This document shows, piece after piece, positions 1 to 64,000 of a stretch of 64,000 nucleotides of DNA. A program made the translations under genes and the position numbers. This DNA is from Deltaproteobacteria bacterium (GTDB lineage Bacteria; SAR324; NAC60-12). The notes beneath the pieces were generated by a model. It was given only the letters and a program-made list of their open reading frames with translations. It made no database searches and was not told the origin of the DNA. The stretch covers positions 21,445 through 85,444 of the forward strand of contig JAYOTF010000010.1 in NCBI GenBank assembly GCA_038150265.1. Direction: 5' to 3'. Position 1 is the stretch's first letter. The number at the start of each line of letters is the position of its first letter.

Positions 1-976
1 CGTCTGCCTGAATGCCCTTGTGCAGGAGTGCGGCAAGGTGAAGCTCTTCAAACAGGTTGACGTTGTTGTTGCTCGCGTGCCCATCGGTGCCCAGCGCCAC
101 AGTGACCCCTTTCGCCAGTAACTGCGGGATGGGGGCCACCCCATTGGCCAGCTTGAGGTTGCTGGTGGGATTGTGCAGCACCTTGACCTGGTACTCGGCC
201 AGCAGGCTCTGATCCGCCTCATCAACATGAACACAGTGGGCGGCAGCCGTCGGACGCTCCAGCACGCCGAGGTCCGCCAGGTACTGCACCGGCGTTTTTC
301 CATGGGCGCCCCGGGAGTTTGCCACCTCCTCCCGGCTTTCTGAGACATGAATGTGCAGGCCGATGTTCCGACGCTGTGCCTCCTGAGCCGCTTCCTTGAG
401 GTACCCGGCGCTGCAGAGGTAGGGGGAATGAGGGCCCAGCTGTACGGTGAGGCGGCCTCCCGCCTTTCCATGCCAGGTGTCGTGCAGGTGGGTCGCTTCC
501 TTGAAGAGGAAGGCCCCCAGCTCAGGATTCGGATCCAGCAGACCTCCGCAGAGGCAGGCTCGGATTCCGGACTCTTCCACCCCCCGAGCCACCTGGTCCA
601 TGAAGAAGTACATGTCGAGGAAGCTCGTCACCCCCGCCTGCAGCAACTCGAGCACGCCCAAACGGGTGCCCGCGTACACGTGCTCGGCGGAAAGGTGATC
701 CTCCATCGGCTTGATGCGCTCCATCAGCCAGGGCCAGAAGGGCAGGTCGTCTGCATAATTCCGGAACAGCGCCATCGGGATGTGCGTGTGGGCGTTGACC
801 AGTCCAGGCAGCACAAGGTGGTCGGTGCCGTCCACAGTTTCATCAGGCACAAAGCCATCGGGGACGGTGCCCACTCCCACCAGGCGATCGCCTGCCATCG
901 CAAGGGGGGCCGCAGGGTAAACCGTGTCGGTCGGGTCAACCGTCAGGAGGGTCGCATTTTCAATGAGCCGGTTCAT
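1..976 (-). CDS. Amidohydrolase, MTA/SAH deaminase (MtaD)-like; runs off the window edge
   Basis: Manual minus-strand translation from ATG at 976: MNRLIENATLLTVD...LPGLVNAHTHIPMALFRNYADDL (HxH metal motif) and ALGTDGHASNNNVNLFEE. Missing from the ORF track because it is truncated. Confidence 0.85.
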   Translation of the reverse strand, partial: MNRLIENATLLTVDPTDTVYPAAPLAMAGDRLVGVGTVPDGFVPDETVDGTDHLVLPGLVNAHTHIPMALFRNYADDLPFWPWLMERIKPMEDHLSAEHVYAGTRLGVLELLQAGVTSFLDMYFFMDQVARGVEESGIRACLCGGLLDPNPELGAFLFKEATHLHDTWHGKAGGRLTVQLGPHSPYLCSAGYLKEAAQEAQRRNIGLHIHVSESREEVANSRGAHGKTPVQYLADLGVLERPTAAAHCVHVDEADQSLLAEYQVKVLHNPTSNLKLANGVAPIPQLLAKGVTVALGTDGHASNNNVNLFEELHLAALLHKGIQAD

Positions 977-1121
977 CGCAGATTTTCACACACAAGGGGC
1001 CCTTCCGGAGAAGGAGAAGCAGTCACCAGGAATGCAGGGCATCTTTCCTGAGAAAGGGCATCAATTCAAGAGCTTTCCCGGACACGGCCCGTTTTTTCCA
1101 CGACTGGGCGGGTTCTCACCC

Positions 1122-1150
1122 TTGCAAGTTCCCAGGGCCTCCCTTACAGT
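1122..1150 (+). promoter_or_regulatory. Putative sigma70 promoter of gcvT
   Basis: TTGCAA-N17-TACAGT ending 30 nt before the gcvT ATG; GGAG RBS at 1171. Confidence 0.5.
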
Positions 1151-1179
1151 TGCTCGCTGTTTCACTTATTGGAGATTCT

Positions 1180-2277
1180 ATGGCGGAGCTTAAGAAAACC
1201 CCGTTTCATGCGATGCATCTGGAGCACGGGGCGATGATGGTGGACTTTGGGGGCTGGCACATGCCCGTGCGCTACAGTGGCGACAAGAAGGAGCACCAGG
1301 CGGTCCGAGAAGCCGTTGGGCTCTTTGATGTCAGCCACATGGGGGAAATTGCAATCCGGGGCAAACAGGCCCTTGCGCTCCTTCAGTACCTGACCTGCAA
1401 CGACGTTGCGCGCCTGGACCCGGGGAAGATCCACTACAACGTCCTGATGAGCCCCCAGGGCGGATTTCTTGACGACGTCCTGATCTACCATCGGGGCGAC
1501 CGGGACTACCTGGTGGTGGTCAATGCGGCCAACCGCGAGAAGGACTTTGCCTGGATCCGGGAGCAGAACGAACGCTTCAGTGCCGAAATCGCAGATGAGA
1601 GCGATGACTGGTGTCAGCTGGCGATTCAGGGGCCCAAGGCGGTTGACGTGCTGGAAGCCCTCACGGCCCTGCCGGTCCGGGACATGCGTTACTACCGTTT
1701 TGCCGAAGGCGAGGTCTGTGACGTGCCCATGATCGTCAGCCGGACCGGTTACACGGCTTCTGACGGGTTTGAGATCTACTTTGCCACGGAGCATGCCGAA
1801 GCCGTCTGGAAGCACGTCATGGACGCCGGAGCCCCGCATGGCCTGATTCCCTGTGGACTTGGCGCGCGCGACAGCCTCCGGATCGAGGGCGCCATGCACC
1901 TCTATGGCAACGAAATGAACGAAGACACCACGGTCCTTGAAGCCGGACTCAAGTGGGTGGTCAAGCTCGACAAGGGCAAGTTCATTGGCAAGGACCGCCT
2001 GGAAGAGCAGCAGCAAGACGGTGTGCCCAAGCGGTTGGTCGGCTTTGAAATGGTCGAGTTTGGCATTCCCCGGCACGGCTACCCCGTCTGGCACGGCGAC
2101 ACACAGGTGGGAGAGGTCACCAGCGGCATCCTCTCCCCGACCCTCAACAAGGCGGTTGGCCTGACCTACGTCCCGGCCTCGCTGGATGCTCCCGGAACCC
2201 TGCTGGAGGTCGAAATTCGCAAAAAACGCATCCCGGCTCGGATTGTCCCGACGCCGTTTTACCGTGTGAAACGCTGA
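1180..2277 (+). CDS. gcvT: Glycine cleavage system aminomethyltransferase T
   Basis: LKKTPFH, MVDFGGWHMPVRY, GLFDVSHMGEI, SRTGYT, GLGARDSLRIE motifs; GGAG RBS before ATG 1180. Confidence 0.95.
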   Translation: MAELKKTPFHAMHLEHGAMMVDFGGWHMPVRYSGDKKEHQAVREAVGLFDVSHMGEIAIRGKQALALLQYLTCNDVARLDPGKIHYNVLMSPQGGFLDDVLIYHRGDRDYLVVVNAANREKDFAWIREQNERFSAEIADESDDWCQLAIQGPKAVDVLEALTALPVRDMRYYRFAEGEVCDVPMIVSRTGYTASDGFEIYFATEHAEAVWKHVMDAGAPHGLIPCGLGARDSLRIEGAMHLYGNEMNEDTTVLEAGLKWVVKLDKGKFIGKDRLEEQQQDGVPKRLVGFEMVEFGIPRHGYPVWHGDTQVGEVTSGILSPTLNKAVGLTYVPASLDAPGTLLEVEIRKKRIPARIVPTPFYRVKR

Positions 2278-2425
2278 TTGCTTCGGTTTTCGTTTTTTCT
2301 CTGGACATGTTGCAGGGCCGGGGGCTAGATTAGTCGCGACCCGTGCAAGCGACACGATTCGGAACCCCCTTTTTTGACCGCCCCCGCGCGGCCCCCTTAT
2401 CAAACGCCCATCGAGGAGCAGGATA

Positions 2426-2812
2426 ATGAGCCAGGTGCCAGACGACCTGTTGTACACAAAAGAGCACGAATGGATCCGCATCGAAGGATCCAAGGCGTAC
2501 ATCGGCATTACCGAGTATGCGCAGAAGTCTCTGGGTGACATTGTGTACGTCGAAATGCCGAACATTGATGATGAATTCGAGTCTGGAGAAGAATTCGGAA
2601 CCATTGAGTCGGTCAAAGCGGTCTCTCCCCTCTACCTGCCGGTGGGTGGACGGGTGATCGACTTCAATCAGGAGCTCAAGGACCGCCCCGAGTTGGTGAA
2701 TGAAGACTGCTACGATGAGGGCTGGCTGATCCGGATCAACGTCCGGGGAGAAGAGGGACAAGAGGACCTCCTCTCAGCAGACGAGTACGAGGAATTCCTC
2801 AAAGAATCCTGA
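2426..2812 (+). CDS. gcvH: Glycine cleavage system H protein
   Basis: YTKEHEW, GITEYAQKSLGDIVYVE and lipoyl-lysine motif IESVKA. Confidence 0.95.
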   Translation: MSQVPDDLLYTKEHEWIRIEGSKAYIGITEYAQKSLGDIVYVEMPNIDDEFESGEEFGTIESVKAVSPLYLPVGGRVIDFNQELKDRPELVNEDCYDEGWLIRINVRGEEGQEDLLSADEYEEFLKES

Positions 2813-2829
2813 GCCTCCACTCCTCCTCC

Positions 2830-4380
2830 ATGGCTTCATCACCGCGGAACGTGCTCTTCATCACGGCAGATCAGTGGCGAGGAGACACGCTCGGATGTGT
2901 CGGACATCCGGTTGTGCAGACCCCGCACCTCGACCAGCTGGCCCAGGAAGGGGTGCTCTTCCGCAACCACTGGACCCAGACCGCTCCCTGCAGTCCTGCC
3001 CGGGCGTCTCTCTACACCTCCCTCTACCTGATGAACCACCGGGTTGCCAACAACGGCACCCCACTGGACCGACGGCTGACCAACTTTGCGCTGGAGGCCC
3101 GCAAGCAGGGCTACGACCCCACGCTCTTTGGCTACACCGACATGTCGGCAGACCCCCGGGAGCACGACCGGAACGACCCCAGGCTGAAAACCTACGAGGG
3201 CGTCCTTCCGGGCATGAGCGTCGGAGTCTCCCTGACCGAGAGCGAGAAGCCCTGGCTCGCCTGGCTCAAGACCCTGGGCTACGAAGGCCTGAACGCCGAA
3301 TCCGTTTACCGGCCTCTGCAATCAGCGCCACCCGGAGCAGGGGTCACGGCTCCGCCCGCCCGCTACCCCAGGGAACACAGCAACACGGCCTTTCTCTGTG
3401 GCGAGCTGCTGAAGTGGCTCAGCGTCCGGGAAGAGGAACCGTGGCTGGCGCACCTGTCGCTGCTGCGGCCGCATCCTCCATGGATTGCTCCGGAGCCTTA
3501 CAGCTCGCAGTACGACCCTGCTGACGTTCCGCTCCCGGCCCGAGGTCCGTCGGCTGCCCAGGAAGGCGAACAGCACTTGCTGCTGAAGACGCTTCATGAG
3601 ATCATCCCCATGAGCGCCTTTCACCGGGAAGGACAGGGCCCTGCCGCCGAGGCTTCCGAACAGGACGTCCGGCAGGCCCGAGCCACCTACTACGGGTTGA
3701 TCAGCGAAGTGGATGCCCAACTCGGGAAGCTCTTTGCCTACCTCAAGGAGTCCGGACAGTGGGACCGCACCCTCGTGATCTTTACCACCGATCATGGGGA
3801 GATGCTGGGAGACCACTACCTCTTTGGCAAGCAGGGCTACTTCGACGGCGCGGCTCACATTCCGTTGATCATTCATGATCCGGATCATCCGGAAACCTTC
3901 GGCACCACCGTCGAGGCCTTCACGGAGACCATTGACACCACTCCCACCCTGCTGGAGTGGATCGGGGCCACCCCGCCCCAGCAGTTTGATGGACTCTCGC
4001 TGATGCCCTTCCTCAGGGGCCAGGTTCCGGAACGCTGGCGAGATGCGGTGCACTTCGAGTTCGACTTCCGGGAAATCGGCTCCCTGCAGCCGATGATCCT
4101 CGAACGCTTTGGGCTCTACCCCGACCAGTGCACACTCTGTGTTCTGCGAGATGAACACTTCAAGTATGTCCACTTCACGGCGCTGCCTCCGCTGCTCTTT
4201 GACCTGAAGGCCGACCCTCAGGAACTGAACAACCTGGCGGAGCATCCGGATTACCAGGCCACAGTCCTGAAGTACGCCCAAAGGATGCTGTCGTGGACGT
4301 TCAACCACCGGGATCGCACTCTTGTCAACATCAGCTACGAATCCGGAACCCCCCTCTCTTGGGAAGGACCTCGGTTCTGA
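2830..4380 (+). CDS. Alkaline phosphatase/sulfatase superfamily enzyme, phosphonate monoester hydrolase-like
   Basis: NVLFITADQWRGD, formylglycine motif CSPARASLYT, LYLMNHRV..NGTPLD, RPHPP, TDHGEMLGDH, KYVHFTALPPLLFDL. Confidence 0.8.
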   Translation: MASSPRNVLFITADQWRGDTLGCVGHPVVQTPHLDQLAQEGVLFRNHWTQTAPCSPARASLYTSLYLMNHRVANNGTPLDRRLTNFALEARKQGYDPTLFGYTDMSADPREHDRNDPRLKTYEGVLPGMSVGVSLTESEKPWLAWLKTLGYEGLNAESVYRPLQSAPPGAGVTAPPARYPREHSNTAFLCGELLKWLSVREEEPWLAHLSLLRPHPPWIAPEPYSSQYDPADVPLPARGPSAAQEGEQHLLLKTLHEIIPMSAFHREGQGPAAEASEQDVRQARATYYGLISEVDAQLGKLFAYLKESGQWDRTLVIFTTDHGEMLGDHYLFGKQGYFDGAAHIPLIIHDPDHPETFGTTVEAFTETIDTTPTLLEWIGATPPQQFDGLSLMPFLRGQVPERWRDAVHFEFDFREIGSLQPMILERFGLYPDQCTLCVLRDEHFKYVHFTALPPLLFDLKADPQELNNLAEHPDYQATVLKYAQRMLSWTFNHRDRTLVNISYESGTPLSWEGPRF

Positions 4381-4414
4381 CCGCTCGCGCAAGGACGCGT
4401 CTAATCGGCCAAGG

Positions 4415-5611
4415 ATGGCCTTGAGCGGTCCAGAACCGGAGGTAATCGTCATTGGAGGCGGCCCAGCCGGTCTGGCCTCAGCGATCGCCTTTGCCCGCCA
4501 GCACCTCCGGGTTTGGGTGCTGGAGCCTCGCCCCTATCCCATTGTCAAACCGTGCGGAGAGGGCATCATGCCCACGGGCCTGGAACAGCTCCAGGAGTTG
4601 GGCGTGCTGCCCTTTCTTCAAGAAGTCCCGCACCTTCCCTTTCTCGGCATCACGTACATCTCGGCAGGAGGGGTCACCGCGACCTCCTCGTTTCAGGAAG
4701 GTCCGGGGTGGGGGGTGAAGCGTGACGCGCTCTCTCAGGCGCTTGAGCACGCTGCGGCTGCCTGCAGCACCCTGACGATCCTCCCTCTGAAAGCAACGGT
4801 TGCCCTCACCCCAGACGGTCCGGAGGTCCACACCGAAGCAGGCTCCTGGCGTCCTCGCCTGGTCGTGGGAGCCGATGGCCTGGCGTCTCAGGTCCGGAAG
4901 GCCGCCGGGTTGGGAAAGCCTCGGGGGCGCCTGCAGCGGTGGGGCGTGCGCCAGCACTTTCAGGTGTCCCCCTGGAGCGCCCATGTCGAGGTTCACTGGA
5001 AGTGGGGGGCGGAAGCGTATGTCACCCCAGTGGCTCCGGATCAGGTGGGAGTGGCCATCCTCTGGGACCGCGACCGCGTACCGCCGCAGGCTGCAGGAAA
5101 GCAGCTGTTTCACGACCGCTTGAGCCGATTTCCAGACCTGGCCGCTCGGCTGCAGGGCGTCCCTGCGACCGATGAGCCCCAGGCTGTGGGGCCGCTGCAC
5201 CGTCCGGCCCAAGGGGTCACCCGCCCAGGCCTGGCGCTGGTGGGTGACGCCTCCGGCTACCTTGATGCCATCACCGGCGAAGGCCTGAGCCTCGCCTTCA
5301 AGCAAGCGGTTGCTCTGGGAACGTGGGTCGGCCCAGCGGTCCGGTCGTCTCCAGCCGAACTCCAGTGGGCCTTGCAGCACTACGCAAGCGCTCATGCTGC
5401 GATGACCGCGCCCATTTACCAGGTCACCCGGATGGCTCTGCTGCTCCGGAACTTTCCCCGGCTGACGGATCGCCTCATGCGTGTCTTTCAGCAACATCCG
5501 GACTGGTTTCAGCACTTCCTTTCTGCCAACATGGGAGTGGTTCCTGCGTGGAAGCTTCCTCCTCAGGCCTGGCTCCGGATGCTCCAGGGCCTCGTGTTCT
5601 CACCGAAATGA
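4415..5611 (+). CDS. FAD-dependent oxidoreductase/monooxygenase
   Basis: VIVIGGGPAG, KPCGEGIMP, VGADGLAS and LVGDASGYLDAITGEGLSLA flavoprotein motifs. Confidence 0.85.
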   Translation: MALSGPEPEVIVIGGGPAGLASAIAFARQHLRVWVLEPRPYPIVKPCGEGIMPTGLEQLQELGVLPFLQEVPHLPFLGITYISAGGVTATSSFQEGPGWGVKRDALSQALEHAAAACSTLTILPLKATVALTPDGPEVHTEAGSWRPRLVVGADGLASQVRKAAGLGKPRGRLQRWGVRQHFQVSPWSAHVEVHWKWGAEAYVTPVAPDQVGVAILWDRDRVPPQAAGKQLFHDRLSRFPDLAARLQGVPATDEPQAVGPLHRPAQGVTRPGLALVGDASGYLDAITGEGLSLAFKQAVALGTWVGPAVRSSPAELQWALQHYASAHAAMTAPIYQVTRMALLLRNFPRLTDRLMRVFQQHPDWFQHFLSANMGVVPAWKLPPQAWLRMLQGLVFSPK

Positions 5612-5666
5612 GAAAACTTACGTGAGAAATTGACAATACCCGTGGATCTATGAGAAATTTATCTCA
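5609..5666 (+). promoter_or_regulatory. AT-rich promoter/operator with repeated TGAGAAA boxes and a TTGACA
   Basis: TGAGAAA at 5609, 5623 and 5651; TTGACA at 5630; inverted repeat TGAGAAA-TT-TATCTCA at 5651-5666. Confidence 0.5.
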
Positions 5667-5704
5667 CGTTTCCGGAACTCAAATAAGAGTTTTATCTCTT
5701 AAAT

Positions 5705-5744
5705 GACACCCTTGCGCTGAGTCAGTGGGGTGTTTCAATTTTCT
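5705..5744 (+). terminator. Possible intrinsic terminator hairpin
   Basis: GACACCC...GGGTGTT stem followed by TCAATTTTCT. Confidence 0.4.
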
Positions 5745-5934
5745 ACAAACCCCTGAGCCTGCCTGATTACTGGGGGCAGCGCCTTTTGAGGAGGGAGACT
5801 TTCCTGACTGGCCCAAGCTGGTAACGGGTTTGCAGCAAGTGACGCCGAAGTCCGCTGCAAGAGGGCAGAGTGATTTTGTAACTACTCGAAATTCCCTGCC
5901 TTTTCGCCCCTGTTACCTCATTTGGGAGAGTGTC

Positions 5935-6174
5935 ATGAAAGCGAAGAAACCTGATCTTTCTTCTCAGGAATTTGGAGAAGATCTCGAAAACGAGCAGAAG
6001 CAAAAAGAAGCGCAGCACCGCGAACTGGAAGACGCGATTCAGAAATTCCTGAGCAAGGGCCGGAGCATCAAGGTCCTGCCCCCTCAGGAGATCAAGAGCA
6101 AGACCGTGGTCGGAGGAGATCGCTGGGACGTTCCGGAGGTGCTGACTGAGATTCAACGCAACCCTCTGGATTGA
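5935..6174 (+). CDS. Small protein resembling the SutA RNA-polymerase-binding domain
   Basis: GGAG RBS, 79 aa; acidic N-terminus then KQKEAQHRELEDAIQKFLSKGRSIKVLPP. Confidence 0.6.
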   Translation: MKAKKPDLSSQEFGEDLENEQKQKEAQHRELEDAIQKFLSKGRSIKVLPPQEIKSKTVVGGDRWDVPEVLTEIQRNPLD

Positions 6175-6180
6175 TCCTTC

Positions 6181-6654
6181 ATGCCCAACTCCGTCACCCG
6201 CGAGTCCATTGACCTGAACGCGGTCCGCCAACGCGCCTTGCACCCACAAGCCGGCGCGGTGCTCCTCTTCTGCGGGGACATCCGCAACCACAGCGAAGGG
6301 CAATCGGTCACGGAGTTGGAATACGAGGCCCATGAAAGCATGGCGCTTCGCCAGATTGATCACATTACGGAAGAAGCGGCTCGGCGCTGGCCGGTGCACC
6401 ATGTCGAAGTGATCCATCGCTTTGGCCGCATGCAGATCATGGACTGCTCCATTGTGATCGCGGTTTCCACCTCTCACCGTGCCGACGCCTACGCCGCCAG
6501 CCGCTTCATCATCGACACCATCAAGCGATCGGTGCCGATCTGGAAGCGTGAGCACTTTGCCGACGGCTCCTCTGCCTGGAGCGCGGGCTCGGAAGCCTCC
6601 AGTGTGATGGATCCCGACCTGGAGCCCCCGACTGCCGTTCAGTCCCCTTCCTGA
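6181..6654 (+). CDS. moaE: Molybdopterin synthase catalytic subunit
   Basis: GAVLLFCGDIRNH, LEYEAHESMA, HRFG, HRADAY, IDTIKRSVPIWKREH. Confidence 0.93.
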   Translation: MPNSVTRESIDLNAVRQRALHPQAGAVLLFCGDIRNHSEGQSVTELEYEAHESMALRQIDHITEEAARRWPVHHVEVIHRFGRMQIMDCSIVIAVSTSHRADAYAASRFIIDTIKRSVPIWKREHFADGSSAWSAGSEASSVMDPDLEPPTAVQSPS

Positions 6655-6752
6655 AGCACCTCCTTTCAGTAATTCTCGCCATTCTCCATAAACTTGCTAT
6701 GCTGGGTCACAATTAGACCCATCTTGTCTCAGCCCTTCCCGACGCGGCCCTC

Positions 6753-7913
6753 ATGCAAGTTATCAAAGACGATCAAAGCCGAGAACCCTTCATCCGAGGC
6801 ATCTTTGCCTACAAACTCATTCAGCGGGGCATGAGCTTCGAGGATGCGTACCAGATTGCCAAGGATGCCAAGAATCGTCTGGCCAAGACTCAGGAGGTGC
6901 GTTCCTCAGACCTGCTTCAGCTGGCCGATCGCCTGGTTGCCGAGCGTTTTGGGGCCGAACGCCTTCAGCGCCTCAAGCCCCGGCTGGAGCCTCAGACCGC
7001 CCGCATTGTGGTGCAGCGCACCAACTCCGCCTCTCCGTTTTCCAAGGGGCTGATGACCCAGTCCATCACGGCGTCGGGGTTGCCTCCGGAGGAAGCCTAT
7101 CGGCTGGCGTATGAAATTGAATCGGAGCTGCATCAGTCCGGACGGACGAAGATCGACCACGAGGAGTTGTTCAAGCTGGTCACCCGCAAGATCAGCGAGC
7201 ATTATGGCAAGCAGACGGCAAGCCTCTATGGGCTCGCCAGCCGCATCAATCAGCTGGACCGTCCGGTGGTGCTGCTGATCGGAGGCGCGTCGGGCACCGG
7301 GAAGTCGACCCTTGCCACGGCCCTGGCCTCTCGGCTGGGCATCAACCAGGTCATTGGAACCGACTCCATCCGGGAGATCATGCGGATGGCCTTTTCGCGA
7401 GATCTGCTCCCCACGCTCCACCACTCCTCTACTGATGTCGGAAGCAAGCTGGAGCTTTCTGGCGCCCGGGAGTTTCAGCGCATGATTGCCGGCTTCATGC
7501 TCCAGTCGCAGCAGGTCAATGTGGGGGTGCAGGCGGTGATTTCCCGGTCCATTGAAGAGCGGACCAGCATCATTCTGGAAGGCGTTCACCTCATCCCGGC
7601 CATTGAGCAGGCCATGCGGATGAAGGAAACCCGGGCGTATCTGGTGCCCGTGGTGGTGACGTTGATCAGTGAGAAGGCTCACCGGAACCGCTTCCTGCAA
7701 CGCGGCGAGCAGGCCACCCTGCGGCCTTCTGAAAAGTACCTGCGTCGCTTTGAGAACATCCGGGAGGTCCACGATTACCTCCTGAGCTTCGGCAACCGCG
7801 AGGACCTGGACCTGATCAACAACGAGAACTTCGACCTCGCCATCAACGAACTCACCCAGACCATCATCAGCTCCCTCCACGAACAGGTCCAGCACTACAA
7901 GAAGCACCGGTAG
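6753..7913 (+). CDS. 2-phosphoglycerate kinase-like P-loop kinase with two ATP-cone-like domains
   Basis: PFIRGIFAYKL and PFSKGLMTQSI cone-like segments; LIGGASGTGKST, TDSIREIMR, IILEGVHLIP. Confidence 0.8.
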   Translation: MQVIKDDQSREPFIRGIFAYKLIQRGMSFEDAYQIAKDAKNRLAKTQEVRSSDLLQLADRLVAERFGAERLQRLKPRLEPQTARIVVQRTNSASPFSKGLMTQSITASGLPPEEAYRLAYEIESELHQSGRTKIDHEELFKLVTRKISEHYGKQTASLYGLASRINQLDRPVVLLIGGASGTGKSTLATALASRLGINQVIGTDSIREIMRMAFSRDLLPTLHHSSTDVGSKLELSGAREFQRMIAGFMLQSQQVNVGVQAVISRSIEERTSIILEGVHLIPAIEQAMRMKETRAYLVPVVVTLISEKAHRNRFLQRGEQATLRPSEKYLRRFENIREVHDYLLSFGNREDLDLINNENFDLAINELTQTIISSLHEQVQHYKKHR

Positions 7914-7937
7914 GCCCACTGACGGGGCGGCCCTCAG

Positions 7938-8354
7938 TCAGGCCGAGATCGCCTTGATGTTCTCCAGGATCTTCACGACGTTGGAGCGGACCAGCTTGAT
8001 GTCGAGGTCGTGGCCATCCTTGAAGTAGGGGTGGGTGTGGGGGTCAATGCCAAGCTTCTGCATCACCTTCATCATGAAGACCCGCTCCTCATCCTGAAAC
8101 TCCCCATCCGCACCGGCCACCAGCGCCAGCATGTCAATGAGGGCATTCTTGGCGTCATCGGAGGTCACCTGCTGGAGCATCGATCCCAACGACGGGTTTT
8201 GCTTGAGCTGCTGCTGCTCCTCTGGCGTAATGCGCCCCGCCTTGAAGGTGGCCATGAGGACTTTTTTTTCGGCAGGATGCATCTCCCCGTCTGAGTGCGC
8301 CAGGTGGCTCACCACACCAAGGATGGTCAGAAATTCTTCTCGATTGATCGACAT
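7938..8354 (-). CDS. TerB-family protein
   Basis: Two A.DG....E motifs: LAHSDGEMHPAE and VAGADGEFQDEE. Confidence 0.75.
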   Translation of the reverse strand: MSINREEFLTILGVVSHLAHSDGEMHPAEKKVLMATFKAGRITPEEQQQLKQNPSLGSMLQQVTSDDAKNALIDMLALVAGADGEFQDEERVFMMKVMQKLGIDPHTHPYFKDGHDLDIKLVRSNVVKILENIKAISA

Positions 8355-8456
8355 GAGTGCTCCAAAAGCGTAACCTGCACAGGCAGGCAAGGTTTGAGAC
8401 AAAGCCCGTTAAGCCGAGATCACTATAACGCACCCCAAGGAAGGTACAAGCAGAGG

Positions 8457-8864
8457 ATGGCGTTAGATTCCCGCTACGATCCCCAGTGGCCGACGATTTC
8501 CCGCACCGTCCGGGAGCTCTTTGGACAACGCTGTGCGCGCTGTGGCCAGGCCGGCCGCGCCAGTGACGTTCCGGAGGAGCGGCTGCAGGTGCATCACATC
8601 GACGAAAACCCGCAGAACAATGCGCTGGAGAACCTCATTCCCCTCTGCGCACGCTGCCACTTGCAGATCGAAAAGGAAGCCCGGCTGCATGCTCCGGGAG
8701 CCGGGTTCCAGTTGGAACTCTTTTGCGAGACCAGCTACTTTCACCAGATGCAAGAAATGCGTCACCAGGCCCTGCAGCAGGCAAAACAGTTGTCCGCGCC
8801 CTCCGTTCGGGAGATGAGCGATGAGGAATACGAGCAGTATCGCGACCACTGGGAGCACGAGTGA
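8457..8864 (+). CDS. HNH endonuclease
   Basis: RCARCG...LQVHHIDENPQNNALENLIPLCARCH; GAGG RBS before ATG 8457. Confidence 0.85.
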   Translation: MALDSRYDPQWPTISRTVRELFGQRCARCGQAGRASDVPEERLQVHHIDENPQNNALENLIPLCARCHLQIEKEARLHAPGAGFQLELFCETSYFHQMQEMRHQALQQAKQLSAPSVREMSDEEYEQYRDHWEHE

Positions 8865-8877
8865 AGCGGGCCGTGCC

Positions 8878-9960
8878 TTAGCGCTTGCGGCGTCCAAAGC
8901 CTCCGAAGCTGCGCTTCGTCGGGGCGCTGAAGCTCTTGCGGGTGGGCGCCGAGCGCACCGCCGGTTTGGGGGCCGAAGCAGGCGCCGGACGGCTGACCGC
9001 GCTGTTGCTTCGCCCAAAGCCTCCGCTCCGTGCCGAGCCCGACTGGGCCCGGAACTGCGTGCTCTTCATCTGGTTGAGCGAACTCGTCGAGGTCGGACGG
9101 AACTTGTTGGCCGCAACCGTCTGACCGCCTGCGGTCCGGGCCGCCGAACTCGTGGGGCGGGCGTTGTTGAGCGACGACGTGTACGCGCTCCGGTTCGACT
9201 GCACCGTCGTCACCTGACGCGAAGGGCCCGGATTGTAACCGCCGTACCCGTATCCGTAGCTCGGAGAGAACAGCCAGTTCGCCATCATCGACCCGGCCAT
9301 GGATGCCAGGAACATGCTCCCGAAGCTTGGGGTCGCGGAGTAGTAGGGTGAGTAACCCGGTCCCTGATACATCTGCGGGTTGGGCGCCGACTGCACCGTC
9401 ACCTGATCCTCTCCTTCCCGGATGACCGAGGTGGTCATCACCTCCACCGACTTGTTCTCGGCAATGTCTCGCCAGGCGTCCTGATCACTTCCCGGCGGCA
9501 ACTCCTTCACCTCGGCAGGGTCCGGAACCAGAATGGAGAAGGTCAGGAAGTCCTGCCCACTGTCATTGACCTGCGGCACCACCAGCACCGGATCCGCCAG
9601 GCCATCGCCATTGAGGTCGATGGTGCTGATGTCCCGGATCTTGTTGGAGATCTTGCTCACGAGCGTTGCCAGGAAGTCCTGCTCGCTCACGTTGGCCTCC
9701 ACGGTCTCCTTCACCGCGTCCGTCATCAACGCCGGCACAATCTTCGGGTCCAGGTTCTCTGACAGATCCAGGCCAAAGCGGTCCAGGGCTTCCTGGTTCA
9801 GGCTGTCGCTGACTCCAATCGGGACCGTGCTTTGGGTGAAGGTGGTCTGCTTTGCCTGATCCGAGTCACAGCCACTCACTCCCAGCAGGAAGGCGCTCAA
9901 GACGGTTCCGTAAACAAGCGGCTTGGTCCTGTTTTGAGTTGGGGTCTGTTTCCTTTCCAT
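8878..9960 (-). CDS. Hypothetical lipoprotein with DxNxDG loop and low-complexity basic tail
   Basis: Lipobox VSGC; IDLNGDGLAD; Ser/Gly/Arg-rich C-terminus ending GGFGRRKR. Confidence 0.75.
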   Translation of the reverse strand: MERKQTPTQNRTKPLVYGTVLSAFLLGVSGCDSDQAKQTTFTQSTVPIGVSDSLNQEALDRFGLDLSENLDPKIVPALMTDAVKETVEANVSEQDFLATLVSKISNKIRDISTIDLNGDGLADPVLVVPQVNDSGQDFLTFSILVPDPAEVKELPPGSDQDAWRDIAENKSVEVMTTSVIREGEDQVTVQSAPNPQMYQGPGYSPYYSATPSFGSMFLASMAGSMMANWLFSPSYGYGYGGYNPGPSRQVTTVQSNRSAYTSSLNNARPTSSAARTAGGQTVAANKFRPTSTSSLNQMKSTQFRAQSGSARSGGFGRSNSAVSRPAPASAPKPAVRSAPTRKSFSAPTKRSFGGFGRRKR

Positions 9961-10025
9961 CCTTGCTCCTTGAGGGAAAATGATTGTTGGGGAGACAAAT
10001 CCTCACTTTAGCAGATTTTTTCCTG

Positions 10026-10787
10026 CTACCAGAGGGAAATCGTACCCCTTCCGGGCCAATAGGCCTCTCCTTGCCACGGGTTGAGTCCAAACTCGAGGGA
10101 AAGCCACTGAATCCGCACTCCCTCGTGCCACCCCACGGAGAAACCGGCCAGCCCCCAGAGGGTAACCTGCAGGCCCAGGCCTCCGGGAGTGGACTGCACC
10201 CATGGCCCCAGCGGGAAGTCCTTCCCGATCGCTGTCGGCGGCAGCGCCACCCCCAACTCCGGAAGCTCCCGGAGGACATGTGCCACAAAGGTGTTGCTGT
10301 TCGGACCCGGCCACACGCGATAAAAGAGGGGCGCCGGGTAGCTCGCCACCGCCGCTTCCAGCCGAGGCAGCAAGGCCGTTGCTTCTGGCCCCCGCACCTC
10401 GCCCAGCAGCCGCGCCGGGTTGCCATACCACGAGCGGTTCGGAGGAGCCGACGACTGCGCCACCACCGGCAGGCCCCGGTACTGACGCCACCCGATCACC
10501 TCATGGATCACAAAACGAGACGCCCCGGGCTTCCGGACCGCCACCCAGCAGTGATCGGCAAAGGCGCCCCGCCACCCGTACGTCCGGGCCGCATACACCT
10601 GAATCCACGCCTCCTCGGTCCCCACTTCTTCGAGTGGACGGTCCGGAGCCCTCCGGGCCTGGCTCCAGTGGGTGTGCAGGTCGAGTCCTCCGAACTTCAG
10701 CATCCAGAGCGGTCCCGAAAGCAACACGGCGGTCAGGAGCAGCAACAGTCCCATGGTCAGGAGTCCCTGTTTGAGTCGTTTCCACAT
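10026..10787 (-). CDS. DUF3750-like protein
   Basis: [44 protein letters not shown]. Confidence 0.75.
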
Positions 10788-10997
10788 CCAGCATCTCGTC
10801 CAGTCGCTTGGCCTCTCGGCCCAGCGGGGTCAGGGGGTCAGGGGCCTAACAGGCCCAAAAGCGGGAAAGGGGAGAAGCGTTTTTCTTCCCAAAAAGGTAG
10901 AATCTTCTGGACCAGATCACAACTGTTCCGTCTCACCCGTTGCCGGGAGCCGGAACCGCGCCCCCTTGACCGTGAATGTTTTTTGAGTGAGTGCCTC

Positions 10998-14729
<3,732 letters not shown>

Positions 14730-14780
14730 GGTTCGGTTTTTGAATTTCTCCGCAAAACTGATTTTTACTGGAGACCGTTC

Positions 14781-15443
14781 ATGCGCCACCTCATCCTTGG
14801 GTTTTCCCTCATTCTGCTTGTCATCAGCGGCTGTTCCCGCTCCAACCTGGTCCGGATCCGTGCCACCATGAGTGGGCTGGAGCAGGGCAAGGCCGAGCAG
14901 CTTGCGGCCACGGACATTGCCACCGCCGGAGCGCAGCTGGACGCGACGCCTGCGAAGTCCGAAGGCCTGGGGCTGCACCTGGTGACCCGTGGCATTCTGC
15001 TCGGAGGCAGCACCCTGACCACCACCTTTGAGGGGGAAACTTCTTCCGGCTCCACCAGCCTCATCAAGGAGACCTCCACCCTGAAGGCCAACTTCACCGA
15101 GGCAGGTTTTGTGATCGGGGAAAACTTCTCGTGGGGCTTTGGCGTGGGGGCCATCTCGGGGGGCACCCTGGAGACCCAGCTCGACTACGGCTACTCGGGA
15201 TCCGGAAGCGAAACCCTGAAGTCTTCCGACGTCTCCGGAACCTCGTCCTTTTTCATGCTGGGGCACCACGGATTCGGCTTTGAGACGGTCTTTGGCTTGC
15301 GTTGGAGTGTCATCAATGCCCATTATTCGAATTGGGACTCCAGCCTTTCGGAAGCCCTCCGGACCTCCCGCACCCTTGACATCACTCCGGACCCCAAGTT
15401 TCAAACCACCACCGCCTTCCTGGGTCTGGGGTTTGTCTTTTAA
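14781..15443 (+). CDS. Hypothetical outer-membrane protein (lipobox plus beta-strand-rich body)
   Basis: Signal ending ISGC; alternating beta-strand pattern; C-terminal FLGLGFVF. Confidence 0.65.
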   Translation: MRHLILGFSLILLVISGCSRSNLVRIRATMSGLEQGKAEQLAATDIATAGAQLDATPAKSEGLGLHLVTRGILLGGSTLTTTFEGETSSGSTSLIKETSTLKANFTEAGFVIGENFSWGFGVGAISGGTLETQLDYGYSGSGSETLKSSDVSGTSSFFMLGHHGFGFETVFGLRWSVINAHYSNWDSSLSEALRTSRTLDITPDPKFQTTTAFLGLGFVF

Positions 15444-15466
15444 AACCTCTCCTTTCGGTGTGGACC

Positions 15467-16783
15467 ATGCCTTCTAAGAAACTGATCCTCCTCGGCTGCG
15501 CCGGCACGCTCCTCTGGATCGGCTGCGGCATGCCGCTCAGTGACGAACCCGACAACCCTTACGAATCACCTGCGACGCTGTCGGTGGAAACCACCACCCC
15601 TGAAGCCGGGGCGTCGGGGGTCTCGTTGACCGACAACCTGACCGTCACCTTCAATCAGGGCGTCGGGGGAGACGGCATGCCCACCAGCTCTTCCAATGCC
15701 TGCACAGCGGGCATTCAGCTCTCTTTCGACGGGTTTGCCACCTGCGAGATCGCCAGCCTGACGACGACCCGGGATTTCCTGACCTACACGCTGGATCCGG
15801 AAGGATCGCTGGCGTCCGAGACCACCTATCAGCTCCGGGCCAGCGGCGTCCAGGCACTCGGTGGCGCCACCCTGACTCAAGAGGCCGGCATCAGCTTCAC
15901 AACGGAAGCCCTCTGTGACTCCGGATGCGACTGGGAGGAGTTGACCCCAAGTGGCCTCACCGCTCGGCAAGGGCACGCTGGAGTCACTTTCAACAACAAG
16001 ATGTATGTGCTGGGAGGGTTTGCAGCAAACGGTAACCGAATGAATACAGTGGAATCCTCTACCGATGGTATCACCTGGTCCACTGAAACCACTCCCGGCT
16101 GGACGGCCCGGAATGGTTTGGCAGCGGTGGTGTATCGAGGCAAGATTTGGGTCATTGGCGGCGACGATGGAAGCGTCAGGAATGACGTGTGGACCTTTGA
16201 TGGAACCACTTGGACTGAAGTACGGGCAAACGGCACTGGCAGCGGTTTCACCGCCCGTTCCGGTCACGCAGCAATCGTCTTTGACGATCAACTCTGGGTG
16301 ATGGGGGGCTCCGATGGAAGCAATGGCTACCTCAATGACATCTGGAGCTCAACCGATGGCATCGACTGGACTCCACAGGGAACCGCCTCCTGGTCAGTAC
16401 GTGCCGATCACACTGCGGCCTTCTTAGATGGAAAAATCTGGATCATGGGAGGGTCAAACGGTAGTGCCCTCAGCGACGTTTGGTCTTCCTCGAATGGCAC
16501 GACTTGGACTCGAGTGAGCTCTTCGGCATTTCCAGCCGATCAAGACCACCAGAGCGCCATTTTTGAACAGGCGCTCTGGGCGGTCCAGGGGGATAACGGC
16601 AGCGGTCGCGTTCACTTCTGGACTTCGACAAGTGGTGCCAGTTGGAGCCAGGGGACCACGAACTATACCTGGAACACCAGCATCTCGAACGGGGTCCTGC
16701 TCCGTTACGACAATGCCCTCTACCTCATTGGAGGAACGGATGGCTCCAACGCGTTGAACACGGTTCTCCGCTATGGAAAGTGA
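15467..16783 (+). CDS. Lipoprotein with Ig-like (Big_5-type) domain and six Kelch-type repeats
   Basis: Lipobox WIGC; TTPEAGASGVSLTDNLTVTFN Ig start; repeats ending KMYVLGG, KIWVIGG, QLWVMGG, KIWIMGG, ALWAVQG, ALYLIGG. Confidence 0.8.
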   Translation: MPSKKLILLGCAGTLLWIGCGMPLSDEPDNPYESPATLSVETTTPEAGASGVSLTDNLTVTFNQGVGGDGMPTSSSNACTAGIQLSFDGFATCEIASLTTTRDFLTYTLDPEGSLASETTYQLRASGVQALGGATLTQEAGISFTTEALCDSGCDWEELTPSGLTARQGHAGVTFNNKMYVLGGFAANGNRMNTVESSTDGITWSTETTPGWTARNGLAAVVYRGKIWVIGGDDGSVRNDVWTFDGTTWTEVRANGTGSGFTARSGHAAIVFDDQLWVMGGSDGSNGYLNDIWSSTDGIDWTPQGTASWSVRADHTAAFLDGKIWIMGGSNGSALSDVWSSSNGTTWTRVSSSAFPADQDHQSAIFEQALWAVQGDNGSGRVHFWTSTSGASWSQGTTNYTWNTSISNGVLLRYDNALYLIGGTDGSNALNTVLRYGK

Positions 16784-16819
16784 GGATTGAGACGGATCCA
16801 ACCGATCTTTTTTGAGGTG

Positions 16820-16835
16820 TGGCCTTTTGTTTGCA
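16820..16835 (+). promoter_or_regulatory. Putative sigma54 (-24/-12) promoter of flgB
   Basis: TGGCCTTTTGTTTGCA gives GG-N10-GC, about 50 nt upstream of the flgB ATG. Confidence 0.65.
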
Positions 16836-16883
16836 TTTTGTTCTGTAAACAGTATGGTTCAACCCCAGCCACACGGTAAGACA

Positions 16884-17300
16884 ATGGCAGGAATCCTCAA
16901 CAGCAAGATCACCACCCTCGCTCAAAAGTCCCTCGACTTCCGGAGCAAACGACACGATGTGTTGGCCTCGAACGTGGCCAACATGAGCACCCCCGGCTAC
17001 CAGGCGGAAGACCTCGTCTTTGAAAGCACCCTCGCGGCCGCCATGAACGCCGATCAGCCGGGACCCCTGAAGACCACGAATTCGCGGCACCTGGACGGAC
17101 GCAACACTCCGCCTCTGGAGCTGGCTCAGGCTCAGCGCATTCATAGCGCCGCGCCGCACCCGAGCGAAAATGGCAACACGGTGGACCTCGACAAGGAAAT
17201 GGCCAAGATCGCGGAAAACCAGATGATGTACAACGCCTCGCTCCGCATGCTCCAGCACGAGTTCCGCATGCTCAAAACCGCTATCTCCGAGGGCCGCTAA
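16884..17300 (+). CDS. flgB: Flagellar basal-body rod protein FlgB
   Basis: RHDVLASNVANMSTPGY, NGNTVDLDKEMAKIAENQMMY. Confidence 0.95.
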   Translation: MAGILNSKITTLAQKSLDFRSKRHDVLASNVANMSTPGYQAEDLVFESTLAAAMNADQPGPLKTTNSRHLDGRNTPPLELAQAQRIHSAAPHPSENGNTVDLDKEMAKIAENQMMYNASLRMLQHEFRMLKTAISEGR

Positions 17301-17746
17301 TGAGCTTCTTTTCTGCTTTGAACACCAGCGTTTCCGGCATGACGGCGCAGCGCCTGCGCGTGAATACCATTTCGGAAAACATTGCCAACGCCCAAACCAC
17401 CCGGACTCCCGAAGGCGGCCCCTACCGTCGGCGCGAGGTGATCCTGGCTGCCGTTTCCAACGACCGTACGTTTGAAGAGGAGCTGCGCTCGCAAGACCGC
17501 TCCCTGAGCACCGCCACGGAAGTCAAGGTGGTGGGAATGACCAAGGACTCGCGTCCGCCCCTCCTTCGCTATGAGCCCGGACATCCGGACGCCAACGAAG
17601 AAGGGTACGTGGCCATGCCGAATGTCAACGTCATGGAAGAGATGGTGAACATGATGATGGCGTCTCGTGCCTACGAAGCCAACTCTGCCGCATTCAACGC
17701 CTCGAAGAAGATGGCAGAATCGGCTCTGGATCTGGGAAGAGGTTAA
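17300..17746 (+). CDS. flgC: Flagellar basal-body rod protein FlgC
   Basis: SGMTAQRLRVNTISENIANA, GGPYRRR, YEPGHPDA, MPNVN..EEMVNM..ASRAYEAN. Confidence 0.95.
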   Translation: MSFFSALNTSVSGMTAQRLRVNTISENIANAQTTRTPEGGPYRRREVILAAVSNDRTFEEELRSQDRSLSTATEVKVVGMTKDSRPPLLRYEPGHPDANEEGYVAMPNVNVMEEMVNMMMASRAYEANSAAFNASKKMAESALDLGRG

Positions 17747-17808
17747 CCTCTTTAACCTTCAGGCGGCACGCCAAGGAGGCACCGTCGCCAAACGCCATGG
17801 AGGCTTAA

Positions 17809-18072
17809 ATGACTGAATCCAATCGTCTTTCAATGGAGCTCATGCCATTGAATGAAACTCTGGCGCGGATGTCGCATCTCTCGGCTCAGGCGGGTCAGAC
17901 CCTGAACAATCTGCCGACCGACCCGGAACAGATGCTGGAGCGGGCCGCGACTGTGCGGCAGTTTCACAGCCAGCTCATGGACGCACGCGCTCAACTCGTT
18001 GCCCTCTACCGACAGCAACGGATGGAGCGTCATCCATCCTCGCACCCCTTTTTTGAAGAGACGTCCCCATGA
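17809..18072 (+). CDS. Hypothetical protein, divergent FliE-like
   Basis: GGAGG RBS; overlaps the fliE start (ATGA); shares D-x21-RxxLVxxY register with FliE. Confidence 0.65.
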   Translation: MTESNRLSMELMPLNETLARMSHLSAQAGQTLNNLPTDPEQMLERAATVRQFHSQLMDARAQLVALYRQQRMERHPSSHPFFEETSP

Positions 18073-18368
18073 ACGTACCCAAGGTAACCACGAACCCGTT
18101 GCAGGCCCTCAACTCGGCAACCCAGCAAGGCCAACAGCAGCCTCAGGATACCGGAGTGTACGGTTCATTTGCCAACATGCTGGACGCCGTCAATCAGCAG
18201 CAGCTGGAGGCCGGAGCCAAAAAAGCTGAGCTGATGACCTCGCAGAACAAGGACATCCACGGGACAATGATTGCCTTGGAAAAAGCCGACATCTCCATGC
18301 GGCTCATGCTTCAGGTCCGCAACAAGCTCGTCACCGCCTACGAAGAAGTGATGCGCATGCAGGTGTGA
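18069..18368 (+). CDS. fliE: Flagellar hook-basal body protein FliE
   Basis: DIHGTMIALEKADISMRLMLQVRNKLVTAYEEVMRMQV. Confidence 0.95.
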   Translation: MNVPKVTTNPLQALNSATQQGQQQPQDTGVYGSFANMLDAVNQQQLEAGAKKAELMTSQNKDIHGTMIALEKADISMRLMLQVRNKLVTAYEEVMRMQV

Positions 18369-19571
18369 TCACTTGATCACTTCCTCCAGATAACGCTGCT
18401 GGCGCAAGGTTCCCTCACCTTGCTGCCGGTTGCGCTTCATGATGTTCTCCCGAAAGCTCGGGTTGGCTTGGAAATCGTAGTCAAACTTGAGCGGCCGAAT
18501 CCCCTTCTCCGACCAATACCCCCGTCCTTCTCGTGTCTCCCGTCGGGCCTGCGAGGCCATGCTGGGTCGAGACATCTGCTGAGCCTGCTGCTGCATCTGC
18601 GAGAGGCTTTGCTGCAGCTGCCCCAGCGCCTGCTGCGTCCGTTGCGCTCCCTGCATCGCTTCCCCCGGGTTTCCGCTTTCTCCCAACGACTGCTCCGTTT
18701 CTTCTGACGCCTGACGCCCTTGCTGCATCAGCGACTCGGCCGACTGTGCCGACATCAGGGAGCGGCTGTCGAGGTTTTCCAGCATCTCCTGCATCCTCCG
18801 GATCATCTCGCTGATCTGCTGCTGCATCTGCTCGGCCGTCATCCGCTCCTGAGAGGGCATTTCCGACTGCCCCTGGTGGGGCTGAAGCTGCTGCTGGACC
18901 TGCTGCTGCTGCTGCCGGGCCTCCTGAAGCTGCCGCTGCAGTTCCTGAAGCTGCTTCTGGGCTTCGGCAAAGCGCTCATCGTAGTGCTGCTGAAGCTGCT
19001 GCTGAAGCTGCTGCTGCTGCTCGTTGAGGGCTGAGAGCATCTGGTTGAGCAGCTCCTGCGCCTCCTGCACGCGGTTCTCTTCGAGCAGCTGCTTGAGGGC
19101 TTCCATCAACGTATCCACCGGCACCTCCGGAGGCGCGGCAGCATCTGGTTGCTGGGGCAGAAAAGACGCCAGGTCCTGCTGCTGCTGCAGCATGTCCTGA
19201 AGCTGCTGCTCAAACTCGGCCAGCATCTCCAGCACCTGATCCTTCAGGGCCTCATCCGGATTCTGCTTCAGCTCCTCCATCCACTGCTCCAGCGTCTGCA
19301 GGTCCTGAAAGGCATCGTCGCTTTCACTGAGCGTGTCCTGCTGCTCCTGCTGCTCCAGCAACAGCCGGAGCCGTTGCCGCAGGTCCCCCATGGTCCGGTG
19401 CTCCTCCTGCATCAGCACAAGCTGTTCCGGAGTAGGAGCGCTCTCGGCCCAGAGCGGTGCCGGGGCCACGCTTCCCAGCACCAGGCAAAACCCGGCTCCA
19501 GAAGCAAGGAGTTTGCTGAGAATTCCCTTGTTGCTGCGTGCAGTCTTGTGGTATTTTTGTACGTTTTTCAT
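18369..19571 (-). CDS. Secreted Gln-rich coiled-coil protein (DUF4175 C-terminal-like)
   Basis: Signal-like N-terminus, Q/E/L/M-rich heptads, C-terminal FRENIM...RYLEEVIK. Confidence 0.65.
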
Positions 19572-19621
19572 GGCAATCCGGCCTGACTTTTCTAGATTCC
19601 AACACAATCAACAGCAATAGC

Positions 19622-21409
19622 ATGAACTGGATGAGAACGCACTACTGTGGCGACTTGCGCGCGGCACAGGTAGGCGACGAAGTCTCTCTGATGGGGTGGT
19701 GTCAAACACGTCGCGATCACGGAGGCGTGATCTTTGTCGACCTGCGTGACTACACAGGAGTGTCTCAAGTCGTTTTCAAGATGGAAATCAATGCTGAGGC
19801 ACACCAGGAGGCCGACCGCATCCGGAACGAATTTGTGCTCGCTGTTCAGGGCAAGGTTGCCCACCGCATTGAAGGCAACGTCAACCCCAAGCTCCCCACA
19901 GGCGAGATTGAGGTGCTGGTCGAAACCCTTGAGATCCTCAACCCCTCGCAAACCCTGCCCTATCAGCTGGAGGACCGGAACGAGGTGGACGAGAAGATCC
20001 GCCTCGCGTACCGCTTCCTCGACCTGCGGCATCCGGAGTTGCAGCGCAACCTGATGCTGCGCTCTCAGGCCATGCAGATCGTCCGGGGCTACCTCACCGA
20101 GCAGCACCGCTTCTTTGAGGTCGAGACCCCCATTCTGACCAAGTCCACTCCGGAAGGCGCTCGCGACTACCTCGTGCCGTCTCGGGTCAACCCCGGCATG
20201 TTCTACGCCCTTCCGCAGTCCCCTCAGCTCTTCAAGCAGCTGCTGATGGTCAGTGGCTTCGACCGCTACCTGCAGATTGCCCGCTGCTTCCGCGACGAAG
20301 ACCTGCGCGGCAACCGGCAGCCCGAATTCACCCAGATCGACCTGGAGCTGAGCTTCACGCAGCCTGAAGAAATCTTCGGCATCATCGAAGGCATGTTTGC
20401 CAAGCTCTTCCAGGACACCATTCAGGTGGAAGTGCCCACCCCCTTCCCCCGGATGACCTACCAAGAGGCCATGGACCGCTTTGGCTCCGATGCGCCCGAC
20501 CTGCGGTTTGGGCTGGAGCTGAAGGACGTTTCAGACATTGCCTCCCAGAGCGAGCTGAAGGTCTTTGGCGACGTCATTGCCAAGGGGGGGCTGGTCAAGG
20601 CGATCTGTGTCCCCGGAGGCGCCGAGCTGTCCCGGAAGGACCTGGATGACCTGACTCAGTTTGCCCAGATTTATGGGGCCAAGGGGATGGCGTGGATCAA
20701 GCGGAACCCGGACGGGTGGCAGTCGCCCATTGCCAAATTCTTCCCGGAAGCCCTCCAGCAGCAGCTCAATGAGCGGGTCGACCTCAACGTTGGAGACCTG
20801 GTGCTGTTCTGCGCCGACACCCCGAAGGTGGTGCATGACACCCTGGGGAACCTCCGCAAGGAGCTCGCCCGCCGGCGAGGACTGATCGATGACAGCGTCT
20901 ACAAATTTGTCTGGATCACCGACTTCCCACTCTTCGAGTACAGTGAAACAGACAAGCGCTGGACCTCCACGCACCACCCGTTCACCATGCCCAACCTCGA
21001 CGACCTCGAGCAGCATGCTGAAAGCGACCCTGGAAAGGTCCGCTCCATTGCCTACGACGTGGCCCTCAATGGGGTGGAAGTGGGAGGTGGCAGCATCCGG
21101 ATCCACCGGCAGGACATCCAGAACCGCGTCTTCCAACTCCTCAAGCTGAGCGAGGAGGAAATTGAGAGCAAATTCGGCTTCCTCATGAAGGCCCTCTCCT
21201 TTGGCGCTCCTCCGCACGGAGGCATCGCCCTCGGTTTTGACCGCATCATGATGTTCCTGCTCCAAACCGACTCCATCCGCGACGTCATCGCGTTCCCCAA
21301 AACGCAACGGGCTTCCTGCCTGATGACCGATGCCCCTTCCGCTGTCGAGACGGCTCAGCTGGACGAGCTTCACATCCGGGTGAAGGCCTCGGCTCAGTCC
21401 GCCAGCTAA
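19622..21409 (+). CDS. aspS: Aspartate-tRNA ligase (probably non-discriminating)
   Basis: [59 protein letters not shown]. Confidence 0.97.
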
Positions 21410-21429
21410 GGCGGGACCGGTTAATTTTG

Positions 21430-21472
21430 TCCCTGAATGCAATTAAGCTTGTGCCTCAGCTGCATTCAGGGA
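21430..21472. repeat. Perfect 12-bp inverted repeat downstream of aspS
   Basis: TCCCTGAATGCA-N19-TGCATTCAGGGA; no U-tract follows. Confidence 0.7.
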
Positions 21473-21690
21473 ATACTGGTGAATTGCTTTCATCCCGACC
21501 CAGTCAACGTTGACTCGACTCCAACCCACTGCCTTGGCTCAGTTCTGAGAGCTTCCTAGACGTCCTTCCTCAAACGGACGCATTCTGGTTCTTCCCTGCC
21601 TCAGTGTACCTTCTTGGTTGCAACAGCGGACTCTTCGGTCCCCAAACGGCATGGACAACCGAATCTTGATTCCATCCACTTTGGAGACCA

Positions 21691-23319
21691 ATGACTTTGT
21701 TTTCTGACCTTCAGCTGCTGCCTGCTTTGCAGAAAGCGCTGGACGAGCACAATTATCAGGAACCGACCCCGATTCAGGCGCAGGCCATTCCGACCCTGCT
21801 TTCCGGGACCGACCTGCTGGGCATTGCTCAGACCGGAACCGGCAAGACCGCCGCCTTTTCCCTGCCGCTGCTGCAGAACCTGATGACGAGCAACCAGAAG
21901 CGCCGACCGGGCACTCCGCGGGCGCTGATCCTGGTTCCAACCCGTGAGCTGGCAGTGCAGGTGCACCAGTCCCTGCAAAGCTACGGACGGCACCTGCCGT
22001 TGCGCTGCACCGCGATCTTCGGCGGCGTGCGCATGCACAGCCAAACCCGAGCCCTGCAGCAAGGCGTCGATATCCTCGTTGCCACCCCGGGACGCCTCAG
22101 CGACCACCTCCGGCAGCAGCACCTGACGCTGGCAGGCGTCGAGATCCTGGTGCTGGACGAAGCCGACCGCATGCTCGACATGGGCTTCCTCCCAGAGATC
22201 CGGAACCTCGTTCAGCAGCTTCCGGCGGAGCGTCAGACCATGCTCTTCTCAGCCACCATGCCGGCTCCCATCGCCAAGCTGACCACCGACCTGCTCCACA
22301 ACCCCACCCGTGTGGAAGTCGCTCCGGAGTCCACCCCCGTGGACCGCATCGACCAACGCCTCTACATGGTGGCCAAGGAGCAGAAGCGGCACCTGCTGCA
22401 CTCCCTGCTCACGGAATCGGCGGTCACCCGGAGCCTCGTGTTCACCCGGACCAAGATTGGCGCACAGCGGTTGGCGCAGATGCTTCAGAAGCGTGGCATC
22501 ACTGCAGACGCCATCCACGGCAACCGGACCCAAAGCGCTCGCCAGAAGGCCCTCAAGGACTTCAGCCGCGGACGCCTGCAGGTGCTGGTCGCCACCGATG
22601 TCGCTTCCCGCGGCATTGACGTGGACGCCGTTTCTCACGTCTTCAACTACGAGCTTCCGGATGAGCCGGAGAGCTACGTCCACCGCATTGGCCGGACCGC
22701 TCGTGGAGGAGCCGAAGGGATCGCCGTGTCGCTCTGTGCCCCAGATGAGCGCAAGAAGCTCCGGGCCATTGAGCACACCCTGCAGCAAAAGCTCGCGGTT
22801 CAGGAATGGGACCGGAGTGTGGTGAAGGAGAGTGGCTTCTCGCAGCCTGAAAGCGCCCCGGAATTCCGAGAGTCTCGCCCGGCCCGGCCGGAGCGTGCGG
22901 CACGTCCGCAGCCTGAGCGCCCGCGGCGCAACAACCGCAACCACCCGAATTTCCGGGATTCCTACGGCCCGTCTTCCTATGACCGCCCGCGCGAGTCATC
23001 TGAGCGAGACGGCTTCCGTGGAAAGAAGCGGTTCCAGTCCGACTACGAAATTCCTCGGGAAACCTTCTACGAGGGTCCGGACCGCAAGCCAAAGAAGCGC
23101 AAGCCCCGCTTTGCTGAAGGTGCAGACCGTTCCGGAGCCCCACAGCAGGAAGCTCGCCAGCCCGCCTTCCGGGAAGAGCGATCCGGACGTCCGGATGAGG
23201 CACCGCGTCGCAAGAAGCAACGGGTCTACGTGCCCCGGCATCAAGACGCCTCTGCTCGCCGCAAGCCCCGTCGGGAGCAGGAGTCGGGCAACTCTCCGCA
23301 GGCGCCCAAAGCCGCCTGA
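21691..23319 (+). CDS. DEAD-box RNA helicase, RhlE-like, with charged C-terminal tail
   Basis: PTPIQ, AQTGTGKT, PTRELA, DEAD, SAT, HRIGRTAR. Confidence 0.93.
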   Translation: MTLFSDLQLLPALQKALDEHNYQEPTPIQAQAIPTLLSGTDLLGIAQTGTGKTAAFSLPLLQNLMTSNQKRRPGTPRALILVPTRELAVQVHQSLQSYGRHLPLRCTAIFGGVRMHSQTRALQQGVDILVATPGRLSDHLRQQHLTLAGVEILVLDEADRMLDMGFLPEIRNLVQQLPAERQTMLFSATMPAPIAKLTTDLLHNPTRVEVAPESTPVDRIDQRLYMVAKEQKRHLLHSLLTESAVTRSLVFTRTKIGAQRLAQMLQKRGITADAIHGNRTQSARQKALKDFSRGRLQVLVATDVASRGIDVDAVSHVFNYELPDEPESYVHRIGRTARGGAEGIAVSLCAPDERKKLRAIEHTLQQKLAVQEWDRSVVKESGFSQPESAPEFRESRPARPERAARPQPERPRRNNRNHPNFRDSYGPSSYDRPRESSERDGFRGKKRFQSDYEIPRETFYEGPDRKPKKRKPRFAEGADRSGAPQQEARQPAFREERSGRPDEAPRRKKQRVYVPRHQDASARRKPRREQESGNSPQAPKAA

Positions 23320-23345
23320 CGCCTCCTTCCCTCCGGAGGGTCCGA

Positions 23346-25886
23346 TCAGCTCAGGATTTTCTTGAAGTCGATCACGTTCTTCCGGAGGGCAAAGACCACC
23401 GTTGTCAACGCAATGGCCGACGGATACTGATACCGCTGACTCATGTTGGCCAGGATCCGTTCCACAAAGTCCTGGACCTTCGGGTGAACCCGCTCGTAGG
23501 TCACCGGGTCGTTGAGCCGATAGAAGAAGGCATTCCGGAGGTGTTCCGGATCAATCTCCTCATCCAGCTTCCGGTGCGAGAGCAGCTGCGCATACTCGCG
23601 TGAGAAGCACTTCAGCAACGTGTCCTGACGGGACGCGATGATCGACTTTCCTTCCTCCAGCACCAATTCTTCACTTGCCTGGAAGTCCAGGAACTTCTGT
23701 GCGATTTCCTGCCGGAAGCGGTGGGGGTCGGCATGAGGACTCAGCACCTGCTCAATGGACTCCATGTAGCGCTCATCCGGCTCATCGATCTTCTGCCCGG
23801 AGCGTGGATCAATGAAGGAAAACCGGGGCACCATCACGTGGGCAAAGGCCTTGTTGCTGGTCGCCCGAGCCAGGAGCGCGTGCTGCAGGTAACGGCGCAG
23901 GTCCTGCTCGATCTGCTGCGGATCGCGGTCTACGGTGCAGACGGTGATCTCCTTGCGCAAGATGGTGTGGTACAGCGCCTTCACCACCCGCACCAGCCCA
24001 CGGAAGTCGCCATAATCGCCCTCCCCTTCGCCAAACTTGAACGCCTCCAGCGCGCGCTCCGGAATCGGCCGACGCTTGTGGAGGTACTGCGAATCCATTT
24101 CCAGCCAGTGGTGCAGTTCAGAGCCTTCGCTCATGAGCTTCTTGAGTTGGCTGAGGAAGATGCCCACGTGCACCTTGCGTCCGTCTGAGTTGGCAACGGT
24201 GTTGCGCATCACGTTCTGCAACTGCCGGATCGAAATGCCGTTCCGTCCCTCATTCGGGTAGTGCTCTTCCAGCAAGAAGCGCATGAACTCGTCGTCAAGG
24301 AGCTTCAGCTGCTCCTCATCAAACAGCCCGCAATTTCTCAGCGAAATCGCATCCGGATGCCGGTCGATGCACTCGGCAAAGCTTTCAGGATCGCTCAGGT
24401 CGAGCCCCACCCGCAGTGCTTCATTCCGGAAGGGATGCCAGTGGGGGAGCTTCTGGATGGTGTGAATGGGATCCTCGTTCAATGACGAGAAGATCATCAG
24501 CTTTTGCTCCGGAGAGATGCTGAGGTAGAGGTCGATTTTCTCTGGACTCCACTGTGCCGGAAACTTCCGGCGCATCGGTGGAAGCAGCCGGGTCATCACG
24601 GAAAAGTAGGCGGCAATCCGGAACAGGTTCGGGTCCACCTCGTACTTCTCCCGGATGTTTGCGAGGTCTCGCCGCAAAATGTCCGTCTCGGAGCTTGCAT
24701 CCAGCAGGTAGTTGACGGGAACCTTCTCAATGCGGTCGAGCAGTTTGGAAGAGGTGAGTTGCTGGTCCAGCATCTCCATCTCTTCAATGTTGGTGGTCAG
24801 GATCACGCTCGTGTCCAGCGCCGTCTGGGTCGATTCCAGCGAAATGCGTCCGCTTCCGAGCAGCATCAGCAGCGGCTTGTACTCGGTCTCCCGGATGCTG
24901 TCTCCGCTGGTTCCAAAGGCATCGTGGATGTGCAGGATGCCTCGGTTCGCCCAGATCGTTGCTCCTTCGTAGCTGTAAAACGCCTTTCCCGGCACATGCT
25001 CACTGATGATCGCCACGTCTTCGGCAGACAGCTCAAAGGGACGGGTCCGGACCCTCAACTGGCTCATGTCGTCAATGTTGGAGATGCCCTTGGCCTGTGC
25101 GCCAGAAAACTCGATCTCCTCAATCCACACGTACTCTTCCAGCAAGTCGTAAAGGGACTTCTCGCGGTTCCGGGGATTGTTGAGCAGGCCTTCCAGGATG
25201 TCCAGCGTCCGCTTGTCCAGCGTCGCGCTCTGGAAGAAGGTCGGAATGGCCACCCGTTCCTGTTCGGAGCGCTGCTGGTTCAGGTGGTCAAAAAGCTCCT
25301 GACGCGGGCGGCTGAGGGTTCCGTCTTCGCGACGGAGCATGGCAGGAAAGAGCAGGATGGGGCTGTGCCGGAACTCGGAGCGGACCTCCACGGCTCGTCC
25401 GGATTGGCCCTCAAAGCGGAAGAAGAAGGAATAGAGGCGCAGGTCTGCCTGCTTGGTGAACTCCTCCACCGACCGGATCAGCAGGTCCACAATGTTCGTT
25501 TTCCCGGAAGCGGGAGGGCCAAACAGGATCACCCCTCGGTTCGGCCCCACTTCCTTGTCGGCCGACTCAATGATGTCCAGCATCTGCTTGACGCCAAACT
25601 CCTGCCCAAAGACGGCGTTGATGCCCTTGCTGAAGGGGTCCTGAAAGACGTTGTAGGAAAGCACCGGCTCCCCACTCCGAATGAGGATCCGGAAGCCAAA
25701 GTGCTTGACGGCTGCAGTGATGAGGGAGGAGGAAGTCTGAAGAAAGTTTTGCGGGTGCTCCAGAAACTCCTGAATGAACTCGGAGAAGTTCAGAGTCCGT
25801 TTCCGGTTGAAGCGAAGCAGATCCCGGTAGTTAAAGCCCGTTAGGGACAACTCCGGAACAGAGTGGGCTCGTGCTTGCGGTTCCAT
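23346..25886 (-). CDS. PrkA/YeaG-like AAA+ protein, 846 aa
   Basis: Walker A GPPASGKT, ANRG, LLDRIEKVPVNYLL, EGRNGISIR, EPDERYMESIE, all PrkA-like. Confidence 0.75.
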   Translation of the reverse strand: MEPQARAHSVPELSLTGFNYRDLLRFNRKRTLNFSEFIQEFLEHPQNFLQTSSSLITAAVKHFGFRILIRSGEPVLSYNVFQDPFSKGINAVFGQEFGVKQMLDIIESADKEVGPNRGVILFGPPASGKTNIVDLLIRSVEEFTKQADLRLYSFFFRFEGQSGRAVEVRSEFRHSPILLFPAMLRREDGTLSRPRQELFDHLNQQRSEQERVAIPTFFQSATLDKRTLDILEGLLNNPRNREKSLYDLLEEYVWIEEIEFSGAQAKGISNIDDMSQLRVRTRPFELSAEDVAIISEHVPGKAFYSYEGATIWANRGILHIHDAFGTSGDSIRETEYKPLLMLLGSGRISLESTQTALDTSVILTTNIEEMEMLDQQLTSSKLLDRIEKVPVNYLLDASSETDILRRDLANIREKYEVDPNLFRIAAYFSVMTRLLPPMRRKFPAQWSPEKIDLYLSISPEQKLMIFSSLNEDPIHTIQKLPHWHPFRNEALRVGLDLSDPESFAECIDRHPDAISLRNCGLFDEEQLKLLDDEFMRFLLEEHYPNEGRNGISIRQLQNVMRNTVANSDGRKVHVGIFLSQLKKLMSEGSELHHWLEMDSQYLHKRRPIPERALEAFKFGEGEGDYGDFRGLVRVVKALYHTILRKEITVCTVDRDPQQIEQDLRRYLQHALLARATSNKAFAHVMVPRFSFIDPRSGQKIDEPDERYMESIEQVLSPHADPHRFRQEIAQKFLDFQASEELVLEEGKSIIASRQDTLLKCFSREYAQLLSHRKLDEEIDPEHLRNAFFYRLNDPVTYERVHPKVQDFVERILANMSQRYQYPSAIALTTVVFALRKNVIDFKKILS

Positions 25887-26037
25887 CGTAGCTCCTGGGA
25901 GAACGGTTAGGCCTGGACCAGCAAGAGGCGCTCAGGACAGGGTCAAGAACCGGAAGGTCCTGGGCTGGTCCAACTTCCACACAGGTTGGGCGCTTGACGT
26001 CAAACAAGCAAGCATGGGGCCGTAATGGAAAAGGAAA

Positions 26038-27273
26038 TCAGGGGGTTTGTCCGGAGCCCTCTGCCGGAGTGAGGCGCAAGCGGATCCGCCACGCCAGCAC
26101 CGGAACCAGGGCCAGGCAGGCAAAGGCGATCACCCCCACCAGCGGCATGCCCTCCAGTCGCCCGTTTTCCATGTGCAAAATGGCAGCACTCCAGAAGCCC
26201 CCGAGGCCCATTGTCAGGTTCGAGACGATCATGCTCATCGCCATCAGCCGACCCCGGATTTCGATGCCTGTCAGGTCAGACAGCACCGCCTGCAGTCCCG
26301 GCATGCGAATGGAGCCCCCCAGCATGATTCCAAAAAACATGGCCCCGGACCAGGCCGCAGGAATGACTTCCTGAGTGGCCACCACCAGCACCGCTCCCAT
26401 CAGCAGCGATCCGCCTCCGATCAGACTCAGGCGCAGCCCCTTCTTCAGCAGCCACCCGGCCGACTGGTTGCCCACCAGGCTCCCAATGCCCCCCTGCATG
26501 TAAGCGATGCCGATGGCGCTGGCCGACATGCCAAAATTGGCCGTCAGCCAGGCACTGAGGCTGGGAATGAAGCCAAACAGACCAATGAGCATGAAGAACT
26601 GCATCGTGAAGACCAGCCGGACTTCCGAGCGCTTCAGGAGCCCCAGCATTTCGCCATACTGCGCCAGAATCTTGCCCAGGGCGCCGGTTGGAATGTTCGG
26701 AAGCGTCAGCAGGAATCCCGTTGCGGCGGCCGCCAGCAGCGTAATGACCCCAAAGGCCCAACGCCAGGACGTCGCCTCGGCCAGCCACGACCCCAGCGGC
26801 ACCCCCACGATCGACGCGATGGTGAAGCCGAGCATGATGTGCGTGATCGCCCGGGAGCGTCCGTTGCCCCGAAACGCGTCTCCGGCATACGCCAGGCAGT
26901 TGGGCATGATCGGCCCCGCAAACGCGCCTGACAGCACCCGGAACCAGAGAATCGTGGGGACATCCTGAGCCAGGGCACACCCGAGCGTGGCCAGAGTGAA
27001 CCCGGCCCCCAGGATCAGCAGCATCCGCTTGCGTCCCAGGCGATCGGAGTAGGGCGCAAAGATAAACGCCGAAATCGCCGCTGCCGCCGGATACACCGAC
27101 ACCAACAGGCCGCTGCGTTCCAGAGCGAGTCCGGTATCTTGAGAGATGTCGGCACTGAGCGGAACCATCACCAGGTGGTCGATCCACGCAGCAAACGTGA
27201 GGGCAAAGAGAGGCAGCAGAACCTGCAGGTAGCCCGGCTCACTCAGGGCTTTGGGGGGAGTGGGTGCATTCAC
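26038..27273 (-). CDS. MFS transporter
   Basis: About 12 hydrophobic segments; motif A SDRLGRKR. Confidence 0.9.
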   Translation of the reverse strand: MNAPTPPKALSEPGYLQVLLPLFALTFAAWIDHLVMVPLSADISQDTGLALERSGLLVSVYPAAAAISAFIFAPYSDRLGRKRMLLILGAGFTLATLGCALAQDVPTILWFRVLSGAFAGPIMPNCLAYAGDAFRGNGRSRAITHIMLGFTIASIVGVPLGSWLAEATSWRWAFGVITLLAAAATGFLLTLPNIPTGALGKILAQYGEMLGLLKRSEVRLVFTMQFFMLIGLFGFIPSLSAWLTANFGMSASAIGIAYMQGGIGSLVGNQSAGWLLKKGLRLSLIGGGSLLMGAVLVVATQEVIPAAWSGAMFFGIMLGGSIRMPGLQAVLSDLTGIEIRGRLMAMSMIVSNLTMGLGGFWSAAILHMENGRLEGMPLVGVIAFACLALVPVLAWRIRLRLTPAEGSGQTP

Positions 27274-27310
27274 CTGAAACTTTTTTGGGCAATTCCTCCC
27301 CTAAGGAGGG

Positions 27311-27931
27311 TTAGGCGTGAACAACCGGAACCGGAGTCAGCGGACGTCGACGCAGCCACCCGGTCACACTGAAGCGGTGGCGGGTCGCAGGGAGCACTTC
27401 ATGCTCAATCACGTCACTCCGGAAGACCATCAGGGTGCCCATCCGGGGCAACACCTCATCTTCACCGCCGTCGGTGTACAAGCGCAGCTGGCCCCCCTCG
27501 GGCTCCGACCAGTCCCGGTTCAGGTACAGGACACAGGAAATGGTCCGCTCAATGGAATCCTGAAAGCGATCGACGTGGCGCTGGTAGCGGGTTCCGGGAG
27601 GATAAATCGCGTAGTGGGACTCGAAGTGCTCCAGTCCCAGGAACAGCTCCCGGTTCAGGGACACCCGGAGGGCATTGATCTGCTGCCAGTAACGCTCCTG
27701 AGCCGGGCTGAGGGTGTCCGGACTCCACCAGTGAATGAAGTCGCCTCGCGTCTGCTTGCGCCGGATTTCCTGTCCTGCGTGACCAATCCGGGCAGGCCGC
27801 AGCTTGCCCGCCTCCCAAAACGCCTGAGCTTCTTGATGCAGCGCCTCCAGGGTGGGCGCCTCCAGAAAGTTCGAAAGCAGGCCCCAGCCACGTTCGGCAA
27901 GGGCATCTGCCAGTTCATACCACGATTCCAT
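27311..27931 (-). CDS. 2OG-Fe(II) oxygenase, prolyl hydroxylase (SM-20/PPHD)-like
   Basis: RGDFIHW, YQRHVD, CVLYLN..W, GGQLRLY, HEVLPA..RFSVTGW. Confidence 0.85.
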   Translation of the reverse strand: MESWYELADALAERGWGLLSNFLEAPTLEALHQEAQAFWEAGKLRPARIGHAGQEIRRKQTRGDFIHWWSPDTLSPAQERYWQQINALRVSLNRELFLGLEHFESHYAIYPPGTRYQRHVDRFQDSIERTISCVLYLNRDWSEPEGGQLRLYTDGGEDEVLPRMGTLMVFRSDVIEHEVLPATRHRFSVTGWLRRRPLTPVPVVHA

Positions 27932-28037
27932 AACCCGACCGGGAAAAAGAAAACACGCCAAAAGTGCCGTGAATTCCCCGTGAAGGTGGTGGGTTCCGTG
28001 GGAAGTCCGTGCAGATTGTCCTGAAAGAAACGCCGGC

Positions 28038-29300
28038 TCAGCGCGGGGCTGGGATGTCCGGAAGCCCGAGGCAAGGAGGCAGCTTGATGGACCCGTCGGC
28101 CTGCTGCCCATTCTCCATCAATGCGATCAGGGTCCGGGACACGGCCACAGCCGTGCCGTTGAGCATGTGCACAAACTGGTTCTTGCCGGTCGCCGCATCC
28201 TTGAAGCGGATGTTCAGGCGTCGAGACTGGTAGTCCGTGCAGTTCGAGGTTGAGGTGATCTCGCCCCACTTGCCCCGGCCCGGCATCCACGCCTCCAGGT
28301 CGTACTTGCGGTAGGCGGGTCCGCCCAGGTCACCGGTACAGATGTCCAGCACCCGATACGGGATGCCCAGGTCCTGATAGATGCGCTCCTCGATTTCCCG
28401 CATCTTTTCGTGCATGGCCTCCGACTGCTCCGGATGCGTGAAGGCAAACATCTCAATCTTGGAGAACTGATGCACGCGGTACAGGCCCCGCGATTCACGC
28501 CCTGCCGCGCCGGCTTCGGTCCGGAAGCAGTGCGAGAAGCCCGCATAGAGCAGGGGCAGCTTCTCTTCTGGCAAAATCTGATCGGCCAGCAGCCCCCCGA
28601 GGGTGATCTCTGCTGTTGCAATCAGCGAAAGGTCCGAATTCTCCACCGAGTAGATCTGCGTGGAGTCGCCGCGTGGATTGAAGCCAATCCCTTGCAGAAT
28701 CGACTGCCGAGCCAGATCCGGCGTCATGAAGATCGTGAAGCCTTCCTCCCGCAGCAGGTTGAGGGCATACTGGGCCAGCGCCAGCTCCAGGAAAACCGCC
28801 TGGTTCTTGAGGTAGTAAAACTTCTGGCCGGCCACCTTGGCCCCGCCTTCAAAGTCCACCAGGTCCAACGCCTCCATGAGGTCCAGGTGGTCCTTGGGTT
28901 CAAAGGCGTATTCCGGAATCGACCCGACGATGCGCAGCTCGCGGTTGTCGTCTTCCGTCTTGCCCACCGGCACCTCCGGATGCGTCAGATTCGGCACCTG
29001 CATGAGCAGCTCCTGCCGCTCGGCCTCGGCAGCCTTGTAGGCCTCTTCGCGCTCCTGCTCCTGCGTCCGGAGGCTCTTGGCCTCATCAATGAGGGGCTGC
29101 CGCGCTTCCTGCGGCATGGGGCCCTTCATCTGGGCGCTGATCTCATTGCGGCGCTGCCGAATGCCCTCCACTTCCACCTGAAGCTGCCGGACCTGCTCAT
29201 CCAGAGCCAGCAGGTGGTTGAGGTCGAGGGAGACGTTGCGGGCGTCACAGTTTTGCTGAATCCGCTCCGGTTCATTTCGGATGAGTTTGAGGTCAAGCAT
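28038..29300 (-). CDS. serS: Serine-tRNA ligase
   Basis: MLDLKLIR, TAE, CFRTEAG, RVHQFSKIE, EITSTSNCTDYQSRRL, LNGT. Confidence 0.97.
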   Translation of the reverse strand: MLDLKLIRNEPERIQQNCDARNVSLDLNHLLALDEQVRQLQVEVEGIRQRRNEISAQMKGPMPQEARQPLIDEAKSLRTQEQEREEAYKAAEAERQELLMQVPNLTHPEVPVGKTEDDNRELRIVGSIPEYAFEPKDHLDLMEALDLVDFEGGAKVAGQKFYYLKNQAVFLELALAQYALNLLREEGFTIFMTPDLARQSILQGIGFNPRGDSTQIYSVENSDLSLIATAEITLGGLLADQILPEEKLPLLYAGFSHCFRTEAGAAGRESRGLYRVHQFSKIEMFAFTHPEQSEAMHEKMREIEERIYQDLGIPYRVLDICTGDLGGPAYRKYDLEAWMPGRGKWGEITSTSNCTDYQSRRLNIRFKDAATGKNQFVHMLNGTAVAVSRTLIALMENGQQADGSIKLPPCLGLPDIPAPR

Positions 29301-29308
29301 GATGGGTC

Positions 29309-30760
29309 TTAAGCCGGCCGATGGTGGAAGTAAGTCAGGTGTTGCTGCAGCGCCGCAGTGGTGCCCAGCATTTTTGCGTCACTGAGCCGAGGGCCAATGA
29401 GCTGCACGCCCACCGGCAATCCCGAGTCCGTTGGTTTGCCCGGAAGAGAAATGGCCGGCGCCTTCGTCAGGTTGGCGAGGACGCTGCAGAGGTCCACCAG
29501 GTACATCGCCAGCGGGTCTTCCATCTTTTCGCCAAACCGGAAGGCTGGCGTCGGCGAGACGGGTCCGAGGATGAAGTCAAACTCCTCGAAAAGCTGCTGG
29601 GTCTGGGCGGCAATGTAATTCCGGACCTGCGTCGCGCGGCCATAGTACTGATCGTAGTATCCGGAGCTGAGCACAAAGGTCCCCAGCATGATCCGGCGTT
29701 TGACCTCAGCGCCAAAGCCTTCCTCGCGGGTGCTCGTGTACACCGAACGGAGGGAGTCGCCCTGCTGCTTGCGGACTCCGTAACGGATGCCGTCAAAGCG
29801 CCCCAGGTTGGAGCTGGCTTCAGCAAACGCGATGGTGTAGTACACCGGAATGATGGTGTCCAGAAACTCCAGGTAGCGGTGCTCCACCGTGGCGCCCTGT
29901 GCCTTGAGGGTGGCTTCCACCTCCTCAACGGCCGCAATGACTTCCGGAGCAATCGCGTCCTGATTGAGGTACTGCGTGGGCAGGCAGAAGCGGAGGCCGC
30001 TCAGGTCCACCGATTCAGCGGGAGCCGCGGGTTCCGGAACCGAGGTGCTGTCCCTGGGGTCGTGTCCGCCAACGACTTCATAAACCAGCTGGCAGTCTTC
30101 TGCACTCGGAGCCAACACGCCAATCTGATCAAGGGAAGAACCGTAGGCCACCAGGCCGTAACGGGAAATGGTGCCGTAGGTGGGCTTGAAGCCGGTGACG
30201 CCACAGAACGAGGCCGGTTGCCGGACCGAGCCTCCGGTATCGGATCCCAGGGCGGCCCATGCCATGCCTGCCGCCACCGAGGCAGCCGCCCCTCCGCTGC
30301 TTCCTCCCGGAACCCGCTCAGCGTCCCACGGATTGCGGCTCAGGCCATAAGCCGAGCTTTCGGTGGAACCGCCCATGGCAAACTCGTCCATGTTGGTGAG
30401 TCCAATGATGAGGGCATCTTCAGCCTTCAGGCGAGCCACAGCCGTTGAATGGTAGGGAGAGTGGTACCCTTCCAGCAGCTTGGAGCCACAGGTGATGTCG
30501 AGGTCCGGATCCTCAATGCAGATGCAGTCCTTGACCGAAACCGGCACTCCGGCCAGCTTGCCAACCGGCTCCCCGCGGGCGATCCGGGCGTCGAGGGCCC
30601 GAGCCTGTTCCAGCAAGCGTTCCCGGGGGATCAAGGCGCGGTAGGCATTCAGCTCCGGGTTTTTCTGCTCAATGCGGTCATAAACTTCGTTCAGAACCGC
30701 TTCGGCCTTCCACTCGCCAGACCGAATCTTCCGGATTTTTTCTGCTAGTGATTCGCTCAT
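29309..30760 (-). CDS. gatA: Asp/Glu-tRNA amidotransferase subunit A
   Basis: VKD, NMDEFAMG, PGGSSGG, GSDTGGSVRQPA, EASSNLGRFDGIRYG, EVKRRIMLGTFVLSSGYYD. Confidence 0.93.
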   Translation of the reverse strand: MSESLAEKIRKIRSGEWKAEAVLNEVYDRIEQKNPELNAYRALIPRERLLEQARALDARIARGEPVGKLAGVPVSVKDCICIEDPDLDITCGSKLLEGYHSPYHSTAVARLKAEDALIIGLTNMDEFAMGGSTESSAYGLSRNPWDAERVPGGSSGGAAASVAAGMAWAALGSDTGGSVRQPASFCGVTGFKPTYGTISRYGLVAYGSSLDQIGVLAPSAEDCQLVYEVVGGHDPRDSTSVPEPAAPAESVDLSGLRFCLPTQYLNQDAIAPEVIAAVEEVEATLKAQGATVEHRYLEFLDTIIPVYYTIAFAEASSNLGRFDGIRYGVRKQQGDSLRSVYTSTREEGFGAEVKRRIMLGTFVLSSGYYDQYYGRATQVRNYIAAQTQQLFEEFDFILGPVSPTPAFRFGEKMEDPLAMYLVDLCSVLANLTKAPAISLPGKPTDSGLPVGVQLIGPRLSDAKMLGTTAALQQHLTYFHHRPA

Positions 30761-31032
30761 GCGGAGCCGACTCCCTGCTCGCGTTCCAATTCGGCCACCA
30801 GGTCAATGTACTGCTGCTGGGCGTCCTCTGAGGTCACCCCCGCCAGCGCACTCCAGGCGTCAAACTTGGCCCGTCCTTCAAAGTCGGCAAACCCCGGGCG
30901 AGTTCCCTGGTTGTCGCCTTCCAGCCCCTGCTTGTAAAGGCCGTACAGTTTCAGCAGCTGCTCGTTTCCCGGGCGTTTGGGGAGGTTCTTGACGCGTTCC
31001 GAAGCGTCCTTAAAGTCGTCAACAAGGGCCAT
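30757..31032 (-). CDS. Acyl-CoA-binding protein (ACBP)
   Basis: LLKLYGLYKQ, RPG..DFEGRAKFDAW, AQQQYI. Confidence 0.9.
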   Translation of the reverse strand: MALVDDFKDASERVKNLPKRPGNEQLLKLYGLYKQGLEGDNQGTRPGFADFEGRAKFDAWSALAGVTSEDAQQQYIDLVAELEREQGVGSA

Positions 31033-31096
31033 GGGGCTCTCCCGTTCAGGTTTTCAGTCAAACCGATAATTTACTAAACCCCCTTGAAGGTTCAAT

Positions 31097-32203
31097 TCAT
31101 TTCCCCGAGGCCTCCGGCAGGTTTTGCAGTTCCTCCAGAATTTCGGCCTGGTGCTGCCCGCGTTTGGGAATCGGTTGCGGGGTCCACTGGGGACCTTTGG
31201 AAAACCGGGGGGCCCGGGCGGTTTGCTGAAATCCATGGGCCGTGACCCAGGTGTCGCGAGCCTGATTCTGAGGATGCCGGGAGGCTTCTTCCGGAGAAAG
31301 CACCGGCATCACACAGGCATCGAGTCCGGCAAAGAGGGCTTCCCAATCCTGACGTGGACGGGTGGCAAACAACTCGGCAAGGCGGTCGCTCAACCGTGGC
31401 CAGAGGGCTTCGCGGAACTGGTGCTGAAACTCCTCGTCCTCCGCCAGCCCCAGGGTTTCCAGAAACAGCTGGTAAAACTTGGGTTCCAGGCACTGCACAC
31501 AGAGAAACTGGCCGTCTGCGGTCTGGTACGTCCGGCTCCAGTGCGGACCATCCAAGAGGCTCTTGCCACGCTCCAGAGTGAAGCCCCCGTTGGTCTGCAG
31601 AGAAAGCAACAGGTTGAGCATGTGTGAGGAGCCATCCAGAATCGCGGCATCGACAACGGTGCCCTCGCCGGTCTGGCGCGCCCGGAGGATGCCAGACAGC
31701 AGGCCGATGACGAGGTAAAGCGACCCGCCACCGACGTCCCCCGCCAGCGTTGGTGGTGAAACCGGAGGCACCCCCGGAGGAGAAGCCAGCGACAGCGCGC
31801 CGGAGAGGGCAATGAAGTTCATGTCATGCCCCGCGACCTGAGCCCACGGGCCCTCCTGCCCCCAGCCGGTAATGCGCCCATACACCAGCTGTGGATTGAC
31901 CGCCTGACACGCATCCGGCCCCAACCCCAGGCGCTCCATGACGCCCGGTCGAAAGCCCTCAATCAAGCCGTCTGCCGTTTTCAGCAGCGCCCGGAGCTGT
32001 TCTCGGTCCTGCTCTTGCTTCAAATCCAGAGCAAGGGAGCGTTTGCCACGGTGCAGCAGGTTCTCCTCCGGAATCCCGGGAGTGGGGTGGTGCTGGCGAC
32101 GTTGCACCAAAATCACATCGGCACCGAGGTCAGCCAGCAGCATTCCGGCAAACGGCCCGGGGCCAATTCCTTCAATTTCAACAACACGAATGCCTGATAG
32201 CAT
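31097..32203 (-). CDS. CaiB/BaiF family CoA-transferase, alpha-methylacyl-CoA racemase-like
   Basis: GIGPGPFAGMLLADLGA, RGKRS, IEGFRPGVMERLGLGP, AGHDMNF. Confidence 0.9.
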   Translation of the reverse strand: MLSGIRVVEIEGIGPGPFAGMLLADLGADVILVQRRQHHPTPGIPEENLLHRGKRSLALDLKQEQDREQLRALLKTADGLIEGFRPGVMERLGLGPDACQAVNPQLVYGRITGWGQEGPWAQVAGHDMNFIALSGALSLASPPGVPPVSPPTLAGDVGGGSLYLVIGLLSGILRARQTGEGTVVDAAILDGSSHMLNLLLSLQTNGGFTLERGKSLLDGPHWSRTYQTADGQFLCVQCLEPKFYQLFLETLGLAEDEEFQHQFREALWPRLSDRLAELFATRPRQDWEALFAGLDACVMPVLSPEEASRHPQNQARDTWVTAHGFQQTARAPRFSKGPQWTPQPIPKRGQHQAEILEELQNLPEASGK

Positions 32204-32314
32204 CTCTTCTTCTCGGTTTATCTTGGTCAAGCGGAACAATTCACAAGTTTATCGACGATTCAGCAGGGTCGCAAACCAATACTCTCCAGAAGTTTCCCCC
32301 ATTGCGGAGGCCTC

Positions 32315-33241
32315 ATGAAGCGCCCGCTCTCCTTCCCGCCTCCGGTTCAGGCCGGAGAGACCGTTGCGCTGGTAGCGACCAGCTCGCATCTCGTTTCCGG
32401 GAAGGAATCGCGGCTGCAGAAGTCCATTGCCGTTTTGGAATCGTGGGGGCTCCGGGTGAAGTTGGCAGACAACCTCCTCGCCCGGCACCTCTACCTCGCG
32501 GGTCCCGACGCCGCCCGCGCCGCCGAGTTTGAGCGACTCTACCTGGACCCCGAAGTCCGGGCGGTGCTGACCCTCCGTGGCGGGTATGGCGCGGCCCGGA
32601 TGCTTCCGCACCTGAACCCGGAGGCGCTGAAGACGCAGCAGAAGCCGGTGGTGGGCTTCAGTGATGTCACGAGCCTGCTGATTGCGCTGCAGCAGACCTG
32701 CGGCATGGTGACCTACCACGGACCCTGCCTGGCCACGGAGCAGTTTCTGGAGGCTCCGGAGGCGTTCGAAACGCAACAGACGCTGCGCCGGTGGCTGTTT
32801 CAGGAACGTCCACCAGCGGCCTACGCGGTGGAAGCCTTCCGCGCGGGCACCGCAACGGGAACGCTGGTCGGCGGATGCCTGTCTCTTGTCGTCACCACGC
32901 TGGGCACCCCACACGAGCTGGACACCGAGGGGGCCATCCTGTTTCTTGAAGACGTAGGAGAAGAGCCCTACTGCCTGGATCGGATGCTCACCCACCTCAA
33001 GAACGCGGGGAAGTTCCGGGGCCTGCGGGGGCTGGTACTGGGACGGTTTCAGGAGTGTGGGCCACCTGAGCGGCTCCGGGCGATGCTGGAGGATGTGCTG
33101 GCCGACGTTCCGGGGCCCATCGGCTGGAACCTGCCCTGTGGGCATGGTCCGCTCAACCTGCCGTTGCCGCTGGGCGCATCGGTCGTTTTAGACACGACCC
33201 AGGGGCAGCTGCAGTTTCAGCAGGAGGCGCCTTCAGCTTGA
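32315..33241 (+). CDS. LD-carboxypeptidase (peptidase S66)
   Basis: RGGYGA, GFSDVT, LFLEDVGE, CGH catalytic motifs. Confidence 0.92.
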   Translation: MKRPLSFPPPVQAGETVALVATSSHLVSGKESRLQKSIAVLESWGLRVKLADNLLARHLYLAGPDAARAAEFERLYLDPEVRAVLTLRGGYGAARMLPHLNPEALKTQQKPVVGFSDVTSLLIALQQTCGMVTYHGPCLATEQFLEAPEAFETQQTLRRWLFQERPPAAYAVEAFRAGTATGTLVGGCLSLVVTTLGTPHELDTEGAILFLEDVGEEPYCLDRMLTHLKNAGKFRGLRGLVLGRFQECGPPERLRAMLEDVLADVPGPIGWNLPCGHGPLNLPLPLGASVVLDTTQGQLQFQQEAPSA

Positions 33242-33724
33242 CCAGTCACAGGCCTGCTGCAGTGCGGGCACCTGCTCCGGAAGCTGAAAGTACGACTGAG
33301 CGGTGTGCGCAGCAGAGGGGACCGTGGGAAACAGGCGCAGGTGCTGCTCCTGCATGGTGGTCTGCAGGAGTTGGCTTCCCACAGGAGAACACTGGCTGAG
33401 GGTTGCCAGCGCTTGCAGGTGCGGACCCGCTCCCTGAGCAGCTTCTTCCTGAACCCACTCCAGGTTTTCCTGCAGGAAGCTTTCGATCTGGGCGCGTCCG
33501 GGCCGATAGAAGTCCTTGGAAGGGTGCCCGTCTTCGCACCCGGAGGTTTCGGAAGAGCGTGCGACCGCCATGGTCGTTCCGGAAGGAATCGACGTCGGAG
33601 CTGTGGTCAGGCCCCAGACGGTGTTGGAGTAAGGTGGTTTGGGGCAGCGGTGTCGGGCTTCTGCAGGAGAAGCGCTCCACAGCATCACACCCAGCACCGG
33701 GAGCAGCAGGGAGCGCGGTGACAT
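33233..33724 (-). CDS. Secreted DUF3015-like protein
   Basis: Signal peptide; TSGC; EAAQGAGPHLQALATL..C. Confidence 0.65.
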   Translation of the reverse strand: MSPRSLLLPVLGVMLWSASPAEARHRCPKPPYSNTVWGLTTAPTSIPSGTTMAVARSSETSGCEDGHPSKDFYRPGRAQIESFLQENLEWVQEEAAQGAGPHLQALATLSQCSPVGSQLLQTTMQEQHLRLFPTVPSAAHTAQSYFQLPEQVPALQQACDWSS

Positions 33725-33733
33725 GAGAATGGG

Positions 33734-34501
33734 TCAGTGTTGCAGGATCTGGCTGAGGAACAGTTTGGTCCGGTCGTTTTGCGGATCATTGAAGAACGCC
33801 TCTGGTTCATTTTGCTCAATGATCTCTCCGCCGTCCATAAAAATCACGCGATTGGCCACGGTGCGGGCAAATCCCATCTCGTGGGTCACCACCAGCATGG
33901 TCATTCCGGTGCCTGCCAGCTCAATCATCACGTCCAGCACCTCCTTGATCATTTCGGGATCCAGCGCCGACGTCGGCTCGTCAAAGAGCATGATGCGTGG
34001 GTTCATGCACAGCGACCGCGCGATGGCCACCCGTTGCTGCTGACCTCCCGAGAGCTGCCCCGGGTACTTGTTGGCCTGGTCCGGAATCTTCACACGCTCC
34101 AGGTACTTCATCGCAGTGGCTTCAGCCTCCGCCTTGGGCTGCTTGCGGACCCAGATGGGAGCCAGGGTGCAGTTTTCCAGCACCGTCAGGTGGGGAAAGA
34201 GGTTGAAGTGCTGAAACACCATCCCCACCTCGCGGCGGACTTGCTCAATGTGCTTGAGGTCATTGGTCAGCTCAATGCCGTCCACCACAATGTCCCCTTC
34301 CTGATGCTCCTCCAGTCGGTTGATGCAGCGGATGAGTGTGGATTTTCCGGATCCGGAAGGCCCGCAGATCACAATCCGCTCTCCGGAGGTCACCTCGAGG
34401 TCCACATCTTTGAGGACGTGGAACTGGCCGTACCACTTGTTCATCTTCCGGATTTGAATAACGGGCTTGCCCGTCGGATCAACAGCAGGGGTTGCGGTCA
34501 T
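33734..34501 (-). CDS. aapP: General L-amino acid ABC transporter ATP-binding protein
   Basis: [28 protein letters not shown]; operon context. Confidence 0.9.
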
Positions 34502-34562
34502 GATGTTTCAGTCAGTTGATGGTGTCGATAAAAGGAACGAGGTCCCTCTGATGCAGAAACCG

Positions 34563-35693
34563 TTAGCGCTTGTGTCCGGTGTGCAGCTTCGCCTCAATGT
34601 AACGGCTGTAGCGCGACATGCCGTAGCAGAAGACGAAGAAGGTCAGGGCCACAAAGACGTATCCCGTCGACGGGACGCTCCGGATGCTCCAGTTGGGGTC
34701 GGCAATGGCCGCATTCACCATGCCGAGCAGGTCCAGCAGGCCGATGATCAGCACCAGCGTGGTGTCCTTGAACAGGCCGATGAAGGTGTTCACAATGCCG
34801 GGAATCACGGCCTTCAGGGCCTGAGGCAAAATGATCAGGCGCATGGATTTCCAGTAGCTCAAACCGAGGGCGTCTGCCGCTTCGTACTGACCCTTGCCCA
34901 GGGACTGCAGGCCCCCCCGCACGACTTCTGCCATGTACGCCGAGGAAAACAGCGCCACCCCGATCAGGGCCCGGAGCAACTGGTCGAAGTTCAGGCCGGT
35001 CGGAAAGAAGAGCGGCAGCACGTAGGCGGCCATGAACAGCACGGTGATGAGGGGAACCCCTCGCCAGAACTCGATGAAGACGATGCAGGTCGAACGAATG
35101 ATGGGCATGTTCGAGCGACGTCCCAGCGCCAGCAAGATGCCCAGCGGCAGTGACGCGATGATGCCCAGCAGGGCCACCACCAGCGTGAGGATGAAGCCCC
35201 CCCACTGGCTCGTTTCCACCACAGCCAGCCCGGCAAAGCCGCCATACATGATCGCCCACGCCAGCAGCGGAAAGGGAACCATCATGAAGCCTCCCACCCA
35301 GCGGCGTGCGGGTGCGTTCTCCCAGGCGGACCAGAGAATGCCGCCAAACAGGATCAGCAGCACCAGGTCCACTCGCCAGCGTTCAGACTTCTCATAGAAG
35401 CCATAGACAAACTGGTCGAAGCGCGTTCCGATGAAGGTCCAGCAGGCAGCATGCGGATTGGCCCGACAGGCCTCGTTGCCTCCGGACCAGACTGCGTTGA
35501 AGACGAGCCAGTTCAGGGCGTCCCAGATCAACCAAAATCCGAGCACTCCGAAAATGACCGTCAGCAGGGAGTTGGTCAGGTTGGAAAAGAGGTTCTCCCG
35601 AATCCACCCCACCACGCCTACCGTTGTCGGAGGAGCCGGACGGCTCGGTGTGGATTCTTGACGGACGTAGGCGATTGACGATTGATTGCTCAT
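34563..35693 (-). CDS. aapM: General L-amino acid ABC transporter permease
   Basis: WIRENLFS, RGVPLITVLFM, AEVVRGGLQ, FKDTTL. Confidence 0.88.
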   Translation of the reverse strand: MSNQSSIAYVRQESTPSRPAPPTTVGVVGWIRENLFSNLTNSLLTVIFGVLGFWLIWDALNWLVFNAVWSGGNEACRANPHAACWTFIGTRFDQFVYGFYEKSERWRVDLVLLILFGGILWSAWENAPARRWVGGFMMVPFPLLAWAIMYGGFAGLAVVETSQWGGFILTLVVALLGIIASLPLGILLALGRRSNMPIIRSTCIVFIEFWRGVPLITVLFMAAYVLPLFFPTGLNFDQLLRALIGVALFSSAYMAEVVRGGLQSLGKGQYEAADALGLSYWKSMRLIILPQALKAVIPGIVNTFIGLFKDTTLVLIIGLLDLLGMVNAAIADPNWSIRSVPSTGYVFVALTFFVFCYGMSRYSRYIEAKLHTGHKR

Positions 35694-35695
35694 GA

Positions 35696-36874
35696 TTAAC
35701 GCTCCACCAGGGCCACACGGGAGTTAAACCAGTTCATGAAGGCTGAGGTCAACAGGCTCAGGCTCAGGTACACCGACATGGTAATGGCCAGCGTTTCCAG
35801 GGCCTGACCGTTCTGGTTCAGGGCGGTGCCCGCAAACGTGGCCACCAGGTCCGGATACGCGATGGCTGCTGCCAGTGAGGAGTTCTTCGTCAGGTTGAGG
35901 TACTGGCTCGTCAGGGGCGGAATGATGATGCGCATGGCCTGCGGGATGATCACCAGCCGCAGGGTCGGGCTCCGGCGCAGTCCCAGCGCATGAGCGGCTT
36001 CTGTTTGACCATGGCTGACGGCCTGAATCCCGGCCCGGACGATTTCGGCAATGAAGGATGCGGTGTAGAGAACCAGCGAGAGCGTGACCGCAATGAACTC
36101 CGGAATGATGGTGATGCCTCCGGACAGGTTAAAGCGTCCCATCTCTGCAGGAGCATACGAAATCGGCGAGCCCGACAGCAAGAAGACCGCCACCGGGAGC
36201 CCCACAATCAGCGCCAGCGCTGCAAGTCCCACGGGGAACTGGGCCCCGGTTGATTCCTGACGCTGCTTCGCCCAGCGCTGGAGGCCGACGGTGACCAGGA
36301 TTCCTAAAAGCAGCGCCCAAACCGTCCAGCTGAATCCGTCCAGGAAGGTGTAATCCGGAACGGTAATGCCGCGGTTTGAGACGCCAAAGTAAACTTCAGA
36401 ATTTCGTTCAAAGACTTCTCGAGGCCCAGGAAGGGGCTTGAGAACAGCGGTGTACCAGAAGAGGATCTGCAGCAGCAGCGGCACATTCCGGAACATTTCC
36501 ACGTAAATCGTCGCCAGCCGAGACACCACCCAGTTGGGGGAAAGTCGCATGACGCCGATGAGAAAGCCCACCAGTGTGGCCAAAAAGATACCGGTCCCTG
36601 CCACAAGGAGCGTATTGAGGACCCCCACCACAAACACCCGACCGTAGGTGTCTCCCGGCTCATAAGGGATGAGGGACATGGTGATGCTGAACCCGGCGGT
36701 CTCTTCCAGAAAGCCAAAACCCGCCCGAATGTTCCGGGCTTCCATGTTGGCAATCGTGTTGTCAACCAGGCTCCACCCCAGATAAATCAGAAAACCCGCC
36801 ATCAGCAACTGATACAGGACGGCACGAAACTGAGGATCGTTGATCAATGAGGGAGAGGAGTTGCGAGCAGGCAT
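35696..36874 (-). CDS. aapQ: General L-amino acid ABC transporter permease
   Basis: GFGFL, NTLLVA, RNVPLLLQI, AEIVRAGI, KNSSLA. Confidence 0.88.
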   Translation of the reverse strand: MPARNSSPSLINDPQFRAVLYQLLMAGFLIYLGWSLVDNTIANMEARNIRAGFGFLEETAGFSITMSLIPYEPGDTYGRVFVVGVLNTLLVAGTGIFLATLVGFLIGVMRLSPNWVVSRLATIYVEMFRNVPLLLQILFWYTAVLKPLPGPREVFERNSEVYFGVSNRGITVPDYTFLDGFSWTVWALLLGILVTVGLQRWAKQRQESTGAQFPVGLAALALIVGLPVAVFLLSGSPISYAPAEMGRFNLSGGITIIPEFIAVTLSLVLYTASFIAEIVRAGIQAVSHGQTEAAHALGLRRSPTLRLVIIPQAMRIIIPPLTSQYLNLTKNSSLAAAIAYPDLVATFAGTALNQNGQALETLAITMSVYLSLSLLTSAFMNWFNSRVALVER

Positions 36875-36913
36875 GAAGGCATTGAGAACGTGGTGAAATC
36901 AAGAGGGCGGGAA

Positions 36914-36935
36914 CCCGGCCCCATGAGAGGCCGGG
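36914..36935. other. Intercistronic hairpin between aapJ and aapQ
   Basis: CCCGGCC...GGCCGGG stem, typical of an mRNA-stabilising hairpin after a binding-protein gene. Confidence 0.5.
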
Positions 36936-36957
36936 AATGATTTCTGATGCCGATGAA

Positions 36958-37986
36958 TTAGCGGATCGGCGGAGCGTAGATCAGGCCACCCTTCGTCCAA
37001 AGAGCGTTCACGCTACCGTCACGGGTCAGCTGAAGCGGAGTGTTGGCGCCCACGTTGCGCTCGTACATCTCGCCGTAGTTGCCCACCTGCTTGATCATGC
37101 TGTAGGCCCAGTCAGCAGACACGCCCACCGACTCGTTCAGGTCGCCTTCCACACCCAACAGGCGCTTGATGGAAGGATTGTCGCTGCTGCGCATCTGGTC
37201 AACGTTTGCCGAGGTCACTCCGAGCTCTTCGGCATTGATCAGAGCATTCAGCGTCCAGCGTGCCAGGTCGGCCCACTGCGGATCATCCTGACGGACAACG
37301 GGTCCGAGCGGCTCCTTGGAGATGATCTCCGGCAGAACCATGTGCTCATCCGGGTTGGTCAGCTTGGTGCGCTGAGCGGCCAGTCCGGAGCGGTCCGTGG
37401 TGTAGACGTCACAACGTCCGGCGTCATAGGCGCCCACCACTTCGTCCGCCTTCTCAAAGGCCACCAGCTCAAACTGCATGTTGTTCGAGCGGAAGAAGTC
37501 GGTCAGGTTCAGCTCGGTCGTGGTTCCGGTGTTGGTGCAGGCCGAAGCACCGTCCAATTCCCTGGCACTCTTCACGCCGAGGCTCTTGCGCACCATGAAG
37601 CCCTGTCCGTCGTAGTAGTTCACTCCCACGAACTCCAGACCCAGCGTCGCGTCACGCTGCATGGTCCAGGTGGTGTTCCGGGCCAGGACGTCCACCTCTC
37701 CGGAACGCAGCGCCTCGAAGCGAGCCTTCGCCGAAAGCGGGGTGAACTTCACCTTGGACGAGTCCGCGAACACGGCAGAAGCCATGGCTCGGCAGAAGTC
37801 CACGTCCAGTCCAGACCAGTTGCCCTGGTCGTCCGGATTCGAGAACCCGGGCAGGCCCTGGCTCACACCACACTGAATGAATCCCTTGGCTTTCACCGCA
37901 CCCAGCGTGCCGGAACTGTGGCCGGCCGCCATCGCGACGCCACCCAGCAAGGCTACCGAAATGAAGGACATGAATAATTTTTTCAT
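36958..37986 (-). CDS. aapJ: General L-amino acid ABC transporter substrate-binding protein
   Basis: Signal peptide; CGVSQGLPGFS, RNTTWT, YYDGQGF, ISKEPLGP, VGNYGE, GGLIYAPPIR. Confidence 0.92.
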   Translation of the reverse strand: MKKLFMSFISVALLGGVAMAAGHSSGTLGAVKAKGFIQCGVSQGLPGFSNPDDQGNWSGLDVDFCRAMASAVFADSSKVKFTPLSAKARFEALRSGEVDVLARNTTWTMQRDATLGLEFVGVNYYDGQGFMVRKSLGVKSARELDGASACTNTGTTTELNLTDFFRSNNMQFELVAFEKADEVVGAYDAGRCDVYTTDRSGLAAQRTKLTNPDEHMVLPEIISKEPLGPVVRQDDPQWADLARWTLNALINAEELGVTSANVDQMRSSDNPSIKRLLGVEGDLNESVGVSADWAYSMIKQVGNYGEMYERNVGANTPLQLTRDGSVNALWTKGGLIYAPPIR

Positions 37987-38090
37987 TACGTCTCTCCTCG
38001 TAGAGTTGATAGTAGGACAAATGCCCAATCTTGATTGAAAAAGGCTCTTCAATTGAGCCCTGCTTCCCGATTGAAGTCAAGGTTTGAACG

Positions 38091-38121
38091 AAAAAAAGTC
38101 GATCTCCAACAGGGGTTGGAG
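38091..38121 (-). terminator. Putative intrinsic terminator after menE
   Basis: CTCCAAC-N4-GTTGGAG stem, with a T7 run 6 nt downstream on the minus strand. Confidence 0.45.
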
Positions 38122-38172
38122 GCAGCTCCTTCCCGAATCGCCAATTTTTTTCGTCTTTAATGTAACGAAGTG

Positions 38173-40320
38173 TCAATTTTGTCGTAAATCACACTTAAAA
38201 TATTGATTCATCTGGAATCGACGCGATCTTTCCCGCTCAGACGTGTTGGCCGTGGCCCAGTCAGCCGCAGCAATCCAGGGCAGTTGGCGAAGGGCAGAGG
38301 CGAGGCGGGCTTCCTCAGATTCAGAGAGGTCCCAAAAGGGCTGATCCCGAACCGTGCCATCGGCTTCCCGGAGGCTCTGAACCTTCCACCCCAGGAAACG
38401 CAGGCGTTCGTCAGGCTGCGAGCGAAACAGCAGGCGCAGCCGGAAGAACCGCGGCACGCCCGACAGGCACGCACCAATCTGCAGGACCTGCTCCCCGGAC
38501 GCCAGTGGCCCTGCCTCGGCAGGAGGAAGCACCAGCGTCGCCTCCGAAAGCTCCAGCTGTCTGGGAAGAAACACCGGCGAGGTGCGTGAAACCAGAGGGG
38601 CAAAGGGAATCGTCTGCTGCGTCTGCAGGTCCAGCGCTTCTGTGACCTCCGGAGGCAGGTCTTCTGCCAGCAGGCGGACCACCTCCAAAACGTCCTCCAC
38701 CCGGTTGTTCCGAGGGCGGGAGAGCGGCTTCCACGGCAAAGCCTCCCGGGCCGCTCCCAGCTCGCGGAGCCAGTCCACGACCTCCTGACGCGTCTGTGCC
38801 AGAACGAGGCAAGCCTGTGGCTCTGGAAAGAGCTGATGATGGATGACCTCAAACACCTGGCCGCTCCCAACCTGCCACACCGGGCGCCAGCCCAGAAACG
38901 ACTGACGCAGCCAGCGCCTCAAGGGACGGTACTGCACCCACTGGTCGTAAAGTGGCTGGGCCTGCAGGGCCAACTCCGGACGCCGCGGCTTGAGCCCTGC
39001 CGCAACGTCGGTTGGCCACGGCAGAAACAGCTCGGGCACCTGAAACCCTGCCAGCGTCCGGCGCAAATCGTGAGCCCAGGTATTCGGGGTCCAGGCCACC
39101 TCCGGAGCCTCGACAAATGCGACCGGACGCGCTCCAAACTCTTCGTCATCCACCGGCACCACAATCGCCTGAGCCAAATCCGGCAGGTCCAGCAAGGCCC
39201 GCTCAACGGTTTCCGGATGCACGTTCTCGCCTCCCGAAATGAACATCGCATCACGGCGTCCCCGGACTTCGAGCACGCCCTCCACGAGCCGCCCGAGGTC
39301 TCCGGTTGAGAACCACCCCTCTGCATCAAAAGGCTGCTGCAGCGTGTCTTCTTGCTGGTAGCCCAGAAAACGGGTCGGGCCACGGACCTCAATTTCTCCA
39401 GAGCCGTCTTCTGCAAGCGCCTGAACCCGCAACTCCCGTCCCGGGAGCAGGCGAGCCGCCACCTTCCACGCTCCGTTTTCCTGCACCAGCGGCCCGGTTG
39501 CGACCTGTGAGGCCATCTCGGTGCTTCCGTAACTGGCCTGCACCGGCAGCCCCAACGCGCCACACCGTTCCAGCAGCGAAGGCGCAACCCCGGCGCCACC
39601 AATGAGGATCAGCTTGAGCGTCCGGAGCGCTGCCACGCCTTCCGCGGTGTTCAGCAGGCGCTGCAGCTGGGTTGGAACCAGCGAGACGTGGGTCACTCCC
39701 GGAGGAGGCACCACCGTGGAACGCTCCTGTGGCAGGACCATGGTCGCGCCAGCAAGCAGCGTCCGGAACGCAATCGACAGCCCACCAACATGAAACAGCG
39801 GAATCGACAGCAGCCAGCGGTCTCCCGGACCCAGCGGCATGACCGCATTGGCTCCGGAGGCATTCCAGAGGAAGTTCCCCAACGACAGCACGGCGGCCTT
39901 CGGAGTGCCCGAGCTTCCGGACGTAAACACCACGGTCGCCGGACGCGTCAAATCCAGGTCTGGCAACGGCTCTGAAGCAACGGCGCCCTGCGCCCTCACC
40001 GCTCCGGAGGGGATCCAACGAGAGGCGCCGATCTGCTGCTGCAGCTCCTGCCGACGGGATTCCGGAAAAGCCGGATTGAGCGGGGCCACCAGGGCTCCAC
40101 GCAGCCAGGCGGCCAGCAGGGTCAGGAGCGTGGGAACCGGCTCTGCGGCAACAACGGCCACCCGCTCACCGGCTTGAAGGTTCAGTTCCTCTCCGAGCGC
40201 CTGAGCCCGGCGGAGGAAGTGCTGAAACGACCACGACGCATCCGGAGCCTCCAACCAGGGCTCGGTTGCCGTTGCGGCCTGACGCCAGAGATCATCTCCG
40301 GGAGCAAGGGGGGCGGGCAT
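38173..40320 (-). CDS. menE: o-succinylbenzoate-CoA ligase with about 250-aa C-terminal extension
   Basis: FTSGSSGTPKA, PLFHVGG, SLVPTQL, YGSTEMASQ, TGDLG, GRRDAMFISGGENVHPE. Confidence 0.8.
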   Translation of the reverse strand: MPAPLAPGDDLWRQAATATEPWLEAPDASWSFQHFLRRAQALGEELNLQAGERVAVVAAEPVPTLLTLLAAWLRGALVAPLNPAFPESRRQELQQQIGASRWIPSGAVRAQGAVASEPLPDLDLTRPATVVFTSGSSGTPKAAVLSLGNFLWNASGANAVMPLGPGDRWLLSIPLFHVGGLSIAFRTLLAGATMVLPQERSTVVPPPGVTHVSLVPTQLQRLLNTAEGVAALRTLKLILIGGAGVAPSLLERCGALGLPVQASYGSTEMASQVATGPLVQENGAWKVAARLLPGRELRVQALAEDGSGEIEVRGPTRFLGYQQEDTLQQPFDAEGWFSTGDLGRLVEGVLEVRGRRDAMFISGGENVHPETVERALLDLPDLAQAIVVPVDDEEFGARPVAFVEAPEVAWTPNTWAHDLRRTLAGFQVPELFLPWPTDVAAGLKPRRPELALQAQPLYDQWVQYRPLRRWLRQSFLGWRPVWQVGSGQVFEVIHHQLFPEPQACLVLAQTRQEVVDWLRELGAAREALPWKPLSRPRNNRVEDVLEVVRLLAEDLPPEVTEALDLQTQQTIPFAPLVSRTSPVFLPRQLELSEATLVLPPAEAGPLASGEQVLQIGACLSGVPRFFRLRLLFRSQPDERLRFLGWKVQSLREADGTVRDQPFWDLSESEEARLASALRQLPWIAAADWATANTSERERSRRFQMNQYFKCDLRQN

Positions 40321-40350
40321 GTGATTTTCTTGTCAAGAGGGAGGGGGAGG

Positions 40351-42150
40351 TCAGTCGTTCCCCATGCCAACCGACTCCAGGACTTCGGCCGGCTGACTGG
40401 CAAGGTTTGGCGCCGGAGAGACCTGTTCCGGCTTGGGCAACACGTTGTGGAGGAGCAGCGTCCGCTGAGCAATCTCCCGGAAAGCGGGAGCGGCCGCCTT
40501 GCTGCCATAATGCTGAGACTTTTCAGGCTCTTCCACCACCACCAAAATGGTGGCCAGCGGAGACTGGGCGGGCACAAACCCAACGAAGGAGGCCCAGAAT
40601 CGGTCCTTGGAGTATTCCTTGAGCTTCGTGTCAAAAATCTGGCTGGTCCCCGTCTTGCCGGCCACGTCATAGCCCGGAATGGAGGCATTGGGGGCCGTTC
40701 CTCCCGGCTCTGTGACCAGCACCATGGCATCGGTAATCGCCTTGGCCACCGCCTTCGAGACCACCCGGTGGCGCTCTCCGGGACCAAAGTGGTAGGTCTC
40801 TTTCTTGTAGGTCAGGTCCTGCACTGACTCGCCCTCAAGGTTCCGGACGTGGGAAACGATGTGCGGCTGCACCCACTCGCCTTCATTCGCAATCGCATTG
40901 ACCGCCGTGGCAATCTGCAGGGCCGACGTGGTAATGCCCTGTCCAAAGGTGATGTTGGCGTGGTCCACTTCCGTCCAGGTATCCGGAGCGTTGAGCAGTC
41001 CGGGGGCTTCTCCGGGCAGTCCGGAGTTCGGACGCTGCCCCATGCCGAAGCTCCTCAGGTACTCATAGAGGCGCTGCTTGGGCAGGAGCATGCCAATCTT
41101 GGCGGCACAGATGTTGGAGGACTTTTGGAGGACTTCCGGAACCGTCAGGACGCCGTGCGGGGTGCTGTCGTTGATGATGCGATCGCCCACGCGGTACTTC
41201 CCGTTTTCGCAGAAAAACTGCTGGGCCGGGTTCACCACCCCTTCATTGAGCGCGGCAGCCAGGGTGACCACCTTGAGCGTCGAACCCGGGTCGTACCCGA
41301 GCGTTACCAGCGGGTTGAGGTGGAACCGGCGGTCGTACTCGGCGTAACGGTTTGGGTCAAAACCGGGATAGGTCGCCATGGCCCACACGGCGCCCGTCCT
41401 GGGCTCCAGCACCACGGCAGATCCGCGCTTGGCGCCTGTGGAAAGCACGCTCTTGCGCAACGCCTGCTCTGCAATGTGCTGAATGCGGCTGTCAAGGGTC
41501 AGCTGCAGGTCATACTCTTCAGGCTGCACAAGTTCTTGCATCGGCAGTGAACGCCGCTGGGCATCGGCCTCCACAACATACGTCACCTCTTCACCGGCCA
41601 ACAGCTTCTGGTACTTGGCCTCCAGGCCTTCCAGGCCCTGAATGTCAATGCCGGTGTACCCCAGCACGGCGCCGGCGAGGTTGCCGTTCGGATAAATCCG
41701 CCGGTATTCCTGCTGAAAGAACACGCCTTCAAGCTTGAGCGCAGCAACCTTCTGGGCCCGGTCCGGATTCATCTGCCGGTCCAGCCACACAAAGGAACGC
41801 GAGGAGCTGAGCTTCTTCTGCAACGTCCCGACAGACTCCCCCAGCACCGGAGCCAGGCGCCGAGCGGTTGCTGCAGGAGAGGAGATGGAAGACGGGTCGG
41901 CATAAAGCGAAGGAACCGGAACCGAGACCGCCAGGAAGCGGCCATTGCGGTCAAGGATCTTGCCCCGCCGCGGCTCCAGCTTGACGGTCCGTTGCTGACG
42001 GATCCGGGCCTGCTCCACAAAGTAGTCCCCACGCCACACCTGCAGGTAAAAGACCCGGCCCAAAATGGTGAGGAAGCCGAGGCTCAGCATGGCCATCAGG
42101 ACGAGGAGCCGCAGGTTGAAGCTGTAGACTTTGATGCGGAGCTTATTCAC
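40351..42150 (-). CDS. ftsI: Class B penicillin-binding protein, PBP3/FtsI
   Basis: RGKILDRNG, GLEGLE, PGSTLK (SxxK), SSN, KTGT; follows ftsL. Confidence 0.92.
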   Translation of the reverse strand: MNKLRIKVYSFNLRLLVLMAMLSLGFLTILGRVFYLQVWRGDYFVEQARIRQQRTVKLEPRRGKILDRNGRFLAVSVPVPSLYADPSSISSPAATARRLAPVLGESVGTLQKKLSSSRSFVWLDRQMNPDRAQKVAALKLEGVFFQQEYRRIYPNGNLAGAVLGYTGIDIQGLEGLEAKYQKLLAGEEVTYVVEADAQRRSLPMQELVQPEEYDLQLTLDSRIQHIAEQALRKSVLSTGAKRGSAVVLEPRTGAVWAMATYPGFDPNRYAEYDRRFHLNPLVTLGYDPGSTLKVVTLAAALNEGVVNPAQQFFCENGKYRVGDRIINDSTPHGVLTVPEVLQKSSNICAAKIGMLLPKQRLYEYLRSFGMGQRPNSGLPGEAPGLLNAPDTWTEVDHANITFGQGITTSALQIATAVNAIANEGEWVQPHIVSHVRNLEGESVQDLTYKKETYHFGPGERHRVVSKAVAKAITDAMVLVTEPGGTAPNASIPGYDVAGKTGTSQIFDTKLKEYSKDRFWASFVGFVPAQSPLATILVVVEEPEKSQHYGSKAAAPAFREIAQRTLLLHNVLPKPEQVSPAPNLASQPAEVLESVGMGND

Positions 42151-42506
42151 TGGGAGACGATTTCCTCAAGGTAAGCGAACTGGTCCAGTTTCGGTGGCGA
42201 GAGGTTCAGGTGCCTGGAGGCAATGCGATCGAGTCGTTGCGGCCGTGTCAGAAACTGCACCTCCACTTCCAGCAGGTCAATGTCTTCCCGGAGCTGGGCC
42301 CGCTGGCGTTCGAGGCTTTGCACTTCGTGGGCGATTTCGCGATAATTGGCCCACTGCCACAGGTACCCCACGCATCCGGCGGTAATGAGCACCGACATCA
42401 GGACCACAATCTGAACCGACTGGACGGCATTCCAGCAAAAACGCGGCACCAGCTTCCAGCGAAACTGATGATTGAGAACCTTGGGACGTTGCGAGAAGGC
42501 GTTCAT
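42147..42506 (-). CDS. ftsL: Cell division protein FtsL
   Basis: One TM segment, then coiled coil and RLDRIASRHLNL; overlaps the ftsI start. Confidence 0.8.
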   Translation of the reverse strand: MNAFSQRPKVLNHQFRWKLVPRFCWNAVQSVQIVVLMSVLITAGCVGYLWQWANYREIAHEVQSLERQRAQLREDIDLLEVEVQFLTRPQRLDRIASRHLNLSPPKLDQFAYLEEIVSQ

Positions 42507-43542
42507 GACTTCTGATCAAACCACAGCAAAGAAACAAAAAGCAGAGGAACTCCAGTGCCCTGCCGACCGGTCTTCAACTCTTGCACAATCCGTCCCAAAC
42601 TCAAGTGACGGGCTTGGGTTTCCGCCCCCCTTCCTCGTGGTCCTGGGCGGTCCTACGGCCAGTGGCAAGACGGAGCTGTCGCTGTGGCTGGCCGAGCAGC
42701 TCAACGGCGAGATCCTCTGTACCGACTCCATGCAGGTCTACCGTCGGCTCAACATTGGCACCGCCAAGCCCACTCCGGACGAGCAGGCTCAGGTGCCTCA
42801 TCACCTTCTGGATCAGGTGGATCCGGATGAGTCCTACTCCGCTGGACGCTACGAGCGGGACGCCCAGATCGTGCTGCAGGACCTCACTCGCCGGGGCAAG
42901 ACCCCGATTCTGGTCGGAGGAACCGGGCTTTACTACCGGGCCCTCATGCACGGCCTGAGCGACATGCCGCAGATTCCGGCAGAAGTCCGGGAACAGGTTC
43001 AGGCCTGGCAGGCTGCCGAAGGCACCGTCGGCTGCTGGAACCGCCTGGCCACACGGGATCCACAAAGCGCCGAGGCTCTGCACCCTCATGACACCGCCCG
43101 CGTTCTCCGAGCCCTCGAGGTGGTGCTCGCCTCCGGACGGTCCATCTGCGACTTCCGGCAGGCTCAGCCCTTTGCTCCTGCGCGATTCCCCTGCTGGGTC
43201 GGGGGCACCGACTTCTCGCGAGACGTGCTTTACGCACGCATCAACCAGCGGGTCCAGCAGATGCTCGAGGCCGGCTGGGTGGAGGAAGTCCAGGCCCTGC
43301 TTCAGGACTACCCGCCTGACCTCCCGGCCTTCCGGGCCATCGGTTATGCGGAAATCACCGCCTACCTGAACCAGGACCTGAGTTGGGACGCCCTGGTGTC
43401 TCGGATTCAGCAGCGGACCCGTCAGTACGCCAAACGGCAACTCACCTGGTTTCGGCGCGACCCGCAGTTTCAGTGGCACGCCCCCGGAGACCGAGACCGC
43501 CTGCTTGCGTCTCTGCTCAAGGCCCGGGACGCCGCCCGTTAG
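42505..43542 (+). CDS. miaA: tRNA dimethylallyltransferase (start uncertain: ATG 42505 or GTG 42637)
   Basis: GPTASGKT, DSMQVY, IGTAKP, VGGTGLY, RQYAKRQLTWFR. Confidence 0.93.
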   Translation: MTSDQTTAKKQKAEELQCPADRSSTLAQSVPNSSDGLGFPPPFLVVLGGPTASGKTELSLWLAEQLNGEILCTDSMQVYRRLNIGTAKPTPDEQAQVPHHLLDQVDPDESYSAGRYERDAQIVLQDLTRRGKTPILVGGTGLYYRALMHGLSDMPQIPAEVREQVQAWQAAEGTVGCWNRLATRDPQSAEALHPHDTARVLRALEVVLASGRSICDFRQAQPFAPARFPCWVGGTDFSRDVLYARINQRVQQMLEAGWVEEVQALLQDYPPDLPAFRAIGYAEITAYLNQDLSWDALVSRIQQRTRQYAKRQLTWFRRDPQFQWHAPGDRDRLLASLLKARDAAR

Positions 43543-44375
43543 CGCTCCACTTCCTTGGCCGGCACCGGAGGGTCAACCTGCACCACTTCCCAGTGCAGCT
43601 CAGGCGCCTCCTGCAGCCGGAGCTGGGTCGTGACCACCACGCCAGAATCCTCCTCTTCCGGGTTTCCAATCCGGACTCGCACATAAGACACCCCTCCTTC
43701 TTCCACCCGCAGGTCCAGTTGCAGCTCCGGATCCAGCAGCTTCGGGTGCTCGCTCAAGGCTGCAGCCAGTTCCGGACGGGTGCGGAGTTCCTGCTCAACG
43801 GTCTGCAGGGCGGCAGTCTTGCGGGTGCTCGACTCGTTGAGGTGAAACCACGAAAGCGCAAAGAAGGCAAAGAGGATGATGTTGGCGAGCAGTAACCGCC
43901 GGAGCACATGCAGCGGATCCGGAACCTCGACCACCACGGTTTCTGCCCAGCGGTCTCCCAGCCGCTGCCCATACCCACGTTTCTTGTAAATGTCCCAAAG
44001 CAGCCACACGCCTTCCAGCGGAGCCACCAGCAGCGTCAGGTTCCGGTAAAACGCAGAGAGGACATTCGCCGGTTTGGTCAAGGCCTGGGTCTCTCGTACC
44101 GCCAGCCCAAAGAGGAACTTCCCCAAGCCGCGGCCCTTCCAGAGGTCGCGGATGAACAGCAGCAGCAGCAAGGGGCCATAAAGCGCCAGGGCCTCCTGCA
44201 TCGGGGTGCCCACCGGGCGCAGGTCCCAGTGTTCCGGACGCAGCGCCTGCTCCAGAGTCCGGAGCAGCAGCAGAAAAAAGAAGATGTCCACAATCAGCGC
44301 CAGGAGGCGCTTTCCGGGGTCAGCGACACGAAGTCGAGGTGGCGGAGCCGAAGTGGGGTCAGACGGTGCAGGCAT
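43539..44375 (-). CDS. RDD-family membrane protein
   Basis: KRLLALIVD, GKFLFGL, RN, QRLGDRWAETVVV. Confidence 0.8.
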   Translation of the reverse strand: MPAPSDPTSAPPPRLRVADPGKRLLALIVDIFFFLLLLRTLEQALRPEHWDLRPVGTPMQEALALYGPLLLLLFIRDLWKGRGLGKFLFGLAVRETQALTKPANVLSAFYRNLTLLVAPLEGVWLLWDIYKKRGYGQRLGDRWAETVVVEVPDPLHVLRRLLLANIILFAFFALSWFHLNESSTRKTAALQTVEQELRTRPELAAALSEHPKLLDPELQLDLRVEEGGVSYVRVRIGNPEEEDSGVVVTTQLRLQEAPELHWEVVQVDPPVPAKEVER

Positions 44376-44376
44376 G

Positions 44377-45249
44377 TCAGAGGTGTTGATTCAGAAAAGC
44401 AGCCAGGGTGGCAGCAACCGGTTCCGGATCATCCAGATGCAGGTGGTGCTGCCCCGGCAAGACCACGTACTCAATGTTCCGGACCAGCTGCGAACGGTCG
44501 CGGATGAGGTCACGCCAGTACTCAAGGGTGGTCTGGGCGGCTTCAAGGGCAAGCACCGGACACTCGATGGCCTTCACAAACGCCCGGACCTGTTCCTCGC
44601 TGAAGTAATGCCGAGACTTCACCCGCAGAGCAGAATCGGCTCGCCAGGTGTAGCCCTCCTGACAGCGCTGCACGCCTCGCGACACAAGGGAACGCACCGC
44701 CTGTTCCGAGATGCCGCCCACGCCCAAACGCGCCTGCACGGCCTCTTCCAGGGTGGCATAGACGGGTTTTTGCTTCTCGCCCAGCCTGGCTTCCTGACGG
44801 ATGGAGGTCTTCAGGGTGGTGCAGGCATCCTCCTGCTTTGCGGAGATCGGCCCCAGGCCGTCAATGAGCAAGGCGTGGGTGATGCGTTCTGGAGCCACCG
44901 CCGCAATCAGGGTGGCGAGCGCCGCTCCCATGGAGTGCCCAAGGAGCATGAACCGCTCCCAGCCCAGCTGATCGGCAACCTGAAGCATTTCCGGAACCAT
45001 GTCCACAAAGTGATACGGAATGCCGGGAGGTCGGTGGTCGGAGTAGCCGTGTCCGGGAAGATCAAGCGCTACCACCCGAAGGCGAGGAAGCTCCGGACGG
45101 GCCAGCAGGGCAGGCAGGACGCGCTCGAAGGTGGCCGCGTTGTCGAGCCACCCGTGAAAGGCCAGCACGGGAAAGCCGTCAGCCGGGCCCCAGGCTTGAG
45201 CCGCCAGAGTCAGGTGAGGCAGGGGGATATTGATTTCTTCAGGCGTCAT
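44377..45249 (-). CDS. Alpha/beta hydrolase
   Basis: HGWLDNA, DLPGHG, GHSMG, HHLH. Confidence 0.9.
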   Translation of the reverse strand: MTPEEINIPLPHLTLAAQAWGPADGFPVLAFHGWLDNAATFERVLPALLARPELPRLRVVALDLPGHGYSDHRPPGIPYHFVDMVPEMLQVADQLGWERFMLLGHSMGAALATLIAAVAPERITHALLIDGLGPISAKQEDACTTLKTSIRQEARLGEKQKPVYATLEEAVQARLGVGGISEQAVRSLVSRGVQRCQEGYTWRADSALRVKSRHYFSEEQVRAFVKAIECPVLALEAAQTTLEYWRDLIRDRSQLVRNIEYVVLPGQHHLHLDDPEPVAATLAAFLNQHL

Positions 45250-46027
45250 GTTCGGTCCGCTGCAGAAAGGCCTGAACGGTCTCCCGAAAGGCGTCGGGCT
45301 GCTCCGCATGAAGCCAGTGCCCGGCGTCCTTGAGGAGGACCATGCGGTTCTGCGTGAAGCGTTCGTGGATGGCCGCGTGGTACTCCGGCAGGAGGTAGTG
45401 GGAACGCGCGCCCCCAATGAAGAGCGTGGGGCGCGGGTAGCTTCCGGAAAACGGAAACTCCAGGATGTCCTTCAGTCCAGCATGCAGGGCCTCCAGGTTC
45501 AGGCGCCAGCGCCAGGTGCTTCCCTCCGGTACCAGGTTCTTGAGCAGGAAGGCCCGGATCGTCCACTCCGGAACCGCCTCAGCCAGCAAGCGGTCGGCGT
45601 CGCTGCGGGTGAGTCCTTCGCTCACCGGCAGGGCCTGCATTGCCTCAATCAGCTTCCGATGTTCAGACTGGTGCCGGTAGGGAACCGGTGCAATGTCGGC
45701 AACCACCAAGCGACGCACGCGGTCCGGATGCGTCAGCGCCAGGGCCATTGCGGTTTTACCGCCCATGCTGTGTCCCAGCACAGTGGGACGTTCCAGCGCC
45801 TGGGCATCCAGCCAGGCCCGGACGTCTTCGGCCAACTCGGCGTAGCTCATGCCAGAGGCATGTGGCGAGTTTCCGTGGTTCCGGAGGTCCAGAAGCCACA
45901 GCTGGTAGTGATCTGCGAGGCTCTTGGCAAAGGTGCGCCAGTTCTCTCCGGCACCAAACAAACCATGCAGGATCACCAGCGGTGGCCCAGCGCCCAGGGT
46001 TTGGTGGTGCAGCACAACGGTCTTCAT
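45239..46027 (-). CDS. Alpha/beta hydrolase, YbfF-like esterase
   Basis: HGLFG, DLRNHG.SPH, GHSMGGK, DIAP, AGHWLHAE. Confidence 0.9.
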   Translation of the reverse strand: MKTVVLHHQTLGAGPPLVILHGLFGAGENWRTFAKSLADHYQLWLLDLRNHGNSPHASGMSYAELAEDVRAWLDAQALERPTVLGHSMGGKTAMALALTHPDRVRRLVVADIAPVPYRHQSEHRKLIEAMQALPVSEGLTRSDADRLLAEAVPEWTIRAFLLKNLVPEGSTWRWRLNLEALHAGLKDILEFPFSGSYPRPTLFIGGARSHYLLPEYHAAIHERFTQNRMVLLKDAGHWLHAEQPDAFRETVQAFLQRTEHDA

Positions 46028-46512
46028 CGGGAGGACTCCGGGGTCCACTTTCCATCCAGGAAGTCGAGCAGGCCGGAGGTGCCGTCTTCAATCAGGTCCA
46101 GAACGTGTTCAAAGCCAGCGGCGCCACCGTAGTACGGATCCGGGACCACCGGGTCGGAGTGGTTGCGGCAGAAGTCGGTCATCATCCGCACCTTGCCATG
46201 ATCCCGTCCGGATGGATCCAGGGAGAGGATGTCTCGGTAGTTCTGGTCGTCCATGGCCAGGATCCAGTCGAACGTCTGCAGGTCTTCAGGTTGCAGCTGG
46301 CGGGCGCGGCTGGTGAGGTCGTATCCTCGCTTGGCCGCATGCTCGCGCATCCGTGGATCAGCGCGTTCGCCAGCATGCCAGCCCCCGGTGCCGGCCGAGT
46401 CGCACAGGAACTCGCTGGACCGTCCCTCGCGGCTCACCAGGGCCTGCATCAGGCCTTCTGCCGTGGGAGAGCGGCAGATGTTCCCCAGGCAAACAAACAG
46501 TAATTTCGTCAT
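46024..46512 (-). CDS. Low molecular weight protein-tyrosine phosphatase
   Basis: FVCLGNICRS, DSAGT, VPDPYYG. Confidence 0.95.
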   Translation of the reverse strand: MTKLLFVCLGNICRSPTAEGLMQALVSREGRSSEFLCDSAGTGGWHAGERADPRMREHAAKRGYDLTSRARQLQPEDLQTFDWILAMDDQNYRDILSLDPSGRDHGKVRMMTDFCRNHSDPVVPDPYYGGAAGFEHVLDLIEDGTSGLLDFLDGKWTPESSR

Positions 46513-46623
46513 GGGTCTCTTCTTCTTGAAGCCCGATTCCGGACACGGGTGGTCAAACGATCGCACCAAATTTAAACCGTACCGCTCAAACACGCAAAAC
46601 AGAATGTGCCGGAGTTCCCGAAC

Positions 46624-47217
46624 TCATTCAAAGGTGTCATGGGTGCCCTGGTAGATCTGCCAGAAACGGGGGAGGTAGGTCACGAGGATGTACAGCTCAA
46701 TGGCGCCTGAAATGAAGTAAAGGGGCAGGAGCACCGCTGCGTAGGGCAGGTCGTCCCAACCCCGGAAGTCGGTGTACAGCTGCAGAAACAGAAGCGTCAG
46801 CAGGAGGAAGTTCAGGGCCGTGCCCCACTTCGGAATGCGTTTGGGCGCCACCTTGAAGTAAATCCGCTTCCAGCCAAGGAGGATGGGAATGGACGCCAGC
46901 TGGGCCACGTCTCGGATGACCAGCAGGAGGAAGTACACGGGCAGCACGCGGTCCAGAAAGTAAAGGTAGCCAAACAGGCTCAGCGCCACCAATTTGTCTG
47001 CCACCGGGTCCAGAATGGCTCCGGAAAACGTCACCTGCCCGGTTGCACGAGCCAGCCGCCCGTCAAGGAAGTCGGACAAAAAAATCCAGCTGGCCAGAAC
47101 AAACGCTTCCGGAAAGGCTTCCTGCTCCAGCAAAACAAGCAACCCCGGCAGGAGCAGCACCCGGGAGAGCGTCAGGATGTTGGGGAGGTTGAGGGTTGGA
47201 AGCAACGCGAGGTTCAT
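46624..47217 (-). CDS. CDP-alcohol phosphatidyltransferase (PgsA-like)
   Basis: NLPNILTLSR, SDFLDGRLAR...GAILDPVADK. Confidence 0.88.
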   Translation of the reverse strand: MNLALLPTLNLPNILTLSRVLLLPGLLVLLEQEAFPEAFVLASWIFLSDFLDGRLARATGQVTFSGAILDPVADKLVALSLFGYLYFLDRVLPVYFLLLVIRDVAQLASIPILLGWKRIYFKVAPKRIPKWGTALNFLLLTLLFLQLYTDFRGWDDLPYAAVLLPLYFISGAIELYILVTYLPRFWQIYQGTHDTFE

Positions 47218-47406
47218 GGGAGCCTTTGCCAAATGGAGCGGGTAAGCACGACGCTCGGCACAAGAGATTTCCCTCGGCAGGCGACAGTTTGTATCCGTTA
47301 AATTACCAAGGGGCAGCACAAGCTTCTAACTTGTTTCTGCATCCCCGGCACCGTTATCATGGCATTGTTTTTTTCTTATGCCTCCCTACGATTTTGAGTT
47401 TTCCCC

Positions 47407-48297
47407 ATGCGTAAGAATCTGGTGCTCCTTTTCCTGTTGCTGGGAACCCTTCTTGGCAGCGGGAGCTTCCTTCAGGCTCAGACGGCAGAAGAGTTTGGGA
47501 CCATCCTCAACCTCTCGGGTCGGCAGCGCATGCTGTCTCAGAAGATGAGCAAGGAGTTGCTTCAGGTCGCTCTGAACCTCAACACCCCTTCCAGCCTGAA
47601 GGCGTTGGAAGGCACTGCCCAGCAGTTTGACCAAATTCTGAAGGGACTGAAAGCAGGAAGTGAAGAGCTGGGGCTGCCTGCTTCCCGGGACTTTGTCATC
47701 CTGTTCCAGATCAACATTGTCGAAACCCTCTGGGGCCGCTACCAGACGCTGATCCGGCGAGTCCAGACCACCCAAAAGGTGACCGAAGCGGACATCAATG
47801 AAATTGCCACCACCAGCCTGCGCCTGCTCAAGGAGTCGAACCAGCTCGTCACCCTCTTTGAGCTTGCGGCCAAGAACTCCGGACTGCGGACGGACCCCGT
47901 GCTTGCCGGCATCATCAACATCGCCGGCCGGCAACGCATGCTGTCTCAGAAGATGAGCAAGGAGCTGTTGCTCATCCACCATGGGGTTCAGGTGGAGGCC
48001 AACAAGCTGAACCTGCTGGCAACCGTGACGCTGTTTGACCGGACCCTGAAGGGGCTCATCAACGGTGACAAGATCCTGGGACTTCCTGCCACACAAGACC
48101 CTGCCATTCGAGAGCGCCTCCTTGCCGTCCAGACCATCTGGGGACGCCTCTTTCCAGTGGTCGATGCGGCCTCGCGTACTTCCACACAGTCCATTCCGGA
48201 AGCGGACCTCCAGGTCCTCCTGAAAGAAAACATTCCGTTGCTCAAAACCATGAACGAAGCAGTCGGCCTCTTTGCGCGCCTGGCTGCAAGTTCCTGA
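47407..48297 (+). CDS. Secreted protein with two tandem PilJ/NarX-like sensor domains
   Basis: Signal peptide; duplicated NLSGRQRMLSQKMSKE and NIAGRQRMLSQKMSKE; no second TM segment or output domain. Confidence 0.8.
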   Translation: MRKNLVLLFLLLGTLLGSGSFLQAQTAEEFGTILNLSGRQRMLSQKMSKELLQVALNLNTPSSLKALEGTAQQFDQILKGLKAGSEELGLPASRDFVILFQINIVETLWGRYQTLIRRVQTTQKVTEADINEIATTSLRLLKESNQLVTLFELAAKNSGLRTDPVLAGIINIAGRQRMLSQKMSKELLLIHHGVQVEANKLNLLATVTLFDRTLKGLINGDKILGLPATQDPAIRERLLAVQTIWGRLFPVVDAASRTSTQSIPEADLQVLLKENIPLLKTMNEAVGLFARLAASS

Positions 48298-48312
48298 TTG
48301 TCTGCTCGACCA

Positions 48313-49992
48313 ATGACGCTCAAGACCAAGTTACTGACTGCCGGGACCGGAGTCGCTGCGCTGATGCTGATGGGCCTGGTGCTCTTCAGTTACTTGTTTT
48401 CCAACCTTGCGGACGGATTCGAAAAAATTGTCGAACAGTCCCAGCTGACTGAAGAGTCGGCCATGCGGACCATGCAGATTGCCGGGAGGAGCAACGAGGG
48501 CACGGCGCAGTTCCAGGAGGAGATGCGTGTGCTGGTGGAAAAGTTCCAGCGGGCGGAGCAGTACATTCAGATCGTGGAGCAGCAGAACCTGGCCCAGGCC
48601 GACGAGATTCAAAAGCTCTCCCGACGGCTCACGGCTCTGAGTGACCGAGCCTCCGGAAACCTGGGAACGGAGCTGCAGAACATTGGGGTGCAGGCGCAGC
48701 AGATCGAAAACACCTCCCGCCGGGAAGCGCTGGTCTTCCTGGAAGCCGCGACCGAGAACATCCATGAAAGCGCCCGTCTGGCCGAACAGGGGCAGACGCA
48801 CCTGCAGACCATTGTGCAAGAAGTCAGCGAGGTCAAGCAGCTCAGCGAGCAATCGGACACCACCAGCCACGCCATTAACCTTGCGGCGCTCGACTTCCAG
48901 GCCAGCCTCGAGTCTTACCTGTGGCTCATGATCATCCTGGTCGGTGGTGCAGCGCTCTTCCTGATCGTCGCCGTCTGGTGGTTCTCGGAAAACATTTCTC
49001 GCACCATCCGGGACGTGACCCAGCGGCTGATGGAGTTGGCCGAGCAGACCAATTCCGAGTCCGGAAGCGTCTCTTCGTTCAGCCAGTCCCTTGCCGAAGA
49101 CTCGAGCCACCAGGCCGCCAGCCTGGAAGAAACCTCCTCGGCGATGGAGGAGGTGGACGGGCAGATCAAGTCCAACCGGGATAACGCCAAGCAGGCGCTG
49201 AAGGAGGTCAACGCCATGGTGACCGCGGTGCAGCACACCGCAGAGAACGCCCGAGTGACGGCGGAAATGTCGCAATCGGCTCGCCGACTTGTGGAGTCTG
49301 GCGCCAATGAAATGCAGGTGATGGCGCACTCCATGAACGCCCTCAAGGAAAGCAGCGAAGAGATTGCCAGCATCATTGAGGTCATCAACGACATCACTCA
49401 CCAGACCAAGATGCTCTCCACCAACGCGGCCATTGAGGCGGCTCGTGCCGGTGAACACGGGAAGGGATTTGCCGTGGTCGCTGACGAAGTCTCCAAGCTG
49501 GCTGAAAACTCCCGGCAGGCTGCCCGCGAGATTGCCGAGCTGATCCGTGCCAGCACCGAGCGGACGGAGGTCAGCAATCAAAAAGCGCTTGAAGGCGAAC
49601 AGACGTTGCGGAAGATCCTCGAAGAGTTCCGGAAGCTCGATGAGCTGGTCAACGACATCAGCCACGCCTCAATTGGCCAAAAGGGACAGATCGAGGCCCT
49701 GCAGTCCCTGGTCTCCGGAATCGACTCGGCCTCCGAGCAGCAGGCCAAGGGGGTGGATGAAGTCACCCGCGCCGTGGTCCTCATGAGCCGCCTGACTCAG
49801 AGCACGGCTGCCAGTGCCGAAGAGTCGTTCGGCTCCTCCCGGGGCCTCATGAACATTGCAGACACCCTCCAGCAGCAGGTCAGCCGCCTGGCGCAGATGG
49901 TCGGCCTCCGAGCAAAGGGATCCCGAGACACCCTGCTTCTGTCGAACAACTCCTCGCCTCAGAAGTCCTTGAACACGGAACTCTGGCAGTAG
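48313..49992 (+). CDS. Methyl-accepting chemotaxis protein
   Basis: Two TM segments; [30 protein letters not shown]. Confidence 0.95.
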
Positions 49993-50149
49993 GAGCCGTC
50001 TTCACAGGACCCTCGCAATGAAGGGCAGCGTGTTTCAGGTGAGGGCCCTGGCCGTCTTCAGGGGTGTTCATCGGAGGCGTTCCTGATAGGGTATTGAGGT
50101 GAGTCTTTTTGGAGACCCCTTCCCCTCATCCCCGATCAGGACGTTTAAG

Positions 50150-50815
50150 ATGATTACCCTTTACACCGCTCCCACTCCCAACGGCCACAAGGTGTCCATC
50201 GCCTTGGAAGAGTTGGGCCTGCCCTATGACATGGTCGTCTTCGACCTCATGTCCCTGGACCAAAAGAAACCGGAATTCCTGGCCCTGAATCCCAACGGTC
50301 GCATTCCGACCATTGTGGATCACGACAACGAGGACTTTGTTGTCATTGAGTCCGGAGCCATCTTGATTTACCTTGCTGAGAAAACGGGGAAGCTCCTTCC
50401 GCAGAACCCGAAGCAGCGCTCCGAGGCCTTGCAGTGGCTCATGTTTCAGATGGGAGGCGTGGGGCCCATGCAGGGGCAGGCACACGTGTTCTACCGGTAT
50501 GCGCCCGAGAAGATTCCGTATGCCATTGAGCGCTACCAGAAGGAAACCCGGCGGCTCTATGAGGTGCTGAACACCCGGTTGGAAGGACGCGAGTACCTGG
50601 CTGACGAGTACTCCATTGCCGACATTGCCACCTGGCCGTGGGTCCGAATTCACGAGTGGGCTGGCCTGGAGACGGCAGACCTTCCGCACCTCTCACGCTG
50701 GATGGAAGCGATGGCCGCTCGTCCGGCGTGTCAAACGGGCATCCTCAAGCCCCAGCGTGAAGACGAGCGCCCGCAAAGGAACGTCGCTGAATTTGCGAAA
50801 AAGGTCCTCGTTTAA
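50150..50815 (+). CDS. Glutathione S-transferase, Nu class (YfcG-like)
   Basis: [34 protein letters not shown]. Confidence 0.9.
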
Positions 50816-51339
50816 CGGGACGGCTCATGAAGCCAACGGGCGTGTTCCGGCGCCCGTTTGGTTCGCGACCACTCTTCCAGCATCTCCCACTTCACCTCAT
50901 CCAGCCGCGTGTTCATCTCCGGAGTATCGGTGTTGCACGCCAGCTCCAGCCGTAACCCGTTCGGGTCAAAGAAGTAAATCGACTGAAAGAGCTTGTGGTC
51001 CGTTGGGCCCACCACCTCAATGCCGTCGGCCTCCAAACGTGCCTTGACGCGCAGCAGCGTCTCAACCGAATCCACCTGCATGGCAAAGTGCTGAACCCAC
51101 TTTGGAGTGTTCGGATCCCGCCCCATCGGAGGCTGGGTGGGCAGCTCAAAGAAGGCCAGGATGTTGCCGTCTCCAGCCTTGAGGAAGATGTGCATGTACG
51201 GGTCCGGCTCCTTGGTCGAGGGGACCTCATTCTCGGCAATGGCCAGGACGAACTCCATGTCGAGGTACTTCTGGTACCACTCGACCGTCTCTTTGGCATC
51301 GTGGCACCGGTACGCCACATGATGAATCTTTTGGATCAT
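50812..51339 (-). CDS. VOC/glyoxalase family protein
   Basis: [36 protein letters not shown]. Confidence 0.85.
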
Positions 51340-51377
51340 CGGTTTCTCCCACAAAATCGTTGCACAGGCTTCGGCTG

Positions 51378-51596
51378 TCACAGCCCCCGACGGGCCACCT
51401 GCAAGGCCTCCCGCAGCACCTCCAGGTCCCCAATGTGATTGGAGAGCAGCAGCACCAGCCGCGCGTTCAGAGCCGTGCTCTGCTCCTCGCTCAAGCCCTG
51501 ATGCGCGTCAATCAGAGCCTCATAAAAATTATCCCCCGGCAGGTAGGCCGAGGTTTGGGAGGATTCGTGGTAATGCGGTTCCGTAATCAGAGGCAT
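51378..51596 (-). CDS. DUF2783-like protein
   Basis: DNFYEALIDAHQGLSEEQS..LNARLVLLLSNHIGD. Confidence 0.85.
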   Translation of the reverse strand: MPLITEPHYHESSQTSAYLPGDNFYEALIDAHQGLSEEQSTALNARLVLLLSNHIGDLEVLREALQVARRGL

Positions 51597-51605
51597 GGTG
51601 ATTCT

Positions 51606-53258
51606 CTAGTGACAGGTCGCAGTGGCGAGGGCCGCTTCGATGGCGTCCCGCTCAAAGACACGCCAGCGGGCCGCCACATGCTGATCCGGACGAATCAGGT
51701 ACGTGGTTCCCGGGCGCCCCTCGTAGCGCTCCAGCACAAACCCAGAGGGGTCGCGCAGCGCAATCACGCCTTCCGGAGGATCATGGATTGGGTTGATGAG
51801 CACAACTCGAACCGGAAAGGGGGCCGCACGGAGGCTCTGCAGATCCGCTGCTGCCAGCGGCGCCTCCGGGTCATCAAAGTAAAGAAGGCGGAACTCCGGA
51901 CCAAAGTGCTGGAGCAACCAGGACGGCTGATCGTTCCAGGTAACGGGCGCATCCTCCATGGGCATCCCTGGCGCCATGGGGCCTCCTTCTGGCAGAGCAT
52001 CCGGGGCATTGAGCGTCGAGTTCCGCAAAAACGCCGGAAGGGACAGGCGTCCGGAGTTGACCAACCGGCGGGCAAAGGCATGCTCCTCCGCCAGATCCAG
52101 CACCGCATCCCGGAAGACCTGCTCCATGGGCGTCTTCGGGGTCATGAAGTTGGTGGACCGGCTGGAGTTCCGCAGGTTCTCATCAGCCGCATGGGTCCGC
52201 TCTTCGTTGTAAGTCTCCAGCAGCGCCTCCGGAGCCTGGCCGGCCAGCACCGCCGCGAGCTTCCACACCAGGTTGTCCACATCCTGAATGCCCCCGTTTC
52301 CTCCACGTGCGCCGAAAGGTGAGACGATGTGCGCCGAGTCTCCCACAAACAGCACGCGCCCATGAACAAACCGCTCCATGCGCCGGCACTGGAAGGTGTA
52401 GACAGACACCCAGTCCAGCTCAAAGGGTCGGTGGTCGACCGCCGCCTGAATGCGGGGAATGACGCGCTCCGGACGCTTTTCCTCCTCCGGATCCGCCTCC
52501 CAGCCCAGCTGCAGGTCGATGCGGTAAATGTGATCGGGTTGCTTGTGCAACAGCGCGGACTGTCCGGAATGAAAGGGCGGCTCAAACCAGAACCAACGCT
52601 CGGAAGGAAAGTCGGCCTGCATCTCCACATCGGCAATGAGGAATCGTTCCTCAAAGACCTGCCCATCGAACTCAAGCCCCATCATGTCTCTGATCGACGA
52701 CTTGGCGCCATCGCAGGCGAGGACGTAATCCGCGTGCAGCGCGTAGGCGCCATCTGGTGTTTCCACCGTCAACTCGACGCCATCCGCTTCCGGCTTCAGG
52801 CCCGTGACCCTGTTTTTCCAGCGCAGCTCAATCGTTTCCGGAAAGCCTCCAGCACGTTCCACAAGGTACTGCTCCACGTAATACTGCTGCAGGTTGATGA
52901 ACGCCGGCATCTTGTGCCCCTCTTCCGGAAGCAGGTCGAAGCTCCAGATTTCGCGGTCGCGGTGAAAGAGGCGTCCGACTTTCCAGGTCACGCCCTTCTC
53001 CACCATGCGTTCCCCAATGCCCAGGCGGTCGCAGATTTCGAGGGTCCGCTTCGACCAGCAGATGGCGCGGCTTCCCACCGAGACCACATTGTTGTCGTCA
53101 AGCACCACACTCTCGACCCCCCGGAGGGCCAGGTCAATGGCAGCTGCCAGCCCAACGGGTCCAGCGCCAACGATGGCAACCGGCCAGCGACGTCCGGAAC
53201 CTCCGGACCGCTCCGGAGGCGACGTGTAGGGAAACGGCTCGTAGGCGTAACGGGGCAT
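51606..53258 (-). CDS. FAD-dependent monooxygenase (MhpA/PheA-like fold)
   Basis: IVGAGPVG, GSRAICWSKR, ACDGAKS, GDSAHIVSPFGARGGNGG, LIRPDQHV. Confidence 0.9.
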   Translation of the reverse strand: MPRYAYEPFPYTSPPERSGGSGRRWPVAIVGAGPVGLAAAIDLALRGVESVVLDDNNVVSVGSRAICWSKRTLEICDRLGIGERMVEKGVTWKVGRLFHRDREIWSFDLLPEEGHKMPAFINLQQYYVEQYLVERAGGFPETIELRWKNRVTGLKPEADGVELTVETPDGAYALHADYVLACDGAKSSIRDMMGLEFDGQVFEERFLIADVEMQADFPSERWFWFEPPFHSGQSALLHKQPDHIYRIDLQLGWEADPEEEKRPERVIPRIQAAVDHRPFELDWVSVYTFQCRRMERFVHGRVLFVGDSAHIVSPFGARGGNGGIQDVDNLVWKLAAVLAGQAPEALLETYNEERTHAADENLRNSSRSTNFMTPKTPMEQVFRDAVLDLAEEHAFARRLVNSGRLSLPAFLRNSTLNAPDALPEGGPMAPGMPMEDAPVTWNDQPSWLLQHFGPEFRLLYFDDPEAPLAAADLQSLRAAPFPVRVVLINPIHDPPEGVIALRDPSGFVLERYEGRPGTTYLIRPDQHVAARWRVFERDAIEAALATATCH

Positions 53259-53261
53259 GGC

Positions 53262-54215
53262 TCAGTCTTGCAAGGAAGCCCACATTTGCTGGTCACGCTC
53301 AGCCGTCCAGATGCGCGGGTGATCCAGTCCGGACGCCTCATCGTAGGCCCGGGCCACATTGAACGGCAGGCAGTGCTCATAGATGGCAAAGCTGGAGTAC
53401 TTGGGGTCACAGACCTCCCGGCACATCGCCATTGCGTCCTTGAGGGAGCGTCCCTGCGCGGCCGCGGCCGCCACCGGAGCGTAGGTGTCGTTGAGGAAGT
53501 TTTGGGTGAGGTGAATCGCCTCTTCCACGGCATCCGGAGTCGTCAGCGCATCGCCACGTCCCGGCACAAGTGCCTTGGGCTGGAACGCCCGGAGCTTGCC
53601 AATGGTGAGGGGCCAGTCTGTGAAGTGCGCGTCGCCACAGTAACACGCGGAGTGGAACTCGACGGTGTCTCCGGAAAACATCACCCCGGCATCGGGCACC
53701 CACACCACCGTGTCGCCTGCCGTGTGAGCACGCCCCAGGTGCATGATCTCCACCCGACGCTTGCCGAGGTACACCGTCATCTTGTTGCTGAAGGTCAGGG
53801 TGGGCCAGGTCAGTCCCGGAATCGACTCTGCCGCCTGAAAGAGCCGGGGGAAGCGTCCATACTCGCTGTCCCAGTCTTCCTGCCCGCGTTCCACAATGAG
53901 CGAACGAGTGGCTGCCGAGGCAATGATCTGCTGAGGCTGGTACGCGGCAGCACCCAGCACCCGGACCGCATGGTAGTGACTGAGGACCACATACTGGACC
54001 GGCTTGTCGGTGACTTCCCGGATGTACTGCAGCACCTGCTGAGCCATTGCCGGTGTGGCCTGTGTGTCGATCACCATCACCGAGTCCTCCCCAACGATCA
54101 CGCCGGTGTTCGGGTCACCTTCCGCGGTGAAGGCATACAGCCCCTCTCCCAGCTGCGTAAAGCTGATGTTCTTGGCTTCAGTGTCTCCAACAGAGGCAAA
54201 GGCTTTGGAAGTCAT
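53262..54215 (-). CDS. Metallo-beta-lactamase-fold hydrolase
   Basis: TAEGDPN, variant metal motif SHYHAVRVLG, HTAGD, ACYCGD, PGRG. Confidence 0.85.
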   Translation of the reverse strand: MTSKAFASVGDTEAKNISFTQLGEGLYAFTAEGDPNTGVIVGEDSVMVIDTQATPAMAQQVLQYIREVTDKPVQYVVLSHYHAVRVLGAAAYQPQQIIASAATRSLIVERGQEDWDSEYGRFPRLFQAAESIPGLTWPTLTFSNKMTVYLGKRRVEIMHLGRAHTAGDTVVWVPDAGVMFSGDTVEFHSACYCGDAHFTDWPLTIGKLRAFQPKALVPGRGDALTTPDAVEEAIHLTQNFLNDTYAPVAAAAAQGRSLKDAMAMCREVCDPKYSSFAIYEHCLPFNVARAYDEASGLDHPRIWTAERDQQMWASLQD

Positions 54216-54259
54216 GCAGGTACTCCGGTAAGGGTGGACTCATGAGGTGCGGGATCGCG

Positions 54260-55273
54260 TCAGCGGGGCTGGACCTCTTGTTCAATGACGCCAAAAATAC
54301 TGGCTCCGGACGTGTTCCGCATCTCAATGCGCACACGGTCTCCGAAGCTCATGAACGGGGTTTTCACGGCCCCATGAAGAATTGTTTCAACCATCCGGAC
54401 CTCCGCCAAACACGAATACCCCACGCCTCCGTCTCGAATGGGACGTCCGGGGCCTCCGTCGGCATCTCGGTTGGAGACGGTTCCCGAGCCAATCAGGGTT
54501 CCTGCTCCAAGGGCACGGGTCCGAGCGGCATGAGCCACCAGCTGCGGAAAGCTGAAGGTCATGTCCACCCCGGCGTTGGCACGCCCAAACGGCTCGTTGT
54601 TGTAGGTCACTTCCAGCGGGAGGTGCACCTTGCCACCGTCCCAGGCGTCTCCCAGCTCATCTGGGGTCACAAACACAGGAGCAAAGGCAGAGGAGGGCTT
54701 GGACTGGAAGAAGCCAAACCCCTTGCCCAGCTCATTGGGAATGAGGTTCCGGAGGGAGACGTCGTTGACCAGCCCCACCAGCAGGATCCGGCCCTGAGCC
54801 TCTTCTGGCGTCACGCCTGCCGGAACGTCGTGTGTCACCACAACCACCTCGGCTTCAAAGTCGATCCCCCATTCCGGATCGGCCATCGTGATCGGCTCAC
54901 ACGGCCCCAGAAAGGTATCGGAGCCGCCCTGGTACATCAGCGGGTCATGCCAGAAGCTCTCGGGCATCTCGGCCCCACGCGCCTTGCGGACCAACTCCAC
55001 GTGGTTGACGTAGGCAGAGCCATCGGCCCACTGGTACGCCCGGGGAAGCGGAGCCAGGCACTCCTGCGGACGGAACTCCAGCGCCTGTGCCAGCTGTCCC
55101 ACGTTGAGGCGTTCCGAGACTTCCCGGAGGCGGCGAGAGACGTGGTCCCACTCGTCCAGCGCCTGCTGGAGCGTGGTTGCCAGCTCCGGAACCGTCACGC
55201 AGCGGCTGAGGTCTCGGGACACAACAGCAAGTTGGCCGTCTCGGCTTCCGTTCGGGAGAGTGGCAAGCTTCAT
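54260..55273 (-). CDS. Fumarylacetoacetate hydrolase family protein
   Basis: MKLATL, PLPRAYQWADGSAYVNH, DFEAE, NDVSLR, GSGTVSN. Confidence 0.9.
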   Translation of the reverse strand: MKLATLPNGSRDGQLAVVSRDLSRCVTVPELATTLQQALDEWDHVSRRLREVSERLNVGQLAQALEFRPQECLAPLPRAYQWADGSAYVNHVELVRKARGAEMPESFWHDPLMYQGGSDTFLGPCEPITMADPEWGIDFEAEVVVVTHDVPAGVTPEEAQGRILLVGLVNDVSLRNLIPNELGKGFGFFQSKPSSAFAPVFVTPDELGDAWDGGKVHLPLEVTYNNEPFGRANAGVDMTFSFPQLVAHAARTRALGAGTLIGSGTVSNRDADGGPGRPIRDGGVGYSCLAEVRMVETILHGAVKTPFMSFGDRVRIEMRNTSGASIFGVIEQEVQPR

Positions 55274-55348
55274 GGGAGGTTCCGTACCGGAATCAGGTTG
55301 CAGGCGGAGGGGTAAGGGGAAAGGTGGCAGAGCGGTTCAGGTGCCGTG

Positions 55349-55377
55349 ATTCTCGTTTTCCCCCAACCGGTTGTCAA
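55349..55377 (-). promoter_or_regulatory. Putative sigma70 promoter of the FAH cluster
   Basis: Minus-strand TTGACA-N17-GAGAAT. Confidence 0.5.
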
Positions 55378-55422
55378 GAAAAATCCGGGAGGTCTGCCCC
55401 CCGGCCGAGTGCACTCCCTGGC

Positions 55423-56718
55423 TCACTCCTTGAGGAGGAATCCCTGGCTGGCCGCAATCATCCAATCCGGATCCTGGCTGCCACACAGCTCTCGGATGGA
55501 GTGCATGGAAAGCTGCGCCAGGCCGACATCAACCGTGGGCACCCCCAGCTCAGCAGACACCATTGGTCCAATCGTGCTGCCGCAGGCGAGGTCCGTCCGG
55601 TTGACAAACTTCTGCACCGGAATGTGCCGTTGCTGGCAGATCTGCTCAAAGAGGGCCTCGGTGGCGCCATCGGTGGCATAGCGTCCCTGAGCATTGATCT
55701 TGATCACCGGGCCAGCGTTCATCTGCGGAAAGTGCTGGGCGTCATGCCGCTCCGGGTAGTTGGGGTGGAGGGCGTGAGCCATGTCGGCAGAAAGCAGCAC
55801 CGAGCGCGCCAGCGCCGTTTCCTCGGCTTGAGCCAGTCCGGAATCCTGAGCCAGGCGCCGGACCATGGATTTGAGAAATGACGACGCGGCGCCCTTGACC
55901 GTTTCGCTCCCGATTTCCTCATGGTCGAAGCACGCGAGGACCCGGGTGTGGGGCACCGCTTGCTGCCGGTCTCGCAGCAGCGCCTCCAGGCCACAGAAGC
56001 ACGAACAAAGGTTGTCCAGCCGGGGAGCCGACAGAAACTCATCCTGCTCTCCCAGCAGGCTGCCCGGCTGCGTGTCAAACAGGCTCAGCTCATGGCTCAG
56101 AATGGATTCTCGCCGGAGCCCCAGCTCCTGAGCCAGGAAGGCTTCCAGGGACTCGGTTTCTGCCAGCCGCCCCTGCAGGCCAAAAACGGGAGGCAGGTGG
56201 TTCTGGGCGTTGAGCACCAGCCCCTTTTCGTTGACCTCCCGGTTGAGGTGAATTGCCAGAAGCGGAATGCGGAGCAGCGGCCGATCCACCCGGATCAGCG
56301 TGGACTGCACGGCTCCGGAGTCGTCTCGGTAGTGAACGCGTCCTGCCAGCGCGAGGTCCCGATCGGCCCAGCTGGAAAGCAACACCCCGCCATACACCTC
56401 CACTCCGAGCTGACGGTAGCCGTGCTGACGAAGGTCCGGAAGGGGCTTCAGGCGCAGGTTCGGACTGTCGGTGTGTGCGCCAAAGATCCGGAAGCCGTGC
56501 TGCGCGATGGCGCCCGTTCCCTGAATCCAGGCAATCAGGCTGGAGCCTCCGCGGATGACAAAGTAGGCCCGCCCAGGCTGGAGGTGCCAGGCGTCGGTTT
56601 CGTTCAGCTCGCGGAATCCGGAGTCGGCAAGGCGTGACCGCAGGCTTTCCACCGCATGAAACGGTGTGGGAGCGGAGTCAATGAAGCGGAGGAGGCTGTG
56701 GCTGGTTTCAGCAGGCAT
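55423..56718 (-). CDS. M18 aspartyl aminopeptidase
   Basis: PTPFHAV, AHTDSP, RLDNL, DHEEIGS, DMAHA.HPNY, CGSTIGP, MHSIRE. Confidence 0.93.
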   Translation of the reverse strand: MPAETSHSLLRFIDSAPTPFHAVESLRSRLADSGFRELNETDAWHLQPGRAYFVIRGGSSLIAWIQGTGAIAQHGFRIFGAHTDSPNLRLKPLPDLRQHGYRQLGVEVYGGVLLSSWADRDLALAGRVHYRDDSGAVQSTLIRVDRPLLRIPLLAIHLNREVNEKGLVLNAQNHLPPVFGLQGRLAETESLEAFLAQELGLRRESILSHELSLFDTQPGSLLGEQDEFLSAPRLDNLCSCFCGLEALLRDRQQAVPHTRVLACFDHEEIGSETVKGAASSFLKSMVRRLAQDSGLAQAEETALARSVLLSADMAHALHPNYPERHDAQHFPQMNAGPVIKINAQGRYATDGATEALFEQICQQRHIPVQKFVNRTDLACGSTIGPMVSAELGVPTVDVGLAQLSMHSIRELCGSQDPDWMIAASQGFLLKE

Positions 56719-56741
56719 GGCAGATGGTTCGGTTCAGAAGA

Positions 56742-57371
56742 TTACTTTCCGGACCTCAGTTGCCCCTCTTCGCCAGAAAGCAGGCGTGCAATGTTGGAGC
56801 GGTGCTTGTAGATGAGCAGTCCCGACAGGGCACTGAGGAGGAGGAGTCGAGAGGTGGAAGAGTCGTCTCCCACCAACCCGGGCAGGGTCGCCGTCCAGAG
56901 TGGCAGGGTTGCCAGCATGGTCAAGGCGGCCAGGCTGGAGATGCGTTTCCAGAGAAACATCCCCACCCACACCGCGGCCGCGGCGAGTCCGGTGGGCAGG
57001 TGGAGCGCAGCCAGCACGCCAAACAGCGTCGAGACGCCCTTGCCGCCCTTGCCCTTGAGAAAGAGGGAGAACACGTGGCCACACACCGCCGTTACCGCAA
57101 CCAGCGACAGCCAGAAGTCCCGGTCGGTCCATTCGAGTTCCGGGCTCAGCCACGCATCGGCCAGCAGCACCGCAACCGTTCCCTTGGCAAAATCGAGGAG
57201 GAAGGTCAGGATGCCGGGAGTCTTGCCACCAACGCGCATGACGTTGGTCATGCCAATGTTGCCGCTGCCCTGACTGCGGATGTCGATGCCAAGGAGGTAG
57301 CGGCTGATGAGCAGGCCGAAGGGAATGCTGCCCAGGAAGAAGGCCAGGACCAGCAGAAAGAGTTCTGTCAT
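56742..57371 (-). CDS. plsY: Glycerol-3-phosphate acyltransferase PlsY
   Basis: GSIPFG, GSGNIGMTNVMR, GGKGVST, HRSNIARL. Confidence 0.95.
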   Translation of the reverse strand: MTELFLLVLAFFLGSIPFGLLISRYLLGIDIRSQGSGNIGMTNVMRVGGKTPGILTFLLDFAKGTVAVLLADAWLSPELEWTDRDFWLSLVAVTAVCGHVFSLFLKGKGGKGVSTLFGVLAALHLPTGLAAAAVWVGMFLWKRISSLAALTMLATLPLWTATLPGLVGDDSSTSRLLLLSALSGLLIYKHRSNIARLLSGEEGQLRSGK

Positions 57372-57375
57372 GAGG

Positions 57376-58284
57376 TCACCATGCAGACTTCTTGCGAGAC
57401 TTTGCGGCTTCGATGCCCTGCTCCCGGATGAGCTGCAGCAGCTCCCGGTCGTCTCGGTGCTTGATCAGCGTTTGGGCCCCGCGGAGCTGCTCAATGTCCT
57501 GAAGGTCCCGGACTTCCTGCTGCACGAGGTAGGCGATCCAGTCCAGGATTTCACTGGTAGAGGGGTTGCGGGTGAGGCCCAGGTCGCGGAGCTGGTAGAA
57601 GATCTGCAGCGCTGCATCCACCAGCTGAGCCTGAGCCTGCGGGTGGTGCATCCGGATGATGTCGCGCATCCGGTCTGGAGGAGGAAACTCAATGTACGCG
57701 TAGACGCACCGGCGGACAAACGGCGCCGGGAGGTCCTGCTCATGATTCGAGGTAATCACAATAACCGGCATCTCTCCGGGACCGCAGGCGATGACCTGTC
57801 CGGTTTCCGGAACCACAATCCGCCGTTCCGAAAGCAGAAACAGCAGGTTGTTGGGAAGCTCCCGGGGCGCCTTGTCGATTTCATCCAGCAGCAGCACCGA
57901 CCCGGGGGTGGAGAAGGCGCGGGCCAGCGGTCCGAGGTGGACGTACTGCTCCAGCTCATCGACCCGGCGTCCACCGGTTTCGATGTGCATGTCAATGCCT
58001 GCCTGCTTCATCTGGGCATTGGCAATGGCGGCCTGTGCGTCCATCAGGCGCTGCACCTCGTCAAAGCGGGAGACGAGCTGCGAGACCTTGCTTTCGGAGG
58101 TGATGGGGACTTCGAAGAGGGGAGCGTTGGTTGCGGCAGCAAACTCCTGGGCCAGCTTGGTCTTGCCGGTCCCCGGCTCGCCTTCCAGCAGAAGAGGCTT
58201 TTCCAGCATCCGGGCGATGTGGAAGGCCTCTTCCAGTTTGGGGTCCAGGAGGTAGGTGGAGGTTCCGCTGAAGCTGGAGGACAT
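57376..58284 (-). CDS. MoxR-family AAA+ ATPase
   Basis: GEPGTGKT, LLDEIDKA, TSNHEQDLPAPFVRRC, PSTSE.LDW. Confidence 0.88.
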   Translation of the reverse strand: MSSSFSGTSTYLLDPKLEEAFHIARMLEKPLLLEGEPGTGKTKLAQEFAAATNAPLFEVPITSESKVSQLVSRFDEVQRLMDAQAAIANAQMKQAGIDMHIETGGRRVDELEQYVHLGPLARAFSTPGSVLLLDEIDKAPRELPNNLLFLLSERRIVVPETGQVIACGPGEMPVIVITSNHEQDLPAPFVRRCVYAYIEFPPPDRMRDIIRMHHPQAQAQLVDAALQIFYQLRDLGLTRNPSTSEILDWIAYLVQQEVRDLQDIEQLRGAQTLIKHRDDRELLQLIREQGIEAAKSRKKSAW

Positions 58285-59036
58285 CAGAGCTTGCTTTGAA
58301 GTTCAGAAACGAGTTCCTGTGGGCTCATCTCCGGCATGTCGTCCCAGTCCATCAGGTTGAAGAGGTGCTGGCGGAGCTTCCCGCGGGAGAGGCCTCGCTT
58401 CTGCCACTCTTCAAAGACTTCTTCCTGATCAGCTGAGACGGGCCCACCGGACAGATCTTTACGCAGGAGGAATTTTACTGCGCTGTCCGGGTGTTGTCGA
58501 AGAAAATTTTCATGGGACTCGTCTGTGATGCGCCCCTTGCCGTTGACGACATCCGACTCATCGGCGTCCAGTGCATCCATGGAGAAGCTGGATTCGCCGT
58601 AGTCCTCCAGTTGTGGAGAGAGGTCCACATCCGGGGTCAGCTCAAAGCCCAGCTCTGCGGCCTCATCAATCGGCTCGGCCGGTTGCTGCATGTTCGGCGC
58701 CGGCATGGTGCCCTGCGGACCGCCCATGGGTCCACCCATCGGACCTCCAAACGGCGAGGCGCTCAAGCGGCGCTGCAGCTGCTGCGGGCTGGGGATGAGG
58801 ATCACAAACGCAATCAGCAAGATGGCAACGGCAAAGACTCCGGAGTAGATCAGCCCATTGACGTAGAGGTCATACTTCCCCTTGTCGTAGTAATAGGTCG
58901 TGACGTTCATGCCCTGGTAGGTCATGAAACTGACCTGCGACATGCCGTTGTAGCAGTAATAGGCCCCAAAAATGGTGGCCCCCAGGCTTCCCAACACCGC
59001 GACCACGTAGGCGTTGAGGTATTGAATCGGTGGCAT
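58284..59036 (-). CDS. Hypothetical membrane protein (two TM, GGPM linker, acidic domain)
   Basis: Two hydrophobic segments; GGPMGGPMGGPQG; stop overlaps the MoxR start. Confidence 0.75.
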   Translation of the reverse strand: MPPIQYLNAYVVAVLGSLGATIFGAYYCYNGMSQVSFMTYQGMNVTTYYYDKGKYDLYVNGLIYSGVFAVAILLIAFVILIPSPQQLQRRLSASPFGGPMGGPMGGPQGTMPAPNMQQPAEPIDEAAELGFELTPDVDLSPQLEDYGESSFSMDALDADESDVVNGKGRITDESHENFLRQHPDSAVKFLLRKDLSGGPVSADQEEVFEEWQKRGLSRGKLRQHLFNLMDWDDMPEMSPQELVSELQSKL

Positions 59037-59255
59037 ACTCCCTCATTCCTTGAAGGCGGTTGTGTCATGAGCTGGCACCAGCTGGCGTCAAGCCCCGGTG
59101 GCCCACTCATGCGTTCTTTCCCGGCGACTGAACGTGTTCAGCGGCCGAGAACCTCATGAAAATCAGATGGTTTGTGCAAGAACACACCATCACGCGTGCA
59201 GGCGGCAACCGCCGGTTCCTGTACGCGGTGGCGTCCGTCTCGGAGACGGATCCGG

Positions 59256-59678
59256 TTAATTCGTCGTAAAGAGGTTGCCGTACTGCTCGCGGTAGACCGA
59301 AACCAGCGCGGTTCCTTCCTCGTCGGGCATGTTCCGTCGGATCACCTGCACCAGCTGGCGGTTCGCATCCTCCAGGTTGCGCATGGCGTTGTAATGCGAA
59401 ACACGACGGTCCCAGCACTTGGCGACCCCACGGGCGGTCAGGACCGAGTCCACGCTCGCGTAGTACGCCTGATACAGCCGATGGTCGTTCCGCTCGTCGT
59501 AGAAGACGGCCAACCCCGTCTTTGCCTCATTGTGAAGCAGGAAGGCGTGGTCCATGACCCGATCGGCACAAGGCGTCCGAGCCACCGCCGCATCGGTGTT
59601 CAGGTTGGGAAGGGCCGAGCAGCTGCTCAACAGCACACTGAACGCCCCAAGCAAGAGGGAAAGCGTTGGGAATTTCAT
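59256..59678 (-). CDS. Hypothetical lipoprotein
   Basis: Lipobox LSSC; followed by hairpin TCCGTCT-CGG-AGACGGA at 59234-59250. Confidence 0.7.
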   Translation of the reverse strand: MKFPTLSLLLGAFSVLLSSCSALPNLNTDAAVARTPCADRVMDHAFLLHNEAKTGLAVFYDERNDHRLYQAYYASVDSVLTARGVAKCWDRRVSHYNAMRNLEDANRQLVQVIRRNMPDEEGTALVSVYREQYGNLFTTN

Positions 59679-59832
59679 AGCCGAAACATCGAAAATTGGG
59701 CAATCCCGGAATTTGACCTTTCCGGACTATCTTCTGTTTCGGCAGATGAGAGAAAAACTTTAGGAAAAAATGAGGGAGGGGGCCGACCGGCCCCTGCCAG
59801 GAAGCAGGGAGCCGAAGACGGACAGAGGGGGG

Positions 59833-61125
59833 TTACTTCTTGTTGTTTTCCAAACGGTTCAGAGCCGTGAGGATCTTCAGCTGCAGCCGGTTGTAGCGCG
59901 GATTGACCGTGACCGCCGCATCAATGGACTTCTTGGCCAGCTTGAGGATCTCCTTGGCGCCTTCCTTGGTTGCCCGGATCAGCTCACGGTTCTGGAAGGC
60001 AAAGTACGCCACTTGAGCAAACTCCGCCAGCACCGGAAGGTCGCTGCGGTGCGGCTCGCTGGTGGAAGTCCGGCGCAGGGCCTTGCGGTACGCGACAATG
60101 GCTTTGTTGAAGGTGGGGCCAATCGAGTTCCGGACCGAGTTGTCTCCGCACTGCAGGCGCAGCATCATCAGCCGGACGGCCTGCATGTGGATCCGGGCTT
60201 CCATGAGGAACGGCACCGGGATCTTGCTCTCCACCCCCTGCAGCTTGCCCGCGAGCTTGAGTCCAAGGGAGTGCAGGAAGGGAATGTAGCGGGCCACATC
60301 GAGGACGGCATAGCTCTTCCGGAGCAGGAGCTTGCGCTTGTTGTAGGTCTGACCCACCTCCGAATTTCCGAGGAACTGCATCACGGCGCCGTGACGCGAG
60401 GAAAGCTGGTCCAGCTCATCCAGGTTGATCGGCATGGACATCGACGCCCGGATGTCCTCATCGAGGCTCTTGGTCATTTCCTGCATGCTCAGCCCCATCT
60501 TGATCTCCTGGATCATCATCGCGTCTTCCTCACTCTCTGGCACCTTGTCGGCACTGATGAGGGACTCGGTCGAGATGCGGTCCACATTGACATTCTTGAG
60601 CTGGGCGGAGCGGACGAGCAGCAGCTGCTTCTTGTGCGTTTGGATGACGCGGCTGAGGTAGATTCGGTACGCCTGCCCGGCCAGCTGCATGGCCGCTGGG
60701 GTGATGTCTCCCAGGTAAATGGGCAACGCCGCCTGGACCATCAGGTTCCGGTACACCTCCAGCTCGTGCTCCTTGCGGATCTGCAGGAACCCCCGGATGA
60801 GCTGAACCCGCGCATTGGTCAGGGTGGGGTCCTTGCTCAGCTCCGCCACTTCCTTGTTGAGCTGGGGCGCCACCAGATCGCCCAGAATGGCCCCATTGAT
60901 GTGTCCGCCACTTCCGTCCTTGCCGTCTCCTCCCGTGATGGACTTGCGCATCTTGAGGAGAAAGGTGGACTTGCTCTGCTTCTTGATGTCCTCGGTGGCC
61001 AGAATGATCTGACGCGTGACCCCTTTGAAGTCGAAGTTGACTGGTCCGGAAGGGCCTTCTCCTTTCCCGATGACCCGTCCGCGGGCAGCGGCCGCTTGTT
61101 GTGCAATGAGTTCGTCCTTGTTCAT
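59833..61125 (-). CDS. Hypothetical all-helical protein, 430 aa
   Basis: Long ORF with genome-like codon usage filling the gap; no family recognised. Confidence 0.75.
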   Translation of the reverse strand: MNKDELIAQQAAAARGRVIGKGEGPSGPVNFDFKGVTRQIILATEDIKKQSKSTFLLKMRKSITGGDGKDGSGGHINGAILGDLVAPQLNKEVAELSKDPTLTNARVQLIRGFLQIRKEHELEVYRNLMVQAALPIYLGDITPAAMQLAGQAYRIYLSRVIQTHKKQLLLVRSAQLKNVNVDRISTESLISADKVPESEEDAMMIQEIKMGLSMQEMTKSLDEDIRASMSMPINLDELDQLSSRHGAVMQFLGNSEVGQTYNKRKLLLRKSYAVLDVARYIPFLHSLGLKLAGKLQGVESKIPVPFLMEARIHMQAVRLMMLRLQCGDNSVRNSIGPTFNKAIVAYRKALRRTSTSEPHRSDLPVLAEFAQVAYFAFQNRELIRATKEGAKEILKLAKKSIDAAVTVNPRYNRLQLKILTALNRLENNKK

Positions 61126-61305
61126 TTCAGCTTTTCAGTGCCTTCAAGTGTGAGCGAGCAGTGGCGCCGGCAGAAAATGCCTCTCATTAGGTACCAGATC
61201 ATGTGAAAAAACGGAACAGGATTCCCTGTACGGAGGCCGAAAGGCGGCGGAATCTTCCTGAACAGGCGGCCTTGGGGTCCAAGTAGAAGGCACGCACCAG
61301 AATTG

Positions 61306-61321
61306 CGCAAGTTTTACGCCA
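61306..61321 (-). promoter_or_regulatory. Putative sigma54 promoter upstream of the 430-aa ORF
   Basis: Minus-strand TGGCGTAAAACTTGCG gives GG-N10-GC. Confidence 0.45.
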
Positions 61322-61322
61322 T

Positions 61323-61904
61323 TCACCCTTCCGGAGGCGGGGCAGCGGTGGGGTTCGGATCGGGAGCCCAGTCTTCCCGCTGCTGATCCATCCACTCTCC
61401 AACAAAGAGCTGCTGGGCTTCCGGCATGGCGTAACGCGAATCCAGAATGAACCGATCCAGAAAGGGAACCACCTGAAGCAGGAAGTGATCGCGCCAGCGT
61501 TCCGCTGCAGCCAAGCGGGCGTCATAGCGGAGCGCTCCCACACCAAGCTGACGATTGAACGAGAAGTGCGCCATCTGGTACCCCGGCGCAATCACGGTCA
61601 GCTGCAGCTGAGACGCCCGGAGGTCAAAGCCGGTCTGAAAGAAGCCGTCCGCATCAGGAAAGACCAGGCGGGCTTGAGGAATGAAGCGAGCGGGCTCGCC
61701 GTCAAACTGGATCGGGGAGCGGTGGAACTCCTGAACCACCACAAAGCTGGCATGCACCAGGGGCTCGCCCTGTGCCTCTGCAATCGTTCCCGAAACCGTC
61801 TCCGTCGTCCAGCCCGGCGCCACCTGAACCGACGGCGAGAAGCAGCCGCTCAGCAGCAGAAACAGGACCAGCAGGAGCGTTCCGGCGCAAGGATGTCTTG
61901 TCAT
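61323..61904 (-). CDS. Hypothetical lipoprotein
   Basis: Lipobox LSGC; beta-sandwich-like body (TVSGTI...DADGFF...VIAPGY). Confidence 0.7.
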   Translation of the reverse strand: MTRHPCAGTLLLVLFLLLSGCFSPSVQVAPGWTTETVSGTIAEAQGEPLVHASFVVVQEFHRSPIQFDGEPARFIPQARLVFPDADGFFQTGFDLRASQLQLTVIAPGYQMAHFSFNRQLGVGALRYDARLAAAERWRDHFLLQVVPFLDRFILDSRYAMPEAQQLFVGEWMDQQREDWAPDPNPTAAPPPEG

Positions 61905-61979
61905 CAACCAGAGATCGTGCTAATTGTTGGTCCTTTATTTTGAGCTGATGTTTCAAAATCGCAACCTGAACGAGCCCCC

Positions 61980-62129
61980 ATGATCCCGGAAGAAGTCTTT
62001 TACCTGTTCATTTTCCCCTGGCTGCTGCTGATCGCCTCCATCCCAGGAAGCGTGATCTCCTACCTTGTGGCCGGGATTGTGGCCCAGCTGCTCAACTACC
62101 TGCCTGAAAAGAAGGCTCCTGAAGCCTGA
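61980..62129 (+). CDS. Small membrane protein, 49 aa (not in the ORF track)
   Basis: Manual translation MIPEEVFYLFIFPWLLLIASIPGSVISYLVAGIVAQLLNYLPEKKAPEA*. Confidence 0.6.
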   Translation: MIPEEVFYLFIFPWLLLIASIPGSVISYLVAGIVAQLLNYLPEKKAPEA

Positions 62130-62161
62130 TTGCGCTGCATCCTGTTGACTCGGGAGGACTC

Positions 62162-62560
62162 GTGAACCGTTATCAACTCATGATCAACGAGTTCCTCCAC
62201 AACAGTGGCTATGTGGAAAAGGGACGCGTCGGGGAGCAGGAGTGGTGGCTGGTCAATGGCTCCATCAAGGTTCAGATCTTCCTGCACCCTCGCAAGGGAG
62301 ACACCGACCTGATTGTTGCCGCCAACCTTCTCCGTTACGCCCGTTCCTTCCCCGAATTTGAAAACTACCTCCTCAAACTCAACGGCAGCTTCCGCCTCCG
62401 GGGGGTCTCCCTGGGATTCCGGAACCATCACCTTGTCGCCAGCTACATCCGGCCGGTAGAGGGATTGGACCCGGAAGAGCTGGAGTGGATCATCACCAGC
62501 GTGGCATTGGTGGCCGATGAGTTGGATGACTTCCTGGTCAACCGCTTTCAACTCGAGTAA
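62162..62560 (+). CDS. YbjN/CesT-like chaperone-fold protein
   Basis: GGAGG RBS; W.LVNGS..V.I, YLLKLN, LDPEEL...I..VALVADELDD. Confidence 0.7.
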   Translation: MNRYQLMINEFLHNSGYVEKGRVGEQEWWLVNGSIKVQIFLHPRKGDTDLIVAANLLRYARSFPEFENYLLKLNGSFRLRGVSLGFRNHHLVASYIRPVEGLDPEELEWIITSVALVADELDDFLVNRFQLE

Positions 62561-63495
62561 TGTCTCATCCTGCACCCCCTTCCTTTCCCGCTCAAGTGAT
62601 TCAGGGGAGCCTGATCACCTTCCTCATTGTCCTGAACACGCTCTGGTGGGGAGGCCTGATCCTGCTGTTTTCGCCCCTGAAGCTGTACCGGAATGACGCC
62701 TGGCGACACCGCCTGGCTGGGATGTACAGCTCGTGGGCACACAACTGGAGTTGGGACAACAGCTTCCTGCTGCGCAAGGCCCGCTTTCCGGAAGTCACCG
62801 TCGATGCGCCCGAAGGCCTCAGCAAGGAACGCTCGTACCTGGTCATGAGCAACCACATCTCCATGGCGGACATTCCGGTGGTCGAGTATGCCTGCATCAA
62901 CCGCATTCCCTTCCGGAAGATCTTCATCAAGCATGAGCTGATCTGGCTCCCGATTGTCGGAGCGGTTTGCTGGGTGCTCGATTTTCCGTTCATGAAGCGC
63001 TACTCCAAGGAGCAGCTCCGGAAGAACCCGTCTCTGCAAGGCAAGGATCTGGAGACGACCCGGAAGAGCTGTGAGAAGCTGAAGGGCTACCCCAGTGCCA
63101 TCTTGAGTTATGTGGAGGGAACGCGCTTCAGCGAACAGAAGCGGGAGAAGACCCACTCGCCGTATCAGCACCTCCTGAAGCCCAAGGTCGGAGGCGTCCT
63201 GACCGTGCTGGATTCCCTGGGGGATCACCTGGACGGAGTGCTGGACCTGACGCTGGTGTATCCAGACAACCCCACTCCGCCGACCTTCTGGCAGTTGGTC
63301 AGTGGGCAGGTACCTCGGGTCGTCGTCCGCATGCGCCTGTTGCCGGTTCCCTTTCAGCAAGACGGCGAGCAGGAGCTGACCGACACCGAGCGCGTGCGCC
63401 ACATCCGGAACTGGATCGTCGGCATCTGGCGGGAAAAGGACGCCTTCATCACCAGCCAGATTACGCCTTCGCCAGAAGCGCTGGAGACCTCATGA
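62560..63495 (+). CDS. Acyltransferase, PlsC/YihG-like
   Basis: SNHISMADI, FIKHELIWLP, DFPFMKRYS, EGTRF, LLKPKVGG. Confidence 0.9.
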   Translation: MSHPAPPSFPAQVIQGSLITFLIVLNTLWWGGLILLFSPLKLYRNDAWRHRLAGMYSSWAHNWSWDNSFLLRKARFPEVTVDAPEGLSKERSYLVMSNHISMADIPVVEYACINRIPFRKIFIKHELIWLPIVGAVCWVLDFPFMKRYSKEQLRKNPSLQGKDLETTRKSCEKLKGYPSAILSYVEGTRFSEQKREKTHSPYQHLLKPKVGGVLTVLDSLGDHLDGVLDLTLVYPDNPTPPTFWQLVSGQVPRVVVRMRLLPVPFQQDGEQELTDTERVRHIRNWIVGIWREKDAFITSQITPSPEALETS

Positions 63496-63971
63496 TCTTC
63501 TTCCAGCCCTATGACTCTCCACTCGGACGGATGATCCTCCAAGAAGAGGATGGGTTTTTGGTACGGATCGACTTCGACAGCGACGCGCTTCAGACTCCGG
63601 AAGGCGCTGCGAGGCAAGAGTCCCTGGTGCTACGAGAAGCCATCCGCCAGCTCACCGCTTACTTCAACGGCACCCGCACCCGCTTCCAGCTTCCCCTCAA
63701 TCCGCAGGGAACGCCTTTTCAGCAACGGGCCTGGAAGGCGCTTCAGGAGATCCCATACGGAGAAACACGCAGTTACGAGCAGCAGGCCATCCGGGTGGGC
63801 GGAAAGAACTACACCCGAGCCGTCGGCGGTGCCAATCACCGCAATCCCCTCTCCATTGTCATCCCCTGCCACCGGGTGATTGGAAAAAATGGCCAGCTCA
63901 CGGGCTTCGGAGGCGGCCTCGACCGCAAGCAGGCCCTCCTGAACCTTGAACAGACCGGGACTCTGAGCTAG
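63492..63971 (+). CDS. ogt: Methylated-DNA-protein-cysteine methyltransferase
   Basis: GTPFQ, IPYGET.SY, RAVGGAN, IPCHRV. Confidence 0.95.
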   Translation: MIFFQPYDSPLGRMILQEEDGFLVRIDFDSDALQTPEGAARQESLVLREAIRQLTAYFNGTRTRFQLPLNPQGTPFQQRAWKALQEIPYGETRSYEQQAIRVGGKNYTRAVGGANHRNPLSIVIPCHRVIGKNGQLTGFGGGLDRKQALLNLEQTGTLS

Positions 63972-64000
63972 CACTTCCCCTCTTTACCCACCTCTCTGAG

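Follow-up and report, generated by a model that had tools for sequence, protein, structure and literature searches.

Along the 64 kb analysed here (the window, i.e., the whole stretch of DNA) one palindromic hexamer, TCCGGA, returns again and again, which raises the question of whether it exceeds chance and, if so, what maintains it. An earlier note had described the motif as HIP1-like and as recurring far above chance, and had suggested methylation-coupled repair, a nucleoid protein or an uptake signal as its basis. The window holds 208 copies (3.25 per kb), compared with 24.48 (sd 5.15, maximum 42) in 100 dinucleotide-preserving shuffles, none of which reached 208. The hand counts given earlier proved exact (19 in 1-6000, 22 in 11000-14730 and 13 in 51600-53260), as did the single ACCGGT in 1-6000 (at 1744; 12 in the whole window). 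According to our own gene calls, 196 of the 208 sites lie in genes and 12 are intergenic; the coding sites are distributed among all three phases, with 53 TCC-GGA, 51 xTC-CGG-Axx and 92 xxT-CCG-GAx. These independent calls also agreed with the phases previously assigned at 3751, 3489 and 2730 and with the intergenic placement of the copies at 1004 and 5671, and the triple cluster within 25 bp was recovered. The features are as follows.

1..64000, no strand: window-wide TCCGGA population, 208 sites counted
1004..1009, no strand: intergenic TCCGGA, context CTTCCGGAGA
2730..2735, plus strand: phase xTC-CGG-Axx example, Ile-Arg-Ile, in called ORF 2426-2812
3489..3494, plus strand: phase xxT-CCG-GAx example, x-Pro-Glu/Asp, in gene 2830-4380
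3751..3756, plus strand: phase 0 example, TCC-GGA, Ser-Gly, in gene 2830-4380
5671..5676, no strand: intergenic TCCGGA in the favoured extended form TTCCGGAA
16400..63956, no strand: stretch collinear with contig C8 of the sister species G002, about 81% identity
53193..53217, no strand: three-copy cluster inside minus-strand gene 51606-53258, starts 53193, 53202 and 53212, spacings 9 and 10 bp

Genome-wide excess of TCCGGA

In the source genome (G000; 3.39 Mb, 87 contigs, 61.2% GC, assembly 97.8% complete), TCCGGA is the commonest of all hexamers, with 9,711 sites or one per 349 bp and an observed/expected ratio (O/E) of 8.7 on base composition. Markov models of orders 1 to 4 gave genomic O/E values of 7.57, 3.95, 2.39 and 1.22. 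The last of these, the maximal-order check proposed earlier, is low because 54% of the TCCGG pentamers in the genome belong to TCCGGA, so that the model is conditioned on its own signal. Shuffling of synonymous codons gave an O/E of 4.15 (8,613 observed vs. 2,076.5 ± 35.5 in 30 shuffles, z about 184), with enrichment in each codon phase (3.2-5.1). In non-coding DNA the O/E was 7.6, at a density of 2.39 sites per kb compared with 2.93 per kb in coding DNA, and the remaining NCCGGN hexamers gave 0.66-2.26. Hence, neither an O/E near 1 after Markov and codon-shuffle correction nor an enrichment shared by all NCCGGN words, the two outcomes that the earlier note had set against its proposal, was observed. 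Codon choice follows the motif: TCC usage rises from 0.29 to 0.49 before Gly and GGA usage from 0.24 to 0.47 after Ser, and 8,611 of the 20,895 permissible sites (41%) are occupied, vs. the 8% that codon usage predicts for Ser-Gly. The excess is a signal at the DNA level, independent of coding. Among the titles listed in a whole-word literature search, none concerned genomic over-representation of TCCGGA, in line with the earlier statement that the motif was undescribed.

The flanks of the G000 sites carry almost no information. The slight preference that they have is alike in 1,039 non-coding and 8,567 coding sites and mirror-symmetric to position 3 on either side, and the extended form TTCCGGAA is over-represented 26.9-fold genome-wide. 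At position -1, G001 favours C (0.40) and the other four sampled genomes T, G002 taking T and C equally.

Many relatives of the uncultured source bacterium share the abundance and the helical spacing described below. Among 72 genomes of the phylum, the ratio of TCCGGA to control sites ranged from about 0.01 to 36. Enrichment holds from 41% to 61% GC (O/E 10.6 in G012, at 41%), whereas some related lineages avoid the word, up to about 100-fold (15 TCCGGA vs. 1,435 control sites in G071).

Helical phasing, registers and turnover

The distances between TCCGGA sites have a periodicity peak at 10.50 bp with a power of about 25, equal to that of the 3-bp codon peak, and coherence of the phasing extends over some 100-300 bp; among short spacings, d = 9 is the strongest genome-wide (45 pairs). 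At 10.5 bp the power was at most 2.0 for seven other palindromic hexamers and for GGCC, TCC, GGA, TTCC and GGAA, and 8.1 for CCGG, whose occurrences take in the TCCGGA sites. No A/T-tract phasing was detected alongside (WW, AA and TT power at most 1.5). Permissible sites have no 10.5-bp peak, whereas the ratio of co-occupancy has its top peak there (24.4), and within-gene permutations gave a power of 113 ± 44 vs. 967 observed, a value reached in 0 of 200. An effect at the protein level does not account for the phasing. Between close neighbours (d = 11-17) the co-occupancy ratio falls to 0.13-0.41, i.e., short-range exclusion, and at in-phase distances it is 1.4-1.7; these neighbour effects on occupancy match the main effect in size.

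Two spacing registers occur in different genera, as measured by pairs at d = 41-43 vs. d = 46-48. All 12 genomes of g11 favour the former (465 vs. 155), and the summed counts of g4 point the same way (57 vs. 22). The opposite register was found in G001 (22 vs. 57) and in g19 (17 vs. 148; 0 vs. 33 in G050). By a single measure, the best period and offset were 10.6 and 9.2 in G000 and 10.1 and 7.4 in G049. In the enriched genera of family f7, neither of these two spacings was consistently preferred (57 vs. 51), and enrichment is therefore possible without that phasing, or in other registers.

Turnover was followed in the stretch collinear with G002 (16400..63956) plus 400 kb more. Of 2,159 sites permissible in both species, 491 were shared, 402 occupied in G000 only and 252 in G002 only. 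The probability of occupancy in G002 was 0.55 where G000 was occupied and 0.20 where it was not, the latter far exceeding the 0.01-0.10 of the alternative states listed. Conservation of the whole hexamer was moderate (550/1,222, 45%; rank 174 of 1,084). As a consequence of this rapid turnover between sister species, the abundance of TCCGGA is a dynamic equilibrium. Retention did not depend on neighbour phase (65/145 in phase vs. 39/88 not), and mutual phasing of lineage-specific sites was undetected between the two genomes (257 pairs, p about 0.22). We therefore only infer that selection preserves the register, and both results count against the reading preferred below.

A putative reader and its alternatives

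The fast turnover, the range of ratios across the phylum, the two registers, the behaviour of the methyltransferases and the rejection of a MutL link, the last two detailed below, are new. The reading that we prefer, with a probability of roughly 45%, is that a putative multimeric DNA-binding protein recognises a site with TCCGGA at its core. The site would be symmetric and about 12 bp wide, with the weak consensus G-C-T/C TCCGGA A/G-G-C, and its putative reader would be abundant, act as a dimer and contact neighbouring sites cooperatively on defined helix faces. A weak collective pressure would hold TCCGGA at roughly 40% of the places open to it through synonymous codons or non-coding DNA. 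Because this pressure would bear on density and mutual spacing and not on individual sites, single sites would be gained and lost roughly as fast as synonymous changes arise. If so, a putative protein reads the chromosome through TCCGGA, the copies of which follow the helical turns in their spacing. The word-specific helical phasing and the lineage-specific registers speak for the nucleoid-protein suggestion of the earlier note, and the uptake-signal suggestion does not predict 10.5-bp phasing. An evolving reader explains the differing registers and flank tastes; fixed DNA mechanics or a single-site bias do not. That the reader is a protein, and that it multimerises, is presumed from these patterns. 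Against such a binding protein, the gaps between sites are approximately exponential (CV 0.98), long gaps are not in deficit, and the enriched f7 genera lack a consistent spacing preference. Searches for a reader found neither a histone fold (PF00808) nor a Bse634I-type CCGG nuclease (PF07832), the nuclease search matching no control genome either.

The implied advantage per site is small, and molecular drive could give an equal equilibrium; that selection instead keeps TCCGGA is likewise presumed. We consider drive without structural function unlikely, though to be taken seriously: biased repair, gene conversion or DNA uptake of the USS/DUS type would convert near-cognate words to TCCGGA, and phasing would be incidental, arising from the way the machinery is seated on DNA. 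The dynamic equilibrium fits this, with its 0.20 occupancy where G000 is unoccupied, as do the 45% conservation of the hexamer and its near-Poisson density everywhere (mean 14.5, variance 16.5 in 5-kb windows); flank differences between species may be akin to uptake-sequence dialects. However, the one-mismatch neighbours are not depleted (O/E above 0.97 in 16 of 18, the other two containing TA), searches for Vsr and C5 methyltransferases were negative, six bases are short for a self-recognition tag, and a single-site process predicts neither the 10.5-bp phasing, the exclusion at d = 11-17 nor the two registers. A repair model of this kind was proposed for HIP1 by Elhai 2015 (PMC4390886).

An improbable alternative is methylation of the HIP1 or Dam/GATC type, in which an orphan methyltransferase would mark TCCGGA. 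A SeqA/MutH-like reader of the (hemi)methylated site would need GATC-like density and same-face pairs. One site per 349 bp is close to the roughly one per 240 bp at which GATC occurs in E. coli, and SeqA needs hemimethylated pairs on one helix face. Alternate HIPs are linked to cognate methyltransferases by Elhai 2015 (PMC4390886). In the 97.8%-complete G000 assembly, however, there were no matches to C5 methyltransferase (PF00145), Vsr (PF03852), MutH (PF02976) or PF02384. Two candidate N4/N6-type frames carry an SPPY catalytic motif. MT1, on C45, adjoins a retron-type reverse transcriptase (a retron island); of the 21 genomes searched, G000 and G001 alone have it at full length. MT2, on C51, matches RNA-methyltransferase-like models as well. 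Its orthologues (41-93% identity) occur in genomes where the word is enriched, neutral or strongly depleted (e.g., G017), and none was found in enriched G011, although specificity could differ between orthologues. Judged from sequence, neither candidate tracks the enrichment; the methylation reading is weakened, and the methylation-coupled repair proposed earlier gains no support.

Intrinsic DNA mechanics, by which TCCGGA would be an anisotropically flexible or bent element whose phased arrangement is selected for shaping or compacting the chromosome, no dedicated sequence-specific protein being needed, appears quite improbable. In its favour, 10.50 bp matches the helical repeat of B-DNA, and no accompanying A/T-tract phasing could carry curvature instead. 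Yet registers, periods and flank tastes of one hexamer differ among genera, which fixed physics would not produce, and sub-words and related GC-rich palindromes are unphased.

A mismatch-repair nick site is hardly credible. It supposes that, with the MutL endonuclease lost, a TCCGGA-directed nickase is used and the word enriched to GATC-like density (for the MutH/MutL background of gamma-proteobacteria, see PMC2965676). The MutL of G000 has DFQQTEQRLKAR at the DQHA(X)2E(X)4E motif and lacks CPHGRP; the genome's MutS has the canonical five domains, and the search for MutH was negative. Of the 20 relatives compared first, the top five in enrichment all carry dead motifs, and every one of the eight f2 genomes carries intact motifs. 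Nevertheless, all seven f7 genomes (ratio 2.5-8.2) and G053 (ratio 36) keep DQHA-type and CPHGRP motifs, while eroded motifs occur without enrichment in genus g2 (ratio about 1), G006 and G010, and no alternative hyper-abundant word was seen in 109 kb of G003 or 200 kb of G010. Erosion is a family f1 trait on the MutL tree, about one event, and long gaps between sites are not in deficit. Eroded MutL as a cause is rejected, erosion and enrichment dissociating both ways. A by-product of codon, dipeptide or base composition, for which only the order-4 O/E of 1.22 speaks, is ruled out by the synonymous-shuffle result, together with the non-coding excess, the shifted codon usage and the span of GC contents.

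Comparison with known systems

HIP1 (GCGATCGC) and alternate HIPs, as presented by Elhai 2015 (PMC4390886) and Xu et al. 2018 (PMC5861425), are likewise short GC-rich palindromes, found in great excess throughout the genome with roughly one copy or more per gene, present in several coding frames and in non-coding DNA, conserved beyond typical words, and thought to be selected for distribution and not as single sites. For HIP1, a 15- to 300-fold enrichment and a periodicity of 18-94 kb are reported, vs. 8.7-fold and a 10-10.6-bp helical repeat for TCCGGA. TCCGGA further differs as a hexamer and not an octamer, in a phylum other than cyanobacteria, with no cognate methyltransferase tracking it and with relatives of the enriched genomes avoiding it. 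The HIP1-like description stands for behaviour (GC-rich, hyper-abundant, genome-wide, in three phases and non-coding DNA) and not for a methylation-coupled mechanism.

Uptake sequences (USS of Pasteurellaceae, DUS of Neisseriaceae) share with TCCGGA thousands of copies evenly spread over coding and non-coding DNA, occurrence in related species with "dialect" differences, and a turnover equilibrium. The known ones are, however, non-palindromic words of 9-12 bp, and we know of no helical phasing described between their copies. Ten-base periodic dinucleotides are linked to DNA wrapping by archaeal and eukaryotic histones, and an A-tract periodicity of roughly 11 bp occurs in bacteria; the repetition at the helical period over 100-300 bp is similar, but here one hexamer carries it instead of A/T dinucleotides, and a profile search found no histone fold (PF00808). 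BspEI, AccIII and Kpn2I belong to restriction-modification systems specific for TCCGGA. G000 is enriched in this word, with no matching enzyme pair identified there, unlike restriction-avoided genomes; avoidance in relatives such as G071 is as restriction pressure would give. With the Dam GATC/SeqA/MutH system, TCCGGA shares a palindrome at one per few hundred bp and a MutL without the endonuclease motif, but no word-specific Dam-type enzyme was found, and MutL erosion does not track the word. Finally, chance alone brings GATC, a 4-mer, to its density, whereas a 9-fold enrichment is required for TCCGGA.

Abundance, coding context and turnover of TCCGGA

The excess of TCCGGA that the earlier note had claimed for the window was borne out, with 208 copies against 24.48 ± 5.15 (largest 42) in 100 dinucleotide-preserving shuffles, while the GC content stayed at 0.58-0.64 throughout. 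On recount, its hand totals for three stretches (19, 22 and 13) proved exact. The same goes for the close group of three at 53193-53217, for its examples of codon phases and of intergenic copies (three and two, respectively), and for ACCGGT occurring once within the first 6 kb. The window corresponds to C10:21445-85444 of the source assembly (G000). In this whole assembly (3,393,712 bases, 87 contigs, 61.2% GC, 97.8% complete), TCCGGA occurs 9,711 times, i.e., once per 349 bp, and is first by count among the 4,096 hexamers, with an observed/expected count (O/E) of 8.7 on base composition (order 0). Markov models of orders 1-4 gave O/E values of 7.57, 3.95, 2.39 and 1.22, the last being no independent test because 54% of TCCGG pentamers sit within TCCGGA. 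Among the 64 palindromic hexamers, the runner-up CTGCAG reached only 3.15. The other NCCGGN words ranged from 0.66 to 2.26, and the similar enrichment of the whole NCCGGN set that the earlier note had named as counter-evidence was therefore absent. TTCCGGAA was over-represented 26.9-fold. Since the positions flanking TCCGGA hold at most 0.08 bits each, the word is not part of a longer dispersed repeat.

TCCGGA density along the source genome is close to Poisson (5-kb windows: mean 14.5 sites, variance 16.5, minimum 3). Gap lengths gave no sign of even spacing, being exponential with a CV of 0.98 and including 30 gaps longer than 2 kb for 28 expected, and short gaps were under-represented (423 of at most 30 bp vs 807 expected). 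The first 150 nt of genes carry 2.1 TCCGGA per kb vs 3.05 per kb, a difference arising partly from gene starts having been called as the longest possible. Other words of the same genome also deviate: CTAG is scarce (574 sites, O/E 0.05), palindromes containing TA are almost missing (CATATG 15 sites, ACTAGT 12), and TACTAC/GTAGTA stands 9.65-fold over the first-order Markov expectation, yet is rare in absolute number.

Coding constraints were evaluated on 2,709 genes, called by our own codon-likelihood scheme and covering 86.6% of the source genome. TCCGGA density was 2.93 per kb in coding and 2.39 per kb in non-coding DNA, the latter corresponding to an O/E of 7.6 on non-coding composition. 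When synonymous codons were shuffled within genes (30 shuffles), 8,613 sites were observed vs 2,076.5 ± 35.5, i.e., an O/E of 4.15 (3.9, 3.2 and 5.1 by codon phase), and control words gave 0.37-1.43, save those overlapping TCCGGA. The word occupies 8,611 of the 20,895 places (41%) that are permissible, i.e., where the protein sequence allows it. At Ser-Gly places, occupancy was 34% vs 8% expected under independent codon usage, TCC usage before Gly being 0.49 instead of 0.29 and GGA usage after Ser 0.47 instead of 0.24. The view that one codon pair is unlikely to explain the motif is thus upheld, all three phases and non-coding DNA being enriched. Given this shuffle O/E and this occupancy, neither of the outcomes named in advance against the motif was found, the O/E near 1 after Markov and codon-shuffle correction being approached only by the order-4 value, which is conditioned on the motif itself. 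Hence, a DNA-level signal can take some 40% of those synonymous sites in a genome that are eligible, which bears on codon-usage models and also on the binning and annotation of such genomes.

The persistence of single sites was evaluated against the sister species (G002), with which window positions 16400-63956 are collinear. Over 443 kb of G002 aligned to the source genome, 81.8% of nucleotides, 89% of amino acids and 51% of four-fold third positions were identical. TCCGGA was kept at 550 of 1,222 source sites (45%), the median hexamer at 32% (rank 174 of 1,084), so that the conservation in orthologues proposed for checking is present, weakly. Both species permit the word at 2,159 places; of these, 491 were occupied in the two alike, 402 in the source genome only and 252 in G002 only. 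The probability of occupancy in G002 was 0.55 where the source genome is occupied and 0.20 where it is not, a "memory" of 0.35 compared with 0.02-0.64 for the listed control states. It follows that single sites can be replaced and that TCCGGA owes its abundance to an equilibrium upheld by frequent gains.

Helical phasing and spacing registers

The spectrum of distances (d) between TCCGGA sites in the source genome peaked at 3.0 bp (power 29.7) and at 10.5 bp (25.2), and the distances themselves had maxima at d = 9, 18-20, 30-31, 41-42 and 51-52 and a trough at d = 11-17. A fine scan placed the period at 10.50 bp. Phasing was best within about 110 bp and could be followed to roughly 300 bp, possibly 500. 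The power at 10.5 bp did not exceed 2.0 for seven other palindromic hexamers or for GGCC, TCC, GGA, TTCC and GGAA, and was 8.1 for CCGG, which is contained in the motif. No A/T dinucleotides (A/T tracts) were co-phased with the sites in this genome. The alpha-helix repeat of proteins is excluded as the source of phasing, pairs of permissible places showing the 3-bp peak only. Co-occupancy, as observed over expected, had its top peak at 10.5 bp (24.4), and none of 200 permutations of occupancy within gene and phase attained the observed power (967 vs 113 ± 44). This ratio fell to 0.13-0.41 at d = 11-17 and rose to 1.4-1.7 at in-phase distances, i.e., a large neighbour effect. Such phasing of the copies with the helix implies a reader, a supposed protein recognising TCCGGA, that physically contacts pairs of sites. 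Between the source genome and G002, retention did not depend on nearest-neighbour phase (65/145 vs 39/88), and no mutual phasing of species-specific sites was detected (257 pairs, p about 0.22), both comparisons having little power.

Up to three bases out on either side, the flanks show a weak preference with mirror symmetry (G at -3, C at -2, T/C at -1). Non-coding sites (1,039) and coding sites (8,567) of the source genome share it, as expected if the reader is symmetric and covers about 12 bp. At position -1, C is favoured (0.40) in G001, a member of the same genus; of the other four sampled genomes, G002 favours T and C alike and the rest T. The number of TCCGGA in G001 equals that of the source genome, but its favoured flanks are CTCCGGAG.

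Pairs were then counted genome-wide at d = 41-43 and d = 46-48, codon periodicity cancelling because each counting window is 3 bp wide.

Pairs of TCCGGA sites in two distance classes (f, families; g, genera within the phylum).
Genomes; d 41-43; d 46-48
Source genome; 129; 52
G002 (sister species); 67; 39
g11, 12 genomes; 465; 155
g4, three genomes; 57; 22
G001 (same genus); 22; 57
g19, three genomes; 17; 148
f7 enriched genera; 57; 51

The shorter distance was favoured in 12/12 g11 genomes and the longer one in 3/3 g19 genomes (0 vs 33 in G050), and the f7 genomes taken singly went in both directions. Spectra of samples gave a peak at 10.45 bp for G002 (464 kb, nR² 10.8) and at 10.1 bp with an offset of 7.4 for G049 of g19 (400 kb, 326 pairs, nR² 8.1), and no clear peak near 10.5 bp for G001 (400 kb, 363 pairs). 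The 156-kb sample of G012, from short, unordered contigs, held 38 pairs, too few for a spectrum, and whole-genome gapped-pattern counts were used instead. That one hexamer adopts differing geometries by lineage argues for an evolving reader, and against both fixed DNA mechanics and a bias acting on single sites. As register and flank taste vary between genera, comparative genomics can seek a protein that co-varies with them.

Distribution in the phylum and proposed role

TCCGGA was compared with its reversed control word AGGCCT in 72 genomes of the phylum, at least 80% complete.

Ratio of TCCGGA to AGGCCT counts.
Genomes (family); ratio
g11, 12 genomes (f1); 4.8-32
g19, 3 genomes (f1); 14-30
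g1 (f1); 3.9-5.9
g4 (f1); 3.0-8.4
g6 (f1); 4.5-4.7
g2 (6 genomes), g5, g8, g9 (f1); about 1
f2; 0.13-2.0
g30-g32 (f7); 2.5-8.2
g33, g35-g38 (f7); 0.01-0.14, e.g. 15 vs 1,435
G053 (f4); 357 TCCGGA vs 10 AGGCCT

Enrichment spans genomes from 41% GC (G012, O/E 10.6) to 61% GC, and the word is depleted (ratio 0.01-0.25) in 15 of the 72. Word-poor relatives hold, for example, 15, 25 or 31 TCCGGA vs about 1,400-1,700 copies of the control, which amounts to an avoidance of up to about 100-fold and far exceeds usual restriction-site avoidance. One phylum with enriched, neutral and almost word-free genomes is a set ready for phylogenetic profiling. The genomes from which TCCGGA is nearly absent are G065 and G067-G071 (f7), G054, G055, G015, G017 and G020.

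TCCGGA is a real, strong, genome-wide, HIP-like feature with a helical register. As to its role, we tentatively propose, with roughly three chances in ten of being right, that it is the docking word of a multimerising protein that coats the chromosome. On this view, the chromosome would bear a "chromatin code" encoded in its sequence, mostly at synonymous positions of codons. The coat's geometry would have shifted in evolution to give at least two registers, one of about 10.5 bp, peaking near 41-43 bp (source genome, G002, g11 and g4), and one of about 10.1 bp, peaking near 46-48 bp (g19 and G001). Under the same proposal, the near-total avoidance in sister lineages would be due to an antagonistic reader, e.g., a nuclease.

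Candidate proteins and known systems

Candidate writers or readers of the word and repair proteins were sought in the source genome (G000; numbers after C are contigs, L-numbers are loci), leading to the following features there and in G002.

L001:35-1444, retron-type reverse transcriptase (NF038233, 200 bits), directly upstream of MT1
G000:C45:2844-3617 (L001:1441-2217), MT1, SPPY-type N4/N6 methyltransferase candidate, 258 aa
G000:C51:248-1384 (L036), MT2, second N4/N6-type methyltransferase candidate
G002:C16 (L147:451-2643), MT2 of the sister species
G000:C17:39705-41558 (L037:184-2040), MutL, outside the window

The earlier note had suggested searching for a TCCGGA or CCGG methyltransferase and a Vsr-like nuclease, and this search lent the idea no support. 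The 97.8%-complete genome gave 0 matches to C5 DNA methylase (PF00145), Vsr, MutH (PF02976; control search positive in E. coli) and N6_Mtase (PF02384). Two N6_N4_Mtase (PF01555-type) frames, MT1 and MT2, each with an SPPY motif, are the candidates that it does encode. Among 21 genomes, full-length relatives of MT1 occur in the source genome and G001 only, and the pair that it forms with the reverse transcriptase, being common only to G001, is probably a mobile defence island. Orthologues of MT2, which also matches RNA-methyltransferase-like models, were found in enriched, neutral and depleted genomes alike, and not in the enriched G011. A cognate methyltransferase is thus unsupported, the presence of neither MT1 nor MT2 tracking enrichment in the 21 genomes; MT2 orthologues may have changed specificity. 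In G002, MT2 bears about 350 N-terminal residues of Arg/Asp/Glu-rich repeats (PRREDRPRYEDR...) and is followed by a TerB-like gene. Searches of the source genome returned no match to a histone fold, nor to a Bse634I-type nuclease, the latter profile saying little as it was silent in control genomes too.

A link with mismatch repair was also considered. The protein of the source genome has lost its endonuclease metal ligands and has no CPHGRP; DFQQTEQRLKAR faces DQHAAQERIKYE of B. subtilis MutL (3GAB/3KDK), where the normal motif DQHA(X)2E(X)4E is described as the catalytic metal site (PMC2965676). In an initial set of 20 relatives, dead MutL motifs marked the five genomes with the highest enrichment, and all eight f2 genomes had intact ones. 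On wider sampling, the two traits separated in both directions: seven enriched f7 genomes were tested and all of them, like G053, keep intact motifs, and erosion is seen in the non-enriched g2, G006 and G010; the link was rejected. Stretches of G003 (109 kb) and G010 (200 kb) contained no alternative word of high abundance. Erosion, full or partial, affects 20 of the 21 f1 proteins examined (G009 alone is nearly intact), the examined f2-f7 proteins keep both motifs (except that recovery of motif II failed in G066), and the MutL tree makes erosion a trait of family f1. It stands as an observation separate from TCCGGA. MutS of the source genome has its five canonical domains and no fused nuclease, and no neighbours of mutL are conserved outside the genus.

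To our knowledge, highly iterated palindromes (HIPs) are still unexplained after about 30 years and are known mainly from cyanobacteria. A feature of this type is now found in an unrelated uncultured phylum, a small one of which 72 genomes were sampled, and three properties make the problem more tractable: the helical phasing, the differences between lineages, and the contrast of enriched, neutral and word-free genomes in one phylum. The HIP1-like behaviour proposed by the earlier note stood, TCCGGA being a short GC-rich palindrome in excess beyond codon usage, spread over several frames as well as non-coding DNA, and kept weakly more than control words (45% vs 32%); the methylation that was to explain it found no support. 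HIP sites are likewise more conserved between genomes than controls (Xu et al., 2018, PMC5861425). Unlike HIP1, the word is neither GCGATCGC nor a described alternate and its host is not cyanobacterial; the HIP1 core CGATCG is under-represented in the source genome (O/E 0.40). The periodicity reported for HIP1 site density is of 18-94 kb and not helical (Xu et al., 2018, PMC5861425). In the model of Elhai, abundant HIPs are accompanied by a methyltransferase that recognises the word or its core (PMC4390886), an association that finds no support here.

Other known systems were compared as well. The Dam/MutH/SeqA system is not supported, as MutH was not found in the source genome and MutL erosion does not co-vary with TCCGGA. 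The cores of USS/DUS are non-palindromic and of 9-12 bases, whereas the present word is a palindromic 6-mer. Restriction-site avoidance is at odds with an 8.7-fold enrichment in the source genome, depletion being seen in other genomes of the phylum. The earlier note knew of no description of this motif, and in agreement, none of the titles listed by a literature search deals with an over-representation of TCCGGA in genomes. The only biological use of TCCGGA among the matches listed was the DIF1 promoter motif of Anabaena heterocyst genes.
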